Shown here piece by piece: positions 1-64,000 of a stretch of DNA of 64,000 nucleotides. Source of the DNA: Gammaproteobacteria bacterium (GTDB lineage: Bacteria > Pseudomonadota > Gammaproteobacteria > QZLD01); assembly GCA_033852075.1 (NCBI GenBank), contig JAWSVC010000012.1:25788-89787 (forward strand). Reading direction: 5' to 3'. How positions within the stretch are numbered: the first letter of the stretch is position 1; each line of letters starts with the position of its first letter. The notes beneath the pieces are model-generated. The model was not told the DNA's origin. It searched no databases and saw nothing but the letters and a program-made list of their open reading frames with translations. A program made the translations under genes and the position numbers.

Positions 1-1
1 T

Positions 2-2485
2 TATATTTTTAGAGGAGATGGCTATATGCCATTTCATCCAACAATTCAGGGTATTAATGCAACCCAATTAAAAAATCCTGAGACTGGAAATAGTATTATT
101 GCCGATTTAAAGGCAGCGGCTCATTTGCCAGGCAAAGAGCTTAACTATCTTTGGGATAGGCCGGAAGATAAAGGTAATTATATATACAGGAAAAGTAGCT
201 TTATCTCATATTATCAGCCGTTAGATTGGTATATAGCAAGCTCCCTTTATTTAGACGATCTTAATACATTTATAGAGCCATTTATTAGTAGGGCATTAAC
301 TATATTCATAATATTTGTATGTATTACAGTTGTTATTTCGTTGATTATATCAAGAATGGTAACAAAGCCAGTTAGAGATCTTGTTAGTGTGGTGAAGAAT
401 ACTGACGAGGATGGAATTCCTTTGGGTGAAATGCCAGAGGCCAAATCAGTAGAAGGAGCTGTGTTAATTGATGCAATTAAAACAATGATTACAGCAGTAA
501 GTCATTCACGGTCTAATTTAGTTGAAACAGTTAAAAAATTCCGTGGATTGGTAGAATCACTAAGTGATGTTATGTGGGAGTTGGATATACATGGGAAAAC
601 TTCATATATTAGTCCAAAGGTTTTTGATTCTTTGGGTTATACACCGGAAGAGCTTATAGGAAAGCGACTATATGAATTAGTTGAAACGTATGATACTGAA
701 AGATTTAAATTATTAATGCAGCAAGTTTATCTTGAACAGCAATCAATAAATAATCTTATAGTTAATTTTAATCATAAAGATAATAGAAGGATAATAATAG
801 AGTTATCAGCTTATCCTTATTATGATGAAAATGAAGAATTTTGTGGTGTAAGAGGTATTAGTAGGGATATAACAGATAAGATAAAGCAGGATAGAGAACT
901 AAGAGAAATAGAAGAAAAATTTAAATTGTTAACAGACCAACTTATTCTTGGAACATTAATTATTCAAAAGGGTAAAATTGTATATTGCAATGATGCAGTG
1001 CTTAATATTTTTCAAGTTACGAAGAATACTATAGAAAGTCTACAGCCATATGAATTATTGAAATTTGTCCATTCTGACGATAAGAATTTTATATCGGATC
1101 TATTAAAGCAGAGAGAGGGAGGTTTTGATGGTTTAACGAATAATGAGTGGAAGATGGTAAATGATAATGGAGAAATAGGCTGGGTTGAAACATGGGCAAA
1201 AACAGTATGTCTTGATGGTGAATCAGCTGATTTTATTCTTATACATGACATATCACAAAAGAAAAAAGCTGAAAATGAAGTACAACAGTTGCGGAATTAT
1301 CTAATAAATATTATTGACTCTATGCCATCAATAGTTATTGGTATAAATCTTGATGGGGAGATAACTCTATGGAATAAGACTGCAGAAACAAGAACAGGAA
1401 TAAGCTTTGAACAGGCTAAAGAAAAACATATAAATGATGTAATTCCGGAAATGTCCGAATTAGCTGTAGAGATAGAGCAAAGCATTCAAAAGCAAGAGGC
1501 AACAAGATCTAAACGCTCGTATATAACAGAAAATAAAAATATTGTAGAAGAGATAACAGTATTTCCTCTGACATCAAAGGGGTTTGAAGGGGCTGTAATT
1601 CTGATTGATGATATATCTGATAAGGTCAAAATTGAAGAGATGATGATTCAGAATGAAAAAATGCTCTCGATTGCTGGATTAGCAGCCGGCATGGCTCATG
1701 AAATAAACAATCCGCTGGCAGGTATGATGCAAACAGCTAGTGTGCTTGCTAACCGGTTAGTTAAAAGAGTTGATATGTCACCTAATCAGTTAGCAGCGAA
1801 ATCTTGTGGTACAACTGTTGAAACAATTAAGTGTTTTATGGAAGCGCGAGATATTCCGAGAATGCTGGAAAAAATAATTGAATCAGGAAGTAGAGCAGCC
1901 TTGATTGTTAATAATATGCTCTCCTTTTCAAGGAAAAACAGTGAGTCTATAGCTTCAACCAATATAGAGGATCTTATAGAGACGACTGTAAATCTAGCGC
2001 AAACAGATTATAACCTGAAAAAACAATATGATTTTAAACAGATAATAATTGAAAGGGAATATCAAAAAGCCCTTCCCTTTTTATACTGTCATCAAGCAAA
2101 AATTCAACAGGTTATCTTTAATTTGCTTCGTAATAGTGCACAGGCAATGCATGCTGCAAAAATCGATAACCCAAAGATTACAATTCGCGTATATATAACG
2201 GATAAAAAAGAAGAGATACAAAAACTAAGCATAGAAGTTGAAGATAATGGCCCTGGAATTCCGGAAAAAATACGCAAAAGAATCTTTGAACCCTTTTATA
2301 CCACCAAACCAGTTGGAGAAGGGACTGGTTTAGGGTTAAGTGTTTCCTATTATATTATTGTAGACGAGCATGGAGGGGAGATGCGTGTTATCTCTGCAGA
2401 AGGCAGAGGGGCAAAGTTTCAAATATCTTTACCATTGGTGCCAAGAAAAAGCAGTATGTATAACAAAAGCAGAATTAATAGCTAA
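2..2485 (+). CDS. Cache/HAMP/multi-PAS sensor histidine kinase (5'-truncated by window edge)
   Basis: Frame is open from base 2 (YIFRGDGY-MPFHP, Cache-like). TM helix and 3 PAS domains, H-box [15 protein letters not shown]-box [14 protein letters not shown]1 EDNGPG, FEPFYTTK, G2 GTGLGL. Confidence 0.92.
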   Translation, partial: YIFRGDGYMPFHPTIQGINATQLKNPETGNSIIADLKAAAHLPGKELNYLWDRPEDKGNYIYRKSSFISYYQPLDWYIASSLYLDDLNTFIEPFISRALTIFIIFVCITVVISLIISRMVTKPVRDLVSVVKNTDEDGIPLGEMPEAKSVEGAVLIDAIKTMITAVSHSRSNLVETVKKFRGLVESLSDVMWELDIHGKTSYISPKVFDSLGYTPEELIGKRLYELVETYDTERFKLLMQQVYLEQQSINNLIVNFNHKDNRRIIIELSAYPYYDENEEFCGVRGISRDITDKIKQDRELREIEEKFKLLTDQLILGTLIIQKGKIVYCNDAVLNIFQVTKNTIESLQPYELLKFVHSDDKNFISDLLKQREGGFDGLTNNEWKMVNDNGEIGWVETWAKTVCLDGESADFILIHDISQKKKAENEVQQLRNYLINIIDSMPSIVIGINLDGEITLWNKTAETRTGISFEQAKEKHINDVIPEMSELAVEIEQSIQKQEATRSKRSYITENKNIVEEITVFPLTSKGFEGAVILIDDISDKVKIEEMMIQNEKMLSIAGLAAGMAHEINNPLAGMMQTASVLANRLVKRVDMSPNQLAAKSCGTTVETIKCFMEARDIPRMLEKIIESGSRAALIVNNMLSFSRKNSESIASTNIEDLIETTVNLAQTDYNLKKQYDFKQIIIEREYQKALPFLYCHQAKIQQVIFNLLRNSAQAMHAAKIDNPKITIRVYITDKKEEIQKLSIEVEDNGPGIPEKIRKRIFEPFYTTKPVGEGTGLGLSVSYYIIVDEHGGEMRVISAEGRGAKFQISLPLVPRKSSMYNKSRINS

Positions 2486-2519
2486 ATAATTAGGCTTTAT
2501 AAAGGGAGGGCATTAAACT

Positions 2520-4904
2520 TTGATAAAATCTACTGTAAAAATTAGGGACTCAATTGCGACACGATTGATGCGGATCGTTTTTGTCTTCTATGTTATTTTT
2601 GCAGTTATCATAACAGCCATTCATATGGTTATTGAATATAACTATCAAAAGGTTGATGTGAACGACTCACTTATAGAGTTTCAACCATCTATTCAATCAA
2701 CTATCGCAATGAATATCTGGCACATGGATGATATTTCTCTTAGTGAGACAATGCAGAGCATTGTTAAAATTCCTACGATAGTCGGTATAACTATTACTGA
2801 TGAAAACGATGCGTTAATTGCAGCGCAAGGTGTTATAGCCGATGTCGATGTTTATGGCTTGGTTGATTTACAGATTGATTTTTTAGGCATAGGAAAACAA
2901 AAGTTAAAATCATTATCGGCTAAACGATATAGATTGGATGTTTTTAAACATGAATTTCCAATCTTTTATGATCATGGCAGAGATAAAAGAGAGTTAGGAA
3001 AGGTTTCTTTGTATTCAAGTTCGTCTGTAATTTTTAAAAGAGTAAAGGTTGAGTTTATATTATTAGTGATTAACGCCATATTAAAAATCATAGCCCTGTG
3101 GTTTTTCTTTTTATACATATCAAATAAGTTACTTAGAAAACCTCTTTCGCTTATAGCCGATACTGCCGAAAAGGTTAATATTAATAATCTTGCCGATGTA
3201 AATATATCTCTAAACTCGTCTAAAAAAGATGAGCTAAAAGTTATTGAAGAATCATTTAATGGAATGATTAAAAAGTTATCTGATTCATTAACAAAGCAAC
3301 GAGAGGCTCAGGAACAGATAGTTGAACAAAAGAATAGGTTTGAAGCACTGGTGGATAATATACCCGGTGTAACTTATCGGTGTAAATATGATAAAGAAAA
3401 TACAATGCTTTTTGTTAGCGATGAAATTTCCAGATTATCTGGTTACTCTGATGAAGAGTTTCTTAATGGGGTTAGAACATATAATTCAATTATATATATT
3501 GAAGATACTGCTTTAGTTGAAAGAACTATTCAAAAGTCATTACACAAAAAGTCCAACTTTGATATTGAGTATCGTATTACTAAAGCAGATGGGGCATTGT
3601 GTTGGGTGAATGAGAGAGGTAAATGTATTCTAGGTACCAATGATAATGTGAAATATATCGATGGGGTAATAGTTGATATTAATGAAAGAAAGTGTGCCGA
3701 ATTTGAAGTTAGAAAGTTAAAGAAATATCTTGCAAACATTATTGATTCAATGCCTTCCTCTTTGGTAGGTGTTGATGCTGATATGAAGGTGACGCAGTGG
3801 AATAAGACAATTGCTGATGCAACGGGAGTATCAGAAAAAAATGCATTGGGGCAGGAGTTTCATAAGCTTCTTCCCCACCTTGAGGCTGAGATAGATAAAA
3901 TTTCCGAAAGTATTAAAACTCGGACAATTCTTGCTAATGAAACTCGTAAAAATACTTCAGGTGATACTACCAAATTTGAGGATGTAACTATTTATCCTCT
4001 TATCGCAAATGGTGTTCAGGGAGCAGTAATAAGGATTGATGATGTTACCGATAAGGTACATATAGAAGAGATATTAATTCAAAGCGAAAAGATGTTGTCT
4101 GTTGGAGGATTAGCCGCCGGCTTTGCTCATGAAGTAAATAATCCTCTTGCCGGTATGATGCAAACTATACATGTAATGTCGAATCGGTTAGTGGAAAAAC
4201 CTGATATGCCTGCAAACGTAAAAGCAGCAAATGAGGTTGGTACAACAACAGAAATAATAGCCAAATATATGCAATTGCGTGAAATACCGCGAATGATAGA
4301 CACAATAATCTCAGCAGGTAATAGAGCTGCCTCAATTATCTCAAATATGCTTAGTTTTGCACGTAAAGGAAATAGTGAAAAAATTCAGGAAAATTTAAAT
4401 CAATTGATAACAAATACTATTGAGCTAGCGGTTACTGATTACAATATAAAAGGTCATTATGATTTTAAAAAGATAAAAATAATAAAAGATTTTTTAAAAG
4501 AAGAATTATACGTATGTTGTGATAAATCCCAGATACAGCAAGTTTTGCTAAACCTAATGCGTAATTCAGCTCAAGCCATGCATGAAGCTGTAATAAATTC
4601 GCCATCCATTACATTACGAACAAGCTATGATTCAAATAGCGAAATGGTTTTGATTGAAATCGAAGATAATGGTCCGGGAATGGATGATGAAACGGTTAAA
4701 AGGATTTTTGAACCATTTTTTACAACAAAATCAGTTGGTGTTGGTACAGGCCTTGGGTTAAGTGTTTCATATTTTATAATAACAGAAAATCATAGTGGTG
4801 ATATGTATGTGACGTCCGAACCAGGAAGAGGCACAAAATTTACAATTAAATTACCTTCTCAATGTTCGCTAGATAAAAAACCGGCATCTCGTCAAAAAAG
4901 TTAG
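2520..4904 (+). CDS. Membrane HAMP/PAS sensor histidine kinase
   Basis: 2 TM segments, HAMP, PAS-PAC, PAS. H-box [33 protein letters not shown] start after GGGAGGG. Confidence 0.92.
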
Positions 4905-5011
4905 GTGACTGAAATGGCTAAAACAGAAGGTTGTCTTCGTATAAAATTAAGAATCACAAATATGAACTAATTGATAGTGAATAGGTAAAACTATAAGGCA
5001 GATAGCAATCA

Positions 5012-7282
5012 ATGAAAACGATATTTAAGGAAACTAGTATAAAAAAATATCTTGGTTTTTCCTTGATGGCGCTTGTTACGCTGCCAATTATTATAATTGG
5101 AATAATTGGTATAACAATATCATCTTCTGCACTGGAGAAACAAATTATAAACTTTGATCATACTCATATGCATCATATTGAGGGTTTGGTTAAACAACAG
5201 CTTAAATCGCCATTAAGCGATTTGTTAATTATTTCTAATGCCATTTCTGGTTCTGAAGAAGATGATTTGGATAGTATTCAAAAAGTGATTTCAGCAATAC
5301 AAGTACAACAAAAGCATTTATTTAGAGTACAGGTTTCAGATAGTAGAGGTCGTGTTGTTGCTGTAGCTCCTTTTGAAAAAAATATTATTGGGCTTGATGT
5401 GTCAGGACATGATTACTTTGTTAAATCCCTTAGATCAAATGAGGTGTTTTGGGGGGCATCTTTCTTGCCCGAGGGGGCAAATATCCCTTTAGCTTCAATT
5501 ACAAAAAGACAAGATAATTACATTGTAACCGTTTTCTTATCATTGAAAGAGTTGCCTGTATTTAAATCTTTAGCTAGTAGAAATTATCTAGAAGGTTCTT
5601 TAGTTAGTACAAGGCGGCTAACTATTACTGATCAGGAGGGCACATTCATATATCATCCAGATGCAAAAAAAATTCTAACTCGAAGTTATGATGTTAATTA
5701 TGTTCCTGATTTAAAATCCTATAATGGAAAAATTTCTGTTAAGAATAAAATAATAGATGGTGTTGAATATATAGTAAATATTGCATTTATACCTGAAACA
5801 AACTGGAAGATCGCATTATATACTCCACTAAGTGAACTGCGCATACCAATTACCAAACTTATGTTTTTAATAATTGTTATTACAATTATTGTAAGCATTA
5901 TAGCTTTGATTATTTCTATCCATATAAGTAATAGATTTAATGATGCCTTAAATAAATTGATAATAATTAGTGATGCTATTGGTAAAGGGGAATATGAAAT
6001 TGCTCCTGATGAAAAAAATCCTTCGCAAACCAAATTTCTTGAGTTCAATCAATTGGCAAGCTCATTTAGATATATGTCAACCAAGGTTAAAGATAGAGAG
6101 TATAAAATTACCCAAGTACAAAGCTATCTTTCAAATATAATGGATTCAATGCCATCAATAATTATTAGCGTGGATCCCAATTTGTTAGTTACACAATGGA
6201 ATAATGCGGCAGAAGCAGCTTCTAAGGTTACATTGCAAGAGGTATATGGAAAAAGACTTGTAGATGTATTTCCGCAAATTAAAAGTGATATCTACCTTAT
6301 CAAAGAAAGTATTGAAAATAGAAAAGCAGGGTATTTGCGCAAGAAATTCTTAATAGAATCAAAAAATCTTAAGTATCAGGATATTTTTATATATCCGCTT
6401 ATTGTTGGAGATTTACATGGTGCGGTAATCCGGATAGATAATGTTACGGAAAAAGTACTAATGGAAGAGATGATGGTTCAAAATGAAAAAATGCTGTCTA
6501 TAGGTGGATTAGCAGCAGGTATGGCACATGAAATTAATAATCCTTTAGCAGGAATGATGCAAACTGCTAATGTGATGAGTAATAGACTCGTTGATAAGTT
6601 AGATCTTCCTGCGAATAAACGAGCGGCTGAAGAAGCTGGTACAACAACAGAAGCAATTTATAAGTATATGCAGTCCAGAGATATTCCTCGTATGCTTCAT
6701 ACCATTAAAAAATCAGGAAAACATGCTGCAGAAGTTGTGTCTAATATGCTCAACTTTGCTAGGAAGACGGATCATAGTAAATCCATTGTTAGCGTACAGG
6801 ATTTAATTGAAAAAACTCTTGAGCTTGCTGTTACTGACTATGATATGAAAAAGGAATATGATTTTAAACAGATAAAGATTGAAAAAGAGTTAAATTCAAG
6901 CGCACCTTCTTTACTTTGCGAACAAACAAAAATCCAACAGGTTTTATTGAATTTATTACGCAATAGTGCGCAAGCGATGCAAGAAGCATGCATTAAAGAC
7001 CCGGTTATTTATATTAGGTTAAAGACATCTGATGATGGCGAGTTTATCATTATTGAGATAGAAGATAATGGTCCGGGAATGGATGAAGAAATATCAAAAA
7101 GAATCTTTGAACCGTTTTTTACAACGAAAGGTGTTGGCAAAGGTACGGGTCTTGGATTAAGCGTTTCTTATTTCATTATTAAGGAAAATCATGGTGGTGA
7201 AATAAGTGTAACATCGGAAAAAGGTATAGGAACTAAATTTATAGTATCACTCCCAGTGAAAGGTATTAAAGATGGGCAATAA
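5012..7282 (+). CDS. dCache/HAMP/PAS sensor histidine kinase
   Basis: TM-dCache-like region ([21 protein letters not shown])-TM-HAMP-PAS, H-box AHEINNPL, HATPase boxes. Confidence 0.92.
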
Positions 7283-7658
7283 ATGTAGGAAATTGATAGT
7301 AGTAGATGATGAGGCATTTGTTAGAGATAGTTTTGTTGACTATTTTGAAGATTGCATGTGGCAGGTTGAATTTGCAGAAAAAGAGGAGGATGCCTTAGAT
7401 ATTATACGATCAAAAGATATTGATTGTGCAATAGTAGATATTAGGATGGGTGGCATGGGTGGAGATCAGTTTATAAGAGAGGCTGATAAGATTAAACAAA
7501 ATATAGCCTTTGTTATTTGCACAGGATCTCCTGAATATGAAATGCCGGATGATATTTCAGCCATGAAAAATGTGTCTAATGAGGTGTTTTCTAAGCCAGT
7601 TAGTGATCTAGAAAAGCTTGAAAATACATTAAATGACATTGCAAATAGATTGTCATAG
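7272..7658 (+). CDS. Single-domain response regulator (receiver)
   Basis: VVDDE, VDIRM (phospho-Asp), CTG, FSKP motifs; overlaps the upstream kinase by 11 nt. Confidence 0.9.
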   Translation: MGNKCRKLIVVDDEAFVRDSFVDYFEDCMWQVEFAEKEEDALDIIRSKDIDCAIVDIRMGGMGGDQFIREADKIKQNIAFVICTGSPEYEMPDDISAMKNVSNEVFSKPVSDLEKLENTLNDIANRLS

Positions 7659-7700
7659 TATTTATGGCAGACAAAATAACTATATAGAAACTGGTGTGGT

Positions 7701-9029
7701 ATGAGCGAATCTCCGATAACAGTACTTGCAATTGATGATGATGATTATATTCGTCAAAGTTATCTAGATTGCCTTGAAGACTATGAATACAAAGTGCTTA
7801 CTGCTGAAAATGGTAGAGTTGGTCTTGAAATATTCAATGAAAATAAAGATTTGATAGATATTATAATTGTTGATTTAAGGATGCCAGAAGTTGATGGATT
7901 TGAAGTGCTTGCGCGCGTGAAAGAAACAAAGCCAGAAATGCCCATTATTGTTGTTTCTGGAAATGGAATTATAAAGGAAGCTGTTCAGGCCTTACACCAA
8001 GGCGCATGGGATTATATTTTAAAGCCAATTGAAGATTTTAGTGTATTGATTCATGCTGTAGATAGTTGTCTTGATAAAGCCAGGTTAATAAGAGAGAACA
8101 GAGAATACCAAGAAAATCTAGAGGTTATGGTTAAAGAGAGGACAGTTGAATTAAATTTAGCAAATGAGGAGCTAACAAAGCACAAATTGCATCTACAAGA
8201 GCTTGTTGATGAAAGAACCTGTGAGCTTAATGAATCCCTTGATAGACTTAATAAAACCAAAGATTGTTTGATTCAATCTGAAAAAATGGCGGCATTAGGT
8301 GGTTTAGTAGCAGGTGTGGCGCATGAGATAAATACTCCTGTTGGTATTGGTGTTACTGCTGCCTCACATTTGAACGGCGAAACAGAAAAATTCTTGAAGG
8401 AATATAAAGAAGGAGAAGTAACCCGTTCAGCATTCGATAACTTTTTAAAAACAGTAACTGAAATATCCAATATGATATTGGTAAATATGAATAGAGCTGC
8501 GGATTTGATTCAAAGTTTCAAGCAGGTTGCTGTTGACCAATCAAGCGATTCACTTCGCGAATTTAATATTAAGAAATATCTTGGTGAGATATTTTCAAGC
8601 CTTAATCCAAAATTCAAAAATAAAAATATCGAGATTAATATTGATTGTGACGATCAATTAACTATATATAGTTATCCGGGGGCAATTTCTCAAATTATTG
8701 CAAACCTCGCATTAAACTCACTAGTACATGGATTTGAAGATATTACAGATGGAAAAATTACTCTTTCGGTTGTAGTAAGTGGTGAAAACTTAAAATTTAT
8801 CTATTCAGATTCTGGAAAAGGTATATCTGATGATAGTCTTTCCAAGATATTTGATCCTTTTTTTACCACTAAAAGGGGTTTTGGCGGGAGCGGTCTTGGA
8901 TTACATATAGTATATAATTTGGTTGTTCAAACCTTGAGTGGAAGTATAAGTTGTCAATCCCGGATTGGGGAAGGAACGACTTTTATAATACAGATTCCTT
9001 ATCAAGCACGCCAAATTATTCAACAATAA
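7701..9029 (+). CDS. REC-coiled coil-histidine kinase hybrid
   Basis: N-terminal receiver (IDDD, VDLRMP, KP), H-box GLVAGVAHEINTP, DSGKG, FDPFFTT, GSGLGL. Confidence 0.92.
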   Translation: MSESPITVLAIDDDDYIRQSYLDCLEDYEYKVLTAENGRVGLEIFNENKDLIDIIIVDLRMPEVDGFEVLARVKETKPEMPIIVVSGNGIIKEAVQALHQGAWDYILKPIEDFSVLIHAVDSCLDKARLIRENREYQENLEVMVKERTVELNLANEELTKHKLHLQELVDERTCELNESLDRLNKTKDCLIQSEKMAALGGLVAGVAHEINTPVGIGVTAASHLNGETEKFLKEYKEGEVTRSAFDNFLKTVTEISNMILVNMNRAADLIQSFKQVAVDQSSDSLREFNIKKYLGEIFSSLNPKFKNKNIEINIDCDDQLTIYSYPGAISQIIANLALNSLVHGFEDITDGKITLSVVVSGENLKFIYSDSGKGISDDSLSKIFDPFFTTKRGFGGSGLGLHIVYNLVVQTLSGSISCQSRIGEGTTFIIQIPYQARQIIQQ

Positions 9030-9050
9030 TCCACTATAAGGGTAAAAAAA

Positions 9051-9758
9051 TTGTGGAGTCAAACTAATCTGGGAAAATATATAATTGATCTTGAATCTGA
9101 GCAAATTAATCAAGAGATCAATAAATTACCCGGAGTTAACATATTACAGCTTGGAGCAATTCGAGGTACAAGCTGGCTTAATTTAAATCGTAGGTGCTCT
9201 ACATATGTTTTAGATCTTCCTGAACGTTGTGATAACTGTTGTGCGATTTTTGGAAAGTTTGAATCTTTACCCTTGCAGCCAGAAAGCATGGATATAGTTA
9301 TTTTAAGACACACCTTAGAGGCAACTAAAAAACCGCAAGAAGTTTTGCATGAGGCTGAAAGGATATTATCACCAGATGGCTATATTGTGATCTCTGGTTT
9401 TAACCCCTACAGTTTATTTGGAATTATGCGATTATCAGAAAAATATTCAGTTTCAGGAGCATGGGAAGGTAGGTCAATATCAATCGGCAGAATCAAAGAT
9501 TGGTTTGCTGTATTGGGATTGGATTTAACTGTTGATAAGCAAGTAAGGTTTAACCATAAAATAGTAAAAAAAGAATATGGGAATCGATTTGAATTTTTAG
9601 GGGATTTAGCAAATTTTAGCCTAAGTTTTAAATCTGGAGTATACGTGCTAATGGCTAGAAAAAGAACTATACCATTAACATTGCAGAGAGCTAATTGGGA
9701 TCAGAAATCAAAAAATGTATCCACCCCAATTCAGGCCAGTTCAAAAGTAAAAAGTTAG
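9051..9758 (+). CDS. yafS: Class I SAM-dependent methyltransferase, YafS-like
   Basis: LPLQPESMDIVILRHTLE, GFNPYSLFG motifs; conserved position upstream of rnhA. Confidence 0.8.
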   Translation: MWSQTNLGKYIIDLESEQINQEINKLPGVNILQLGAIRGTSWLNLNRRCSTYVLDLPERCDNCCAIFGKFESLPLQPESMDIVILRHTLEATKKPQEVLHEAERILSPDGYIVISGFNPYSLFGIMRLSEKYSVSGAWEGRSISIGRIKDWFAVLGLDLTVDKQVRFNHKIVKKEYGNRFEFLGDLANFSLSFKSGVYVLMARKRTIPLTLQRANWDQKSKNVSTPIQASSKVKS

Positions 9759-9821
9759 TAATAACTTGTTTTTGGTTGTTCTCTCAGGGCATAATTCAAT
9801 TTCTGATATCAAGGAAATTTA

Positions 9822-10259
9822 ATGACTGAAATTGTAGAAATATTTGCTGATGGAGCCTGTAGAGGTAATCCTGGTCCGGGTGGTTGGGGTGCATTATTGC
9901 GTTTTAAAGGAGTCGAAAAGGAACTCTACGGAGCAGAACCCGAAACAACAAATAATCGCATGGAGCTTACCGCCGTTATAAAAGCACTGGAATCAATGAA
10001 AAGACCATGTTCTATCAACATTACTCTTGATTCTAAATATGTTCTTGATGGAATCCAAAGCTGGATTGAAAACTGGAAGAAAAAAGGGTGGAAAACTGCT
10101 TCGAAAAAACCAGTTAAAAATGAAGATCTTTGGAAACAACTGGATCAGTTAATCCAACAGCATGAAATACAATGGAACTGGGTAAAAGGGCATAGTGGTC
10201 ACGATGAAAATGAACGGGTAGATCAACTAGCAAATAAGGGAATAGATGAACTGTTATGA
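9822..10259 (+). CDS. rnhA: Ribonuclease HI
   Basis: [34 protein letters not shown]. Confidence 0.98.
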
Positions 10260-10302
10260 TGCGAAGTGGAGAGGGAATATTCCAAGACAGGAGAATAGTT
10301 AA

Positions 10303-11016
10303 ATGAGACAGATAGTACTAGATACAGAAACTACGGGAATAGAAATATCTCAAGGCAATAGAATACTTGAAATTGGTTGTGTAGAGATGATAAACCGTAG
10401 AATAACTGGTAATAACTTTCACGTTTACATCAATCCTGAAAGAGCATCTGAAGAAGGCGCATTGCAAGTTCATGGAATAACAGAAGAATTTCTTGCAGAT
10501 AAACCTCTGTTTAGCGAAATCGCAGATGAATTTATCCAGTTTATCGATGGTGCACAGCTGATTATTCATAATGCACCGTTCGATGTTGGTTTTATAAATC
10601 ATGAATTCAAATTGCTTAATTCAGATATAGGAACAGTAGCTGATTATTGTACCGTGCTTGATACGTTGGAAATGGCAAAAAAGAAATTTCCGGGACAAAA
10701 GAATAATCTTGATGCGTTATGCAGACGCTATGAAATAGATAATTCTAAACGTACATTGCATGGAGCATTACTCGATTCTGAAATTCTGGCTGATGTTTAT
10801 TTGGTTATGACAGGTGGTCAGGTGAGTCTTTCGCTTTCAGCAGATGGATCAGAAGAGAGCGAAGATGGTACACATATCGAAAAATATACGCCTGTTAATC
10901 GAGAAGGATTAACCTTCAAGAAGATATATGCAACAGATGCTGAAATACAGCAGCATAAGCAATATTTGGATTTAATAGCAAAGAAAAGCGGTGGTGAAGC
11001 TGTTTGGAGACGGTAA
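10303..11016 (+). CDS. dnaQ: DNA polymerase III epsilon subunit
   Basis: LDTETTG, HNAPFD, LHGALLDSEILADVYL. Confidence 0.98.
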   Translation: MRQIVLDTETTGIEISQGNRILEIGCVEMINRRITGNNFHVYINPERASEEGALQVHGITEEFLADKPLFSEIADEFIQFIDGAQLIIHNAPFDVGFINHEFKLLNSDIGTVADYCTVLDTLEMAKKKFPGQKNNLDALCRRYEIDNSKRTLHGALLDSEILADVYLVMTGGQVSLSLSADGSEESEDGTHIEKYTPVNREGLTFKKIYATDAEIQQHKQYLDLIAKKSGGEAVWRR

Positions 11017-11203
11017 CTATATTTTGTTATGTGATTTTATTTTGATAAAGATATTAAACTAATTAAATATTACAATGATTTCATCTTTGTGAGATTCTTA
11101 ACATATTTCAAATATTACTATTTACGATTTTCTGATACACGTCTCATTTTTGATAATTAGGAGCTAACCTAATTTTTCATTAATGTATATTCTCTATTTA
11201 TAG

Positions 11204-11383
11204 CTAATTATAGGTGTGTGGGAAGTTACACCATGCGCTGAGCGGATAAAGGCTTTCTGAGTAGGTAATCCTGCTCTTGATATCGCGATTAACGGTAATC
11301 GACAGATAGTGCAACAGCTCCGGTTGCCCGAACAATACCAGGTTGTGTTTTTTATGGAAGCGATCAAACAGCAACCTTTTCAT
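11204..11383 (-). pseudogene. Fragment of an ExeA/GspA-like (transposon-associated) AAA ATPase, 59 aa, not in the ORF track
   Basis: Manual translation gives MKRLLFDRFHKKHNLVLFGQPELLHYLSITVNRDIKSRITYSESLYPL...; LVLFGQPEL...IKSRI matches the post-Walker-B sensor/Arg-finger region of ExeA-family ATPases. No Walker A/B; GC is higher than the flanks. Confidence 0.6.
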
Positions 11384-11550
11384 ATTTAAACTTATATTAT
11401 AAAAATATAACTTAACTTAGAGGTGCAGGGTTTTCTATTATTTATATGGCCAGGCAGGGAGAGTAAAGTGAATCAAATAGGCAATGAGCACTGAAATATT
11501 GAAAAAACGATTCAATTGACATTTACTTTAATGCTCAGATTAAAAATAAA

Positions 11551-11630
11551 TTTCCATTCAAATATTGCGTATTTGCTTAATGAATGGAAAAATTCTAAAT
11601 AACATTGATATATTGCTTATTTCCATTCAT
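11551..11630. promoter_or_regulatory. Operator-like repeats TTTCCATTCA x3 (forward/inverted/forward)
   Basis: TTTCCATTCA 11551-11560, TGAATGGAAA 11581-11590, TTTCCATTCA 11620-11629, just upstream of the ATG at 11660. Confidence 0.55.
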
Positions 11631-11659
11631 AATTAAAATTATAGAAAAAGAAAGGAAAA

Positions 11660-12691
11660 ATGATGGTTTATAGTGATTTAAACAATAATCAGATCCGAAA
11701 TTCAATTAACCTTCAGCAGACTTATAATGCTTATCTTGATGCTAGATCATATCTTGATCATTATAAAGGGGGAATGAGTTGGAAATCTGTTAATGGTAAG
11801 GAATACCTTGTAAAGATTCTTAACCGTAACGGTTCAACAAAAAGCATGGGGCCTCGCTCTTCAGATACTGAAACAAAATACAATAATTTTCATACTGGGA
11901 AAGAAGAGGCAAAAAATAGACTTAATTCGCTTAAAGAACAATTGAAAGAGCAGATGGCAATTGCTAAGGCTTTAAAAATTGGCGTGGTTCCTAATGCAAC
12001 AATCAAAATTTTGTCCAGACTTAATGAAGCTGGTGTATTGGGGAAAAATCTTTTGGTAATTGGTACCAATGCTATTTATGCATATGAAGCGGTTGCCGGT
12101 GTTAGCTTTCAACCTGAAATTATGGAAACTACTGATATTGATTTTCTTTGGGATTCACGTACTAAATTACGAATATGTAGTAGCCAGAATAAAAGCACCA
12201 TTATGAGTATTATTCAGAAGGCAGATAAGAGTTTTAAAAAGACTCATATGTCTTTTAGGGCAGTTAATAAGGATGGTTTCCTGGTTGATATTGTTAGAGT
12301 AAATGAAGACTTATTATCTGAACCTCCTAGTCTTGGTGATTCTAAAGATGAATTTGAACCGGTTCCAATTCCAAATTTAGAGTGGTTGTTATCATCTCCT
12401 AAGTTTGAGGCAACTGTAATTGGTGTAGATGGCACTCCTGCAAAAATTGTTGCGCCAGACCCTAGGGCATTTGCTTTGCATAAATTATGGTTAAGTGAGC
12501 AGCCAGATCGAGACCCTGCAAAAAAGAATCGAGATAGAGGTCAGGCTTTGGCAGTTATTCAGCTAGTACAAGATAAGTTTCCATTTCTAAAAATGGATGA
12601 AAATTTCAAAAAAATCTTTCCGAAGGCGGTATTTAAAATGGAGAAGGTTAATAGTGCTCTTGATGATTGGGATGATGACTTTGATCTTTGA
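11660..12691 (+). CDS. GSU2403-family nucleotidyltransferase-fold protein (NTP_transf_8-like)
   Basis: VIGTNAIYAY, TTDIDF (G..DxD NTase motif), APDPRAFALHKLWLS..DRDPAKKNRD. Confidence 0.8.
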   Translation: MMVYSDLNNNQIRNSINLQQTYNAYLDARSYLDHYKGGMSWKSVNGKEYLVKILNRNGSTKSMGPRSSDTETKYNNFHTGKEEAKNRLNSLKEQLKEQMAIAKALKIGVVPNATIKILSRLNEAGVLGKNLLVIGTNAIYAYEAVAGVSFQPEIMETTDIDFLWDSRTKLRICSSQNKSTIMSIIQKADKSFKKTHMSFRAVNKDGFLVDIVRVNEDLLSEPPSLGDSKDEFEPVPIPNLEWLLSSPKFEATVIGVDGTPAKIVAPDPRAFALHKLWLSEQPDRDPAKKNRDRGQALAVIQLVQDKFPFLKMDENFKKIFPKAVFKMEKVNSALDDWDDDFDL

Positions 12692-12844
12692 ATTTGCTTT
12701 ATCTAATAAATGCAAAATTAACCTCGAATAAATGTGATCGGAGTAAAATTAAGCGTTATATATTGTTGATATGAATGGTGGTTTTTGTGGTTGGCTTATT
12801 TGTTACTCCGACACCATTAACCATCGAATAAAACAAATACAAAC

Positions 12845-12873
12845 TAAGTTTCCATGTCTTACATGGAAACTTA
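12845..12873. terminator. Perfect 13-bp hairpin between convergent genes
   Basis: TAAGTTTCCATGT-CTT-ACATGGAAACTTA. Confidence 0.6.
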
Positions 12874-12911
12874 ATCTATTTATATTTGTAATTTTACTTA
12901 CAGATTTTCTT

Positions 12912-13136
12912 CTATGCCAAAGCCTGAGCCATTGCAGAAACATCTTCTGCTAATAGTCCCTTTGGTCCCTGAGTGATTGAAAATTCAACAGCCTGACCAT
13001 CTTTTAAAGATCTGTGACCTTCTCCTCGGATGGCTTTATAGTGAACAAATATATCGTCGTGTCCTTCCTTAACAATAAACCCATATCCCTTAGCGTTATC
13101 AAACCATTTAACAGTTCCAGATACACGTTCAGTCAT
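12912..13136 (-). CDS. Cold-shock domain protein (74 aa)
   Basis: GTVKWFDNAKGYGFI (RNP1), DIFVHY (RNP2). Start moved to ATG 13136, which follows AGAGGT. Confidence 0.95.
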   Translation of the reverse strand: MTERVSGTVKWFDNAKGYGFIVKEGHDDIFVHYKAIRGEGHRSLKDGQAVEFSITQGPKGLLAEDVSAMAQALA

Positions 13137-13582
13137 AATCGCACCTCTAAAATACTTATAATTTACTAGACCATAAAATAGAAAGGAAAATTTATAGAGA
13201 ATACCGAACCAAACCCCAAAACTCCGGTTAATAAGCAAAATCCATAATTGTGTATGTGATGATGCAAACTAATTTGCTTGTAATTCCCTTTTGTCCAAAA
13301 TCCTTACTATTTCATTAGGATACAACTAAATGCCGCTAACAACAAATAGATATTTGCTAATATTGTTTTTAAGTGTTTATATTGTTTGTAACTGATTTGC
13401 GTAACTATTTGATTATAAAAGCTAAGATCTGTTTGAAGTGCTTGTTAATAAAAACGTGTAATTTGAGATTTTATTTAAAATAATCGCACCAAAATGCATC
13501 AATGGATTAAAATTTATTTTGTAAATAATCATAACCCTAGTTTATAAATGAATAATACCTAGTCACTAGGTTTATGATTTAT

Positions 13583-13615
13583 AAAAAAAAGGCCTGCAAT
13601 ATTATATTGCAGGCC
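13583..13615 (-). terminator. Rho-independent terminator of metY
   Basis: GGCCTGCAATA-TTA-TATTGCAGGCC followed by a T-run on the minus strand. Confidence 0.85.
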
Positions 13616-13639
13616 GTATTAATAAAGATGTTAGATTAA

Positions 13640-14914
13640 TTAGATGCAGTGTGATAATGCCTGCTCAATATCTGCAAGTATGTCGTCAATATGTTCAATA
13701 CCGACCGATATTCGAACTAGATCCTTGCTAACACCTGCTGATTCCAGCTCTATATCATTAAGTTGTCGGTGTGTTGTTGATGCAGGGTGTACAGCTAATG
13801 ATTTAGCATCGCCGATGTTAACCAGGCGAGTAATCAGTTGTAGCGCGTCAATGAATCTGGCGCCATTTTCTACACCACCTATGATTCCAAAACTTAATAA
13901 ACCACTTGCCTTGCCGCTAGTTATTCTGTTAATCAACAGGTTGTCTTTATGTGATTCTAGACCAGCATAACTAACCCATGAAACCTTGGGGTGGTTTTCA
14001 AGAAATTCAGCTACTTTTTGGGCGTTTTCGCAGTGCCTTTCCATTCTTAACGGTAGAGTTTCAATTCCTTGTAAGAATAGAAATGCATTAAATGGGGATA
14101 GGGCAGATCCGGTATTTCTTAATGGCACTGTTCTGCAACGTCCAATAAATGCAGCTGCTCCAAATTGTTCGGTATAAGTAACATCGTGATATGAAGGGTC
14201 TGGTGTATTAAGATTTGGAAAGCGATCTTTATGTTCCGTCCAGGGGAATTTACCAGAATCGACGATCATTCCCCCAATTGAAGTTCCGTGTCCACCAATA
14301 TATTTGGTAAGAGAGTGAATAATAATATCTGCTCCCAGATCAAATGGACGGCAAAGAACTGGAGTGGCAACAGTATTATCAACTATAACCGGAACCCCTT
14401 TTTCGTGGGCTGCTTTTGCAAGTTTTTCAATGTCAGTAATGTTACCTGCAGGGTTACCAATTGATTCGCAATAAATGGCCTTTGTTTTATCATCAATTTT
14501 AGCAATCATTGCATCGATATCATCATGAGATGCAAATCTAACCTCAATGCCTCGTTTGGGAAATGTGTGTGCAAACAGGTTATAGGTTCCACCATAAAGC
14601 TTGCTGGAACTGATAATGTTATCACCAGACTCTGTAATAGTTTCTATTGCATAGGTGATAGCAGACATGCCTGAAGCAACGGCAAGCGCTCCAACACCAC
14701 CTTCCATATCAGCTACTCTTTCTTCAAGAACAGCATTTGTTGGATTCATAATTCTGGTATAGATATTACCGGCTACGTCAAGGTTGAAAAGATCAGCTCC
14801 ATGTTGGGTGTTATCAAATGCATAAGAAGCTGTTTGGTAAATTGGAACTGCTACAGCTTTTGTGGTCTCTTCGACAGTATATCCAGAGTGGATCGATTTG
14901 GTTTCAATTTTCAT
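13640..14914 (-). CDS. metY: O-acetylhomoserine/O-acetylserine sulfhydrylase (aminocarboxypropyltransferase)
   Basis: GNIYTRIMNPT, DNTVATP, HSLTKYIGGHG (PLP Lys), NIGDAKSL..HPASTTHRQL. Confidence 0.93.
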   Translation of the reverse strand: MKIETKSIHSGYTVEETTKAVAVPIYQTASYAFDNTQHGADLFNLDVAGNIYTRIMNPTNAVLEERVADMEGGVGALAVASGMSAITYAIETITESGDNIISSSKLYGGTYNLFAHTFPKRGIEVRFASHDDIDAMIAKIDDKTKAIYCESIGNPAGNITDIEKLAKAAHEKGVPVIVDNTVATPVLCRPFDLGADIIIHSLTKYIGGHGTSIGGMIVDSGKFPWTEHKDRFPNLNTPDPSYHDVTYTEQFGAAAFIGRCRTVPLRNTGSALSPFNAFLFLQGIETLPLRMERHCENAQKVAEFLENHPKVSWVSYAGLESHKDNLLINRITSGKASGLLSFGIIGGVENGARFIDALQLITRLVNIGDAKSLAVHPASTTHRQLNDIELESAGVSKDLVRISVGIEHIDDILADIEQALSHCI

Positions 14915-15264
14915 CCAAGTATTCCTGTTAGTTAGTAGAATAAGTCGATAATCTTTAATTGATGTTATCAGTAGATTTATTTCAATGCCATATTAAGCTG
15001 ATAATGCAAGATTAAATTTGAATATCTATCATTGTAGATACGTTATTATAAGTATAGCTTAAATGCGTGTTGTGTTTTTAATTGTCTGAATTTAAAGGGG
15101 AAAAGCAAATTTAATATTTGTGATGCCTGTGTTCAAAAAAATATAATGACAACTTTCGTTGCCCTAGTTTTTTGCTCAACTATTTTTTTGATATCGGTAA
15201 TGTTTTAACCATCATGGTTGATTAAAATAATATGGTGTTATTAGTATGTTTACAGGGTTATATA

Positions 15265-16425
15265 TTAACCTTTAGCAACTCCATCTCTTTTATCTTTATT
15301 TAGCATTATCGCATTAAAGTGCTCTACCCAATTTTCTGCAAATTGAGTGCCTGAGCAAGCATTGATTTCTGAAATGCCACGGATAAATGAGCGTTTATGT
15401 TCCCGATCTGACCTATTGTTGGTCATAGAATAAAAAGCATCAACAATAGCCATGATTTTGGCTCCATCTGAAATGGAGGTGCTTTTAAGTCCTTCGGGAT
15501 ATCCCTTGCCATCAGGTCGTTCGTGATGTTGCTGGATAATTGTTCCTATGTCGCTCCAGTTCAATAAACGTTTAGTAATGGCTGCTCCCTGAGAAGTATG
15601 TTTATTAATCAGATTAACCTCATCTTTTGATAGTTTTCCTTTTTTAAACATTATGTGATTTGGAATAAATGCCATTCCTATATCATGTAAGCATACAGCT
15701 GCTGTAAGTTTACTAGGATCAATCGGCGAACCAGCAGATTCATTAATCTTTAATGCAAGATTAATTAGTTGCTCTGTTCTGTCCTGCCAGGATGGATTTT
15801 TTTTCTCAATTTTTGTAGCAAGCATACGGAAAAATTTAAGATCATCACTCATAACCTTAGAGAGCTTATCCTCATCAGGTTGGTATTTTCCCATTTTTTC
15901 AGATTGTTCTTCTTCTGGTTGATTTGGTTCTTCTGGCTCTGGTATTGGATTAAATCTGCCGGTAATTAGTTGAATTAGAGCTTGAGCATGCTCCATATAG
16001 GCTTCGCCCTTGGATCTTGCTATTTCGGTAAGTAATTTTTGGATATCCTCGCGTTGAAATGCTCCAATTGAAGTTTGATCTATAACAGCAAACATCACTT
16101 CTTTAAGACGATCCAAGGAAATTAAGATGACATCACATAATGTATCGCCGTAAACGATTTTTTGGGTCTTGATGGAGTAAATTACGTCTTCAATGGCTTG
16201 GCTGAGAGAAACAATTGGGTCTAATTCGCAAACAGTGGCATTGGATTTAATTGAGTGGATCGACCTGAAACAGCTATCTATTAGGAATAATTCATCTGGC
16301 TGTTTTATCAGGCTGGAAAGATTGTTTTCAATGGTTTCATAGTTTTCTGAAAAATTATCGATTAAATCTTGAATCAATTCTTCTTCAACATTATGAATAT
16401 AGATATCGTCAGACATATCGCTCAC
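15265..16425 (-). CDS. Hpt (CheA-P1-like) + HD-GYP phosphodiesterase
   Basis: FRSIHSIKSNA Hpt motif; LHDIG and HHERPDGKGYP. Confidence 0.85.
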   Translation of the reverse strand: MSDMSDDIYIHNVEEELIQDLIDNFSENYETIENNLSSLIKQPDELFLIDSCFRSIHSIKSNATVCELDPIVSLSQAIEDVIYSIKTQKIVYGDTLCDVILISLDRLKEVMFAVIDQTSIGAFQREDIQKLLTEIARSKGEAYMEHAQALIQLITGRFNPIPEPEEPNQPEEEQSEKMGKYQPDEDKLSKVMSDDLKFFRMLATKIEKKNPSWQDRTEQLINLALKINESAGSPIDPSKLTAAVCLHDIGMAFIPNHIMFKKGKLSKDEVNLINKHTSQGAAITKRLLNWSDIGTIIQQHHERPDGKGYPEGLKSTSISDGAKIMAIVDAFYSMTNNRSDREHKRSFIRGISEINACSGTQFAENWVEHFNAIMLNKDKRDGVAKG

Positions 16426-16522
16426 AATTTATAATTAACACACACTATAAAATATAGTAGTATTTTTACGCTAATTCTGCTGTATTCATCAAAAAAATTG
16501 TGAGATATATAGCATTAATCGA

Positions 16523-17383
16523 TTATATATTCGTTTTGGATATTATGCTTTCCAGCCATTGAATTGCTTCATTAATTGTTTGGACCCTTGTTCTGGAGTC
16601 AGGGCGTAACATCTGTGCAATTAACTGCGAAAGGTTGGTTCCGATAATGGGTGAAAGAAATTGGTCGGGAAGAGGTGAGATGTTAGCAGCATAAGAAATC
16701 TTTGAGTTATGGTTTGTGCCGGAATTCCATTTTTTCCCTGTTACTAGCTCATAAAATAAGATGCCGACTTGAAATATATCGCTTTGTTCGGTCCATCTGA
16801 GCCCTTTCGCTTGTTCTGGACTTAAATAATCTACATTGCATAGGGTAACATCCTGTTTTGTTATGTCATTTTTGAAAGTAGCTGCTGCAAAATTGACAAG
16901 GTAGACGTGACCTTTTTTACCTACGATAACATTGGCTGGATTGATATTTCCATGAATTACGGGTTCATCTCTTTCATGCAGCATTTTTAATGCTGCCAAT
17001 ACTTGTGAAATAATGCCAATAGCAAAGCGAGGATTATTATGAACCTGTTCTGGTTTTTCATCTCCTAGAGTTTTAAGCGATAGCCCTCTGACATAATTAT
17101 AAGCAATATAGTGAGTATTATTGACTCTGCCATGTTCTGTATATTTTGGAAATTGTTTGCCATTAAGAGTATTAAGAATCTTTCCTTCTAGCTGAAATTG
17201 TGAGACTGCGCTTTCATTTGAGGATAGTTTTTCATCCAGGAATTTTATGTAAAGTGGCGCTCTATCTTTTTTTTCAGCAACGCCAATAGCAGTTTTGTGA
17301 TAACAGCTTTTTTTTAAAGGTCTAAGGAAATAGTTACCTGTTCTAAAGGGGAATGGGGCTATGCTTCCTTGATTAATATCCAT
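16523..17383 (-). CDS. Ser/Thr protein kinase-fold protein with degenerate catalytic motifs (pseudokinase)
   Basis: YIK, FQLE, YLSPEQ, SDIFQVG retained; HGNINPAN replaces HRDxKPxN and NFA replaces DFG. Start probably 17383 (ORF track gives 17452). Confidence 0.8.
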   Translation of the reverse strand: MDINQGSIAPFPFRTGNYFLRPLKKSCYHKTAIGVAEKKDRAPLYIKFLDEKLSSNESAVSQFQLEGKILNTLNGKQFPKYTEHGRVNNTHYIAYNYVRGLSLKTLGDEKPEQVHNNPRFAIGIISQVLAALKMLHERDEPVIHGNINPANVIVGKKGHVYLVNFAAATFKNDITKQDVTLCNVDYLSPEQAKGLRWTEQSDIFQVGILFYELVTGKKWNSGTNHNSKISYAANISPLPDQFLSPIIGTNLSQLIAQMLRPDSRTRVQTINEAIQWLESIISKTNI

Positions 17384-17953
17384 ATATCTACCTATCCTAG
17401 CTTCTTTAGTTATTGTTATATGCAACGAGATTTGTTTATCTATATAGTCCATTTATTTATCGTTCAGTTAAATTGGTAGAATGACGATATTAACAAATGT
17501 CTATTGTAAATTAATTTGGTATTCGTTGCTCTTTTTTATCTTATTTTTATATCCTAGCTGTTATTAGCAATCTTTAGTTATGTATTTTTACTTTATGTTT
17601 GTGTTGTTTATTGTTTTGTCGTGTTTTGGCAAACCCTTTAAAGATTTAACCTGTAGATGTATTTATAACACCATATTTTTACGGACTAGGCAAGTGTTAT
17701 TAAACATAAATATCATTTTGATAAATAAAGATATTCTTTTGAATTATTGGGCGTGTAATAATATCGATATTTCTGTAAAGCAGTTCACAAAAATGATAAA
17801 AAAATCAAAAAAATCCTCCTGCTTTTAATGGAGTAAAATAATAAAATTTGTCGAAATAAGTAGTGTATTTTGTTAATTTAGCAGCACTAAAGATAACAAA
17901 TCTATATCCAAATTTACTAAATCTACTTAACATATAACCTAGAGCCAGGAACT

Positions 17954-18793
17954 ATGATTACAGATTCGCTTATAAAGGACATAAAAGACACAGTACAAAT
18001 AGCTTTGAAAGAGGATGTTGGAACTGGTGATTTAACGGCAAGTCTTGTGCCTAAAAATATTGCAAAAGCTACAGTGATTTCTCGGGAAAATGCAGTTATT
18101 TCTGGTAGTGAATGGTTTAATGAAGTTTTTCGTCAATTAGATAGTAATATTGAGATCGATTGGTGTGTTAAAGATGGCGATATGGTAAGCGCTAATACCA
18201 AATTGTGTGAATTAAGAGGTGATGCGCAGGTTTTGCTAACAGGCGAAAGAACAGCCCTGAATTTTTTACAATCATTATCTGGTGTTTCAACTATTACTGC
18301 TCATTATGTGGCACTGCTTTCTGGTACCAAGACGAATATTCTCGATACCAGAAAAACTATCCCAGGATTGAGAACTGCTCAAAAATATGCAGTAAAGTGC
18401 GGAGGCGGGATGAACCATCGTATGGGGTTGTATGATGCTATCTTGATCAAAGAAAATCATATAATGGCTGCAGGTTCAATTGGCAATGCTGTTGCAAATG
18501 CCAGGGAATTATATCCGGAAGTTCCTATTGAGGTTGAGGTTGAAAGTCTTGATGAGCTTAAACAGGTGTTGGAAACAGCTGCAAACTCGGTTCTTTTAGA
18601 TAATTTTTCTCTTCAGGATCTTCGTACTGCTGTTGAATGGTGTCGTGGAAAGCTTAAAACTGAGGCATCAGGAGGTATAGAAGAGGATACAATCAGGCAA
18701 ATAGCTGAGTGTGGCGTTGATTATATTTCGGTTGGCGCTCTTACAAAAAATGTAAAAGCTCTGGATTTATCAATGCGATTTGAGATCGAATAA
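17954..18793 (+). CDS. nadC: Nicotinate-nucleotide diphosphorylase (carboxylating)
   Basis: GERTALNFLQ, LDTRKTIPGLR, HRMGLYD, IKENH, EVEVE, LLDN, EASGG. Confidence 0.98.
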   Translation: MITDSLIKDIKDTVQIALKEDVGTGDLTASLVPKNIAKATVISRENAVISGSEWFNEVFRQLDSNIEIDWCVKDGDMVSANTKLCELRGDAQVLLTGERTALNFLQSLSGVSTITAHYVALLSGTKTNILDTRKTIPGLRTAQKYAVKCGGGMNHRMGLYDAILIKENHIMAAGSIGNAVANARELYPEVPIEVEVESLDELKQVLETAANSVLLDNFSLQDLRTAVEWCRGKLKTEASGGIEEDTIRQIAECGVDYISVGALTKNVKALDLSMRFEIE

Positions 18794-18983
18794 CCTCGTA
18801 ATTTGGTGAGAAAGTTCACTCTTTGACTGATAACTGCTTTCTTAGATTTAAAATCTTAATTTACTAGACTAAAATTATTGCATTAGTATTTAATTTTCGG
18901 ATGGTAACCTTTAGTGTTATAAAAAATATCCGATATTTATATATGTATTTAAAACATTAATATTAAGGTTAAATTAAAACTAT

Positions 18984-19982
18984 ATGGTAGTCGTCGGTTC
19001 TAGAAGAAGAAGAAAAAGGTCTGAAGAGGATGTTCAAGATACTGACTTGCAAAAACTCATTAATCTAAAAGATGAGTATGATGAAATAAAAGATGACTTT
19101 CTGAATGATGATTCAACTGAATATTCAGAGCAGATTCTTGATATTTCAGGCAGATTGCAGGATATGTGTGAGCAGAATGCAGATCTTTTGCTGGCTTATT
19201 TTCAGCTTAACCGTGAAGATGATTATGAGGTTATTCAGCCTTTATATACCGGTGTTATATGTGAGGTAATTAGTAGCAAAAAAATTGATGATAAAAATGA
19301 GCGTAAAATGGTTATTGCAGCAGCTCTTACTCATGATATTGGGATGCATACTTTAAAGGATATCGTATCTAATAGAGCTGTACCATTAACTCCTGATCAA
19401 TTAGCTGATCTTAAGCTTCATCCGTTACGTGCGACAAAATATCTTCGTAAAGCCGGTGTAAAGGATGAAATTTGGATAAAATCAGTTCAGCAACACCATG
19501 AAAGACTTGATGGTTCAGGTTATCCTCATGGTCTTAGAGATCAAGATATTACCCTAGGTGCTAAAATTATTGCTATTGCAGATATTTTTATTGCTATGAC
19601 AAAACCTCATGCAAATAGAGAGGGAGCAATTGCTAAACAAGCTCTTACTGAGCTTTTCACCAGTCGTGGTGAAAAGGTTGATAATGAACTAACCCAGATG
19701 TTTATTCGTGATATGGGGTTGTTTCCTCCAGGCTCAGTAGTTAAATTAATGAATGGGGATGTAGCCCTTGTAACTCATCGAGGTAAAACAGCAACGCAAC
19801 CTATAGTACAAAGTATTATAGGTCCGCGTGGAGCACCTTTCGAAAAACCTATTCCTCGTAATACTAGCCATAATGCCTTTAGTGTTAAGGATCTTGAGTC
19901 TGATGAAGACTATAGAAAGATAGCGTTTGATTTGGCAGTAACCCTTTGGAAGAATGAAAGAATACACTTTTCTAGTACTTGA
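18984..19982 (+). CDS. HD-GYP domain phosphodiesterase
   Basis: THDIG, HHERLDGSGYP, C-terminal GLFPPGSVVKL. Confidence 0.88.
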   Translation: MVVVGSRRRRKRSEEDVQDTDLQKLINLKDEYDEIKDDFLNDDSTEYSEQILDISGRLQDMCEQNADLLLAYFQLNREDDYEVIQPLYTGVICEVISSKKIDDKNERKMVIAAALTHDIGMHTLKDIVSNRAVPLTPDQLADLKLHPLRATKYLRKAGVKDEIWIKSVQQHHERLDGSGYPHGLRDQDITLGAKIIAIADIFIAMTKPHANREGAIAKQALTELFTSRGEKVDNELTQMFIRDMGLFPPGSVVKLMNGDVALVTHRGKTATQPIVQSIIGPRGAPFEKPIPRNTSHNAFSVKDLESDEDYRKIAFDLAVTLWKNERIHFSST

Positions 19983-20095
19983 TTCCAATTCCTGATTCTA
20001 CTTGTTATTATCTATTTCCAAGCTGCATAATACTAACCGTTTAATAGTTAGTAGATGTTGTTGGGGAAATTATGGAAATTTAGGGGTAATCTAAT

Positions 20096-20671
20096 ATGAA
20101 AAGAATTTTAGGGTTTATACTGGCAATTGCTATTTCTCAGTCTGTTTTTGCTGATGAGATATCTGATGCTATTAGTGCTGCGCTTGAAAGTTATAACGCA
20201 GGGAATAACAGTGAGGCAATAGCTAAACTTGATTTCGCTAGTCAAAAATTAAGAGAGGTTAAAAGTCAATCTCTTACACAACTGTTGCCTGATCCTCTTA
20301 AAGGGTGGAAGATTGTTGATAATAGCAATGAGTCTTATGCTGCATCAGCGTATGGTGGTTTGGTAATGGCTGGTAAAGAATATTCAAAAGGCGATTCACA
20401 GGTTAACATTGTAGTTATTACTGATAGCCCAATTGTGCAATCTACAGCGATGATGTTTGCTAATCCTATGATGGTTAAGCTAAGTGGGGATAAGATAATT
20501 GATATTAATGGTGAAAAGGCAATTTTACACTTTATGGAAGGCGATGGAAAAATAAGTATCTTGTTAGAAGGCAAGATATTGATTTCAGTAGATGGAAGTC
20601 AAGTTAGTATTGATGACTTGAAAAAATATGCTGCAGGCGTAAATTTTGAAGAGTTATTAAAGCTACAGTAG
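20096..20671 (+). CDS. Exported hypothetical protein
   Basis: Signal peptide MKRILGFILAIAISQSVFA-D; RBS AGGGG; followed by a terminator. Confidence 0.75.
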   Translation: MKRILGFILAIAISQSVFADEISDAISAALESYNAGNNSEAIAKLDFASQKLREVKSQSLTQLLPDPLKGWKIVDNSNESYAASAYGGLVMAGKEYSKGDSQVNIVVITDSPIVQSTAMMFANPMMVKLSGDKIIDINGEKAILHFMEGDGKISILLEGKILISVDGSQVSIDDLKKYAAGVNFEELLKLQ

Positions 20672-20694
20672 CTTTTAATAAATATTTATTCGAC

Positions 20695-20722
20695 AAAAAA
20701 GGTGAGCATTGCTCACCTTTTT
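20695..20722. terminator. Bidirectional terminator
   Basis: AAAAAA-GGTGAGC-ATT-GCTCACC-TTTTT between convergent genes. Confidence 0.85.
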
Positions 20723-20744
20723 ATATATAGTATAAATTTAAGGG

Positions 20745-21116
20745 TTAAAACTGACCTGTATTTAAAAGAACTAGCGTGCAAGCTTCCTCATATGCTATTC
20801 CATTTTCTTTTAATGCTTTCTCAAGTTCAATATTCTCAGTTCCTGGATTAAAAATAACGCGATCAGGGCTTAGCGCAACAATTTCTTCAATTATAGGCGT
20901 TGATGCTTGAGATCCAACGTACATGGTTAATGTGTGTACATGTTCTTTGATTGAACTAAGATCAGGCAAAACTGGTGTTCCGTTAATTTCTTTGACTTTT
21001 GGACTAACAAGAATAACATCATGTCCATGGTCCTGGAGTAGTAATTGAGCCTTATGGGAATATCTTTCAGGTTTATTGCTTGCCCCAAGAATAACTACAG
21101 TTTGCTTATTGTCCAT
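20745..21116 (-). CDS. CoA-binding protein
   Basis: VVILGASNKPERYS, RVIFNPGTEN, EACTLVLL. Confidence 0.9.
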   Translation of the reverse strand: MDNKQTVVILGASNKPERYSHKAQLLLQDHGHDVILVSPKVKEINGTPVLPDLSSIKEHVHTLTMYVGSQASTPIIEEIVALSPDRVIFNPGTENIELEKALKENGIAYEEACTLVLLNTGQF

Positions 21117-21127
21117 ATTTATACCTA

Positions 21128-21394
21128 TTACTTTTTGCGTGAAGGATGTGTGGTAACAAAGTGCTTAAGAATCTTACGCAGTTCTTCTGCGTGTTCATTA
21201 TCACCAGTATCTTCAGCAGCCTTAATATCGTCAAGGATTATTTTTTTGATTTTTGGAATGCCATCTTTACTGTTTACTAGATATTCACCCATTTCCATAG
21301 CTGCAATTTCCGGAATATGCTCGTGCTCCGCAATTGCTTCAATTTCTTCTTCAGTTAGATCACAAACGCCCAAACAATCTTCATAAGTTAACAT
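21128..21394 (-). CDS. Conserved small hypothetical protein
   Basis: MLTYEDCLGVCDLTEEEIEAIAEHEHIPEIAA pattern; RBS AAGGGG; same strand as the CoA-binding gene. Confidence 0.75.
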   Translation of the reverse strand: MLTYEDCLGVCDLTEEEIEAIAEHEHIPEIAAMEMGEYLVNSKDGIPKIKKIILDDIKAAEDTGDNEHAEELRKILKHFVTTHPSRKK

Positions 21395-21534
21395 AAGGAA
21401 ACCCCCTTTATAAATTTCTATCTTTAAAAATAGGTCATCAAATCGATGTAAGCAATATTTAGAGGACCTATTTGTGATGAATATTACTAATTTTATTGGT
21501 GAGAAATATTGATTTTGATGTATTTGCTCATAAG

Positions 21535-22452
21535 TTATTGATTAATAATAATTAAGGCTTGATCTAATATGTTATCGCAACCATTCAACCAATATATTTT
21601 GTGTCCTTGTCTTTCCATTCGGTTAAAATAATTTTCTTGTTTTTTTGCAAATCTTTTAATTTCTGAATTAAGTTTTTGAAACATATCATTCCTAGATATA
21701 TTTTTTTGTAAAAGTTGAGAAAGGAATCTGTATTCAAGCCCATAGTAATCCAGCTCGTCAAAGCTGACCCCGGAAGATAATAGATTTTTGGCTTCTTCTA
21801 CCATGCCTGTTGAAATTCTTGATTTTAAACGCTTTGTAATTCTACTGTGTAATTCCTGACGACTAAATTTTATGCCGAAGATTAGTGGCTTTAATTCTGG
21901 AAAAATTTCTTTTTTATGAACTTTTTGTTGGGCTAATGCTACCTCAATTGCTCTAATAGTTCTTTGCCTATCTGTGGTGTCAGAGGTGTTATGCAAATCT
22001 GGTTTTAATTCATTGAGTTTGTTAATTAATTCAGCGTCATTTAATTGATCAAGTTCATCCCTTAATTTTTTATCTTCCGGTGCATATACAAATTGATAGT
22101 TATCAAGTACTGCTTGGATATAAAGACCAGTACCTCCAGCTAGGATGGGGAGTTTGTTTTTTCTTCTAATGGCTTCGAAGCAATCGAAAAATAATTTTTG
22201 GTATTCAAATACATTAAATTGATAGCCAGGATCATAGATATCGATAAGGTGATAGGGAATATCACCGTATTCATCTAGGTCTTTACCGGTCCCAATATCC
22301 ATACCCTTATATACTTGTCTTGAGTCTGCAGAAATTATTTCCCCGTTGAAATTATTTGCAATTTCAACAGCTAATTTGGTTTTGCCCGTAGCAGTTGCTC
22401 CAAGTACTACAATCAAATTATATTTGTCTGATTTTTCCATGCTTGTGTTCAT
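21535..22452 (-). CDS. miaA: tRNA dimethylallyltransferase
   Basis: GATATGKT P-loop, IISADSRQVYKGMDIGTGK, GGTGLY, FAKKQ. Confidence 0.92.
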   Translation of the reverse strand: MNTSMEKSDKYNLIVVLGATATGKTKLAVEIANNFNGEIISADSRQVYKGMDIGTGKDLDEYGDIPYHLIDIYDPGYQFNVFEYQKLFFDCFEAIRRKNKLPILAGGTGLYIQAVLDNYQFVYAPEDKKLRDELDQLNDAELINKLNELKPDLHNTSDTTDRQRTIRAIEVALAQQKVHKKEIFPELKPLIFGIKFSRQELHSRITKRLKSRISTGMVEEAKNLLSSGVSFDELDYYGLEYRFLSQLLQKNISRNDMFQKLNSEIKRFAKKQENYFNRMERQGHKIYWLNGCDNILDQALIIINQ

Positions 22453-22636
22453 TTATTTTAAAAATAAAAGGTATTTAAAGCGAAATATATGTAAATTTCT
22501 GAAGAATAACGTAAAAAAACAGGACCTAGCTAACAATATGGCTTATTAAGTGCGGAAATTATCACTAACTAATCTATTCTTACCATAAAGAAGTAGAAGA
22601 ATTTTAGCAATTTAGTGTTGTGGTTGGAATTATTTA

Positions 22637-24472
22637 ATGGATATCGATAGAGAGTTATTAAAACTTAATATCCTTGTGGTTGATGATCAACAAATTAATC
22701 ACAATTATATCAATGATATATTGTTTTCTCATGGTTTTGAGCAAGTGATCAATATTACTGATCCTCGTCAAGCTGTGGGAGTTTACTGCACACTTTCTCC
22801 TGCTTTAGTGATTATTGATATTGATATGCCTTTTCAAAGTGGTATAGAGCTGTTTAAAGAAATATTTAATATATCAAATGGTTTCAAACCAATTGTATTA
22901 GGTATTGCTCAGCGTGATAATAATGATTTGGTTTATCAGGCTTTAAATATAGGTATGCTTGATATTATCTATAAGCCATTTGATGAGCTAGAGGTCTTAT
23001 CAAGGGTTAATACTTTACTAACCATTAGCCTTCTTTCAAGCAAATTAGATTTACAATCAAAAAATAAAGAATTGTACGCAAAGAAATCTCTTGAATATGT
23101 ATCTCAGGATAGTCAGGAAAGAGCTGAATTTGAAAAAAAACTGTTGCATATGGCTATGCATGATCCCAGGACTAATTTCCCGAATAGAATGATGCTGCAA
23201 CATAAAATAGGTGAGCTGGTTGAAGTAGAGAAAAAAGAAAAATTTTATGTGTTTGTTGTGTATCTAAATCATTTTGATGATATAAATCATTCACTTGGAT
23301 ACCATAATGGAGATAAAATCTTAATGCAGGTTGCGGTTAGGTTAGGTGATCTGGCAAACCTTATTAATGGGGCTATCAGAATAGATAATACTGGTGGAAA
23401 CGAGGATTTCTTATCGGTAATGGAAGGTGTTAATTTTGCATTTTTAATTGATGGAAACATTACGGATATTGATGTAAATAAAATAGCTGATTCTGTATTG
23501 TCTGATTTGCAAAGGCCTTTTGATTATCATGGTATGTCTTTAGATATAGGCGCATTAATTGGTATATCAGAATATCCTGCTCACGGTAAAAATGCCAATA
23601 TGTTAATGCAACATGCTCATGTAGCTATGGAATTAGCCCATGGTAATGCTGATCATTATGCGATTTACTCATCCGGTGAAGATCCATATAGTGCTCGTAA
23701 GTTAATGCTTATGGTGGAATTGCGGGCAGCGATTGAACATAATAATTTGAAACTTTATTATCAACCACAAATGTCATTATTGACTGAAGAGGTAATAGGT
23801 GTTGAGGCGTTAATTCGTTGGATTCATCCCAAATTAGGATTTATTCCTCCAGATGAATTTATTCCAATAGCTGAACAAACCGGTCTGATTAAACAACTTA
23901 CGAGATGGGTTTTAAAAGAAGGCATAAAAAAATGTCATTATTTTTTTGCAAAAGACCAGCCTATTCGTATTAGTTTAAATATTTCTCCAAAAAATATTCA
24001 GGAGCCTGATTTTGGAAGATTTGTAGTTGATTCTTTAGCAGATTACAGTTTGCCGAATGATCTATTAATGCTTGAAGTAACAGAAAATATTAATCTTGAA
24101 GGTAACTTGATTGCGCAAAAGAATCTGGAGTATCTGAATTCTAAGATGATACGGTTTTCTATAGATGACTTTGGAACAGGGTATTCTTCTCTTGCATATC
24201 TAAAACAATTGCCTCTTGCTGAACTTAAGATTGATAAATCATTTGTAATGGATATGGAAAATAATCCTGACGACATCATGATAGTTCATACTACTATTGA
24301 GATGGGGCATAACCTAGGTATGGAAATTGTTGCAGAGGGAGTTGAAGATGCAGGCTGCTGGTCTTTATTGCGTGATCTGGGGTGTGATATTGCTCAGGGA
24401 TACTATTTTGCCAGGCCAATGCCGGAAGAAGATTTAGATAAATGGATAGACAATGGTGGAGTATTGGATTAG
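22637..24472 (+). CDS. REC-degenerate GGDEF-EAL phosphodiesterase
   Basis: Receiver; GGDEF site reads EGVNF; [33 protein letters not shown]. Confidence 0.92.
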
Positions 24473-24493
24473 ATCTTTATCATTTTGTTAAAT

Positions 24494-24526
24494 AAAAAGT
24501 CCTGCTTAAAATAAGCAGGACTTTTT
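24494..24526. terminator. Bidirectional terminator
   Basis: AAAAAGTCCTGCTTA-AAA-TAAGCAGGACTTTTT. Confidence 0.88.
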
Positions 24527-24538
24527 AAAAATAAACTA

Positions 24539-26176
24539 CTATTCTGTAGCTTCTTTTACAGCTTGTTTAGCATCATCAGCTATCTCTTTAACTGCTTCTG
24601 CGGTATCTTCAGCGGCTTCAGCAACAATTTCTGTTGCTTCTTCAGCCATTTCAGTTGCTGTTTCTGTAGTTTCAACAGCAACTTCTTCAGCTTTTTCGGC
24701 TACATCAGTTGCAGCTTTTTCTGCTGTATCAACCATTTCAGCAACAGTTCCTTCAGCAGATTTTTCTTCAACAGTTGCTGTAGTGGTGTGTTCTGCTGAG
24801 GTAGCAGCTGCGTGTTCGGCTGGTGCATGAATAGCTGTAGGTTCAGTAGCATGGTGAGCAGAACCTCCAGGAATACTTGGAATTAACTGGAAGCATATCA
24901 TTACCACAATTGTTGGGAATAATGCGCCAGCAAGTATACCTAGAGGACTAATACCATCTTCACCAAATGATTTTTTAAGAATACCGAAACCAGCAGGGTT
25001 AGGAGCGTTAGCAATAACAGTTAAACCACCACCGGAAACCGCACCAGCAACCAATCCGTATTTTTGACCATCAGTAAGATCAACAAGCGATCCAAGATAA
25101 GTTAGGGCTGCATTGTCAGTAATAGCAGTAAGACCAGTAGCACCAATATAAAGCGTAAGATCGCCAAGCTTTGTTAATACTTCTTGTAACCACCATTGCT
25201 GCATAGTACCAAGGGTAACCAAACCGGCAAGGAAGAAGCCAACAAGTAATGATTCTTTAAGTTTAACTTCGTCTTGATATTCTTTTGTAACAGCAACAAA
25301 ACCAAGGAAGAATAGGAATAGCCCCATGAAGAACGTCATATGGTGAGCAGTATAAACGACTAGAGCTAAGAAAATAAGGTGAATAACGGTTATCCACCAA
25401 GTAGGGGTCATGGTATTTTCATGAGACTGTTTGTCTTCTAGCTTGCCTTTAAGTTCATTTTTAAATGCAAAAGCTACAGCAACTGTACAAATAACAATAG
25501 CAATAGCAGCTTTAAAACCAAAATTGGTAACCATGTGCATGATACCCCAATGCCATTTACCAGCAACCATAAGAACAGGAGGCGCTGCAAAATGGGTAAG
25601 GGTTCCGCCAACGGAGATATTTACAAATAGCAGACCAATGGTTGCATACATGAACTTCTTAGACATATTGTTGCTGTAAAAATACTCAAGAAGGATTAGC
25701 GCAGTAACAGTCATAGCAGCAGGTTCAGTAATAAATGAACCAAGTAAAGGGCCAAGTATTAGTGCTGATATATAAAATGCCATACGACCAGGGAATGGAA
25801 GTAGTTTAGCAACAGTCTTAATCATCTTTTCTGCGAGCAAGATTACAGGCCTGGTACCAGCCATACACATAATAACGAACACGAACATTGGTTCGGTGTA
25901 ATTTTGGTCATTAAGGTATTTAATAGCACCGCCAACTACATTGTGGTGGTCATCATAAATGACAAAACCATTGAAAATTGAATAACAAATAAGGAATAAA
26001 GCCGCCCACATTCCGAATACAGCTTCAACTTCACCTAAAAAATGGAAGAAGTTATTGCCAACTGAACCGTGAGGGTATTTGTGTGAAATTTCTTCAAACT
26101 TTTTCACCATAAAGGTGTGTATAACGGCACAGGCAAATAATACAGTACCGATAATTTGAATAGTTGTTGGATTCAT
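24539..26176 (-). CDS. Putative Na+/H+ antiporter (DUF1504-type) with Ala/Glu/Thr-rich C-terminal tail
   Basis: FLGEVEAVFG, GSFITEPAAMT, TDNAALTYLGS, GGGLTVIANAPNPAG; many TM helices. Confidence 0.8.
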   Translation of the reverse strand: MNPTTIQIIGTVLFACAVIHTFMVKKFEEISHKYPHGSVGNNFFHFLGEVEAVFGMWAALFLICYSIFNGFVIYDDHHNVVGGAIKYLNDQNYTEPMFVFVIMCMAGTRPVILLAEKMIKTVAKLLPFPGRMAFYISALILGPLLGSFITEPAAMTVTALILLEYFYSNNMSKKFMYATIGLLFVNISVGGTLTHFAAPPVLMVAGKWHWGIMHMVTNFGFKAAIAIVICTVAVAFAFKNELKGKLEDKQSHENTMTPTWWITVIHLIFLALVVYTAHHMTFFMGLFLFFLGFVAVTKEYQDEVKLKESLLVGFFLAGLVTLGTMQQWWLQEVLTKLGDLTLYIGATGLTAITDNAALTYLGSLVDLTDGQKYGLVAGAVSGGGLTVIANAPNPAGFGILKKSFGEDGISPLGILAGALFPTIVVMICFQLIPSIPGGSAHHATEPTAIHAPAEHAAATSAEHTTTATVEEKSAEGTVAEMVDTAEKAATDVAEKAEEVAVETTETATEMAEEATEIVAEAAEDTAEAVKEIADDAKQAVKEATE

Positions 26177-26316
26177 ATTTCCCTACCTAAACAATTATTA
26201 AAAAAAGCATACGTACTAAGACGCTGGTAGCATATCATTTGTAACGTGATTTTTATATCAATATAGGGAAAAAGTTAAAAAATATAGTAATAAAATTACA
26301 TGATTAGGATGTAGAT

Positions 26317-26385
26317 AAAAAAAACCGGCTATGGGGAAGCCGGTATAAAAGCTACGTATATCAGGAGGAAATACTTACAGTTTAT
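26317..26385 (-). ncRNA. Candidate small RNA with an anti-Shine-Dalgarno seed and intrinsic terminator
   Basis: Minus strand reads ...CUGUAAGUAUUUCCUCCUGAUAUACGUAGCUUUUAU-ACCGGCU-UCCCCAU-AGCCGGU-UUUUUUU; no upstream CDS feeds this terminator. Confidence 0.5.
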
Positions 26386-26794
26386 AATATATGTCTAGTA
26401 CATTATTGCTGTGAGCAAATCTGCAAGCTATATGTGGGTTAGTCCACACTTATTCAATAAAGTTCAAATTAGGGGATATTTTTCCAATATCTTTGTTACA
26501 ACTCACTAAAAAATGAGTCGCTTACAATGGCGTAGGCTCAACATCTTTTTAACAAATCGTGCCTTGATCTTGAAAAAATATCCATCGAATTACATTCTTG
26601 GTGTTATTTCTAATATTTTGGTATCAATTTTTATAAAAGATAGTACCGACAATAAGTTAGCTTCAATGTTTTTTAATAAATGATTATTTTTAGTCATTTA
26701 CTCAATGATAACTTCTTCAAACTTAAAAAATTAAGATATTTACTATACTGAAATTAATAAATGGAAATATTGTGTAAATATACATGGAGGTGTT

Positions 26795-27973
26795 ATGCGT
26801 ACACTAAAATCAACTGTTGAATACAACCCTCAGTATATGCTTGGTTCGCTTGGAGCCGGTGGATTAGCTGTAACATTTTTTATCTATCTTATGTTTATGG
26901 TTAAACATAAAGGTTACCCCATGGTGACTTTTGATCATATCTATCCATTATTAAAAAACGGCCCCATAGCATTGAGCGTTTTGATTGGTGTAGTACTTAT
27001 ATTAATGCTGGTATTTGCATATTTACACTTTAGGTTATTGATATGGAATTTTTTGCAGATACGAGAATTTAAAAAAACTTCGGTCTATGAAGCAATGAAA
27101 AGCAGTAATGGTGAAATTTCAATGATGGTGATCCCTTTGGTTTTGGCTATGACTATTAATGTTAGCTTTGTTTTGGGAGCGGTTTTTATACCAAAGTTGT
27201 GGACTATCGTTGAATATCTTTTCCCTGGAGCGTTGCTGGCATTTTTAGCTGTTGCTATTTATGCGGTTAAGATCTTTTTTGGGTATTTTTTGCGGCTATT
27301 AGAACAAGGTGGGTTTAATGAACTAGCTAATAATAATCTTTCGCAGATGATTGCTATCTTCGCTTTTAGCATGATTGCGGTTGGTTTTGCTGCTCCCGGA
27401 GCAATGAGCCATACGATTGCTTTTAATGCTGTTGGATTATTCCTTTCGGTAATGTTTTTAATGGTAGCTGTAATGTTAATGTTATTGCAGTATACAATGG
27501 GGTTCAGCTCTATGATGACCCATGGAATCGGAAAAGAGACCGTTCCAACCATCTGGGTTATGATTCCTATTTTCACTTTGTGGGGTATTACAATAATACG
27601 TTACCTGAATGGGCTGCATCATCATTTTGATTTTTCCTACGGTATGGGAACTTATTATATTTTTACCTCGGCAGTGGTGGGTATTCAGTTAATGTTTGGT
27701 GTGTTTGGCTATCTGTTGATGAAAAAAATAGGGTACTTTAAGGAGTATGTTTGGGGTGAAAAAAACAGTGCAACTGCATATGCTTTGGTGTGTCCTGGTG
27801 TAGCTTTTTTAGTTTTTGGAATGTTTTTTGTTAACTATGGGTTGGTTGTAAATAAGGTAGTTGAAAAGTTTACATTGCCTTATTATCTGATACTGGCTCC
27901 ATTTGTTTTGGTGCATCTGGCAACGGTTGTTCTGTTTTTCAAGTTGAATAGTAAGTTGCTTAAGAAGGTATGA
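26795..27973 (+). CDS. tsoY: TsoY-family (seleno)protein, Cys-containing form; polytopic membrane protein
   Basis: YNPQYMLGSLGAGGLAVTFF, PLVLAMTINVSF, YALVCPGVAF motifs; RBS GGAGGT. Confidence 0.72.
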   Translation: MRTLKSTVEYNPQYMLGSLGAGGLAVTFFIYLMFMVKHKGYPMVTFDHIYPLLKNGPIALSVLIGVVLILMLVFAYLHFRLLIWNFLQIREFKKTSVYEAMKSSNGEISMMVIPLVLAMTINVSFVLGAVFIPKLWTIVEYLFPGALLAFLAVAIYAVKIFFGYFLRLLEQGGFNELANNNLSQMIAIFAFSMIAVGFAAPGAMSHTIAFNAVGLFLSVMFLMVAVMLMLLQYTMGFSSMMTHGIGKETVPTIWVMIPIFTLWGITIIRYLNGLHHHFDFSYGMGTYYIFTSAVVGIQLMFGVFGYLLMKKIGYFKEYVWGEKNSATAYALVCPGVAFLVFGMFFVNYGLVVNKVVEKFTLPYYLILAPFVLVHLATVVLFFKLNSKLLKKV

Positions 27974-28021
27974 CGATATTTTTGTGCTTTTGCAAGAAAA
28001 AATTTGTTATTAAATCATAGC

Positions 28022-28441
28022 TTAATTTAAATATTCCAAGACCGTGATTTTGATCTGTTTTTTTTCATTTTCGCTGTATTCTATATAGATTATCTGCGAT
28101 CCATTTTCATATGAACCATCTGCTAGGAGCTTGAATTTATTTGCAATAAGATATTCAGATAGGGCGCTAATAGGTTTTGTCGTAGAAAACTCAACAACAT
28201 TTTCAACAGGTTTATTCCCATCAGCTGTACTATAGAAGTAGTTTGCATCTTCTAACTCTGTAAACGGCAACTCTTTTATTATTTCTGTGGTTAGTAGGTA
28301 ATATTCCAATGAGCCTTTTTCATAGGAGACGCTTTCGCTAACAATAATAGAAAGCAAATATGCTAATGCAATAATTGTAGTTATAAAAAAAAGAAAAATA
28401 CTAACAATTAGTTTCTTCATAACTTGTTTATTTGACTTCAT
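28022..28441 (-). CDS. Hypothetical protein with N-terminal membrane anchor/signal
   Basis: Hydrophobic N-terminus; coupled to the upstream gene (true start may be 28420). Confidence 0.65.
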   Translation of the reverse strand: MKSNKQVMKKLIVSIFLFFITTIIALAYLLSIIVSESVSYEKGSLEYYLLTTEIIKELPFTELEDANYFYSTADGNKPVENVVEFSTTKPISALSEYLIANKFKLLADGSYENGSQIIYIEYSENEKKQIKITVLEYLN

Positions 28442-29081
28442 AGAAAAGAATGCCCTGCTTTGCAGGTTGTATTGTATTTAATAATGGTGGTAGTGAGGAG
28501 CTCATTGGACCGTAATTTTTAGATTCGCCGATGGGGTAAATGTATGGAGTAGTTCTATAATTTTTATTTGATCCAACAGCGCCATATGTATCCCAGATAT
28601 GAAGAGCTTCTTTTTTGCTTACAGGTTCACAAATTTGGATAAATTGTTTTTGTGGCTCAACAGCTCGGTAAAAGCCGATTAAGTTAGATACAAGGTCTTC
28701 AGCGCTAAAGCTGCTATCAGTAAAAATTCCCCAAAACCAATTTCCTTGCATTGTTTCAAAGTCTTTTGAAACATCAAGAAATATTGATAATGCAACTGAT
28801 TTTTTTTGTTCAAGTTTCATACCTTTTTTAAGGTCATATGTTTTTACAATGCCAATTTTAATGTGTTTTGTGCCCATTTTTTGTGAGTATGAAATTCTGT
28901 AGTATCCCGCTTTTGCTGAAGGTTTTCCTTTTTCGTTTTTGATCTCTTCCCATAAAACAGATGCACCTTTGGCTGGGTTTGCATGACCTAGATCAACCCA
29001 TCCGCACTTTTTTGTATAGATTAATCCGCGATCTAAGTTTGGGGCTATTAGTGCATCTACAATATGTTTTCTTTCTGTCAT
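28428..29081 (-). CDS. Hypothetical protein with GLIYT..GWVDLGH motif
   Basis: 217 aa ORF; GLIYTKKCGWVDLGH and SFSAEDLVSNLIGFY look like conserved family motifs (DUF4056-like from memory). Confidence 0.7.
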   Translation of the reverse strand: MTERKHIVDALIAPNLDRGLIYTKKCGWVDLGHANPAKGASVLWEEIKNEKGKPSAKAGYYRISYSQKMGTKHIKIGIVKTYDLKKGMKLEQKKSVALSIFLDVSKDFETMQGNWFWGIFTDSSFSAEDLVSNLIGFYRAVEPQKQFIQICEPVSKKEALHIWDTYGAVGSNKNYRTTPYIYPIGESKNYGPMSSSLPPLLNTIQPAKQGILFYEVK

Positions 29082-29105
29082 TTTGTTTGTCTTTATTAAA
29101 GAGGC

Positions 29106-31709
29106 TTAAATATTCTCTTTAGCCCAAGCCTCTAAAGAAGCTAAAGCACCATCCAGCTTATTTGGTTCACTGCCACCAGCTAATGCCATATCAGGCTTGC
29201 CTCCGCCACGGCCGCCAACCTGTGCTGCAATGTGATTAACAACATCGCCTGCCTTGATGTTTTTGATCAAGTCTTTGGTAACACCAGCTGCTAATTGGAC
29301 TTTGCCTTCATCCATAACTGTTCCAAGAACAATTACTGCAGTTCCAAGCTTGTTTTTAAGCTGATCAACAGTTTCGCGAAGGGTTTTGGCATCTGCACCT
29401 TCTAGCTTTGCTGAAAGTATCTTAACTCCATTGATCTCAATCGCATTGCTGGCAAGGTCACCGCCTGCCTGGCTGGCAAGTTTGCTTTTCATGCGTTCAA
29501 GCTCTTTTTCTGTCGCACGATTTCTGGTGATAAGCTGCTCCATCTTATCATTAAGATTTTCACGGTCAGCTTTAAGGAATCCGCATAACTTATTGAGCTT
29601 ACGCTCATTATTCCAAAGATATGTCATTGCATTGGTGCCGGTAAGGGCTTCAAGGCGACGTACGCCAGAGGCTATACCTGTTTCACTTATGATCTTAATC
29701 AAACCAATATCACCAGCTCTTTCGGCATGGGTACCACCACAAAGTTCGATGGAAAAATCACCTAGCTTAATGACTCTAACTTTATCTCCGTATTTCTCAC
29801 CAAATAACGCCATAGCCCCGGACTTGGTGGCCTCGTCATAAGGCATCACGCTAATTTCTGCGTCATGGTTGGCGCGAACCTGTTCATTGGCAATTTTTTC
29901 GATTTCTTCCAGCTGCTCTTGAGAAACCGGTTCAAAGTGTGAAAAGTCGAATCTAAGTCTATCCGAATTAACCAATGACCCTTTTTGCTGAACGTGGGTT
30001 CCAAGTACTTCGCGTAGCGCAGCATGTAAGATATGAGTTGCAGTGTGGTTGATCATGGTTGCCTGGCGTTTAATGCCATCTACAACTGCTGCAACTTCAT
30101 CTCTGGTATTGATTGTGCCTTCAATAACGGTGCCTATGTGCAAAAATGCATTGTGGCTTTTAATAGTATCTTTAATTTTAACCTTAAAACCGTTGCCTAG
30201 TAGTTCTCCGCAATCACCAGCCTGACCGCCAGATTCTGCATAAAACGGGGTCTTGTCTAAGATGATTTGTACTTCATCTTCAGTAGTTGCTTTGTCGATA
30301 AGGTGGCCATCTTTAAAGATCGCTAACACATGTCCTTTGCCAGTAGTCGCCTCATAACCAATAAATTCGGTGCTGTGTTCTGTTTCCATGTTTTCGTTAT
30401 AATCGATATCAAACTGACTGCTTTCTTTACTTTTCTTTTTTTGCTCTTCCATGGAAGCATCAAAACCATCACGGTCAACAGTAAGTTCACGCTCACGGGC
30501 AATATCAGCAGTAAGGTCAAATGGGAAACCATAGGTGTCGTAAAGCTTAAAGGCTGTAGCGCCAGATATAACTTTGCCGCCCATTGTATCAATTTCAGTT
30601 TCCAGGATTTTCATGCCTTGCTCAAGGGTCTTAGCAAATTGTTCTTCTTCCTGCTTTAAGATCTTTTTAACAAAATCCTGCTGCTCAACAAGGATAGGGT
30701 AGGCTTCTCCCATCTCTTTTATCAAAGTATCTACAAGCTTATAGAAGAATAGATCTTTGGTGCCAAGTTGGTATCCATGTCTTACCGCACGGCGAATAAT
30801 GCGTCTGAGTACGTAACCACGCCCTTCATTTGACGGGAATACTCCATCAGCAACAAGGAATGAACAGGCGCGGATATGATCAGCAATAACTCGTAGTGAT
30901 TTATTGTTAAGATCAGTTGTTCCTGTGATATTAGCAGCAGATTTAATAAGGCTTTGGAATAGGTCGATTTCATAGTTGGAATGAACATTTTGTAAGATGG
31001 CTGCTAGTCTTTCCAATCCCATACCGGTATCAACCGATGGTTTTGGAAGTGGCTCCATGGTGCCATCCGCAAAGCGGTTGTATTGCATAAATACTAGATT
31101 CCAGATCTCAATGTAGCGATCGCCATCTTCTTCAGGAGTTCCTGGAGGTCCACCTGGAATATCTTTGCCATGGTCATAAAATATTTCGGTACAAGGACCG
31201 CATGGTCCGGTGTCTCCCATGGCCCAAAAGTTATCTTTGGCCCCTATACGAGAAAAACGGTTTTCATTAACTCCAATCTCTTTAAGCCAGATGTCGGCTG
31301 CTTCATTATCTTCTTCAAATACTGTTACCCATAACTTTTCAGGAGGTAGGCCAATGACCTCAGTCAGGAATTCCCATGCATATTTAATTGCATCTTGTTT
31401 GAAATAATCGCCAAAGCTAAAGTTACCTAGCATCTCAAAGAAGGTATGATGGCGTGCAGTGTAGCCAACATTTTCCAAGTCGTTATGCTTGCCCCCTGCA
31501 CGAACGCAGCGTTGGCTTGAGGTGGCTGTTGTATAGGATCTTTTCTCTTGACCAAGGAATGTATCCTTAAACTGGACCATTCCTGCATTGGTGAAAAGTA
31601 AGGTCTTATCGTTACCAGGAATTAAAGGGCTGCTTGCAACTATTTCATGCCCTTTTTCATTAAAGAAGTTCAGAAATGCATTTCTTATATCTGCACAAGT
31701 CCAGTTCAT
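29106..31709 (-). CDS. alaS: Alanine--tRNA ligase
   Basis: [40 protein letters not shown], editing motifs HTATH and CGGTH. Confidence 0.99.
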
Positions 31710-31718
31710 TACATACTC

Positions 31719-32168
31719 TCATTCATAGTGTTCAATGTCATTAAGCGCGCATTTTACCTGATCAAACGTAAAACCTCGATACTCTAAAAAGCGAATTTGT
31801 TTGGCTTTATCACTTAGATTGGCTGGCAGTTCAGTTCCAAAGCGCTTTTCTCGTACTTTTTTCGCAATAATTATCCAATCATTTTGTCCAATTTGAAGCT
31901 CATTAATGCTTAGATTAATGCCTTTATTTCTTAATTCAGAGATTATTTTGAGAGGACCATGGCCTTTATTTATTCGTGAATTGATAAATGATTCAGTAAA
32001 CCTTTCATCGCTTTGCAGGTTGTTTTCGGAAAGCCAGGTGAGAACTTCATTTATATCAGATTGTATTGCACCTTTTATTATGAGTTTATCAATAAGTTCT
32101 TTTTGGGAATGCTCGCGTCGCGATAGGTAATCGATAGCTGCTATTTTTACGGCTTCCTTATCCAGCAA
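31719..32168 (-). CDS. recX: Regulatory protein RecX
   Basis: LSRREHSQKEL, QSDERF, GHGPLKI..EL, RFLEYRGF; located upstream of alaS. Confidence 0.92.
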   Translation of the reverse strand: MLDKEAVKIAAIDYLSRREHSQKELIDKLIIKGAIQSDINEVLTWLSENNLQSDERFTESFINSRINKGHGPLKIISELRNKGINLSINELQIGQNDWIIIAKKVREKRFGTELPANLSDKAKQIRFLEYRGFTFDQVKCALNDIEHYE

Positions 32169-32201
32169 AATCTATCTTTCCTTATATTGGGATGTAATAA
32201 C

Positions 32202-32230
32202 AAAAAGGCAGCGAAAATACTGCCTTTTTT
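32202..32230. terminator. Intrinsic terminator downstream of the P-II gene
   Basis: AAAAAGGCAG-CGAAAATA-CTGCCTTTTT. Confidence 0.75.
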
Positions 32231-32235
32231 AATCT

Positions 32236-32577
<342 letters not shown>

Positions 32578-32891
32578 TTACTCCTATTATGAGTGCTAAA
32601 CCAATCATTGTTATAGCATAAATTCTAAAAGATTTATTGTATTAATACGGTATTACTAATGGAACTATCCATAAAATAATCAGTAATACTCAAAAACAAA
32701 TGTAATGATAGTTGTTTGTGAATCAATCTACAATATTTGTCTATATGCTGATTGGATTAATAATGTTGCAAGCGTAATAAATTGAATAAGTTTTATTTTT
32801 CTTGCCCAAAGTTGGTATAATTTGTATTCCTATTTGAAAGCTTCCAAAGTGAATTTTATTTAATTTGTATTGTTGTGATTTGAGGTTTGAT

Positions 32892-34043
32892 ATGAAACGA
32901 TTTGCTAACTCAATTTTTTTAGTTGTTTTTCTTGTGTCTGGTATCGCGTGTGCTGGTGATTTAAAAGAAGCAGGAAGTGCTAAAGCTAAAAATATTGGTA
33001 AGCCGTTTCATTTGGTTGAGGATTTTCCATTAATTTCTGACGAAGACCCTGATTTGCCTAATCCGGGTAATCTTAAGATGTATATGCATATTCCAGAAGA
33101 TATGCCAGCAGAAGATGCTCCATTGGTTGTTGTGATGCATGGTTGTATGAAAGGAGCTAATCAAATAAAAGATTGGACGGAATGGAATGATCTGGCAGAT
33201 AAATATAAGTTTTATGTGATTTATCCCGAACAACAGAAACCTAAAGTATGGAAGGGTAAACTTACAGGAAATCCTGGTTTGTGTTTTAGGTGGACCGGTA
33301 ATGGCGGAAAGTGGAAAGCTATAGGTGAAAGTGAAGATAGATCAATTATCGATATGATAAGTTTTCTTAAAAAAAGCGGTTATTCCGTTGATAGTAAAAA
33401 AATATTTATTACAGGATTTTCTGCTGGTGCAGCAATGACAAACCTTATGCTTGCAGAATACCCTGATGTTTTTGCTGGTGGCGCTCCAATAGCTGGAATT
33501 CCATTTCGGTGTGCTGATAGTCTTAAGCAGGGTTTCGACTGTATGGGGGTAAAGCCAAGCTTTATGACGCGTAGTAATAATGGTCCTGGTTGTGAAGGTC
33601 AGGGGGAAGCTTGCATGGATCCAGAGCGAAAAAAATCACCGGAAGAGTGGAAAAACATGGTGACCACATTTGGTCAAAAAAACTTTTCAGGTGAATATCC
33701 AAAAGTATTTATCTGGCATGGCGGGCGTGATAAATATGTTGATGATGATAATCTTCAAGAGCAGATGGAACAGTGGACAGCCGTACACGGCATTGACCAA
33801 GTAGCCGATAATAAAAACACTACTTTAAAAGAAACCTATGCAGAGCATATATATTCTGAATATAAAGATGAGTCAGGGGATGTTAAAGTTGCAACCTTGA
33901 TGATTCCTAGAATGTTTCATGCTGTGCCTGTCCAACCTGGTGATGAAGAAGACATGGGGGGGGCAGAGGCGGGACAACATGCTGTAGACTACGGTTTGCA
34001 CTCCAGTTATTACATAGCCCGTTTTTGGGGGATTATTGACTAG
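32892..34043 (+). CDS. Secreted PHB-depolymerase-family esterase
   Basis: Signal peptide, MHGC oxyanion motif, YPEQ, lipase box GFSAG, IWHG..D, catalytic His region MFHAVP. Start moved to ATG 32892. Confidence 0.85.
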   Translation: MKRFANSIFLVVFLVSGIACAGDLKEAGSAKAKNIGKPFHLVEDFPLISDEDPDLPNPGNLKMYMHIPEDMPAEDAPLVVVMHGCMKGANQIKDWTEWNDLADKYKFYVIYPEQQKPKVWKGKLTGNPGLCFRWTGNGGKWKAIGESEDRSIIDMISFLKKSGYSVDSKKIFITGFSAGAAMTNLMLAEYPDVFAGGAPIAGIPFRCADSLKQGFDCMGVKPSFMTRSNNGPGCEGQGEACMDPERKKSPEEWKNMVTTFGQKNFSGEYPKVFIWHGGRDKYVDDDNLQEQMEQWTAVHGIDQVADNKNTTLKETYAEHIYSEYKDESGDVKVATLMIPRMFHAVPVQPGDEEDMGGAEAGQHAVDYGLHSSYYIARFWGIID

Positions 34044-34341
34044 GGCTGGGAAATAATTCCTTAGCAAATAAAATTATTCAATAGTTGCCATCCTGGCTTA
34101 GTCAGTGTAAATTGTTGCCGGTTTACGTTTGGAAAAAACATCCCTAATTATTTTGGTTTGTAGCATGAATTCAGAATAAAAGGTTAGGGCATTAAAAACT
34201 ATCGGCCTCTATCGAAGGGCAGTTCAGCCCAAATTTCACGCTTTATTCGCTGTCAGCGGGTAGTTGCGCGAAAACAAAATGGTCGGTGAGATAGAGCTTG
34301 CATCACACGTCTTAAGATGTGTGAAAACTAAGGAGCATCTT

Positions 34342-34584
34342 ATGCAAGAAGGTTTAACTCTAGTTGCACTTGGAATGGGAACAGTATTTATATTCCTTGT
34401 CGTTCTGATTGTTTGTACAACTCTTATGTCAAAGTTTGTGATGTCATATGAGGCAAAGTTCAAAAAACCAGAACAGCCAATTCCAGTAGCTGGACAATCT
34501 AAAATTCCCGATGCAGTATTAACAGCGGTTATTTCTGCTGCTATTCATCAGCATCGATCTGCTAAGGCCAAAAAAGGCAAGTAG
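34342..34584 (+). CDS. oadG: Oxaloacetate decarboxylase gamma subunit
   Basis: [25 protein letters not shown]; RBS AAGGAG before ATG 34342. Confidence 0.92.
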
Positions 34585-34631
34585 TACATTTTAATAATAC
34601 GGACTTTAAATTAATAACTAAGGTTGAAACC

Positions 34632-36425
34632 ATGAGTACAAAAAAACTTGGAATTACCGACGTAGTATTACGTGACGCACACCAATCACTATTTGCGACC
34701 AGAATGCGCTTGGAAGATATGCTTCCAATCGCTGATAAACTAGATAAAGTTGGCTACTGGTCAGTTGAAACTTGGGGTGGAGCTACATTTGATTCCTGTA
34801 TTAGATTCCTAGGCGAAGATCCATGGGATAGAATCCGTCAATTAAAAGCGGCTATGCCAAATACTCCGCAGCAAATGCTTTTCCGTGGTCAAAATATTCT
34901 TGGTTACAGACATTATGCTGATGACGTAGTAAGAAAATTTGTTGAAAGAGCGGCTGTAAACGGAGTTGACGTATTCCGTGTATTTGACGCAATGAATGAT
35001 CCACGTAATCTTGAGACGGCGATTAAAGCAGTTATCGAGAATGAAAAGCACGCTCAAGGTACTCTATCTTACACAACCAGCCCAGTTCATACTCTTGAGT
35101 CATGGTGTAAGCTTGCCAAGCAAATTGAAGAGATGGGCGCTCATTCTGTTTGTATTAAAGATATGTCTGGTTTGCTCAAGCCTTATGATGCCTATGAATT
35201 AATCACTGCTCTTAAGAAAGAGATTAGTATCCCTGTTCATATGCAATGTCATGCAACAACAGGTCTTTCTGTTCCAACTTATTTAAAGGCTGCTGAAGCT
35301 GGTATCGATAATGTTGATACTTCTATTTCTTCAATGTCTATGACATATGGTCACTCTGCTACTGAGACTGTTGTTGCAATGCTTGAAGGTACAGAAAGAG
35401 ATACAGGTCTTGATATCGGCCTTATGGAAGAGATTGCAGCATACTTCCGTGAAGTTCGTAAGAAATATGCAAAATTTGAAGGCGCGCTTAAAGGTGTTGA
35501 TTCAAGAATTCTTGTTGCTCAGGTTCCTGGTGGAATGTTAACCAACATGGAAAATCAGCTTAAAGAACAAAATGCAATTGACAAGCTTGATGCTGTACTT
35601 GAAGAGATTCCACGTGTACGTGAAGACCTTGGTTATATTCCTTTGGTAACTCCAACTTCACAGATCGTTGGTACTCAAGCGGTTCTTAACGTTCTGACTG
35701 GTGAAAGATACAAAACCATCACTAAAGAGACTGCTGGTATCCTTAAAGGTGAATACGGTGCAGCTCCTTCTGAGCTTAATAAAGAGCTTCAGGAAAGAGT
35801 TCTTGATGGTGGTGAAGCTATCACTTGTCGTCCAGCAGATCTTCTTGAGCCAGAAGTTGAAAAACTTACTGTTGAGCTTAAAGATATTGCTAAAGAGAAG
35901 GGAATTAAACTTGCTAAGAACGAGATTGATGACGTTCTTACCTATGCTCTATTCCCACAAGTTGGTCTTAAGTTCCTTGAGAATCGTGGTAATCCAGATG
36001 CATTTGAGCCGGCTCCAACTGCTGAAGATGCAGCGCCAGCAGCTGCAACAACTAAGACAGCAGGTGGTGCAGATGTTTACACAGTAACAGTTGCTGGTCA
36101 CAGTTATGTGGTTCAGGTAGAAGATGGTGGTGATATTTCTCAAATTGCTCATGCGGTTCCTGTGGTAGGTGCTTCATCTCATACTACTGCTGCACCATCA
36201 GGGTCGGTAGGAGGAGAAGCGATTCCTGCGCCACTTGGTGGACATGTTCATAAGATACCAGTATCTGTTGGTCAGCAAGTTAACGAAGGTGATGTGATTA
36301 TTATCCTTGAAGCGATGAAGATGGAGACAGAAGTTCGTGCCAGCAAGGCAGGTTCTATTGCTGAAATCTGTGTTAAAGAAGGCGAGACTGTTGCTGTTGG
36401 CGATACTCTTCTAACTTTGGCCTAA
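34632..36425 (+). CDS. oadA: Na+-pumping oxaloacetate decarboxylase alpha subunit
   Basis: [25 protein letters not shown], biotinyl EAMKM. Confidence 0.98.
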
Positions 36426-36435
36426 TTTAAATATC

Positions 36436-36460
36436 TAAGTCCCGACTAAGTCGGGACTTA
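36436..36460. other. Intercistronic perfect 11-bp hairpin (oadA/oadB)
   Basis: TAAGTCCCGAC-TAA-GTCGGGACTTA. Confidence 0.65.
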
Positions 36461-36481
36461 TTTGCTTGAGGATTTTATCCA

Positions 36482-37738
36482 ATGGAAAATGTTTTAAATC
36501 TAGTATATGGCTCAGGGATAGCAAACATATCTCTTGGTCAGGCCCTTATGTTGGCAGTGGGATTACTTTTGCTTTTCCTTGCTATCAAGAAGGGATTTGA
36601 GCCTCTATTGCTTGTGCCAATTGGTTTTGGTGCAATTTTATCAAATATTCCAGTAGCAGGCCTTGCTGAATCAGCAGTGTCGCAAGCGCTGCACTATGGG
36701 TCTGATGAAGTTATTGCAGCCATTAATCAAGCTCTTGGTGGTGTTTCATATTACGAAGCTTCAGCAACTGCACAAATGGCAGCAAAAGAGATAGCTCATC
36801 ATGCTAATTATGCTGATGGAATTCTTTATCTATTTTATAGTGTTGGATTAACGACAGGTGCATTTCCTCTGATCATCTTTATGGGGGTTGGTGCTATGAC
36901 TGATTTCGGTCCGCTATTAGCTAATCCTAAAACTCTGCTTTTAGGTGCCGCTGCTCAGTTCGGTATTTTTGTGACCCTTATTGGTGCAATTGCATTACAG
37001 TTCTCTGGTCAGGAGGCGGCGGCGATTGGTATCATTGGTGGTGCTGATGGACCGACTGCTATTTATGTTGCTACTAAATTAGCTCCACATCTTTTAGGAG
37101 CAATCGCTGTAGCTGCTTATTCATATATGGCATTGGTTCCAATGATTCAGCCGCCCATCATGAAACTGTTTACGTCTAAAGAAGAGCGGGAAATTAAGAT
37201 GACTCAGTTAAGGCCGGTATCTCAAACTGAGAAGATTCTGTTTCCAATAGTGCTTCTTCTTCTAGTTGCTCTACTGTTACCAGATGCAGCCCCTCTACTT
37301 GGTATGTTCTGTTTTGGTAATCTTATGAAAGAGAGTGGAGTGGTAGATCGCCTTAGTGATACAACGCAAAATGCTTTGATTAACGTTGTTACCATATTTC
37401 TTGGTCTTTCTGTTGGTTCAAAATTACAAGCCAGTCAATTCTTACAGTTTGATACCCTCAAGATTCTCTCTCTGGGGATAGTTGCGTTCGGTATTGGTAC
37501 TGCTTGTGGAGTGTTAATGGCTAAGCTTATGAATAAACTAAGTGGTACTCCAATAAATCCACTTATTGGTTCAGCGGGGGTATCGGCGGTTCCAATGGCT
37601 GCTCGTGTGTCGAATAAGGTTGGCCTTGAGGCGAATCCTCAAAACTTTTTGCTTATGCACGCTATGGGGCCTAACGTGGCTGGTGTTATTGGGTCGGCTG
37701 TTGCAGCTGGTGTATTGCTCAAGTATTTTGGATCATAG
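36482..37738 (+). CDS. oadB: Na+-translocating decarboxylase beta subunit
   Basis: [47 protein letters not shown]. Confidence 0.98.
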
Positions 37739-37767
37739 ATCTAAATACAGCATACATAGATAAGTTT

Positions 37768-37799
37768 AAAAAGCTCGGAGATTATCTTCGGGCTTTTTT
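37768..37799 (+). terminator. Terminator of oadGAB
   Basis: AAGCTCGGAGA-TTA-TCTTCGGGCTT followed by a T-run. Confidence 0.8.
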
Positions 37800-37904
37800 G
37801 TTACACATTGAAAAACAATCAATTATTTATAAATAAATTTGATGATTTTGCCTTTTAACTAGGCTAAAATACGCGGCTTATATTAACTTAACTAGGAGTA
37901 AACA

Positions 37905-38174
37905 ATGGCTTTAACGAAAGAGCAAAGAGTACAGATCGTTAAAGATTACCAGCGTGATGCTAACGATACTGGATCTCCAGAGGTACAGGTTGCGTTACAA
38001 ACCGCTAGAATCAATGATTTATCATCTCACTTTAGTGAGCACAAGCATGACCACCATTCAAGACAAGGTCTACTAAGAATAGTGAATGCGCGTAGAAAAC
38101 TGCTAGACTACCTTAAGAAGAAGGATGTTGAGCGTTATCAAACTTTGATTAAACGTTTGGGACTACGTAAGTAA
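37905..38174 (+). CDS. rpsO: 30S ribosomal protein S15
   Basis: [39 protein letters not shown]. Confidence 0.99.
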
Positions 38175-38182
38175 TATATCCT

Positions 38183-38235
38183 AAAGAGCTTTTAGATGAT
38201 CTGGACTTTGCCCTGGAAAAACTGAAAGCTCTTTT
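38183..38235 (+). terminator. Hairpin after rpsO (probable terminator); followed by a long structured pnp leader
   Basis: AAAGAGCTTT...AAAGCTCTTT inverted repeat. Confidence 0.55.
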
Positions 38236-38509
38236 ACTAAAACTTGTAAATATACTAGGCCTGCGAAGGTGGATTCTAAATGGAAGTAGTGTGCATAGGA
38301 TTGGTTCATATACTAAGCTCTTCTCGAGTAAAGGCTCATTGAGAGTAATAAGTAATCAGCGCTAGTTTTTGATTAATATTCAAAAACACAAATAGCAGCT
38401 GATTTATTTTTTTATGGCTGAGCTTTTATGGATTATTCTTATGTGCAATACACCAAAGATAAAGCTGAAGTAGGAAAAAAATTAATTAATAAATAAAAGG
38501 AAAATATAC

Positions 38510-40606
38510 GTGACACCTATCATAAAAGAATTTCAATTTGGTGATAAAAAAGTAACTCTTGAAACAGGGCGTATCGCACGTCAAGCAACAGCAGCGGTAC
38601 TTGTTAATATGGAAGGAACATCTGTATTAGTTACAGTTGTTGGTAAAAAAAGTGGCGCAGAGGGAAGAGACTTTTTCCCATTGACAGTTAATTATCAGGA
38701 AAAAACATACTCAGCAGGTAAGATCCCGGGTGGTTTTTTCAAACGAGAAGGTCGTCCTTCAGAAAAAGAAACTTTAACTTGTCGTCTTATTGATAGACCA
38801 ATTCGCCCTTTATTTCCAAAAGGGTTTATGAATGAAGTACAAGTTGTTGCTACAGTAGTTTCTTTAAATCCACAAATTGACCCGGATGTTCCTGCGATGA
38901 TTGGTACATCTGCTGCCCTTGCTGTTTCTGGTATTCCATTTGATGGCCCGCTTGGTGCCGCTAGGGTTGGTTATAAAGATGGACAATATCTTCTTAACCC
39001 AACATTTGCTGAATTGAAAGAATCAGATCTTGATCTTGTTGTAGCTGGTACAGAATCAGCGGTATTAATGGTTGAATCTGAAGCTAACCTTTTACCTGAA
39101 TCTGTTATGCTCGGCGCTGTAATGTTTGGTCATAAAGAGATGCAGGTTGTTGTTCAAGCGGTTAAAGAATTTGCAAGCATGAATACTATTGATGCTTGGG
39201 ATTGGCAGCCCCCCGTTAAGGATGAAACCTTAGCAAATCTTGTTACTGAAAAAGGTAAAGCCAAATTAGAAGAAGCATATAAGATTGCAGATAAACTTGT
39301 GCGTCAAGATGCTGTTGCTGCAGCAAAAGACGAAGTTGTTGCTGAACTTGTTTCTGAAGAAGGTGAACTTACAGCTGAAGCTGTTCAAGGTGAGCTATCT
39401 TCACTTGAGAAGAAGATTGTTCGTGGCAGAATCCTTTCTGGTGAGCCAAGAATTGATGGCCGTGATACCAGAACAGTTAGAAAGATCTCTGTTGAGACAG
39501 GTGTTCTTCCAAGAACTCATGGTTCTGCGTTATTTACTCGTGGTGAAACTCAGGCGATAGTTGTTACAACTCTCGGTACTACAAGAGATGCACAAATCAT
39601 TGATGCGCTTGAAGGTGAAAGAAAAGAGCCATTTATGCTTCACTACAATTTCCCTCCGTTCTGTGTGGGTGAAACTGGAATGATCGGTAGTCCTAAGCGT
39701 AGAGAGATTGGTCATGGTCGTCTTGCTCGTCGTGGTGTACAGGCTGTATTACCAGATATGAGTAATTACCCATACGTTATTCGTGTAGTTTCAGAGATTA
39801 CAGAATCAAACGGTTCAAGCTCCATGGCTTCTGTTTGTGGTACCAGTTTGTCACTAATGGATGCAGGTGTACCTGTTAAGGCTCCTGTTGCTGGTATCGC
39901 AATGGGACTTGTTAAAGAAGAAAATTCATTTGCTGTATTGTCTGATATCCTTGGTGATGAGGATCATCTTGGTGATATGGACTTTAAAGTAGCTGGTACT
40001 ACAGATGGTATCTCTGCACTGCAAATGGATATCAAGATCAATGGCATTACTGAAGAGATCATGGCAATTGCACTTGATCAGGCAAAAGAAGGTCGTTTAC
40101 ACATTCTGGAAAAGATGAATGAAGTGATCTCTGAACCACGTAGTGATATGTCTGAGTTCGCTCCGCGCATTATCGCAATGACTATTGATAAAGATAAGAT
40201 CAGAGATGTAATTGGTAAAGGTGGTGCAACCATCAGATCAATTATTGAAGAGACTGGAGCAGAAGTAGATATTGATGACTCTGGTTTGGTTAAAATATCC
40301 TCTGTTGATCAAGCTGCTGGTGAAGAAGCTAAGAAGCGTATTGAGCTAATCACTGCAGAGGTAGAGGTTGGTGCTGTATACGAAGGCCCTGTAACCAAGA
40401 TCATGGACTTTGGCGCATTTGTTACCATTCTACCAGGAAAAGACGGCCTTGTTCATATATCTCAAATCTCGAATGAGAGAGTAGAGAAGGTTACCGATAA
40501 ACTAAAAGAAGGCGAGACTGTTAAAGTTAAGGTTCTAGAGGTTGATCGTCAAGGTCGTATAAGATTAAGTATGAAAGCCCTTCTTGAAGAGAGTGCAGAA
40601 GCTTAG
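38510..40606 (+). CDS. pnp: Polyribonucleotide nucleotidyltransferase
   Basis: [31 protein letters not shown] and S1 domains; GTG start. Confidence 0.99.
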
Positions 40607-40627
40607 TATTACTCAAAAGTAATGAAT

Positions 40628-40657
40628 AAAAAAAGGGGTCATAGCGACCCTTTTTTT
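40628..40657 (+). terminator. Terminator of pnp
   Basis: A-run-GGGGTC-ATAGC-GACCC-TTTTTTT. Confidence 0.88.
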
Positions 40658-40849
40658 ATTGGTAGTAATACGAAAGTATAATTTACATTATTGTTTGAAT
40701 ATTTAAACTGTGACGCAGTTCTATGTTGATTTATACATAAGCAATTGATAATATAATGTGGTGGTATGAAGTGTAAGTTAGGCTTACGCAATATAATAAG
40801 ATCAAGCTATAACAATAATCATAAAATGATTATCTATGGGAGAATAAAT

Positions 40850-41029
40850 ATGGCTGGCACAAAACAACAATGGGTGGGAATTAATAGGCGTAAAAAGGAT
40901 CGTCGTGAAAATGTAACAGATCGGCGCGAGTTTATTCGTTTTATAACAGGTCCAACTAGAGCAGATCGAAGAAGTATGATAAATAGAAGAAGGGCTCCGG
41001 GAGAGTGGTTGCCAACACATCTCAGGTAA
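40850..41029 (+). CDS. Small Arg-rich hypothetical protein with repeated (D/N)RR motifs
   Basis: RBS GGGAG then MAGTKQQWVGINRRKKDRRENVTDRREFIRF..ADRRSMINRRR. Confidence 0.6.
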   Translation: MAGTKQQWVGINRRKKDRRENVTDRREFIRFITGPTRADRRSMINRRRAPGEWLPTHLR

Positions 41030-41103
41030 TCCTTCCGTAAACGCTATACTAATTTGCAATATAAAGGCATTGTAAACTGTGATTGTGTTGTTATGGTTCA
41101 ATG

Positions 41104-41865
41104 TTAAGTTTCTGAAATTACTTTTCCATCCACAGATATAGTGATTACAGATAATGGGATATCTTTTCCAGAATTATCCAATGCCTGTTTTGCTAATATC
41201 TCAAGTCCACGGCAGCACGGTACTTCCATAATGGCTACGTATAACCCGGTAACATTGTTATGCTGTATTATGGCGGTTAGTTTATCTAGATATTGACTGG
41301 TATCATCGAGCTTTGGGCAGGCAATAGCGACGGCTTTATCTTTTAACAGTCGGTTATGGAAATTTCCCATTGCGAATGCTACGCAATCGGCAGCTATAAT
41401 CAACTCCCTGTTATTAAAGAATGGTGCTAGTGGTGATAACAGGTGTAGCTGAACCGGCCATTGAGTTAATTCTGATGGTGCGCCTTTATCTGTGTTATTA
41501 CTGGTTGAATCGCAATTACATGGAGATGGCTGCATTTCTTTAATTATTTTATTGGCTGACCCGGGACAGACGCTACTGCAGCCATGAGCAGGTTTTACAG
41601 TTGGTTTAGTTGTTTCCTGTTTTTGAAGATTGGAGATGTGTTTTTGTACTGCTTTGTCATCATATTCAGCGGCTTCACGTTCAATTATATTAATGGCTCC
41701 AAGAGGGCATTCATTCAGGCAATCTCCAAGCCCATCACAAAACTTATCGTCTATTAATTTGGCTTTACCATCAATAATCTGTATTGCACCTTCATGGCAA
41801 GATGGAACACATATTCCACATCCATTACAAAGATCTTCATTAATTTCGATAATTTTACGTTTCAT
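41104..41865 (-). CDS. 4Fe-4S ferredoxin-domain protein (type often found near hcp in anaerobes)
   Basis: CNGCGICVPSCHEGAI, CDGLGDCLNECP, QWPVQLHL, ADCVAF, ACPKLD, MEVPCCRGL. Confidence 0.85.
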   Translation of the reverse strand: MKRKIIEINEDLCNGCGICVPSCHEGAIQIIDGKAKLIDDKFCDGLGDCLNECPLGAINIIEREAAEYDDKAVQKHISNLQKQETTKPTVKPAHGCSSVCPGSANKIIKEMQPSPCNCDSTSNNTDKGAPSELTQWPVQLHLLSPLAPFFNNRELIIAADCVAFAMGNFHNRLLKDKAVAIACPKLDDTSQYLDKLTAIIQHNNVTGLYVAIMEVPCCRGLEILAKQALDNSGKDIPLSVITISVDGKVISET

Positions 41866-41925
41866 TGATATAGCCTCAGATTAAATCTAACTTTTATAAT
41901 GCTATCTTTAAAAAAAGAATCAACC

Positions 41926-41939
41926 TTGATCTATATCAA
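41926..41939. promoter_or_regulatory. FNR/DNR-family binding site
   Basis: Perfect TTGAT-CTAT-ATCAA in the divergent spacer; a minus-strand -10 (TAGCAT, 41904-41899) sits at class-II spacing. Confidence 0.75.
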
Positions 41940-42062
41940 TTAAATCAATTTTAATGATCTATTTATTTGATTTTAACTCGATTCAATCTTTCTATAATGT
42001 ATAGTACCTAATCAGGAGTGATATATTTGAATTATCTATAAAACATTTATCAGGAGTAACTA

Positions 42063-42635
42063 ATGGAATTAAAAGGTAGTAAAACCGAAAAAAATCTTAT
42101 GGCTTCGTTTGCAGGTGAGTCTCAAGCAAGAAACCGTTATACCTATTTTGCTGCTAAGGCTAGAAAAGAAGGTTATAGGCAAATAGCGGAAATCTTTGAA
42201 GAGACTGCGAATCAAGAAAAAGAACATGCTAAGCGTTTCTTTAAGTTTTTGCAGGGTGGTGACGTAGAGATTGTTGCTTGTTTTCCTGCTGGTGTAATTG
42301 GGTGTACTGTTGATAATCTAAAGGCTGCTGCTTGCGGTGAAAATGAAGAGTGGACTGAACTTTATCCAGAATTTGCTAAAACAGCAAGAGAAGAAGGGTT
42401 TGATAAGATTGCAGATGCTTGGGATGCAATTTCTATTGCTGAAAAACAGCATGAGAAACGTTATAGAGATCTTGCAAAAAATATTGAAGAAGGAAAAGTC
42501 TTCCAAAAAGATGGAGTTGTTACTTGGCGTTGTCTAAACTGTGGTTATCTGCATCAGGGAGATGCGGCACCAGAAGTTTGTCCAGCTTGTGTTCATCCTC
42601 AAGCTCATTTTGAGCTGTTTGGAGAAAACTATTAG
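42063..42635 (+). CDS. rbr: Rubrerythrin
   Basis: FAGESQARNRY, EKEHA, EKQHEKRY, C-terminal rubredoxin domain CLNCG..CPAC. Confidence 0.97.
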   Translation: MELKGSKTEKNLMASFAGESQARNRYTYFAAKARKEGYRQIAEIFEETANQEKEHAKRFFKFLQGGDVEIVACFPAGVIGCTVDNLKAAACGENEEWTELYPEFAKTAREEGFDKIADAWDAISIAEKQHEKRYRDLAKNIEEGKVFQKDGVVTWRCLNCGYLHQGDAAPEVCPACVHPQAHFELFGENY

Positions 42636-42680
42636 TTCGGAAATAAACATTTTCGTGGCAATAATAAATAAGGAGTTATT

Positions 42681-43055
42681 ATGACTACCAGAAACGAAGT
42701 GTATAAATGCAACCTTTGTGGAAATATTGTTACTGTTTCTCATCAAGGTCCAGGTGAGCTCGTTTGTTGTAATCAACCTATGAATCTTAGAACCGAAAAT
42801 ACAACCGATGCGGCAACAGAAAAGCATGTTCCAGTTGTTAAAAAGGTCGATGGCGGTTATAAGGTTACTGTAGGTGAGGTTATGCATCCAATGCAAGATG
42901 ATCACTATATTGAGTGGATTGAATTGATTGCAGGCGATGTTGTGCTAAGGGAATACCTAAAACCAAATCAAGATCCAGTTGCAGTATTTAAAACTGATGC
43001 AAATAATGTTGTTGTTAGAGAATATTGTAATTTGCACGGGTTGTGGAAGGCTTAG
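42681..43055 (+). CDS. dfx: Desulfoferrodoxin (2Fe superoxide reductase)
   Basis: YKCNLCGN..LVCC desulforedoxin domain, EKHVP, HPMQDDHYIEWI, YCNLHGLW. Confidence 0.97.
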   Translation: MTTRNEVYKCNLCGNIVTVSHQGPGELVCCNQPMNLRTENTTDAATEKHVPVVKKVDGGYKVTVGEVMHPMQDDHYIEWIELIAGDVVLREYLKPNQDPVAVFKTDANNVVVREYCNLHGLWKA

Positions 43056-43074
43056 TAATTTCTATTTTGTTATT

Positions 43075-43105
43075 AAAAAAACCCCGGCATTTGCCGGGGT
43101 TTTTT
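43075..43105. terminator. Bidirectional terminator between dfx and amtB
   Basis: AAAAAAACCCCGGCA-TT-TGCCGGGGTTTTTT. Confidence 0.9.
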
Positions 43106-43139
43106 ATTAAGTATCTCAATAAAGAGATTAGGAGTGACA

Positions 43140-44408
43140 CTATTTTGAAGAAGTAAATTCTGGGTAAGCTTCCATACCGCAATCGATAAGGTCCATACCT
43201 TCGTACTCTTCTTCTTCTGTTACCCTGATACCCATTACAGCTTTGATAATAGCCCATACTATGATGCTAACACCAAATACCCATGCGAAGATTGTAACCG
43301 CACCAACGATCTGACCTACAAATGTTGAGTCGCTGTTAGTTACTGGAACAAGAAGCAGACCAATCAAACCGCAAACACCGTGTACAGATAGAGCTCCAAC
43401 TGGATCGTCTATTTTTAGCTTGTCGATGGTTACGATAGCTACAACAACCGCGATACCGCCAATTACTCCAAATAGTGAAGCTAAAAGTGGTGTTGGAGTT
43501 GATGGTTCTGCTGTGATAACAACAAGTCCTGCAAGTGCGCCGTTAAGTAGCATGGTTAAATCAGCCTTTCCGAACCAAAGTCTAGCAAGTATCATTGCTG
43601 CAATTGAACCTGCAGCTGCGGCTGCGTTAGTGTTAAGGAATACCATTGCAACTGAATGTGAGCTAGCTATATCGCCTAGTTTTAGAACTGAACCACCGTT
43701 AAATCCAAACCAGCCCATCCATAGGATAAAGGTACCTAGTGCTGCAAGAGGTAAGTTTGAACCAGGGATTGCGTTGATTGATCCATCTTTGCCGTATTTA
43801 CCTTTACGAGCACCAAGTAATAATACTGCTGCTAGAGCTGCTGATGCACCTGCAAGGTGAACAATGCCTGAGCCAGCGAAGTCAGAGAAACCAAGATCTC
43901 CAAGGTTAAATAGACCAAATACATCGCTACCGCCCCAGGTCCATGCTCCTTCCATAGGATAGATGAATGCTGTCATTACAACTGAAAATAGAAGGAAAGC
44001 CCAAAGCTTCATTCTTTCAGCTACCGCACCAGATACGATTGACATAGCGGTTGCTACGAATACAACTTGGAAGAAGAAGTCAGATGCTGCTGAGTATACT
44101 GAGTCTCCATCAAAGCCGTTTTCTGCAGAAGATGCCAGAGCATTTTTAACGAAGTCGTCACCGCCCATGATTCCATCAAGCAGGAAACCGCCGCCATACA
44201 TAATTTCGTAACCGCAAATTAAATACATAATGCAGGCTACGGAGTATAGTGCCACGTTTTTGGTTAAAATTTCTGTGGTGTTTTTGGCTCTAACCAGACC
44301 TGATTCCAGCATGGCGAAACCTGCTGCCATCCACATTACCAATGCGCCGCATATCAAAAAGTAAAAGGTATCGATCGCATATTGAAGTTCAAAAATTTGA
44401 TTTTCCAC
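43140..44408 (-). CDS. amtB: Ammonium transporter
   Basis: SGAVAER, DFAGSGIVH, WMGWFGFNGGS, DDPVGALSVHG. Confidence 0.97.
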   Translation of the reverse strand: MENQIFELQYAIDTFYFLICGALVMWMAAGFAMLESGLVRAKNTTEILTKNVALYSVACIMYLICGYEIMYGGGFLLDGIMGGDDFVKNALASSAENGFDGDSVYSAASDFFFQVVFVATAMSIVSGAVAERMKLWAFLLFSVVMTAFIYPMEGAWTWGGSDVFGLFNLGDLGFSDFAGSGIVHLAGASAALAAVLLLGARKGKYGKDGSINAIPGSNLPLAALGTFILWMGWFGFNGGSVLKLGDIASSHSVAMVFLNTNAAAAAGSIAAMILARLWFGKADLTMLLNGALAGLVVITAEPSTPTPLLASLFGVIGGIAVVVAIVTIDKLKIDDPVGALSVHGVCGLIGLLLVPVTNSDSTFVGQIVGAVTIFAWVFGVSIIVWAIIKAVMGIRVTEEEEYEGMDLIDCGMEAYPEFTSSK

Positions 44409-44458
44409 TGTACTTCTCCTAAAAAAATGAGTTCTTAGTTTCTGGAAATTAATGAGGG

Positions 44459-44821
<363 letters not shown>

Positions 44822-44858
44822 TTACTAACATTGCAAAAGTTGCACTTAAAACAAATTT

Positions 44859-44875
44859 TGCATATGCCGTGCCAA
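44859..44875 (-). promoter_or_regulatory. Sigma54 promoter of glnK-amtB
   Basis: Minus strand TTGGCACGGCATATGCA, with correct GG-N10-GC spacing. Confidence 0.8.
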
Positions 44876-44969
44876 ACTCGCAAGTGTCGGTAATTAAAGA
44901 GAATAATGCTGATTTTTGTTAAAATAACAAATGTTTTTATGCTCAGTTATTGGGAGTTAACGGAAATGA

Positions 44970-44998
44970 TGCACAAAATAGTGCACTTAAATAGGGCG
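44970..44998. promoter_or_regulatory. NtrC-type enhancer site(s)
   Basis: TGCACAAAATAGTGCA overlapping TGCAC-TTAAATA-GGGCG, about 100-125 bp upstream of the sigma54 promoter. Confidence 0.65.
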
Positions 44999-45135
44999 AT
45001 TAATGTTGGATAATTTATTGTGTGATTGTCTTTAAAATTTTATGGATTTTGATATTAATCAATATTGCTTGGTGTAATTAAGAGTATGTGATTTATAGTA
45101 ATTTAAATATGTATTATTAATTAAAGAGCGAAAAC

Positions 45136-47760
45136 TCAATTGATATTAGCTTTAACTGAATTAGATAGACTTTCAAAAGAGGATTTGTAATCCTTTATAA
45201 GCTCATCAATATCATCTAATTCATTATTATTAATTGCGACATGTATTGTATTTACATCCTTAAGCAACTTAGTAGCTGCTAATGTTCCTGCCAATCCTTT
45301 TAATGAATGGATATATTTTTTGGCTTCAGTTATGTTGTTATTTTTTATATACGAATCTATGGTTTCTCCGCTATTACTATAAGTTTCAATAAAACTTAAT
45401 AATGTTTTGCATATTAGGGTAGTTCTACCACCTAGCATCTGTATTGCTTTTTCTGCATCTATTCCGTCGATTTTCGAAAGGTCTAGTTCATTATCTTTAC
45501 AAGAAACATCATTGCTGTTGGTTTGTGTTTTATTATTTTTTTCAGATAGTGAAATAGAAGGTTTATACAACCATTTTATTAATGTTTTCTTTAGTTCTTT
45601 TACATTAATAGGTTTTGAAATAAAATCGCTCATTCCAATTGCAAGATAATGTTCTTTATTTTCGGACATAGCATCCGCAGTTAGTGCTATGATTGGGATA
45701 TCGAAGTATTTTTTATTAGATCTTAATTTTTTTGTTAGTTGGTCGCCGCTCATTTTAGGCATTTGTATATCTGTCATAATACAGTCAAAATTATCAGATT
45801 CTATTTTTATCAATGCATCAGTGCCGTTTTCTGCAGTTTCAACATTAAGTCCCATATCTTTTAGTAGTTCATATGCTATTTCCCTATTAATATCATGGTC
45901 TTCAACTATTAGTACTTTTGAATCTTGTATTTCCGGTATTAAGTGTGATCGTGTGCTTTTGATTTGGTTGTTGCTAAGATTATCTTTGTTTTCAAATAAT
46001 TCAGTTGCGATAACTTCAATTAGAGTTGATTGTTTTACAGGTTTCGTTAAACATTTTCTTATGTCTAGTGCAGATGCTTTAGTGCAAATCTCTTCATCAC
46101 TATAAGCAGTCATCATAATAAGTATTAAATTATCGTAGCGCCCATCGCTTCTTAAAATTTCTATTGTTTCCATTCCATTTATTTCAGGCATTTGCCAGTC
46201 TATTAATGCAATATTGAAAGGTTGGTCATTGGTTGATGCTTTTAATAGTGTTTTTAGGGCTTCTTTACCTGATAGAACGTATTCGGCGCTAATACCGATG
46301 TTTTTTAATGATTCAGTTAGGTAGATTGCTGTTGATTCATTATCGTCAACGATCAGAGCTCTTTGGGAACCAAGTTGTGGATGGTTTAAAATTTCGTCTT
46401 CGATATTTTTGTTAAATATTTGGAGTTCAATAGCAAATGAAAAGATGCTTCCAATTCCTTTTTCACTTCTAACACCAATGTTTCCTCCTATTAATTCAAC
46501 TAAATTTTTGCATATGCTTAGGCCTAAACCTGTTCCACCATATTTTCTGGTTGTTGATTGATCCACCTGGGTAAAAGATTGAAATAGCTTATGCGTTTGT
46601 TCATGATCCATTCCAATGCCAGTGTCTTTAACTGAAAAAAACAGTTGTGCTTTATCATCAATCTGTTTTTTTAGCTCTACCTTTACGATAATTTCACCAT
46701 TATCTGTGAATTTGATCGCATTATTAGTTAGATTTATTAATATCTGCTCTATCCTTAACGGGTCACCTTTAAGATACCTTGGCACGTTAGGTTCGCAGTA
46801 AATAATCAGCTCTAATTTTTTTTCTGATGCTTTACTGGCAAATATATCTGTAATCCTTTCTAAAATTTCATTTATATCAAATCTAGTATTTTCAATGGTT
46901 AATTTCCCTGCTTCAATTTTAGAAAAATCGAGAATGTCATTAATTATTCCCAATAATGCATGTGATGAAACATTAATTTTTTTTATATAATCTTCTTGGC
47001 GTTTATCCAGTTGAGTTCTTTGCATTAATTCGGCTAACCCAATGATTGTATTCATGGGTGTTCGGATTTCATGACTCATATTGGCTAAAAATGTGCTTTT
47101 AGCGGCAGTGGCTTCTAATGCTTTTTCTTTTTCGATTTTTAATGAGGATAGTAGTTCGTCGTTGTTATGTCGTAAGTAAAGAGAATGGGTAATTACTTTA
47201 TTGTATCGCAGTACAGAGATAGACATTATTATCGTATAAAATAATAACAACAGCCCTGTAATTACATAGTTTCGTTCTGCTACTAAAATAAAATTTACTA
47301 TTATCGGGGTCATTGCCGGAATAAAAAATACAAACATTGCAGTTTTAACAACAGATAAAATTATGGCTCCACCACTCATTCCGATTACTATTAGCACTAA
47401 AAAAAGTTGGTGAAAGAATGAATTTTCATGGAAAAATAATATTCCGGCAGTTCCCCATACTGATCCTGATAAAAAAGCCCCAAAGATAAAGTTTTTTCGC
47501 CAAAATTTAGTGTCTTTATTTTTACAGTGATTATATTTTCTTAATGAGATTAACCTGAAAGTGATGACTAAAATCGAAAATGAGAACCATAAGGAAAGCT
47601 CGATGCCGGAAACTATATTATATTGAACGAATGCAAAGCAGCTTGAAACAACAATATGCGCAATTAAACCTGATGATAGATTTGAAAAGAGAATGTCATT
47701 TTTATCAGATTCAATTAATTCAAATTGATCTGTAACAGTATTGCCCATTAAAAAGTCCAA
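45136..47760 (-). CDS. Hybrid sensor kinase (multi-TM, HisKA, HATPase, 2 REC, Hpt)
   Basis: FLANMSHEIRTP, GDPLRIEQILINL, GGTGLGL, two receivers (DWQMP, DIQMP), HSLKG Hpt. Confidence 0.95.
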   Translation of the reverse strand: MDFLMGNTVTDQFELIESDKNDILFSNLSSGLIAHIVVSSCFAFVQYNIVSGIELSLWFSFSILVITFRLISLRKYNHCKNKDTKFWRKNFIFGAFLSGSVWGTAGILFFHENSFFHQLFLVLIVIGMSGGAIILSVVKTAMFVFFIPAMTPIIVNFILVAERNYVITGLLLLFYTIIMSISVLRYNKVITHSLYLRHNNDELLSSLKIEKEKALEATAAKSTFLANMSHEIRTPMNTIIGLAELMQRTQLDKRQEDYIKKINVSSHALLGIINDILDFSKIEAGKLTIENTRFDINEILERITDIFASKASEKKLELIIYCEPNVPRYLKGDPLRIEQILINLTNNAIKFTDNGEIIVKVELKKQIDDKAQLFFSVKDTGIGMDHEQTHKLFQSFTQVDQSTTRKYGGTGLGLSICKNLVELIGGNIGVRSEKGIGSIFSFAIELQIFNKNIEDEILNHPQLGSQRALIVDDNESTAIYLTESLKNIGISAEYVLSGKEALKTLLKASTNDQPFNIALIDWQMPEINGMETIEILRSDGRYDNLILIMMTAYSDEEICTKASALDIRKCLTKPVKQSTLIEVIATELFENKDNLSNNQIKSTRSHLIPEIQDSKVLIVEDHDINREIAYELLKDMGLNVETAENGTDALIKIESDNFDCIMTDIQMPKMSGDQLTKKLRSNKKYFDIPIIALTADAMSENKEHYLAIGMSDFISKPINVKELKKTLIKWLYKPSISLSEKNNKTQTNSNDVSCKDNELDLSKIDGIDAEKAIQMLGGRTTLICKTLLSFIETYSNSGETIDSYIKNNNITEAKKYIHSLKGLAGTLAATKLLKDVNTIHVAINNNELDDIDELIKDYKSSFESLSNSVKANIN

Positions 47761-47892
47761 TTTTTTTAATTCCCAATATTTAACTTTAGTTTGAATTTAA
47801 TGGTTTTGTTGGGAATTTGAAAATTGGTCTTAAAATTTATTTATTATGTGATTTATAAGTCATTTTAGCCACGCCCTCCTTGCGCTGAAAAA

Positions 47893-47939
47893 TGTTATGT
47901 TGTAACAAATCAAATAACATGTTATGTTATAATGTAACA
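47893..47939. promoter_or_regulatory. Two TGTTA-N5-TAACA palindromes upstream of thioredoxin
   Basis: TGTTATGTTGTAACA (47893-47907) and TGTTATAATGTAACA (47925-47939). Confidence 0.5.
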
Positions 47940-47956
47940 ATATAAAGGAGGTCAAC

Positions 47957-48307
47957 ATGGCTATAACATATTTGAATAAAGGCAATCATAAAGAAATCAT
48001 CGAAAATAACCATATTGTGATAATAGATTTTTGGGCACCATGGTGTGGTCCGTGTCAAATGTTCGGCCCGATATTTGAAAAAGTATCTGATAATCATGCA
48101 GATGTTGTTTTTGCAAAGTGTGATACTCAAGAAGAACAGGAGCTTGCCGGAGCATTTAGAATCCGTTCTATACCTACTATTATGGTATTTAAGCAAGAAA
48201 CATTAGTATTTAATCAGTCTGGTATGCTAACTGAACCGGCCTTGAATGAACTAATTGAAAAGGTTAAGGAATTAGATATGGCAGAGCTTGAAAAACAGGG
48301 TGGCTAA
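47957..48307 (+). CDS. Thioredoxin
   Basis: FWAPWCGPC; RBS AAAGGAGG. Confidence 0.95.
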   Translation: MAITYLNKGNHKEIIENNHIVIIDFWAPWCGPCQMFGPIFEKVSDNHADVVFAKCDTQEEQELAGAFRIRSIPTIMVFKQETLVFNQSGMLTEPALNELIEKVKELDMAELEKQGG

Positions 48308-48383
48308 TCCGGCAAAGCGCTACTATCATTAAAAGATGTGGCGCTTAAATTAGAGCTGGACACTCAATACGCTCGGGGGCTTT

Positions 48384-51095
48384 ATGAGAAAAGGGATTAT
48401 AAGATTTTCATTAAAACATCCAGAGATAGTATTTGCGGTTGTTTTTGCAATATCACTGTTTCTGGTTTGGCAGATACCAAAGATTAAGGTTGATACTGAT
48501 CCGGAAAATATGCTTTCTGAACAACAGGAAGATAGGGTTCTACATAATCAAATCAAAAAACGCTTTAATCTAAGTGATTCTATCGTTGTTGGGTTGGTTA
48601 ATGAGGATAAAAATGGAGTTTTTAATCCTACATCTTTAAAGCTTATTTCTGAGTTAACATCTAAAATTCTCGCGATAAAAGGCGTAGTCGCGCCTGATCT
48701 GATGTCAGTAAGTACCGTTGATAATATAACTCAGGAAGGTGAGGGTACTATCCGTTTTCAATGGATGATGCAAACACCGCCGAAAGATATCGAGCAATCT
48801 CAACAGATTCGCAAAGCCATTTTAAATCTTCCCTTATTAAAAAACACCTTGGTTTCTGAAGATGGAAAGGCAACTGCAATCTATGTCCCTATTACTGATA
48901 AACACGAAAGTCATCGGATAGCGACAGAGATTAAACAGATAATCTCAGATTTAAGCCCAGGTGTGAACGATAAGTTATATATAACGGGTCTTCCTGTGGC
49001 GGAAGATACATTTGGGGTGGAGATGTTTTCTCAGATGTCTCTTTCAGCTCCTTTAGCAGGAGCGGTTATCTTTTTATTAATGTGGTGGTTTTTCCGCAGC
49101 GTAACCTTAATTTCTGCACCTATGGTTATGGCAGTGGTTACAGTTGTATGTACTATGGGAGCTTTGATAGGTATGGGATTTACCGTGCATATTATGAGCT
49201 CGATGATTCCGATATTTTTAATGCCGATAGCTGTGCTTGATTCTGTGCATATTCTTTCTGAATTTGCAGATAGATATAAAATTGGAGATGACCCTGCCGA
49301 GGTGGTTGATGAAGTTATGAGTCATCTGTTTACCCCGATGTTATATACATCGCTTACCTCAGCAGTCGGTTTTGCCTCTCTTGCTTTTACTCCAATCCCA
49401 CCGGTTAAGGTATTTGGTGCATTCGTTGCTGGCGGTATAGTTTCGGCATTTTTATTAACAATAACCTTTATTCCTGCTTTTATAGTCAGTCTTTCAGAAA
49501 AACGGTTAAAGGTTCTCGCCGATGCAGCTAAAAAGGCAGAGGATTCAAAGGCAGGGATGGCAAAAATATTGCCAAAACTTGGTCTAACAGCCACTTCTTA
49601 TCCGAAGATAATCATAAGTATTGTGGTAATTATTTGTGTTATTAGCGCATATGGCATTACCAGAATCAAGATAAATGATAATCCCGTACGCTGGTTTAAG
49701 GAACATCATGAGATTCGTGTGGCCGACAAGGTTTTAAATAAGCATTTTGCTGGAACCTATGATGCATTTCTGGTGCTAACCAATACTTCGCAAGATGATT
49801 TATATAGATCATTTAATCAAAATGTCGATCAGATAATTAAAAATGCACTACCTACTATAGATCTTCAGGGGAATTGGAAGCAGTTAAAGGAATCGGTAAG
49901 TAACAGACCGGTTTTAGAACAGCTGGAAACCATTTCTGCCGAAATAGATGACATAATTTTCGAGTCGGAACCTGATGTGGAAAGGGTATGGCAACAAGTG
50001 CTGAATAAGCTTGAAGTAACATATAAAAAGGTAAAATATTTTCAGTCTCCTAAGGCTATTAAGTTGGTTGAAGACCTGCAGGAAACATTGTTGGAAAGTG
50101 GTTATGTTGGTAAAACAAACTCTTTTGCTGACTTGGTAAAAACCGTATATAGAGAGTTAAAAGGTGGAAAGCCCATTAATTATCTGGTTCCGGATAGTTC
50201 AGCAGCTGTTGCGCAAACAGTGCTTAGTTTTCAGTCATCGCACAGGCCAAATGATTTATGGCATATGATTACTCCAGATTATAGTTCAGCAGCAATATGG
50301 ATCCAGCTTAAAAGCGGTGACAATATTGATATGGAGGCGGTAGAGAAGGTTGTTGATGAGTATGTAAAAGCAAATCCGTTACCAGATGACCTAAAACTAG
50401 AGTGGGGTGGTCTAACCTATATAAATGTTGTCTGGCAAGGTGAAATGGTAGAGGGGATGATCTCAAGTCTTTTAGGGTCATTCGTAATCGTTTTTGTGAT
50501 GATGATTGTTTTGTTCCGTTCTATTAAGTGCGGATTGCTGGCGATGATTCCGCTAAGTGTAACTATTGCCTTTATATATGGCATTATTGGCCTTGTTGGT
50601 AAGAATTATGATATGCCGGTTGCTGTATTGTCATCTCTAACACTGGGATTGTCTGTAGATTTTGCCATTCACTTTATTCAGCGGATGCGGGATATAAATA
50701 AGGAAACAAATGATTGGCACCAAACCATAAAGGATTTATTTGCCGAGCCTGCTCGGGCTATTAGTAGAAACGCTATTGTAATTGCTATTGGATTTACTCC
50801 ATTGTTGGCCGCTCCACTAGTTCCATATATGACGGTAGGTTTTTTTCTGGCAGCAATTATGGCTGTTTCTGCAGTTGTGACGCTTTTTATTCTGCCGGCT
50901 ATTGTTGTTGTCGGTAATAGAATGACTAAGATAAAGGCGGAAAATCCTTTAGCTGTTGATGTAGTAAAAGAAGTTTTTGTACCGGAAGAAACCTCTGTAC
51001 CAGAAGAAATTGTTTCACCAGAAAAAACAGGGGGTGGATCAGAACAAGAACAATTTGAAGAAATTTCATCGGAACAAGATAGGAAGGATGTTTGA
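48384..51095 (+). CDS. MMPL/RND-superfamily exporter
   Basis: Two TM bundles; PIAVLDSVHILS, TSLTSAVGF, GLSVDFAIHF; large periplasmic loops. Confidence 0.9.
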   Translation: MRKGIIRFSLKHPEIVFAVVFAISLFLVWQIPKIKVDTDPENMLSEQQEDRVLHNQIKKRFNLSDSIVVGLVNEDKNGVFNPTSLKLISELTSKILAIKGVVAPDLMSVSTVDNITQEGEGTIRFQWMMQTPPKDIEQSQQIRKAILNLPLLKNTLVSEDGKATAIYVPITDKHESHRIATEIKQIISDLSPGVNDKLYITGLPVAEDTFGVEMFSQMSLSAPLAGAVIFLLMWWFFRSVTLISAPMVMAVVTVVCTMGALIGMGFTVHIMSSMIPIFLMPIAVLDSVHILSEFADRYKIGDDPAEVVDEVMSHLFTPMLYTSLTSAVGFASLAFTPIPPVKVFGAFVAGGIVSAFLLTITFIPAFIVSLSEKRLKVLADAAKKAEDSKAGMAKILPKLGLTATSYPKIIISIVVIICVISAYGITRIKINDNPVRWFKEHHEIRVADKVLNKHFAGTYDAFLVLTNTSQDDLYRSFNQNVDQIIKNALPTIDLQGNWKQLKESVSNRPVLEQLETISAEIDDIIFESEPDVERVWQQVLNKLEVTYKKVKYFQSPKAIKLVEDLQETLLESGYVGKTNSFADLVKTVYRELKGGKPINYLVPDSSAAVAQTVLSFQSSHRPNDLWHMITPDYSSAAIWIQLKSGDNIDMEAVEKVVDEYVKANPLPDDLKLEWGGLTYINVVWQGEMVEGMISSLLGSFVIVFVMMIVLFRSIKCGLLAMIPLSVTIAFIYGIIGLVGKNYDMPVAVLSSLTLGLSVDFAIHFIQRMRDINKETNDWHQTIKDLFAEPARAISRNAIVIAIGFTPLLAAPLVPYMTVGFFLAAIMAVSAVVTLFILPAIVVVGNRMTKIKAENPLAVDVVKEVFVPEETSVPEEIVSPEKTGGGSEQEQFEEISSEQDRKDV

Positions 51096-51096
51096 T

Positions 51097-51885
51097 ATGA
51101 AAAATATATTTTTAGCTTTAATTCTGTTAGCACAATTTGGTCATGCTCAGGCAGAGGATTTTACCGATGTTAATTTTATAGTGCGTTTTGCTAATCTGGC
51201 CTCTTATTATGCTGGTGACGATGGTCAATCAAAAGTACGTATGACCATTGTTGATCAAAATGGTAATAAACAGCGCCGTCAGTTTTCCATGGTTAGAAAA
51301 GATGTGACTGAAGGAGGTGATCAAAACTTTTTAATTAAGTTTTCCAAACCAGCGGATGTAAGGGATACCGTATTTATGGTTTCTAAACATATCGGTAGAG
51401 ATGATGATAGATGGTTATATTTACCAAGTATCGATTTAGTTAAGCGTATAGCAGCAGGTGATAAACGCACTAGTTTTATTGGATCACATTTCTTTTATGA
51501 GGATGTATCAGGTAGAGGATTGGATGAAGACGATCATAAACTTATCGAAACCACAGATAAGGAATACATAGTAGAGAATACTCCTAAACAACCAGAAAGT
51601 GTTGAATTTCAATCTTATAAACTATGGATAGACAAGGTCTCATTTATTCCAAATAAGATTGAGTATTACAACAAGGTTGGCAAGCTATATCGAAAAGTTG
51701 AAACTGTTGAAATAGAGAATATTCAGGGTTTTCAGACTGTGGTTAGATCTAAAATTACAGACATTCAGACAGGTGGATATACACTGATGGAATTTAAAGG
51801 TGTTGAATATAATGTTGGTATTCCTGCGGATATCTTTACTGAACGGTCATTGCGTAATCCTCCAAGGAAGTGGTTAGGGAAGTAG
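51097..51885 (+). CDS. Outer-membrane lipoprotein-sorting (LolA-like) protein
   Basis: Signal peptide MKNIFLALILLAQFGHAQA; DDDRWLYLP..VKRIA..DKRTSFIGSHFFYED. True start is 51097, not 50977. Confidence 0.85.
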   Translation: MKNIFLALILLAQFGHAQAEDFTDVNFIVRFANLASYYAGDDGQSKVRMTIVDQNGNKQRRQFSMVRKDVTEGGDQNFLIKFSKPADVRDTVFMVSKHIGRDDDRWLYLPSIDLVKRIAAGDKRTSFIGSHFFYEDVSGRGLDEDDHKLIETTDKEYIVENTPKQPESVEFQSYKLWIDKVSFIPNKIEYYNKVGKLYRKVETVEIENIQGFQTVVRSKITDIQTGGYTLMEFKGVEYNVGIPADIFTERSLRNPPRKWLGK

Positions 51886-51894
51886 GATGTTATT

Positions 51895-53184
51895 GTGCAA
51901 GTACTTAAATATATAACATCTTTGTTTATTGCCTTAACTTTATGTTTTTCACTTCCTGTCATTGCAGATGACTGGGATGATGATTGGGGTGATGAAGAAG
52001 AGCAGCAGGGGGGGGAGTTGCATGGTTTTGTTTCTATTGGATTAGGTGCATACACCGATAATAATGTTGCGCAAACTAATGACGATCTTTCACAGGCAGA
52101 TCTGATTTCACGGTTGGAGCTTAGTCATCTTTGGAAAAATATTGACTTGAACTTAAAGGTTGATGCTCATGCTGATGGAGTGGTTGATGATTATCAGCTA
52201 AATTTTAGAGAAGCTACCGCAAAATATTCTTGGGATAGTATTGATTTAACCGTTGGGCGCCAGGTATTAACATGGGGAACTGGAGATTTATTGTTTATTA
52301 ATGACTTATTTCCAAAAGATTATCAATCATTTTTTGCAGGTAGAGATCTTGAATATTTAAAAGCTCCGTCAGATGCTGTAAAGCTTGGGTATTTTGGAAA
52401 TATTTTTAATATCGATATGATTTGGATGCCAGAATTTGAATCAGATGTATTTCTTACCGGGGAACGTTTTTCCTATTTTTCACCTCAGGCAGGGCAAATA
52501 GTTGCAGCCCCACCTGAGATATCACCAGTACAGCCAAGCGAAAAATTATCCAATAGCGAGTTAGCGATTAGAATATATGATCGTTATAAAGGAATAGAGT
52601 GGGCGCTTTATGGGTATCGTGGGTTTTGGGGGCAACCCACAGCAATGGATAACAGTGGAAATCCAACATTTGCGAGATTAAATGCTTATGGAGCAAGCTT
52701 AAGGTCAACGTTATTGGGTGGAATTGGAAATGCTGAAATAAGTTATTACCAGTCAAGTCAGGATAAATCCGGTACAAATCCATTAATACCAAATGATCAA
52801 ATGCGATTACTTATTGGTTATGAGAGAGAATTAATACCCAAACTAACCCTCGGTCTTCAATATTATATTGAGCATATTCTAGATCATGATGAACTTTTGA
52901 ATAATTCATATTTTCCTCAGTATGAGCAGGACAAAAGTCGGCATTTAATAACAACTAGATTAAATTACCGTATGCAGCGAGACCAGCTGCAATTGTCATT
53001 ATTTGTATTTTATTCACCGACGGATCAAGATGGATATTTGCGTCCCGCAATATCTTATCGGATTGATGATAATTGGAGTATTGATGCAGGTGCTAATATC
53101 TTTTCGGGAAAAGAGAAAAATACATTTTGGGGGCAGTTTGATAAAAATGACAATATTTATGCACGAATAAGGTTTGGCTTTTAA
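51895..53184 (+). CDS. Predicted outer-membrane beta-barrel protein
   Basis: Signal peptide, GRQVLTWGTGDL, amphipathic strands, C-terminal YARIRFGF. Confidence 0.75.
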   Translation: MQVLKYITSLFIALTLCFSLPVIADDWDDDWGDEEEQQGGELHGFVSIGLGAYTDNNVAQTNDDLSQADLISRLELSHLWKNIDLNLKVDAHADGVVDDYQLNFREATAKYSWDSIDLTVGRQVLTWGTGDLLFINDLFPKDYQSFFAGRDLEYLKAPSDAVKLGYFGNIFNIDMIWMPEFESDVFLTGERFSYFSPQAGQIVAAPPEISPVQPSEKLSNSELAIRIYDRYKGIEWALYGYRGFWGQPTAMDNSGNPTFARLNAYGASLRSTLLGGIGNAEISYYQSSQDKSGTNPLIPNDQMRLLIGYERELIPKLTLGLQYYIEHILDHDELLNNSYFPQYEQDKSRHLITTRLNYRMQRDQLQLSLFVFYSPTDQDGYLRPAISYRIDDNWSIDAGANIFSGKEKNTFWGQFDKNDNIYARIRFGF

Positions 53185-53395
53185 TATTCCAAAAAATCAA
53201 TCATTCTAATTAATACAATCAATTATACTTTTGTTGAATAGCAACGTAGGATTATAACTATAGATTGAATAGGTAATTTTTTATTAATCGTACAAATATG
53301 TCACAGCATATATAGATTGAGTATTAATTGTTTGATTGATGTGTTTATATGACACTTAATTGCGAAATGAATAGCAATATGAATTGGAGTAAGAA

Positions 53396-53908
53396 ATGCT
53401 AAGTGAAAAAATGGTAACAAAACTAAATGATCAGATTGGTATAGAGTTTTTTTCATCAAATATATATCTGCAGATGTCAGCATGGGCAGACAGTCAAGGT
53501 CTTGAGAATTGTGCAGCATTTTTTAGAGAGCATGCAACAGAAGAAATGATGCATATGCAGAAGATGTTTGACTATATGTGTGAAAAAGGAGCAATGCCTG
53601 TTTTAGGTCAAATTGACAAACCAAAAGCAGACTATGTATCTATTCATGAAGTTTTTGAACAAGCATATGAACATGAAAAGTTTGTTACAGGAACTATTAA
53701 TGACCTTGTTAGTGTGTCGTATGAAGAGAAAGACTGGGCAACATTTAATTATTTACAGTGGTTTGTTGCAGAGCAGGTAGAGGAAGAAGCTTTATTTAGC
53801 AAGGTTCTAGATAAAATCAAACTTATTGGAACTGGTGGCGAATCTTTATACTTTCTTGATCAAGAAATTGGAACATTTGTTGGTGGAGAATCTAAGTCAG
53901 GAACATAA
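53396..53908 (+). CDS. ftnA: Non-heme ferritin
   Basis: EFFSSNIYLQMSAW, EEMMH, HEKFVT, LQWFVAEQVEEE. Confidence 0.95.
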   Translation: MLSEKMVTKLNDQIGIEFFSSNIYLQMSAWADSQGLENCAAFFREHATEEMMHMQKMFDYMCEKGAMPVLGQIDKPKADYVSIHEVFEQAYEHEKFVTGTINDLVSVSYEEKDWATFNYLQWFVAEQVEEEALFSKVLDKIKLIGTGGESLYFLDQEIGTFVGGESKSGT

Positions 53909-53997
53909 GTTTTAGTAAAGTAATAACTTACATTAAAGGTTGCGGATTGTTGTGTATTTTCTATTCGTATAATTACAATTAATTAATGAGGATAATA

Positions 53998-54459
53998 ATG
54001 ACTCTTAATATTAATGATATAGCACCAAAATTTATATTAAATAATCAGGATGATTCTCAAGTTAATCTTGAACAATATAAGGGACAAAAGGTATTGCTAT
54101 ATTTTTATCCTAAAGCGGATACTCCTGGATGTACCAAGCAGACATGCCTTTTAAATGATAATCTTGGACAACTAAATCAGCTTAATGTGGTGGTTCTTGG
54201 GATTAGCCCTGACAAGGTCGAGAAACAGAAAAAATTTGCTGATAAATATGGAATTAATTTTTCATTGCTAAGTGATGAAGGTCATAATGTGGCTGAGTTA
54301 TATTCGGTTTGGGGTGAAAAAAAGATGTACGGTAGGTCATATATGGGGATAATACGCTCTGCGTTCCTTATAAATGAAGAAGGAAAAATTAGTGAAACCT
54401 GGTATAAGGTTTCGCCAAAAGATACCGTGACGAAAGCATTAAAAAAGCTTGAATCATAA
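53998..54459 (+). CDS. bcp: Thioredoxin-dependent thiol peroxidase (Bcp/PrxQ)
   Basis: YFYPKADTPGCTKQTC, GISPD, WGEKKMYG..GIIRS. Confidence 0.95.
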   Translation: MTLNINDIAPKFILNNQDDSQVNLEQYKGQKVLLYFYPKADTPGCTKQTCLLNDNLGQLNQLNVVVLGISPDKVEKQKKFADKYGINFSLLSDEGHNVAELYSVWGEKKMYGRSYMGIIRSAFLINEEGKISETWYKVSPKDTVTKALKKLES

Positions 54460-54622
54460 TGATGTAACACTGATTAGAATTATTTTGATATAGTGCGAAT
54501 GTTTTAGAAGAAAGAGTTCTATAAAAAATTAGATTTCTAGTCTAGATTTAAAGAAGTATATCTGGTTGTAATTTTTGCTTTATTACAACCAGACAAGCCA
54601 AATTATTTAAGGAGAATTAATA

Positions 54623-54946
54623 ATGGCAGTTGTAAATATCACATCACAGGCATATGAAGAAGCTATTCAAAAATATGAAATCGTAATCATTGATTTTTGG
54701 GCAACATGGTGTGGTCCATGTAAAGCATTTGGCCCTGCATTTGAAGCTGTTGCAGAAAAGGTAACTGCTGAAAACTCAAATATTCTTTTCGCTAAATGTG
54801 ATACCGAACAAGAAAGTGAACTTGCCGCAAAGTTTCGTATTAGATCCATTCCAACAGTTGTTGTGATTAAGAATGGCGAAATTGCGGAAGTTAAGATGGG
54901 CGCAATGTCTCAGTCACAATTCGAGCAGTTTGTAGCTGGAATTTAA
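54623..54946 (+). CDS. Thioredoxin (second paralogue)
   Basis: FWATWCGPCK; preceded by hairpin TCTGGTTGTAAT..ATTACAACCAGA (54561-54593) and RBS AAGGAG. Confidence 0.95.
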   Translation: MAVVNITSQAYEEAIQKYEIVIIDFWATWCGPCKAFGPAFEAVAEKVTAENSNILFAKCDTEQESELAAKFRIRSIPTVVVIKNGEIAEVKMGAMSQSQFEQFVAGI

Positions 54947-54991
54947 TTTTTTAAAGCGCCTGTGTTTTTAATGCAAGGATTAGCATAAGTA

Positions 54992-56185
54992 ATGAAAACA
55001 GATTATCTCATTATCGGTAATGGTATTGCCGGAACTACCGCAGCTGAAAATATCAGGAAAATTGATGCGCAGGCGCAAATTTTTATTGTTACTAATGAGC
55101 ACACTCCATTCTATTCAAGGATTAGATTACCTGAATATATAGCGGGTGATATCACTAAAGATAAATTAGTGGTTAGAAAGGAAAGCTGGTATCAGGAAAA
55201 AAATATAACTTTGTGTACCGGTGTGCAAATTGCCTCTATTGATATTGATGAGAAAGTTGCAATTGCCGAAGATGGACAAAGATTTGAATTTGATAAGTTA
55301 CTTTATGCTGCTGGCAGCCATTCATTTATTCCCAGAATTAATGGTAATACTTTAGATGGTGTTTTTGCGCTAAGAAATATTGATGATGCAGAAAGAATAA
55401 TTGAATACAAGAATGGTAAATCATCCATAGTGATACTAGGTGGTGGTTTATTAGGCCTTGAAATTGGCTATTCAATGATTCAGTGTGGACTGAAAGTTAC
55501 GGTTGTCGAACTTTCAGATCATTTATTGCCTAAGCAGATTGATAAAGAAGGCGGAGCATTCCTGAAAAAACAATTGGAAAAAATTGGATTCAATTTTATT
55601 TTAGGAGATGCTGCTACAGAGATTGTTGGTAATCAACAAGCGCAAGTAGAACGTGTTATTTTAAAAAGCGGTATGGTTATACCTACTGATATGGTTTTAG
55701 TATCTGCTGGTGTGAGGCCAAATCTTGAACTGGCAAAGAATTCAGGAATTAAAACTAATATTGGCCTGATAATAGATAAGAACTTACATACTAGTGCGCA
55801 AGATATATATGCTGCTGGTGATCTTATTGAATTTGAAAGCAGTTTATACGGCAGTTGGATGATTGCTATGGAGCAAGGAAAGCTTGCTGCTTTGAATATG
55901 ACAGGCAATAGTGTCTATTATACTGGTTCTGTAATGTCAATGATGCTAAAAGTTGTTGGTATTGAATTGGGATCTGTAGGTAACCACGATCCTGAGCATA
56001 AGTTAGAATCTGACTTTATTCATACCGATGATTCATTTAAAAGAATCATTTTTGATAAAGAAAAGGTTGTTGGGTGTGTGATGATTGGTAATAAAAAAGG
56101 TTTTCTTCAAATATCAAAACATATTGCTCAAGGTGATTTGGTATCAGAGATAGCCCCGGAACTTTTGCAGCTAACACCGCAGTAA
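54992..56185 (+). CDS. NAD(P)H/FAD-dependent oxidoreductase, rubredoxin-reductase (NROR)-like
   Basis: IGNGIAG, YSRIRL, GGGLLGLE, GVRPN, IYAAGD; close to rubredoxin. Confidence 0.85.
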   Translation: MKTDYLIIGNGIAGTTAAENIRKIDAQAQIFIVTNEHTPFYSRIRLPEYIAGDITKDKLVVRKESWYQEKNITLCTGVQIASIDIDEKVAIAEDGQRFEFDKLLYAAGSHSFIPRINGNTLDGVFALRNIDDAERIIEYKNGKSSIVILGGGLLGLEIGYSMIQCGLKVTVVELSDHLLPKQIDKEGGAFLKKQLEKIGFNFILGDAATEIVGNQQAQVERVILKSGMVIPTDMVLVSAGVRPNLELAKNSGIKTNIGLIIDKNLHTSAQDIYAAGDLIEFESSLYGSWMIAMEQGKLAALNMTGNSVYYTGSVMSMMLKVVGIELGSVGNHDPEHKLESDFIHTDDSFKRIIFDKEKVVGCVMIGNKKGFLQISKHIAQGDLVSEIAPELLQLTPQ

Positions 56186-56199
56186 TTAAAGGAAACCAA

Positions 56200-56691
56200 A
56201 TGAATTCATCTGATAATGGAATAATTGAGATTATAGATAAAGGAATAGAGCTTGAGCTTCTATTGTCTGATCTATATATGGGATTTAGTGAGTATTTTAA
56301 AGATGACCGAGATTTCTGGTGGAGATTGTCGGTTGAAGAAAAGCATCATGCATCATTTTTAGAAAGTGGGAAAGAGGTGCTTTTACCATTCGATAAGTTT
56401 CCTAAAGAGATTTTACCTAAAAGTTTGGAAGAGCTTAATCAGGTAAGTAATCAAATAAAAAAAGTGATTTGTTATTGTGAAGATAAATCGATATCTCGTG
56501 AGGAAGCTTTTAACTATGCAGTTTATATTGAAGGTTCTGCTGGAGAGGCGCATTATCAATCTGCATTAGAAAAAGATATTGATTCTGACGTAATACGTGT
56601 CTTTCATGTGCTAAATGAGGGAGATAAAAACCATAAACAGCGAATTTTAGCGTACATGAAAGAGCGCGATATCTCTATAAATGAAGAATAA
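56200..56691 (+). CDS. Ferritin-like/rubrerythrin-family di-iron protein
   Basis: E..L..LY..F, FWWRLSVEEKHHA, E..A..GEAHYQ, DKNH motifs. Confidence 0.75.
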   Translation: MNSSDNGIIEIIDKGIELELLLSDLYMGFSEYFKDDRDFWWRLSVEEKHHASFLESGKEVLLPFDKFPKEILPKSLEELNQVSNQIKKVICYCEDKSISREEAFNYAVYIEGSAGEAHYQSALEKDIDSDVIRVFHVLNEGDKNHKQRILAYMKERDISINEE

Positions 56692-56717
56692 TTTTTTAAT
56701 AATAATTGGAGTTTTTT

Positions 56718-56879
56718 ATGAAAAAGTATGTATGTGATGTTTGTGGATATATATATGATCCTGAGGCAGGAGATCCTGATAATGACATAGAGCCAGGCAC
56801 AGTTTGGGAAGATGTACCTGAAGGTTGGATTTGTCCATTATGTGGTGCTGGAAAAAATGACTTTAGTGAGGTTGAATAA
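56718..56879 (+). CDS. Rubredoxin (53 aa, below the ORF-track cut-off)
   Basis: Manual translation [53 protein letters not shown]; RBS GGAG. Confidence 0.97.
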
Positions 56880-57013
56880 CCTTTATATTTTGCAGCCTTG
56901 CCCGTGATTTCTTATACTCACGGGCGTAATAAAATTTCAAAATAGTTATACCTCGCCACCTTTTTTGGGTATCATCGAACGCTACTCAAACTTCTTTAGT
57001 AGTTGTTATCATC

Positions 57014-57835
57014 ATGAATGCACTCAGAGCTAGACTGCGTATTTATTTATTGCTATTGGTATTGGTTATGGTAACCGGTTCCTTAGGATTTATGTATTTT
57101 GAAGGTCTAAGTTTTCTAGATTCTATCTATATGAATATTGTCACCATGTCTACAGTAGGGTATGGAGATATACAGCCAACTACCGTCGCTGGTAAATTTA
57201 TTGTTATCTTTATAATCATTGGTGGTGTTGTTTCATTTGTTGGAGCAATATCTAATGCTACAGAGTTAATGATCTATAAAGGTGAGAATAAACGTCACAA
57301 CGAAAAAATTAATATGGTAATTGGGGCTTTTTTCAGTGAAGTAGGAACTGAGTTATTAGGATATTTTTGCCAGTTTGACAAAAATATCGATAAGATCCGA
57401 AATGACTTGATTATTAATGATAATTGGGATGAAGTAATGTTCTCAGAAATTCATAAAACCATTATGAATCATTATTTTGAATTTGAAATTAATGGTGAAG
57501 AATTATTGGGAATAAGAAGATTCTTGATGAGCAGAAGAGAATTTATGGTTAGATTGCTTGAGAACCCGATTCTGCTTGAGCAAGAAAAATTTACTCGTTT
57601 GTTGCGAGAAGTTTTTCATGTTACCGAAGAATTAACAGCAAGAACCAAACTGGAAGAATCTCCTATCTCAGATATAAAGCATATATCTAATGATATGCGG
57701 AAAGCATGTGTTTTATTGGTTCACCAATGGTTGGATTATATGTTCTACATAAAGAATAATTATCCAAATTTGTTTTCATTTGCATCACGTGTTAACCCTT
57801 TTGTGGTTAACTCATCACCTGTAATAATCGAGTAA
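57014..57835 (+). CDS. Two-TM potassium channel family protein
   Basis: Selectivity filter TMSTVGYGD flanked by TM helices. Confidence 0.88.
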   Translation: MNALRARLRIYLLLLVLVMVTGSLGFMYFEGLSFLDSIYMNIVTMSTVGYGDIQPTTVAGKFIVIFIIIGGVVSFVGAISNATELMIYKGENKRHNEKINMVIGAFFSEVGTELLGYFCQFDKNIDKIRNDLIINDNWDEVMFSEIHKTIMNHYFEFEINGEELLGIRRFLMSRREFMVRLLENPILLEQEKFTRLLREVFHVTEELTARTKLEESPISDIKHISNDMRKACVLLVHQWLDYMFYIKNNYPNLFSFASRVNPFVVNSSPVIIE

Positions 57836-57838
57836 TAT

Positions 57839-58570
57839 ATGTTCTTCAACTTCGCAAGATCAAGAGATAATAAGCCAGAAAAAAAGCAAAGATTGCACTT
57901 TATCCAACATGTTGAGTTTGAATCAATAGGTATTATAGAGGATTGGGCTTTAGAAAAAGGAATGGATATTACATCGACAAAGATGTATCTCGACGAAGAA
58001 CTTCCAGATAGAAATGAACTAAGAGATATTGATATTCTTTTAATAATGGGTGGTCCCATGAATATTTATGAATATGCTGAATATCCATGGTTGAAGGAAG
58101 AAAAAATCTTTTTAAAAAAGGCGATAAGAGAAGCCACTATATTTAAAAAATTGGCCATTGTTGGTATTTGTCTTGGAGCTCAACTCATATCTGATGCTTT
58201 AGGGGGTACTGTAAGCCAGAACCAATATAAAGAGATTGGGTGGTTTCCTATAAGATCAACTAATGATCTTTTACCTGATGATATTAGTGTTTTTCATTGG
58301 CATAACGATACTTTTTCAATACCAAAAGGTGCTAGTTGTATTGCTTATAGTGAAGGGTGTGCTAATCAGGCATTTATTTATAAACAGCAGGTAATTGGTC
58401 TTCAGTTTCATCTTGAGTTGACAATGGATAATATAAATACCATATATACTAACTGCGTAAATGAATTGGAATCAGGCCCTTATATTCAAAAGCAAAACAT
58501 TTCTGATTCCAGAAGAATTAATACCGCTAATGGCGTTATAACAGAAATATTAGAGAAAATGCTTAAGTAA
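57839..58570 (+). CDS. Type 1 glutamine amidotransferase-like protein
   Basis: MGGPMN, GICLGAQL, HWHNDTF, LQFHLE. Confidence 0.9.
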   Translation: MFFNFARSRDNKPEKKQRLHFIQHVEFESIGIIEDWALEKGMDITSTKMYLDEELPDRNELRDIDILLIMGGPMNIYEYAEYPWLKEEKIFLKKAIREATIFKKLAIVGICLGAQLISDALGGTVSQNQYKEIGWFPIRSTNDLLPDDISVFHWHNDTFSIPKGASCIAYSEGCANQAFIYKQQVIGLQFHLELTMDNINTIYTNCVNELESGPYIQKQNISDSRRINTANGVITEILEKMLK

Positions 58571-58607
58571 TTGTGTTTAAAATGTCAGGCATGAATCTGT
58601 ATTTGCA

Positions 58608-58622
58608 TGTTATTTTATAACA
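58608..58622. promoter_or_regulatory. TGTTA-N5-TAACA palindrome upstream of the hydrogenase operon
   Basis: TGTTATTTTATAACA. Confidence 0.4.
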
Positions 58623-58743
58623 ATTTGTTTTGTTTAAATATTTATTCCAATAATTCCTCCCCAAATTTCCGCATACAATGAAAAACTGTTCTATATTTAA
58701 AATAATAATTATTAGTTATTAATCCAATCCCAGGGAGGGACAT

Positions 58744-60402
58744 ATGTATATTCCAAGTAATGATGATATTCGAAAATTACTCGAAGAAATTAAAAATGAA
58801 TATTCAATGGAGAAAAAATCACTAATACCAATACTTCAGGATGTGCAAAAGGAATATGGATATATTCCAGAGTACGCGATGCAGGAAATTGGTGTTATGT
58901 TAGGGATCAGTTCTGCAGAAGTGTATGGAGTAGCTACATTTTATAGTTTCTTACAGGTTGAACCTAAAGGTAAATATCATGTTGCTCTAAGTATAGATAT
59001 GCCATCAAAGATGGCTGGAGTTGATGATGTAGCAGAAAGGCTTGAAAAAGAACTAGGAATTAAAATGGGTGAGACCACATATGACAGAATGTTCTCGCTT
59101 GAATGGACTGGTTGCGTAGGTATTTCTGATCTCTCTCCTGCCATGATAATTAATGAAAAGATTTTTCCATTGGTAACCCCGGATAAGGCAAGCGATATTG
59201 TCAGAAGGTTACGTGCGGGTGAAGAAGTTGAGTCTGAGTTACCAAAAAGTGTGACGAATGATTTAACCTTTGATCAGGTTCAAGAGGATTCTGGTTTAAA
59301 GAAAGCACTTGAAATGTCATCTGAAGATGTACGTAGCCTAGTTAAAGAATCAGGTCTTAGAGGGCATGGTGGAGCAGGTTTTCCAACAGGATTGAAGTGG
59401 GATTTTTGTGCTGGAGCCGAAGGTGATATTAAATATGTAGTTTGTAATGCTGATGAAGGTGAGCCTGGATGTTTTAAAGACATGCTTATTTTTGATCGGT
59501 TTGCAGATAAAGTAGTAGAAGGTATGACTATTGCTGGTTATGCCGTAGGAGCCAAAGAAGGTATTCTCTATATTAGATGGGAATATGCCTTTATGAGAGA
59601 AAGACTGGAAGCTTTACTTGAGACAAAGCGTAACAATAGTATGCTGGGCAAAAACATTTGCGGAAAAGATTTTGATTTTGATATCCAGTTGTATTTTGGC
59701 GCAGGTGCATATGTTTGTGGTGAAGAAACTGCGCTAATTGAATCTATTGAAGGACATAGAGGAGAGCCTAGAAATAAACCACCATTTCCAGTTACCGATG
59801 GTTTATTTGGTAAACCTACTAACGTAAATAATGTTGAGACCTTTGCTTGGATTCCTTGTATTTTTGATAAGGGGGCGGCTTGGTATAACTCAGTTGGTGT
59901 TGATAAGAGCAAAGGCTATAAATTATTCAGTATAGCCGGAGATTGTCATAAACCTGGAGTGTATGAACTACCTTGGGGTATGACGTTGAATGATATTGTA
60001 AAACTGGTTGATGCAGAAAACCCTATGGCAATTCAGATCGGAGGATATTCTGGTCAATTAGTTCCTGCAAGTAAGTTTGACCGCAAACTATCATACGAAG
60101 ATTTAGCAACTGGTGGATCGGTCATTATTTACAATAAAGATCGTAATTTATTCGATATTGCAGAAAACTACCTTGAGTTCTTTATTGAAGAATCATGTGG
60201 GCAATGTACCCCATGTAGATGGGGCAATACAGCATTGCTTAATCATGTAGAAAAAATGAGAGCAGGTAAGGTAACCCCAAAAGAAGAAAAAGACATTAAA
60301 ACTTTATGTGAAACAATGTTGCTAACTTCAAAATGCGGGTTAGGGCAGACAAGTCCTAATATTGTAAAAAATCTGATGAATGATTTCGCAGACCAACTTT
60401 AA
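58744..60402 (+). CDS. NAD(H)-dependent [FeFe]-hydrogenase diaphorase subunit (NuoE-NuoF fusion, HydB/HoxF-like)
   Basis: LIPILQDVQ..GVATFYSF (NuoE-like); GLRGHGGAGFPTG, CNADEGEPG, GAGAYVCGEE, ESCGQCTPCR..CGLG. Confidence 0.9.
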   Translation: MYIPSNDDIRKLLEEIKNEYSMEKKSLIPILQDVQKEYGYIPEYAMQEIGVMLGISSAEVYGVATFYSFLQVEPKGKYHVALSIDMPSKMAGVDDVAERLEKELGIKMGETTYDRMFSLEWTGCVGISDLSPAMIINEKIFPLVTPDKASDIVRRLRAGEEVESELPKSVTNDLTFDQVQEDSGLKKALEMSSEDVRSLVKESGLRGHGGAGFPTGLKWDFCAGAEGDIKYVVCNADEGEPGCFKDMLIFDRFADKVVEGMTIAGYAVGAKEGILYIRWEYAFMRERLEALLETKRNNSMLGKNICGKDFDFDIQLYFGAGAYVCGEETALIESIEGHRGEPRNKPPFPVTDGLFGKPTNVNNVETFAWIPCIFDKGAAWYNSVGVDKSKGYKLFSIAGDCHKPGVYELPWGMTLNDIVKLVDAENPMAIQIGGYSGQLVPASKFDRKLSYEDLATGGSVIIYNKDRNLFDIAENYLEFFIEESCGQCTPCRWGNTALLNHVEKMRAGKVTPKEEKDIKTLCETMLLTSKCGLGQTSPNIVKNLMNDFADQL

Positions 60403-60425
60403 TTGCAGCTACGGAGAGTATAACA

Positions 60426-62276
60426 ATGAGTGAAAATGGAAAAATGGTTACTGCAACTATCGATGATATTCAGGTTAGTGTACCTGAAGGGACAACTATT
60501 CTTAACGCAGCAAAAGGTGTTGGTATTAAGATTCCGACTCTATGTAATCACGATGATTTAAAACCAAAAGGGTTGTGTAGGGTTTGTGTTGTTGAGATTG
60601 AAGGTTATAGGAATTTGCAAACATCCTGCACCATGCCTTTAGAAGAGGGTATGGTAATTAATACCAATAGCCACACGGTGAGAAAAGCGAGACGTGATCT
60701 TGTTGATCTGGAACTTTCAAATCATACCGGCACATGTTACACATGTAATCGTAGTCGTAACTGCACATTAAGAGAATTAGCTGATGAATGTGGAGTAACT
60801 GAATTTAGATTTGGTGAAAAGCAAAAGGCTGAGCATAGAATTGAGGATTCAGGACTCTTTATTGTGCGCGATATGAATAAATGCGTGCAGTGTCGTAACT
60901 GTGAAAGAGCATGTAAAGAGCTTCAGGCAGTTGGTGCTTATGATATGAAAGATCGCAGCAATAAGATTAAGATTGCTGCGTTTGCAGATAAAGATTTGGA
61001 AGATACTGTATGTATAAATTGCGGTCAGTGTATTACCCACTGTCCAACTGGTGCTTTGTCGGTTAAGGATGAGGTTGCAAAGGTCTGGCAAATGATTGAA
61101 GATCCAACCAAACATGTGGTAATTCAAACTGCTCCGGCTCCAAGGTCTGCTATCGGTGAATGTTTTGGTAATGAGCCTGGTGAAGCGGCAATGACATTTC
61201 AGTTGGCTACAGCACTTCGTCGTTGTGGTTTCGATAGTGTATTTGATACAACTTTTACAGCTGATTTAACAATCATTGAAGAGGCAACCGAACTTCTTAT
61301 CAGACTGAAAAAGGCATTGGTAGATAAGGATGAAACAGTAGCTTTGCCGCAGTTTACCAGTTGTTCTCCTGGTTGGATTAAATACTTAGAACACTTTAAA
61401 CCAGAGATGATTCCAAATGTATCTTCAGCTAAAAGCCCACAGCAGATGTTTGGTGCAGTAATTAAGACCTACTATGCGCAAAAGAATAACATTGATCCTA
61501 AAGATATTGTATCTGTTGCTTTAATGCCTTGCGTGGCGAAAAAATTTGAATGCAGTCGTCCGGAGATGAACGATAGCGGATACAAAGATGTTGATATTGT
61601 TCTTACAACAGAAGAAGCAGCGGGAATGATTAAAGAGGCTGGTATGGATCTGCGTAAGGTGCCAAAGGGTAAGTATGATGATCCTTTTGGAGTATCAACA
61701 GGTTCTGGTGTGATTTTTGGAGCAACAGGTGGTGTAATGGAAGCTGCGCTTAGAACTGCTGCAGAGCTTATAACCGGGCTAAAAATTGAAGATCTGTTTG
61801 AGCATGCAAACATTACTCCTGTGCGTGGTTTTGAAGGTTCCAGAATTGCAGAAATTACATTAGATCAGGTTGGTGAAGTGCCAGAAATTCTTAAAGGTCA
61901 TTTTAATGATTGGGAATGGCTGAAAGGCGCGACTTTGAAAGTTGGTGTCGCGCATGGTACTGCTAATGCCAAGAAGGTACTGGCAGATATTGAAGCCGGC
62001 GGTCCATTCAGTGAATGTCATTTTATTGAGTTTATGGGATGTCCTGGCGGATGTCTAGCGGGTGGAGGTATGCCGCGCCCAGTAAATATGGATGTGCGTG
62101 AGGCTCGTGCTAAATTAATATATGAAGAGGATATGAATTACGAATATCGTAAATCGCATGAAAACCCTGAAGTGGCTCATTTATATCAAGAGTTTTTCAC
62201 TGAAGGCCCTTGCGGTCATAAGTCTCATGAGTTACTGCATACTCACTATACCGCAAGAGGTAGGTTAATTGATTAG
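60426..62276 (+). CDS. hydA: Group A [FeFe]-hydrogenase catalytic subunit
   Basis: N-terminal 2Fe-2S, HxxxCxxCxxxxxC, 2x[4Fe-4S]; H-cluster motifs FTSCSPGW, MPCVAKKFE, EFMGCPGGCLAGGG; C-terminal RKSHENP..LLHTHY. Confidence 0.96.
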   Translation: MSENGKMVTATIDDIQVSVPEGTTILNAAKGVGIKIPTLCNHDDLKPKGLCRVCVVEIEGYRNLQTSCTMPLEEGMVINTNSHTVRKARRDLVDLELSNHTGTCYTCNRSRNCTLRELADECGVTEFRFGEKQKAEHRIEDSGLFIVRDMNKCVQCRNCERACKELQAVGAYDMKDRSNKIKIAAFADKDLEDTVCINCGQCITHCPTGALSVKDEVAKVWQMIEDPTKHVVIQTAPAPRSAIGECFGNEPGEAAMTFQLATALRRCGFDSVFDTTFTADLTIIEEATELLIRLKKALVDKDETVALPQFTSCSPGWIKYLEHFKPEMIPNVSSAKSPQQMFGAVIKTYYAQKNNIDPKDIVSVALMPCVAKKFECSRPEMNDSGYKDVDIVLTTEEAAGMIKEAGMDLRKVPKGKYDDPFGVSTGSGVIFGATGGVMEAALRTAAELITGLKIEDLFEHANITPVRGFEGSRIAEITLDQVGEVPEILKGHFNDWEWLKGATLKVGVAHGTANAKKVLADIEAGGPFSECHFIEFMGCPGGCLAGGGMPRPVNMDVREARAKLIYEEDMNYEYRKSHENPEVAHLYQEFFTEGPCGHKSHELLHTHYTARGRLID

Positions 62277-62417
62277 GAATCTATAATTTACTGCCTGCGG
62301 TAATTAATCGCTGTGTTGGGCGGTGCTCACAATCCTCATGTATTACATATACACTCCGGTTGCTGCGCTCCGTCCGCCTTGTGCTTAATCACCTCGGCTA
62401 ATAAATTAATGATTCCT
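62275..62417. repeat. 143-bp palindromic MITE/RPE-like element
   Basis: Terminal IR AGGAATC/GATTCCT with nested complementarity (AATTTA/TAAATT, GGCGG/CCGCC). Core GCTCACAATCCTCATGTA..TACACTCCGGTTGCTGCGCTCCG resembles Rickettsia-palindromic-element-like repeats (from memory). Confidence 0.7.
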
Positions 62418-62462
62418 TGAGATTTTGCACAACACTGTAGTAATAAATTTTAGCCATTGAAA

Positions 62463-62487
62463 ATATCTGACTAAAATAGTCGGAATA
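62463..62487. promoter_or_regulatory. IscR type-1-like (Rrf2) site upstream of hydG
   Basis: ATATCTGACTAAAATAGTCGGAATA vs ATASYYGACTRWWWYAGTCRRSTAT: 20/25, with a perfect GACT-N5-AGTC core. Confidence 0.6.
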
Positions 62488-62502
62488 ATTGTTGTAACTA
62501 AC

Positions 62503-62530
62503 CGAAGAGCCTGCTAATGTAGGCTCTTCG
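62503..62530. other. 12-bp hairpin in the hydG leader
   Basis: CGAAGAGCCTGC-TAAT-GTAGGCTCTTCG (one G-U pair), no U-tail. Confidence 0.55.
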
Positions 62531-62572
62531 TCCTTATGGACATTGTGTTTAATACCTATTTTGAGAAAAAAT

Positions 62573-63952
62573 ATGACTGCTATTATTGATGATAAAAAAA
62601 TACTTCAGGAATTAGAAAACGCTTCACAAGATCAAGCAAAGGTTAAAGAAGTGCTTGCAAAAGGGCGAGAACTGAAAGGATTATCATTAAGTGAAGTTGC
62701 TGTCTTATCCAATATTACCGATCCAGACCTGGTTCAGGAATTGTTCGAAACTGCGAAATACGTTAAAGAAGAGATTTACGGAAATCGTCTAGTTATTTTT
62801 GCTCCACTGTATATTTCTAATCTTTGTGCAAATGAGTGTTCATACTGTGCGTTCAGGGCTGGAAATAAAGCAATTCATCGTCGTGTACTGAATCAGGCAG
62901 AGATTGCGGAAGAAACCAGAATTTTAATCGAAAGTGGTCATAAACGTGTGCTAATGGTTGCTGGTGAATCATATCCAAAACAAGGCTTCAATTATGTCCT
63001 GGATTCAATAGATACCATATACAGTGTAAAAGACGCTCACGGCAGTAGTATACGCAGAATCAATGTTAATGTAGCTCCGCTTACAGTTGAAGAATTTAAG
63101 TTGCTGAAAGGAAAAGGGATTGGTACATATCAAATCTTTCAGGAAACTTATAATCGTGATGTATATAGCAAGGTGCATCTGCGTGGTAAAAAGACAGATT
63201 TTGACTGGCGTGTAACTGCGATTGATCGTGCTATGGAAGCAGGTATAGATGACTGCGGTGTTGGAGTGCTATTCGGATTAGCGGAATGGAAGTATGAAAT
63301 ATTAGCACTTATGCAACATATCAATTACCTGGAAGATAAATTTGGTGTGGGGCCGCACACCATTAGTGTACCCCGTATGGAGTTTGCAACAGGATCTGCT
63401 ATATCAGAACACCCTCCGGCAGAGGTTTCTGATGAGGACTTTTTAAAGATTGTTGCCATTTTGCGTATAGCGGTTCCATATACCGGAATTATTATGTCGA
63501 CTCGTGAAGGACCAAGTCTACGAGGCAGAACTTTGGATTTGGGTGTGTCGCAAATTTCTGCAGGAAGTCGTACTAACCCAGGTGGATACTCTGATGATCA
63601 TGAAGATATGAGTCAGTTTTCACTTGGTGATCACCGTTCATTAGATGAAGTGATCCGAGATATTACCCAAAAAGGCTATATACCTTCGTTTTGCACAGGT
63701 TGTTATCGACTGGGTAGAACAGGTGAGGATTTCATGGATCTTGCTAAACCTGGTCTAATCAAACAGCACTGCGGCCCAAATGCAGCTTCATCGTTCATGG
63801 AATTCTTACGTGATTATGCCTCGGAAGAAACCAAAAATATCGGTATGGAAGCAATGGAGAAATTTATTGCTGAAATGGGCGAAAAAGAGCAGGAAGTTTC
63901 ACGCAAAATGGTTGATAAGGTTATTCATGGCAAAAATGATATTTATATCTAG
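62573..63952 (+). CDS. hydG: [FeFe]-hydrogenase H-cluster radical SAM maturase HydG
   Basis: FAPLYISNLCANECSYCAF radical-SAM motif, YQIFQETY, GPHTISVPR, C-terminal PSFCTGCYR..C; start probably ATG 62573. Confidence 0.96.
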   Translation: MTAIIDDKKILQELENASQDQAKVKEVLAKGRELKGLSLSEVAVLSNITDPDLVQELFETAKYVKEEIYGNRLVIFAPLYISNLCANECSYCAFRAGNKAIHRRVLNQAEIAEETRILIESGHKRVLMVAGESYPKQGFNYVLDSIDTIYSVKDAHGSSIRRINVNVAPLTVEEFKLLKGKGIGTYQIFQETYNRDVYSKVHLRGKKTDFDWRVTAIDRAMEAGIDDCGVGVLFGLAEWKYEILALMQHINYLEDKFGVGPHTISVPRMEFATGSAISEHPPAEVSDEDFLKIVAILRIAVPYTGIIMSTREGPSLRGRTLDLGVSQISAGSRTNPGGYSDDHEDMSQFSLGDHRSLDEVIRDITQKGYIPSFCTGCYRLGRTGEDFMDLAKPGLIKQHCGPNAASSFMEFLRDYASEETKNIGMEAMEKFIAEMGEKEQEVSRKMVDKVIHGKNDIYI

Positions 63953-64000
63953 CTGGTTAGTAAAAACATAATTTCTTTCATCTGCTATATTGTTAATAAT

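Follow-up and report, generated by a model that had tools for sequence, protein, structure and literature searches.

Reductive defence against reactive oxygen species (ROS) in Clostridium acetobutylicum and Desulfovibrio relies on a flow of electrons from NADH through NADH:rubredoxin oxidoreductase (NROR), an enzyme type that uses NADH, and rubredoxin to desulfoferrodoxin and rubrerythrin. Among characterised [FeFe] hydrogenases, the HydAB enzyme of Syntrophus aciditrophicus is described (PMC7311640) as dimeric, non-bifurcating and NADH-dependent, and as reversible in that H2 reduces NAD+, while electron-bifurcating HydABC is represented by the solved complexes 7p5h, 7q4v and 8a6t. An earlier note on a 64,000-nucleotide stretch of DNA (hereafter the window) had proposed that a ROS defence chain and an [FeFe] hydrogenase lie there side by side as one acquired kit. 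We compare these genes with the systems above and with other genomes of the host family, and conclude, at a probability of roughly three in four for the reading as a whole, that the hosts constitute a small, obligately anaerobic and fermentative gammaproteobacterial family, that the window is ordinary chromosome with three independent native units, and that the nearness of these units in the genus reflects neighbourhood and not a coupled machine.

All of the genes that the note had named are present between 42063 and 63952, and their calls are backed by curated models (Table 1). They fall into three units: rbr-dfx; ferritin and bcp followed by trx-NROR-P0001-rubredoxin; and hydB-hydA with hydG. 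In the first unit dfx starts 45 nt past the end of rbr, and in the second trx2, NROR, P0001 and rubredoxin form a tight gene run with gaps of 45, 14 and 14 nt. Between the units lie amtB-glnK, a hybrid histidine kinase, an RND/LolA-like transporter set, a K+ channel and a GATase, and a gap of 173 nt precedes hydB. The idea of a single 22-kb gene cluster does not survive this inventory, as unrelated genes interrupt the three units.

Table 1. Coordinates of the genes in the window, with the basis of each call and diagnostic motifs (numbers give residue positions).
Feature	Coordinates	Strand	Basis	Motifs
253-aa protein, N-terminal 2x[4Fe-4S] ferredoxin domain	41104..41865	-	Pfam Fer4 families, residues 5-60	
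Rubrerythrin	42063..42635	+	NF045767, 304.8 bits (cut-off 200)	ExxH at 52, 127; CxxC at 157, 173
Desulfoferrodoxin (2Fe superoxide reductase)	42681..43055	+	TIGR00320, 190.3 bits (cut-off 146.9)	CxxC at 10; CC at 29; Hx5H at 69; CxxH at 116
Thioredoxin 1	47957..48307	+	TIGR01068, 107.9 bits (cut-off 96.8)	WCGPC
Non-haem ferritin	53396..53908	+	NF007638, 189.6 bits (cut-off 178)	
Bcp/PrxQ thioredoxin-dependent peroxidase	53986..54459	+	NF006960, 181.8 bits (cut-off 140)	TPGC at 46; Cx4C at 49
Thioredoxin 2	54623..54946	+	TIGR01068, 102 bits (cut-off 96.8)	WCGPC
NROR-like flavoprotein	54992..56185	+	Pyr_redox_2, 195.2 bits; Rubredoxin_C, 41.9 bits	
P0001, 163-aa ferritin-like protein	56200..56691	+	Conserved residues and modelled fold	
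Rubredoxin	56706..56879	+	NF045768, 102.2 bits (cut-off 90)	CxxCG at 10 and 43
HydB, NuoE-NuoF fusion ("diaphorase")	58744..60402	+	Pfam domains	
HydA, [FeFe]-hydrogenase catalytic subunit	60426..62276	+	NF040763, 767 bits (cut-off 765); Fe_hyd_lg_C, 274.3 bits	
HydG, radical-SAM H-cluster maturase	62543..63952	+	TIGR03955, 520.4 bits (cut-off 312.15)	Cx3Cx2C at 95

The PNPase encoded on the window contig shares 88% identity with a protein from a "Gammaproteobacteria bacterium" MAG, and 63-76% with the remaining kept matches, whose titles are nearly all Gamma- or Betaproteobacteria or Pseudomonadota, which bears out the assignment of the host to the Gammaproteobacteria. Five genomes (G000 to G004) constitute our sample of the host family, with some searches run on four; G001 and G002 are other species of the host genus, G004 is from a different genus, and absences are those of HMM searches in draft genomes with completeness of 100% (G000), 82% (G003) and 85% (G004). 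These searches matched no COX1 or haem-copper oxidase, cytochrome bd, Fe/Mn SOD, catalase, flavodiiron protein or [NiFe] hydrogenase in any of the five genomes, and no molybdopterin oxidoreductase domain in the four genomes searched, in none of which dsrA reached its cut-off. PFOR and one RnfD/NqrB of an Rnf/Nqr-type complex were each matched in 4/4. Such a gene content, with oxidases, molybdopterin enzymes and dsrA unmatched and PFOR and Rnf/Nqr matched, is compatible with the fermentative lifestyle proposed earlier. The earlier note had also set against its own proposal the case of a host placed among obligate anaerobes in which these genes are native. Half of that case applies here: the lineage does appear to be obligately anaerobic and the genes native to it.

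The ROS defence of the host shares its NROR-like flavoprotein, rubredoxin, 2Fe superoxide reductase and rubrerythrin families with that of C. acetobutylicum and Desulfovibrio. It differs in that a flavodiiron O2 reductase was matched in none of the five family genomes, in the extra ferritin-like protein encoded between the NROR and rubredoxin genes, and in being carried by a gammaproteobacterium. The best solved relative of the NROR-like flavoprotein is 3klj_A (E 1.7e-46), which we take to be C. acetobutylicum NROR, and no NCBIfam equivalog reached its cut-off with this protein. Calling the chain complete was an overstatement given the missing flavodiiron match and a thioredoxin reductase (TrxB, matched in 5/5 family genomes) that is encoded outside the window. 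No orthologue of thioredoxin 1 was seen at the corresponding locus of G002, and a search for Bcp at that of G001 likewise found none. We infer the electron flow and enzyme activities from a gene complement whose identities, motifs, distribution and synteny were observed directly. Desulfoferrodoxin would turn superoxide into H2O2, which rubrerythrin, a predicted peroxidase with a diiron and a C-terminal rubredoxin-like domain, would turn into water. Electrons would pass from NADH to the NROR flavoprotein and rubredoxin, and from rubredoxin to desulfoferrodoxin, rubrerythrin and perhaps P0001, with TrxB feeding Bcp via thioredoxin and ferritin holding Fe2+ apart from peroxide.

P0001, the extra ferritin-like protein, matches no model in Pfam or NCBIfam and belongs to a family with 587 representatives at E<=0.001, in which residues E19, Y26, E46, E47, H50, E111 and H145 are invariant. 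Its AF2 model (pLDDT 91.5) is a helical bundle with the ferritin-like fold; the best fold match is to 1vjx_A (Z 12.2, rmsd 3.5 over 139 residues), and 3q4o_A follows at Z 10.6, while a Foldseek search gave no match better than E 0.12. The model has the same bundle and conserved Glu and His residues as the structural-genomics ferritin-like diiron-carboxylate proteins TM1526 (1vjx) and MJ0754 (3q4n, 3q4o, 3q4r), yet identity to these is only 14-16% and P0001 is without a Pfam model. On this modelled evidence P0001 is probably a diiron protein of an unnamed family. Among 301 sampled Pseudomonadota the family was matched in one, G000, and the three metagenomic loci inspected had neither NROR nor rubredoxin as a neighbour of the homologue. 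The putative link between P0001 and rubredoxin is drawn from a single genus.

The predicted hydrogenase of the window agrees with the HydAB type, which is dimeric, non-bifurcating and NADH-dependent. Its HydB (552 residues) comprises 2Fe-2S_thioredx (14-156), Complex1_51K (200-371) and NADH_4Fe-4S (471-551) domains, that is, a NuoE-like [2Fe-2S] domain joined to a NuoF-like FMN/NADH/[4Fe-4S] module without a ferredoxin domain, and it carries the signatures EPGCFKD, GAGAYVCGE and GGYSG, the last in place of GGPSG. We typed it by the criteria given in PMC7311640. The S. aciditrophicus beta subunit likewise has a HydC/NuoE-like N-terminus fused to a NuoF-like module and lacks GGPSG; the Tyr at the FMN-site position (in GAGAYVCGE of the window HydB) and the Lys at position "234" (in EPGCFKD) are shared too. 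At one position Losey et al. list Thr or Ser (PMC7311640) where the window protein has Cys, so that agreement there is by analogy only. The window HydB is also shorter (552 aa versus a matching part that reaches residue 585 in the S. aciditrophicus protein), and the predicted number of [4Fe-4S] clusters besides the H-cluster is four versus five. The reaction expected of this unit is NADH + H+ <-> NAD+ + H2.

HydA carries the motifs TSCSPGW (L1), MPCVAKKFE (L2) and EFMGCPGGCLAGGGMP (L3). The second Cys of L1 is replaced by Ser: in an ungapped alignment S314 falls on C300 of solved "Iron hydrogenase 1" chains, and in CpI this residue, C300, is a cluster ligand. As the equivalent C115S change in C. 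reinhardtii HydA1 left that enzyme without [2Fe] insertion or measurable activity, catalysis by the window HydA is an assumption, and with Ser as a ligand of the H-cluster [4Fe-4S] the protein might instead be a sensor or other redox protein. We doubt this strongly, since L2, L3 and the neighbouring Cys are kept, hydG adjoins the window-type hydA in all four relatives (G001 to G004), and a Pfam scan of HydA found no PAS-type sensory domains. Moreover, the same Ser occurs in 120/120 of the homologue matches listed, so that the residue appears to be under selection, and Kertess et al. report Ser at this position in ~20% of putative hydrogenase sequences, where it may be an alternative ligand.

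A second locus on contig C23 encodes HydC, HydB and a HydA with canonical L1-L3. Its HydB has the signatures DPGAFMD, GAGAFVCGE and GGPSG as well as a ferredoxin domain at its C-terminus, and the locus fits a bifurcating HydABC, whose HydB signatures it has and the window HydB lacks. It differs from the solved HydABC in that the N-terminal [2Fe-2S]-like part is a separate ORF ending 9 nt before hydB. Full-length copies of both hydA paralogues occur in the four genomes examined (G000, G001, G002 and G004). HydE is above its cut-off in 5/5 family genomes and HydF in 4/5, with a partial match in G003. We suggest that the window HydAB works alongside this HydABC, with PFOR supplying reduced ferredoxin and an Rnf/Nqr-type complex present.

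A misjoin of anaerobe genes to a gammaproteobacterial contig can be given almost no weight. Nothing was found in favour of a chimera beyond the draft state of the genome (58 contigs with runs of N). Contamination is estimated at 0.28%, GC is uniform, the 216-kb contig that holds the window also carries the core genes pnp, alaS, recX, dnaQ-like and rnhA, and the gene order recurs in two other species that were assembled independently, there on contigs of 151 and 258 kb. A recently acquired island likewise found no backing. The GC of 2-kb bins is ordinary (0.315-0.422 vs a contig GC of 0.351-0.451), no tRNA gene was found in the window, and the scanned ORFs include no integrase or transposase. 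Of 23 window proteins, 19 are in the same order in both G001 and G002 (57-92% amino-acid identity), and two of the units occur across the family: rbr-dfx, which is adjacent in 5/5 genomes, and hydB-hydA-hydG. The earlier claim of rarity held for Fe_hyd_lg_C and Desulfoferrodox, each matched in 5/400 sampled genomes of the class (three of those from the host genus), but not for rubrerythrin-like genes, which are not rare in the class. Outside its kin HydA shares 63-67% identity with proteins whose titles name Planctomycetota, Holophaga, Verrucomicrobia, Armatimonadota and others; for NROR the titles are Desulfobacterales or Deltaproteobacteria, at 46-50% identity. The comparisons indicate that the window genes are native, long-resident anaerobe equipment and not a recently acquired linked kit. 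As they are rare in the class, they were probably taken up anciently from non-proteobacterial anaerobes by the family ancestor and then inherited vertically, a transfer whose direction and age we infer from best-hit titles and genome sampling.

A horizontally acquired kit in which hydrogenase and ROS chain are coupled, or shield each other, as one module would account for all parts lying inside 22 kb in an arrangement kept in G001 and G002, for rarity in the class and for both units drawing on the NADH pool. We nevertheless regard it as quite improbable, given the unrelated genes and the 173-nt gap that separate the units and the lack of any compositional or mobile-element signature. In G004, furthermore, contig C180 carries the hyd trio and a different contig, C289, carries rbr-dfx, and neither the NROR cluster nor other ROS genes were found in ~15 kb beside hydB. 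The genes for HydE, HydF and TrxB, like those for the second hydrogenase, are spread over other contigs. Physical or regulatory coupling is not supported by these comparisons. Coupling through metabolites, with HydAB running in the uptake direction under O2 and H2 thereby regenerating the NADH used in NROR-rubredoxin-dependent detoxification, is rather unlikely. It would suit a family without any other hydrogenase class and the NADH dependence of NROR-type enzymes, but O2 generally inactivates [FeFe] hydrogenases, which would hamper H2 use exactly when it is needed. The reversibility of S. aciditrophicus HydAB (PMC7311640) also favours it; the sequence gives no sign of such coupling, and matches to a Rex-type operator (8) are about those expected by chance (7.34). 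Three independent native units that are neighbours in one genus are the reading that we prefer. The gene for the ferredoxin-domain protein, which is divergent from rbr, adjoins rbr in G001, G002 and G003 too and is possibly associated with it.

Judged by its gene content, the family-level lineage to which the host belongs is a predicted obligate anaerobe. That the host is a gammaproteobacterium, as the earlier note had supposed, is borne out by PNPase (encoded just upstream), which shares 88% identity with its counterpart in a MAG titled "Gammaproteobacteria bacterium" and 63-76% with the remaining hits kept, nearly all of them titled Gamma-/Betaproteobacteria or Pseudomonadota. In a FastTree phylogeny of 80 rows PNPase is sister to the protein of the same MAG, although the comparators were all pre-selected best hits and the tree thus shows consistency rather than independent placement. 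Among 40 relatives drawn, three are species of the same genus (G001-G003), one belongs to another genus of the same family (G004), and the other 36 are no nearer than "same class". The host genome (G000) is 100% complete with 0.28% contamination; completeness is 99-100% for G000, G001 and G002, 82% for G003 and 85% for G004, so that absences in the last two weigh less. Throughout these five family genomes there is no match for haem-copper oxidase subunit I, cytochrome bd subunit I, Fe/Mn superoxide dismutase, catalase, flavodiiron protein (NorV model) or the [NiFe] hydrogenase large subunit (0/5 in each case), and in four of them (G000, G001, G002 and G004) there is no molybdopterin oxidoreductase domain. 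The latter absence implies that these four genomes have no formate dehydrogenase and no Nar/Nap/DMSO-type reductase, which is unusual for the class. Additionally, dsrA over cut-off was found in 0/4 family genomes. PFOR-type enzymes occur in 4/4 family genomes, with two loci in G000, as does a single RnfD/NqrB-type gene in each; HydE is over cut-off in 5/5 and HydF in 4/5, being partial in the 82%-complete G003. In every family search the control genomes gave the expected matches. This gene content would picture a fermenter without an O2 reductase and without Mo-dependent respiration, and the fermentative lifestyle proposed previously fits it, as PFOR is present while oxidases and Mo-dependent respiration are missing.

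All of the genes named in the earlier note were recovered from the window by an ORF listing and profile searches (table below), and a motif check found the expected metal and redox motifs in their products. For example, rubrerythrin has ExxH diiron motifs at 52 and 127 and rubredoxin-like C-terminal CxxC motifs at 157 and 173, while desulfoferrodoxin has centre I (CxxC at 10, CC at 29) and centre II (Hx5H at 69, CxxH at 116). The rubrerythrin (rbr) and desulfoferrodoxin (dfx) genes are 45 nt apart, and the run from thioredoxin 2 to rubredoxin has intergenic gaps of 45, 14 and 14 nt. The first two groups of genes are separated by amtB, glnK, a hybrid histidine kinase, an RND/MMPL-type transporter, a LolA-like protein and a familyless 429-aa protein; with such unrelated genes in between, the 22 kb therefore constitute three units and not one cluster. 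Within the intervening DNA, the RND (HAE3/MMPL-like) transporter, LolA-like and 429-aa genes (48384-53184) are conserved in order in both G001 and G002; the 429-aa protein shows only a faint DUF1302-like similarity. Divergent from rbr, and adjoining it also in G001, G002 and G003, is a gene (41104-41865, minus strand) whose 253-aa product starts with a 2x[4Fe-4S] ferredoxin domain and has ~190 residues without assignment.

Features of the redox defence and [FeFe] hydrogenase genes (window coordinates, except where stretch L089 is named)
Feature	Position	Remarks
Rubrerythrin	42063-42635	NF045767, 304.8 bits vs cut-off 200
Desulfoferrodoxin (2Fe-SOR)	42681-43055	TIGR00320, 190.3 bits vs cut-off 146.9
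Thioredoxin 1	47957-48307	
Ferritin	53396-53908	
Bcp	53986-54459	
Thioredoxin 2	54623-54946	First gene of tight run
NROR-like flavoprotein	54992-56185	Tight run
P0001, 163 aa, without family	56200-56691	Tight run
Rubredoxin	56706-56879	End of tight run
NuoE-NuoF fusion (HydB)	58744-60402	Preceded by K+ channel, GATase, 173-nt gap
HydA	60426-62276	Starts 23 nt past HydB
L1 motif TSCSPGW	61356-61376	HydA residues 311-317; Ser314 codon 61365-61367
HydG	62543-63952	266 nt past HydA
Second [FeFe] hydrogenase locus, bifurcating HydABC type	L089:10646-14757	Host contig C23

The flavoprotein of the tight run contains Pyr_redox_2 (4-296), Pyr_redox (145-226) and Rubredoxin_C (317-381) domains by Pfam and GxGxxG/A at 9 and 150, which gives it the two dinucleotide-binding folds and the rubredoxin-reductase C-terminal domain that an NADH:rubredoxin oxidoreductase (NROR) requires. 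It reached no curated orthologue model, with NorW (NF003437) at 164.7 bits vs a cut-off of 392 and its best model overall, the NirB N-terminus, at 274.1 bits, below the cut-off of 578.35. We consequently file this protein as "NROR-like" on the basis of its architecture, its place two genes upstream of rubredoxin in the same run and its best solved relative, 3klj_A. It shares 54% identity with a protein of another gammaproteobacterial MAG and 46-50% with those of Desulfobacterales or Deltaproteobacteria MAGs. From established knowledge of these families, electrons would pass from NADH through the NROR-like flavoprotein to rubredoxin, and from there to desulfoferrodoxin for conversion of superoxide to H2O2 and to rubrerythrin for conversion of H2O2 to water. 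Thioredoxin reductase (TrxB), present in 5/5 family genomes, would together with thioredoxin supply electrons to Bcp, and ferritin would hold down Fenton chemistry. Because superoxide dismutase, catalase, bd oxidase and flavodiiron protein are all missing, this reductive route is the main visible defence of the family.

P0001, the putative ferritin-like protein encoded between the NROR-like and rubredoxin genes, matched no Pfam or NCBIfam model; PF02915 (Pfam Rubrerythrin) did not match it even at E<=5, and its only PDB match was a weak one to a "bacterioferritin" chain (E 0.041). At E<=0.001 its relatives among 50%-identity representatives number 587, and in 76 aligned family members E19, Y26, E46, E47, H50, E111 and H145 are invariant, with D142 the majority residue. 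Ferritin-like diiron proteins were defined as helical bundles with E, ExxH, E and (D/E)xxH ligands, for which E19, E47-x-x-H50, E111 and H145 are the invariant candidates in P0001. Its AlphaFold model is a helical bundle (pLDDT 91.5) whose top fold matches are all ferritin-like, namely 1vjx_A (Z 12.2, rmsd 3.5, 139 residues) and 2fzf_B (Z 11.4); the best of these lies below the Z of ~13 under which fold matches are not decisive for helical bundles. Foldseek with the same model gave nothing better than E 0.12, and the Atlas neighbours of P0001 are called rubrerythrin-like, with PF02915 in just 11-14% of members. The family occurs in 1/301 sampled Pseudomonadota, that one being the host itself, and P0001 is found in G001 and G002 at 76-78% identity; one homologue is titled Thermodesulfobacteriota. 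Given where its gene lies, with NROR on one side and rubredoxin on the other, P0001 may be a rubredoxin-dependent peroxide or O2 reductase, a prediction that we regard as tentative and less likely than not. A single-protein scan (query P0122) found neither NROR nor rubredoxin beside P0001 homologues at three metagenomic loci (0/3), where the neighbours are unrelated (HEPN, inositol monophosphatase, MltA, toxin-antitoxin genes and reverse transcriptase).

With regard to the hydrogenase, Losey et al. (PMC7311640) describe HydAB of Syntrophus aciditrophicus as a dimeric, ferredoxin-independent, NADH-dependent enzyme whose beta subunit joins a HydC-like N-terminus to a HydB-like module. They also list residues and motifs by which bifurcating and non-bifurcating beta subunits can be told apart; the latter have no GGPSG in the SLBB region, Tyr not Phe at T. 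maritima HydB 367, Thr/Ser at "232", Lys/Ser/Ala at "234" and fewer HydB Fe-S domains, whereas HydB of bifurcating HydABC has A/E232, M234, F367, GGPSG and extra ferredoxin domains. Window HydB is similar to the S. aciditrophicus subunit in that a HydC/NuoE-like N-terminus (NuoE-like domain at 14-156) is fused to it as well. Its domains are solely 2Fe-2S_thioredx, Complex1_51K and NADH_4Fe-4S, with the NuoF-like module reaching residue 551 of 552 and no ferredoxin domain by Pfam. Positions assigned from alignments to bifurcating chains place GGYSG at 433 instead of GGPSG, and GAGAYVCGE at 319 (Tyr) where the aligned bifurcating chains and HydB of contig C23 have GAGAFVCGE; in EPGCFKD the Cys at "232" is on neither list and the Lys at "234" is on the non-bifurcating one. 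An electron-bifurcating HydABC assignment is not borne out for window HydB, which lacks the bifurcating marks; C23 HydB has them. Proteins titled Magnetospirillum, Azoarcus, Thiorhodococcus, Imhoffiella, Halorhodospira, Tolumonas and Victivallales share 47-56% identity with the HydB fusion of the window.

The second locus on C23 encodes HydC, a HydB with DPGAFMD, GAGAFVCGE, GGPSG and a C-terminal ferredoxin domain, and a HydA whose motifs are canonical. For C23 HydB, the N-terminal [2Fe-2S]-like part lies in an ORF of its own (159 aa), which stops 9 nt ahead of the hydB ORF and is either the product of a split gene or a fourth subunit. One genome thus appears to pair a bifurcating-type with a non-bifurcating NADH-type [FeFe] hydrogenase, of which HydAB would equilibrate NADH with H2 and HydABC would couple NADH and PFOR-derived reduced ferredoxin to H2.

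The catalytic motifs of [FeFe] hydrogenases are quoted in PMC5506873 as L1 TSCCPxW, L2 MPCxxKxxE and L3 ExMxCxxGCxxG. Window HydA has L2 and L3, while its L1 departs from the canonical form in having Ser for the second Cys. In ungapped alignment with solved "Iron hydrogenase 1" chains (1c4a and others), C313 aligns to C299 and Ser314 to C300. We take these chains to be Clostridium pasteurianum CpI, in which C300 is presumably a ligand of the [4Fe-4S] part of the H-cluster. The Ser is common to 120/120 listed homologues (119 TSCSPGW, 1 TSCSPAW) and is also present in HydA of G001, G002 and G004. Four clade-specific Cys are missing from the canonical paralogue: C246 (97%), C267 (77%), C531 (98%) and C596 (97%). 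Beyond its kin, HydA is 63-67% identical to proteins titled Planctomycetota, Holophaga, Verrucomicrobia, Armatimonadota, Bacteroidales, Delta-/Betaproteobacteria and Azospirillaceae. According to Kertess et al. (PMC5855289), the equivalent change in C. reinhardtii HydA1, C115S, abolishes stable cluster binding and activity, and about 20% of putative hydrogenase sequences have Ser at the equivalent position. The L1 Ser is thus already on record and is not a new variant; Di Rienzi et al. also mention TSCSPGW in passing. In the literature looked at we found no characterised enzyme that carries it. Since Ser is a known natural variant, we keep window HydA as a hydrogenase homologue with putative activity.

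The earlier note had interpreted these genes as an acquired "anaerobiosis kit" in which reductive defence is coupled to, or shields, the hydrogenase. Their rarity in the class holds: in an even sample of 400 genomes the [FeFe] catalytic domain occurs in five (G000, G001, G002, and the class members G059 and G192), and desulfoferrodoxin likewise in 5/400 (G000, G001, G002 and two species that share another genus). Full-length rubrerythrin is over cut-off in 18/401 genomes of an even class sample and shorter rubrerythrin-like genes occur in 178/401, a tally that takes in two unpublished genomes (G043 and G145) and is independent of them in its result. Recent acquisition as a genomic island finds no support. 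The GC content of the region (0.315-0.400 in 2-kb bins) is inside the range of the window and in keeping with that of the genome, whose contigs have 0.351-0.451; the window has no tRNAs and no Rfam families; no integrase or transposase families were detected among the ORFs scanned; and the block is collinear in relatives. By tblastn against the matching regions, G001 and G002 each have 19 of 23 window proteins in conserved order, with identities of 57-92%. The K+ channel is missing at the locus in both; the G001 locus, which has extra DNA at two places, yielded no bcp; thioredoxin 1 is missing at the G002 locus; and pnp is not adjacent to the block in either. In G004 just hydB-hydA-hydG (3/23 proteins) are present in the 20 kb fetched; rbr and dfx are adjacent in G003 and G004 too, on other contigs, and G000, G001, G002 and G004 each have two full-length hydA paralogues. 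We infer an old acquisition followed by vertical descent, a reading based on best-hit titles and class sampling.

The proposed coupling finds no support either, as hydrogenase and defence genes form separate units, are unlinked in G004 and have no Rex-type site that stands out. A scan of the window with a Rex operator consensus gave 8 matches vs 7.34 expected by chance, none of them upstream of hydB, and a promoter and terminator scan of the window was not above shuffles. Apart from the NADH pool on which both draw, nothing in the sequence links hydrogenase and defence genes. A gene for a Rex-type redox-sensing repressor (NF003994, 240 bits vs cut-off 130) is located ~8 kb downstream of hydG, at L090:8137-8781 (minus strand) in the stretch beyond the window end.

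The earlier interpretation is retained in its taxon, rarity and fermentative lifestyle and is unsupported as regards recent acquisition and coupling, which corrects the picture to a coherent, vertically kept anaerobe genome rather than a mobile kit. A more far-reaching reading, with a probability of roughly 0.3, is that a family-level lineage gave up all O2 and Mo-dependent respiration and lives by PFOR/[FeFe]-hydrogenase fermentation, using a gene set that came anciently from non-proteobacterial anaerobes together with P0001 as a rubredoxin-dependent reductase of peroxide or O2 that replaces flavodiiron protein. The individual systems are of known kinds, none new in kind; it is the host that is unusual. 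As its class is known more for aerobes and facultative anaerobes, this lineage is a useful case of a complete lifestyle switch. It also offers two testable proteins: a non-bifurcating-type [FeFe] hydrogenase that combines the natural Ser variant with a NuoEF fusion, and the nameless, putatively ferritin-like P0001 in its tight run. No description of this lineage was found in the literature searched, whose coverage lies outside subscription journals, and the PMC7311640 supplement contains none of six taxon names looked for.

Several other genes touch on metabolism and signalling. The window encodes the gamma, alpha and beta subunits of a Na+-translocating oxaloacetate decarboxylase (34264-37738), a membrane-energising decarboxylase typical of anaerobes. 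PHB-depolymerase-family esterases are encoded in the window (32865-34043) and, as a 991-aa protein, ~11 kb past its end (L090:11296-14271). Between these two genes is a tandem repeat (L090:2863-5074 and 5907-8099) of a module with one FabI-like reductase and three MaoC-like dehydratases; the esterases and modules together hint at polyhydroxyalkanoate breakdown and crotonyl/hydroxyacyl metabolism. There are two P-II (GlnK/GlnB) genes, one at 32236-32574 and one at 44459-44797 that is paired with amtB between rbr-dfx and the kinase. Finally, the window opens (2-9029) with three large PAS/Cache sensor histidine kinases, a single-domain response regulator and a receiver-kinase hybrid in a row.

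What the first reader, a model, noticed from the sequence alone, without database searches (positions are those of the whole stretch)
58744..62276. Dimeric [FeFe]-hydrogenase with a HoxF-like, cluster-stripped diaphorase: predicted non-bifurcating NADH-dependent enzyme
Seen: no separate HydC. The NuoE-like domain has lost three of four [2Fe-2S] cysteines (ALSIDMPSKMAG; GCVGISD), and there is no C-terminal 2x[4Fe-4S] domain. Motifs read DEGEPGCFKD, GAGAYVCGEE and GGYSG rather than the bifurcating-type DEGDPGAFMD, GAGAFVCGEE and GGPSG. HydA H-cluster motifs are intact. Knowledge: such features mark ferredoxin-independent NADH-dependent hydrogenases of syntrophs (e.g. Syntrophus HydAB), and Cys loss in this domain occurs in HoxF of NAD-reducing [NiFe] enzymes. 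Inference: H2 evolution from NADH only at low pH2, or H2-driven NAD+ reduction, in a gammaproteobacterial background.
Basis: partly seen in the sequence, partly recalled or inferred. Interest (0 to 1): 0.75.

Follow-up and report, generated by a model that had tools for sequence, protein, structure and literature searches.

The report
NADH-linked two-subunit [FeFe] hydrogenase operon
An uncultured anaerobic gammaproteobacterium carries a two-subunit iron-iron hydrogenase whose NADH-binding subunit has lost one iron-sulfur cluster and every part needed for ferredoxin coupling, so it most likely just interconverts NADH and hydrogen gas.

Summary
hydB (58744-60402), hydA (60426-62276) and hydG (62543-63952) are intact. 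HydB is a NuoE-NuoF fusion with S83/S88/C124/S128 at the four [2Fe-2S] ligand positions. It has no C-terminal 2x[4Fe-4S] domain and carries the motifs DEGEPGCFKD, GAGAYVCGEE and GGYSG.

One correction: HydA's first H-cluster motif is TSCSPGW, with Ser in place of a cluster-ligating Cys. This variant is already known from the active Acetobacterium woodii enzyme.

The reading as a non-bifurcating NAD(H)-linked enzyme is supported by sequence, not by assay. hydE and hydF lie on other contigs. The same genome holds a second, Hnd-type [FeFe] hydrogenase with the bifurcating-type motifs, which serves as an internal contrast.

The cluster-less HydB is not unique. 61 of the 120 closest homologues share the loss, and three metagenome loci show the same hydB-hydA-hydG order. 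On the tree this clade nests among four-Cys HydB proteins, and [NiFe] HoxF is sister to the whole group. The characterised Syntrophus HydB keeps all four Cys.

Verdict: a real, uncharacterised variant of a known enzyme kind, of moderate interest.

The parts
58733..58739 (+). Shine-Dalgarno-like GGGAGGG, 4 bases before the hydB ATG
   Evidence: Read directly from the sequence.
58744..60402 (+). hydB: 552-aa NuoE-NuoF fusion, the diaphorase (beta) subunit
   Evidence: ORF. Pfam domains. Homologues cover 100% of the length. AF2 model has mean pLDDT 86.5.
58783..59211 (+). NuoE-like thioredoxin-fold domain (residues 14-156) without a complete [2Fe-2S] site
   Evidence: PF01257, 142.5 bits. Ligand columns read S83, S88, C124, S128.
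58990..59127 (+). Degenerate [2Fe-2S] ligand region (residues 83-128), 3 of 4 Cys replaced
   Evidence: Alignment with four-Cys relatives and with HoxF 5xf9_A.
59341..59856 (+). NuoF FMN/NADH-binding domain (residues 200-371) with DEGEPGCFKD and GAGAYVCGEE
   Evidence: PF01512, 144.4 bits. Motifs.
60154..60396 (+). NuoF [4Fe-4S] (N3/B1-type) domain (residues 471-551), the only predicted Fe-S cluster of HydB
   Evidence: PF10589, 82.9 bits. ESCGQCTPCR and SKCGLG are present.
60426..62276 (+). hydA: 616-aa M3-type [FeFe] hydrogenase catalytic subunit
   Evidence: NF040763 'group A6', 767 bits against a cut-off of 765. TIGR02512, 455 bits. Pfam Fer2_4, NADH-G_4Fe-4S_3, Fer4 pair, Fe_hyd_lg_C, Fe_hyd_SSU.
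61356..61376 (+). H-cluster motif L1 in the variant form TSCSPGW (residues 311-317)
   Evidence: phmmer alignments to 7q4v_A, 8a6t_A and CpI. 119 of 120 closest homologues read TSCSPGW and 1 reads TSCSPAW.
62543..63952 (+). hydG: radical-SAM H-cluster maturase
   Evidence: TIGR03955, 520.4 bits against a cut-off of 312. The true start may be the ATG ten codons further in (translation).

Best explanation
hydB-hydA(-hydG) encodes a two-subunit, flavin-containing [FeFe] hydrogenase that couples NAD+/NADH directly to H+/H2, without ferredoxin and without electron bifurcation. Inferred path: NADH gives a hydride to FMN in the NuoF part of HydB. Electrons then pass one at a time through the single HydB [4Fe-4S] cluster, the HydA N-terminal [2Fe-2S], the His-ligated [4Fe-4S] and the two ferredoxin-type [4Fe-4S] clusters, and reach the H-cluster. 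The [4Fe-4S] part of the H-cluster has a natural Ser ligand here. The NuoE-like domain of HydB remains as a cluster-free scaffold, as in HoxF of NAD+-reducing [NiFe] hydrogenases. By thermodynamics the enzyme makes H2 from NADH only at very low H2 pressure and otherwise runs as an H2:NAD+ oxidoreductase. Shown: genes, domains, ligand loss, motifs, maturases, relatives and synteny. Inferred: cofactor content, electron path, ferredoxin independence and direction in vivo.
For: Domain content and ligand loss. HydB lacks the clusters that the Bfu family paper calls invariant in bifurcating BfuBC; passages of PMC9304861 say that non-bifurcating homologues lack B2-B5. Deleting the HydB C-terminus gave low bifurcation activity in HydABC (PMC10021017 passage). 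Losey criteria (PMC7311640 section 17): K at position 234, Y at 367 and no GGPSG are all in the non-bifurcating state. Internal contrast: the second hydrogenase of the same genome (contig C23) has a separate four-Cys HydC, a small thioredoxin-like ORF, and a HydB2 with DEGDPGAFMD, GAGAFVCGEE, GGPSG and a C-terminal 2x[4Fe-4S]. The best PDB fold match for full-length HydB is HoxF 5xf9_A (TMq 0.89, rmsd 2.7 over 545 columns); bifurcating HydB chains match only the NuoF core (TMq about 0.64). The trait is conserved: 61 of 120 closest homologues have lost 2 or more of the 4 Cys and carry GGY[ST/A]G. They form one clade with support 98* (FastTree, 275 rows) and 99* (IQ-TREE quick, 59 rows). The hydB-hydA-hydG order recurs in L123 and L125, and hydB-hydA in L124, L094 and L095. 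The closest characterised relative, S. aciditrophicus HydAB, is NADH-dependent and ferredoxin-independent (PMC7311640 abstract and sections 17-18). HydE (367 bits), HydF (564 bits) and HydG are all above curated cut-offs. The Ser ligand is compatible with activity in A. woodii HydABC (PMC10021017 passage).
Against: There are no activity, cofactor or expression data; no RNA run was listed. The residue at T. maritima position 232 is Cys, which is neither of the two states listed by Losey et al.; 5 of the 120 homologues have Cys and 114 have Thr. The Losey criteria rest on few characterised enzymes. The only characterised dimeric HydAB keeps all four NuoE Cys, so no member of the cluster-less clade has been tested. 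The genome has PFOR and Rnf, so reduced ferredoxin is available and a ferredoxin contact elsewhere on HydA cannot be excluded. HydA scores only 2 bits above the NF040763 cut-off.
Confidence: 0.75

Rival explanations
1. The enzyme is still ferredoxin-dependent or bifurcating. It would borrow the missing modules (HydC and the small [2Fe-2S] protein) from the second hydrogenase locus on contig C23, or bind ferredoxin directly at HydA.
For: A separate four-Cys HydC and a thioredoxin-like [2Fe-2S] ORF exist in the genome. PFOR and Rnf are present. HydA keeps all the accessory clusters of M3-type enzymes, some of which accept ferredoxin.
Against: HydB itself lacks the C-terminal 2x[4Fe-4S] and the bifurcation-type residues. 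The fused NuoE-like domain already occupies the HydC position (fold match to HoxF). The three metagenome loci with the same HydB type (L123-L125) also show no separate hydC next to hydB-hydA within 5-kb flanks (tblastn typing only).
Confidence: 0.1
2. The chemistry is the same, but the physiological role is H2 uptake: an [FeFe] counterpart of the soluble NAD+-reducing [NiFe] hydrogenase that supplies NADH from H2. The NADH could go to complex I or to the NADH-dependent peroxide and superoxide defence encoded just upstream.
For: H2 to NAD+ is the exergonic direction. No [NiFe] hydrogenase was found in the genome, so this would be the only route from H2 to NADH. HoxF-like architecture. NuoH is present. 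Rubrerythrin, desulfoferrodoxin, Bcp, thioredoxin, ferritin and a rubredoxin-reductase-like flavoprotein lie 2.5-16.7 kb upstream on the same strand.
Against: Neighbourhood alone is weak evidence. No terminal oxidase was found with the two families tried. The Hnd-type enzyme could also take up H2. The characterised relative works in H2 evolution in syntrophy (PMC7311640).
Confidence: 0.3
3. The diaphorase uses NADP(H) rather than NAD(H).
For: Several homologues carry automatic names such as 'NADP-reducing hydrogenase HndD/HndC'.
Against: These are automatic names. The conserved CGEE motif, whose second Glu is said (recalled, not tested here) to disfavour NADPH in NuoF, is intact. The characterised relatives use NADH (PMC7311640).
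Confidence: 0.07
4. The hydrogenase is catalytically impaired or regulatory, because a Cys ligand of the H-cluster [4Fe-4S] is replaced by Ser.
For: TSCSPGW replaces TSCCPxW.
Against: The same replacement (Ser301) occurs in active A. woodii HydABC, with a normal H-cluster infrared signature (PMC10021017 passages). All 120 closest homologues carry Ser at this position. L2 and L3 are intact. hydG is adjacent.
Confidence: 0.03

Closest known systems
Syntrophus aciditrophicus HydAB (SYN_01369/01370), the characterised dimeric non-bifurcating NADH-dependent [FeFe] hydrogenase (Losey et al. 2020, PMC7311640)
   Same: Two genes. HydB is an N-terminal NuoE-like domain fused to NuoF, with no C-terminal 2x[4Fe-4S] domain. 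DEGEPGxFKD, Tyr in G.GAYVCGEE, and no GGPSG. HydA is M3-type.
   Different: Syntrophus HydB keeps all four NuoE Cys and reads GGAAG; it also has a short Cys-containing C-terminal tail (supplementary alignment). The window's HydB has 1 of 4 Cys, reads GGYSG and ends flush with the NuoF domain. The Syntrophus sequence itself was not placed on my tree; I saw it only in the supplement.
HoxF of the NAD+-reducing soluble [NiFe] hydrogenase (Hydrogenophilus thermoluteolus, PDB 5XF9/5XFA)
   Same: NuoE-NuoF fusion whose NuoE-like part lacks the [2Fe-2S] ligands but keeps the third Cys. Best whole-chain fold match, TMq 0.89. Sister group on the NuoF-core tree.
   Different: 33% identity. HoxF partners with HoxU, HoxY and HoxH, whereas no [NiFe] large subunit was found in this genome. 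HoxF sequences in my sample carry a 20-59 aa C-terminal extension and mostly a GPSG-type motif.
Electron-bifurcating HydABC / Hnd (T. maritima, A. woodii, T. kivui, D. fructosovorans); Bfu family
   Same: Homologous HydA and NuoF core. HydA is closest in the PDB to A. woodii HydA1 (543 bits) and shares its Ser ligand.
   Different: No separate HydC, no HydB N-terminal [2Fe-2S], no C-terminal 2x[4Fe-4S], and no A/M/F/GGPSG signature. The genome's other hydrogenase (contig C23) has all of these.
Nyctotherus ovalis hydrogenosomal [FeFe] hydrogenase polyprotein (PMC2216082)
   Same: [quoted passage not shown] Its 24-kDa module has also lost a [2Fe-2S] Cys (1 of 4, replaced by Trp; passage read).
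   Different: Eukaryotic single polypeptide with the modules at the C-terminus, and only one Cys lost.

Membership tests
Non-bifurcating NADH-dependent [FeFe] hydrogenase (criteria of Losey et al. 2020) | Beta subunit with NuoF FMN/NADH domain and [4Fe-4S], next to an H-cluster HydA | tested here: met
Non-bifurcating NADH-dependent [FeFe] hydrogenase (criteria of Losey et al. 2020) | Fewer Fe-S domains than bifurcating HydB (no C-terminal 2x[4Fe-4S], no extra N-terminal [2Fe-2S]) | tested here: met
   Pfam shows three domains only, and the protein ends at residue 552. C-terminal extension is 0.
Non-bifurcating NADH-dependent [FeFe] hydrogenase (criteria of Losey et al. 2020) | Thr/Ser at T. 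maritima HydB position 232 (bifurcating enzymes have Ala/Glu) | tested here: inconclusive
   The window has Cys (DEGEPGCFKD). 114 of 120 homologues have Thr and 5 have Cys.
Non-bifurcating NADH-dependent [FeFe] hydrogenase (criteria of Losey et al. 2020) | Lys/Ser/Ala at position 234 (bifurcating: Met), Tyr at position 367 (bifurcating: Phe), and no GGPSG | tested here: met
   K, Y and GGYSG. HydB2 of the same genome shows M, F and GGPSG.
Non-bifurcating NADH-dependent [FeFe] hydrogenase (criteria of Losey et al. 2020) | H2 production from NADH and NAD+ reduction by H2 without ferredoxin | not testable with these tools
   Needs an enzyme assay.
Bfu / bifurcating HydABC family (Schut et al. 2022) | Invariant BfuBC core with six Fe-S clusters (five in BfuB, one in BfuC) | tested here: not met
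   Only the NuoF [4Fe-4S] ligands are present. The NuoE-type site has 1 of 4 Cys, and there are no further Cys-rich domains.
HoxF of group 3d NAD+-reducing [NiFe] hydrogenase | Encoded with HoxU/HoxY/HoxH and part of a [NiFe] enzyme | tested here: not met
   The downstream gene is HydA. There is no PF00374 match in the genome, which is 100% complete by marker genes. On the tree it falls outside the HoxF clade.
HoxF of group 3d NAD+-reducing [NiFe] hydrogenase | NuoE-NuoF fusion with a cluster-free NuoE-like domain | tested here: met
NCBIfam NF040763, 'NADH-dependent [FeFe] hydrogenase, group A6' (HydA) | Score at or above the curated cut-off of 765 bits | tested here: met
   767 bits, which is marginal. 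The genome's other HydA scores 884 bits.
Functional [FeFe] hydrogenase (maturation) | HydE, HydF and HydG present in the genome | tested here: met
   HydG is adjacent at 520 bits. HydE is at C2:33615-34625, 367 bits. HydF is at C32:420-1589, 564 bits.
Functional [FeFe] hydrogenase (active site) | H-cluster motifs L1 TSCCPxW, L2 MPCxxKxxE, L3 ExMxCxxGCxxG | tested here: inconclusive
   L2 and L3 are met. L1 is TSCSPGW (Cys to Ser at a cluster ligand), a variant shown to be active in A. woodii HydABC.

The most novel reading that the evidence does not exclude
The cluster-less HydAB clade is the [FeFe] counterpart of the soluble NAD+-reducing [NiFe] hydrogenase: a minimal H2:NAD+ oxidoreductase. 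On this reading the off-pathway N1a/C1-type [2Fe-2S] cluster was discarded separately in HydB and in HoxF, because soluble H2/NAD(H) enzymes that do not bifurcate do not need it. In this anaerobic gammaproteobacterium the enzyme would work mainly in H2 uptake, feeding NADH to complex I or to the adjacent NADH-dependent oxygen and peroxide defence. The Hnd-type enzyme would handle fermentative H2 release.
Probability: 0.25. Interest if true: 0.7.

Novelty: new variant of a known kind. Interest (0 to 1): 0.5.

Why it matters
Dimeric NADH-only [FeFe] hydrogenases are known from a single characterised enzyme, which keeps its NuoE-type cluster. This window represents a large, unstudied sister clade in which that cluster is gone. 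It is a natural experiment on what the N1a/C1 cluster does in NuoEF-type modules. The clade also offers what looks like the simplest NADH-coupled [FeFe] hydrogenase, a candidate for H2-driven NADH regeneration. Such enzymes are probably mislabelled as 'bifurcating' in genome-based H2 budgets; this last point rests on recalled knowledge of how classifiers use the neighbouring NuoF gene. Finding a bifurcating-type and a non-bifurcating-type enzyme in one genome gives a clean system to test the sequence rules that tell the two apart.

Tried and rejected
- **Genome-contig scan with the full-length HydB alignment:** I used it instead as a sample of partner types.
- **metagenome scan with an N-terminal alignment:** Only 3 of 80 loci were of the cluster-less type.
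- **Promoter and terminator scan of 56600-64000:** 16 promoter-like sites against 27 expected, and 4 terminator-like sites against 4 expected. Not informative.
- **Rex-box search:** 8 matches against 7.3 expected, none upstream of hydB.
- **Rfam:** nothing at gathering threshold in the window. Only sub-threshold hits in the hydA-hydG spacer, and the spacer is single-copy in the genome.
- **Expression:** no RNA holder listed.
- **AU test of 'cluster-less HydB plus HoxF as one clade':** not rejected (p = 0.089), so a separate loss is favoured but not shown.
- **First alignment run:** timed out and was redone with faster settings.
- **Not run:** Complex prediction, because HydA-HydB is a textbook pair. 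The search of protein representatives was also not used.
- **Literature on a cluster-less HydB clade:** searches found no paper describing it. The Losey PDF supplements (Data_Sheet_1 and Data_Sheet_3) could not be read and may list such sequences.
Full report
**What is there**

The window is G000:C40:25788-89787, part of a 216-kb contig. The genome has 3.26 Mb in 58 contigs and is 100% complete by marker genes, with 0.28% contamination.

Three co-directional ORFs lie at the stated place:
- hydB, 58744-60402 (552 aa), preceded by GGGAGGG
- hydA, 60426-62276 (616 aa), 23 bases downstream of hydB
- hydG, 62543-63952, after a 266-base spacer

Pfam finds three domains in HydB: 2Fe-2S_thioredx (residues 14-156), Complex1_51K (200-371) and NADH_4Fe-4S (471-551).

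HydA has the full M3 architecture: Fer2_4, NADH-G_4Fe-4S_3, two ferredoxin-type [4Fe-4S] sites, Fe_hyd_lg_C and Fe_hyd_SSU. It reaches NCBIfam NF040763, 'NADH-dependent [FeFe] hydrogenase, group A6', at 767 bits against a cut-off of 765. HydG scores 520 bits on TIGR03955.

The gene upstream of hydB is a class-I glutamine amidotransferase, so the operon has no separate hydC.

In alignments with relatives that keep the four NuoE [2Fe-2S] cysteines, the window reads S83, S88, C124, S128. HydB ends flush with the NuoF [4Fe-4S] domain, with a C-terminal extension of 0 residues. DEGEPGCFKD, GAGAYVCGEE and GGYSG are all present.

One point needs correction. The first H-cluster motif is TSCSPGW, not TSCCPxW, so a cysteine that ligates the [4Fe-4S] part of the H-cluster is a serine. 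This is not a defect of this gene. Of the 120 closest HydA homologues, 119 read TSCSPGW and 1 reads TSCSPAW. The PDB chain 7q4v_A (A. woodii HydA1) has the same motif. Katsyv et al. report that this serine (Ser301) replaces a cysteine ligand in active A. woodii HydABC, without changing the H-cluster infrared signature (PMC10021017, passages read). Motifs L2 and L3 are canonical.

**Organism**

The window's PNPase is 93% and 79% identical to proteins named 'MAG: Gammaproteobacteria bacterium'. It is about 73% identical to proteins from Thiotrichaceae, Ectothiorhodospiraceae and Chromatiales MAGs.

Genome searches gave the following:
- PFOR is present at 1759 bits.
- RnfC is present at 568 bits.
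- NuoH is present.
- No cytochrome bd subunit I or ccoN was found.
- No [NiFe] large subunit was found.

The window also encodes rubrerythrin, desulfoferrodoxin, ferritin, Bcp, thioredoxin and a Na+-pumping oxaloacetate decarboxylase. This fits an anaerobe; aa3-type oxidases were not searched.

**Maturases and a second hydrogenase**

HydE (C2:33615-34625, 367 bits) and HydF (C32:420-1589, 564 bits) are present above the curated cut-offs.

The genome holds a second [FeFe] hydrogenase on contig C23. On one strand it encodes:
- a separate 174-aa HydC/HoxE-like protein with all four Cys
- a small thioredoxin-like ORF with Cys pairs
- a 491-aa HydB2 with DEGDPGAFMD, GAGAFVCGEE, GGPSG and a C-terminal 2x[4Fe-4S] region
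- a HydA2 with TSCCPAW, scoring 884 bits on NF040763

One genome therefore shows both states, which makes the motif reading more credible than a comparison from memory. Both loci also occur in the two same-genus genomes G144 and G311, so neither is a binning artefact.

**Relatives**

Among the 120 best HydB homologues (47-100% identity, all covering at least 96% of the query):
- 59 keep all four Cys and read GGASG or GGAAG.
- 61 have lost at least two Cys and read GGYSG, GGYTG or GGYAG. The patterns are SSCN 42, SSCS 6, SACD 4, SACS 2, SSCD 2, SSGD 2, and ACCN, ASCN and SSSD 1 each.

Several lines show that the cluster-less type is paired with HydA:
- Three metagenome loci, L123-L125, have SSCN HydB followed by HydA (55% and 67% identity to the window's N-terminal and H-domain parts). 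In L123 and L125 HydG follows as well.
- The same-genus loci L094 and L095 have the same HydB-HydA pairing.
- Five cluster-less HydB hits (P0007, P0009, P0011, P0019, P0026) share their longest-contig length with a top HydA hit (P0129, P0151, P0206, P0135, P0142). This suggests the same contig but does not prove it.

Fused HydB next to HydA was four-Cys there. The Cys-depleted fusions with a 20-59 aa C-terminal extension were HoxF of hoxFUYH [NiFe] operons. Four-Cys fusions without HydA belonged to formate dehydrogenases or complex I.

**Phylogeny**

The trees use the NuoF core, window residues 184-552.
- **FastTree, 275 rows:** the 66 cluster-less sequences form one clade (98*). It is sister to a 66-row, mostly four-Cys clade (98*), then to 20 further [FeFe]-partnered rows (96*). 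This whole group is sister to a 41-row HoxF clade (100*).
- **IQ-TREE quick search, LG+C20, 59 rows chosen by group, nine long-branch rows left out:** the picture is the same. The cluster-less clade has 14 rows (99*). The [FeFe] non-bifurcating group has 35 rows (SH-aLRT 94). HoxF has 11 rows (95*). The two together have 46 rows (99*).

On these trees the Cys loss in HydB is separate from that in HoxF. However, an AU test of the alternative, cluster-less HydB plus HoxF as one clade, gives a log-likelihood difference of 18.7 and p = 0.089, so the alternative is not rejected. I also named that group after seeing the first tree. The claim of a separate loss is therefore favoured, not established.

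**Structure**

An AlphaFold2 model of HydB, built from a 28-sequence alignment, has mean pLDDT 86.5 and pTM 0.88. Its best PDB match is HoxF of the H. thermoluteolus NAD+-reducing [NiFe] hydrogenase, 5xf9_A: TMq 0.89, rmsd 2.7 Å over 545 columns, 33% identity. Next comes the fused beta subunit of M. extorquens formate dehydrogenase (TMq about 0.85). Bifurcating HydB chains match only through the NuoF core (TMq about 0.64). The phmmer alignment to 5xf9_A runs from residue 27 to 552 and shows the same ligand pattern: no Cys at the first two positions, Cys at the third, Ser at the fourth.

**Comparison with what is characterised**

Losey et al. characterised the dimeric S. aciditrophicus HydAB as NADH-dependent and ferredoxin-independent. 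They proposed beta-subunit criteria that separate non-bifurcating from bifurcating enzymes (PMC7311640; abstract and sections 17 and 18 read).

The window's HydB meets the criteria at positions 234 (K) and 367 (Y), on GGPSG (absent) and on Fe-S domain count. At position 232 it has Cys, which is in neither list.

Their supplementary alignment shows that Syntrophus HydB keeps all four NuoE Cys and reads GGAAG. This matches their count of two [2Fe-2S] clusters per alpha-beta unit. The closest tested enzyme therefore belongs to the four-Cys kind. No member of the cluster-less clade appears to have been studied. Four literature searches found no description of it, and two PDF supplements of the Losey paper could not be read.

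Schut et al. define bifurcating Bfu enzymes by an invariant six-cluster BfuBC core that non-bifurcating homologues lack (PMC9304861, passages). The window's HydB has at most one of those six.

The N. ovalis polyprotein is a eukaryotic precedent for partial erosion of this site, with 1 of 4 Cys lost (PMC2216082, passage).

**Mechanism**

The most likely mechanism is a linear chain: NADH, FMN, the HydB [4Fe-4S], the HydA accessory clusters, then the H-cluster.

In complex I the NuoE cluster lies off the main path. This is established knowledge that I recall rather than tested. If so, its loss need not interrupt electron flow, and the HoxF structure shows that such a module works in an H2:NAD+ enzyme.

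NAD+/NADH is about 95 mV more positive than H+/H2 at pH 7. H2 release from NADH therefore needs very low H2 pressure; Losey et al. measured 2.2-40.2 Pa for the Syntrophus enzyme (abstract). The reverse reaction is favoured otherwise.

With a bifurcating-type enzyme also present, plus PFOR and Rnf, a division of labour between the two hydrogenases is plausible but untested.

**Rarity in the lineage**

A Pfam H-domain match was found in 5 of 400 sampled genomes of the same class, and 3 of those 5 belong to the window's genus. A HydB more than 43% identical was found only in that genus. The nearest HydB and HydA relatives outside the genus (55-67% identity) are unnamed or come from other phyla and classes. 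This suggests lateral acquisition; I did not test that formally.

**Verdict**

The enzyme is an uncharacterised variant of a known kind rather than a new kind of system. No expression evidence was obtainable.

Noticed in passing
G000 contig C23:78645-82756 (locus L207:6646-10757, minus strand); outside the window: A second [FeFe] hydrogenase operon of Hnd/HydABC(D) type. It encodes a separate four-Cys HydC, a small thioredoxin-like [2Fe-2S] ORF, HydB2 with DEGDPGAFMD/GAGAFVCGEE/GGPSG and a C-terminal 2x[4Fe-4S], and HydA2 with canonical TSCCPAW. A methyl-accepting chemotaxis protein gene lies upstream.
   Followed up: yes
window 61356-61376: HydA motif L1 is TSCSPGW: a serine replaces a cysteine ligand of the H-cluster [4Fe-4S]. 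All 120 closest homologues and A. woodii HydA1 share the serine. The genome's other HydA keeps the cysteine.
   Followed up: yes
window 42063-43055 and 53396-56691: A run of anaerobe-type oxidative-stress genes on the hydBA strand: rubrerythrin, desulfoferrodoxin, ferritin, Bcp peroxiredoxin, thioredoxin and a rubredoxin-reductase-like flavoprotein (397 aa). It ends with a 163-aa protein that has no Pfam or NCBIfam match.
   Followed up: partly
window 34632-37738: Alpha and beta subunits of a Na+-translocating oxaloacetate decarboxylase.
   Followed up: no
window 26-9029: Three large PAS/Cache sensor histidine kinases in a row, followed by a response regulator and a hybrid regulator-kinase.
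   Followed up: no
window 62277-62542: The 266-base hydA-hydG spacer looks richer in G+C than its surroundings (by eye; not measured) and has a hairpin at about 62505-62530. It gives only sub-threshold Rfam hits (best sX9, 28.5 bits against a gathering score of 44) and is single-copy in the genome.
   Followed up: partly
L211:2863-8099 (G000 C40:91862-97098); just past the window: A tandem duplication of a four-gene cassette: an enoyl-ACP-reductase-like SDR plus three MaoC-type dehydratases, present twice. A Rex-like gene (CoA_binding plus Put_DNA-bind_N) follows on the opposite strand. No Rex-box-like site was found upstream of hydB.
   Followed up: partly
G311:C27:188786-189466 and G144:C8:77439-78119: The two same-genus genomes carry a third, more distant H-domain gene (148-156 bits on PF02906). 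In G311 it lies about 7 kb from hydA. No counterpart was found in G000.
   Followed up: no
HydB residue 243 (window 59470-59472): Cys at the position that Losey et al. use as a marker (T/S in non-bifurcating, A/E in bifurcating enzymes). Among HydB homologues it was seen in 5 of the 120, namely the window's own protein and its four closest relatives. The same DEGEPGCFKD string occurs in some formate-dehydrogenase beta subunits (L060, L064, L078, L083, L087).
   Followed up: partly
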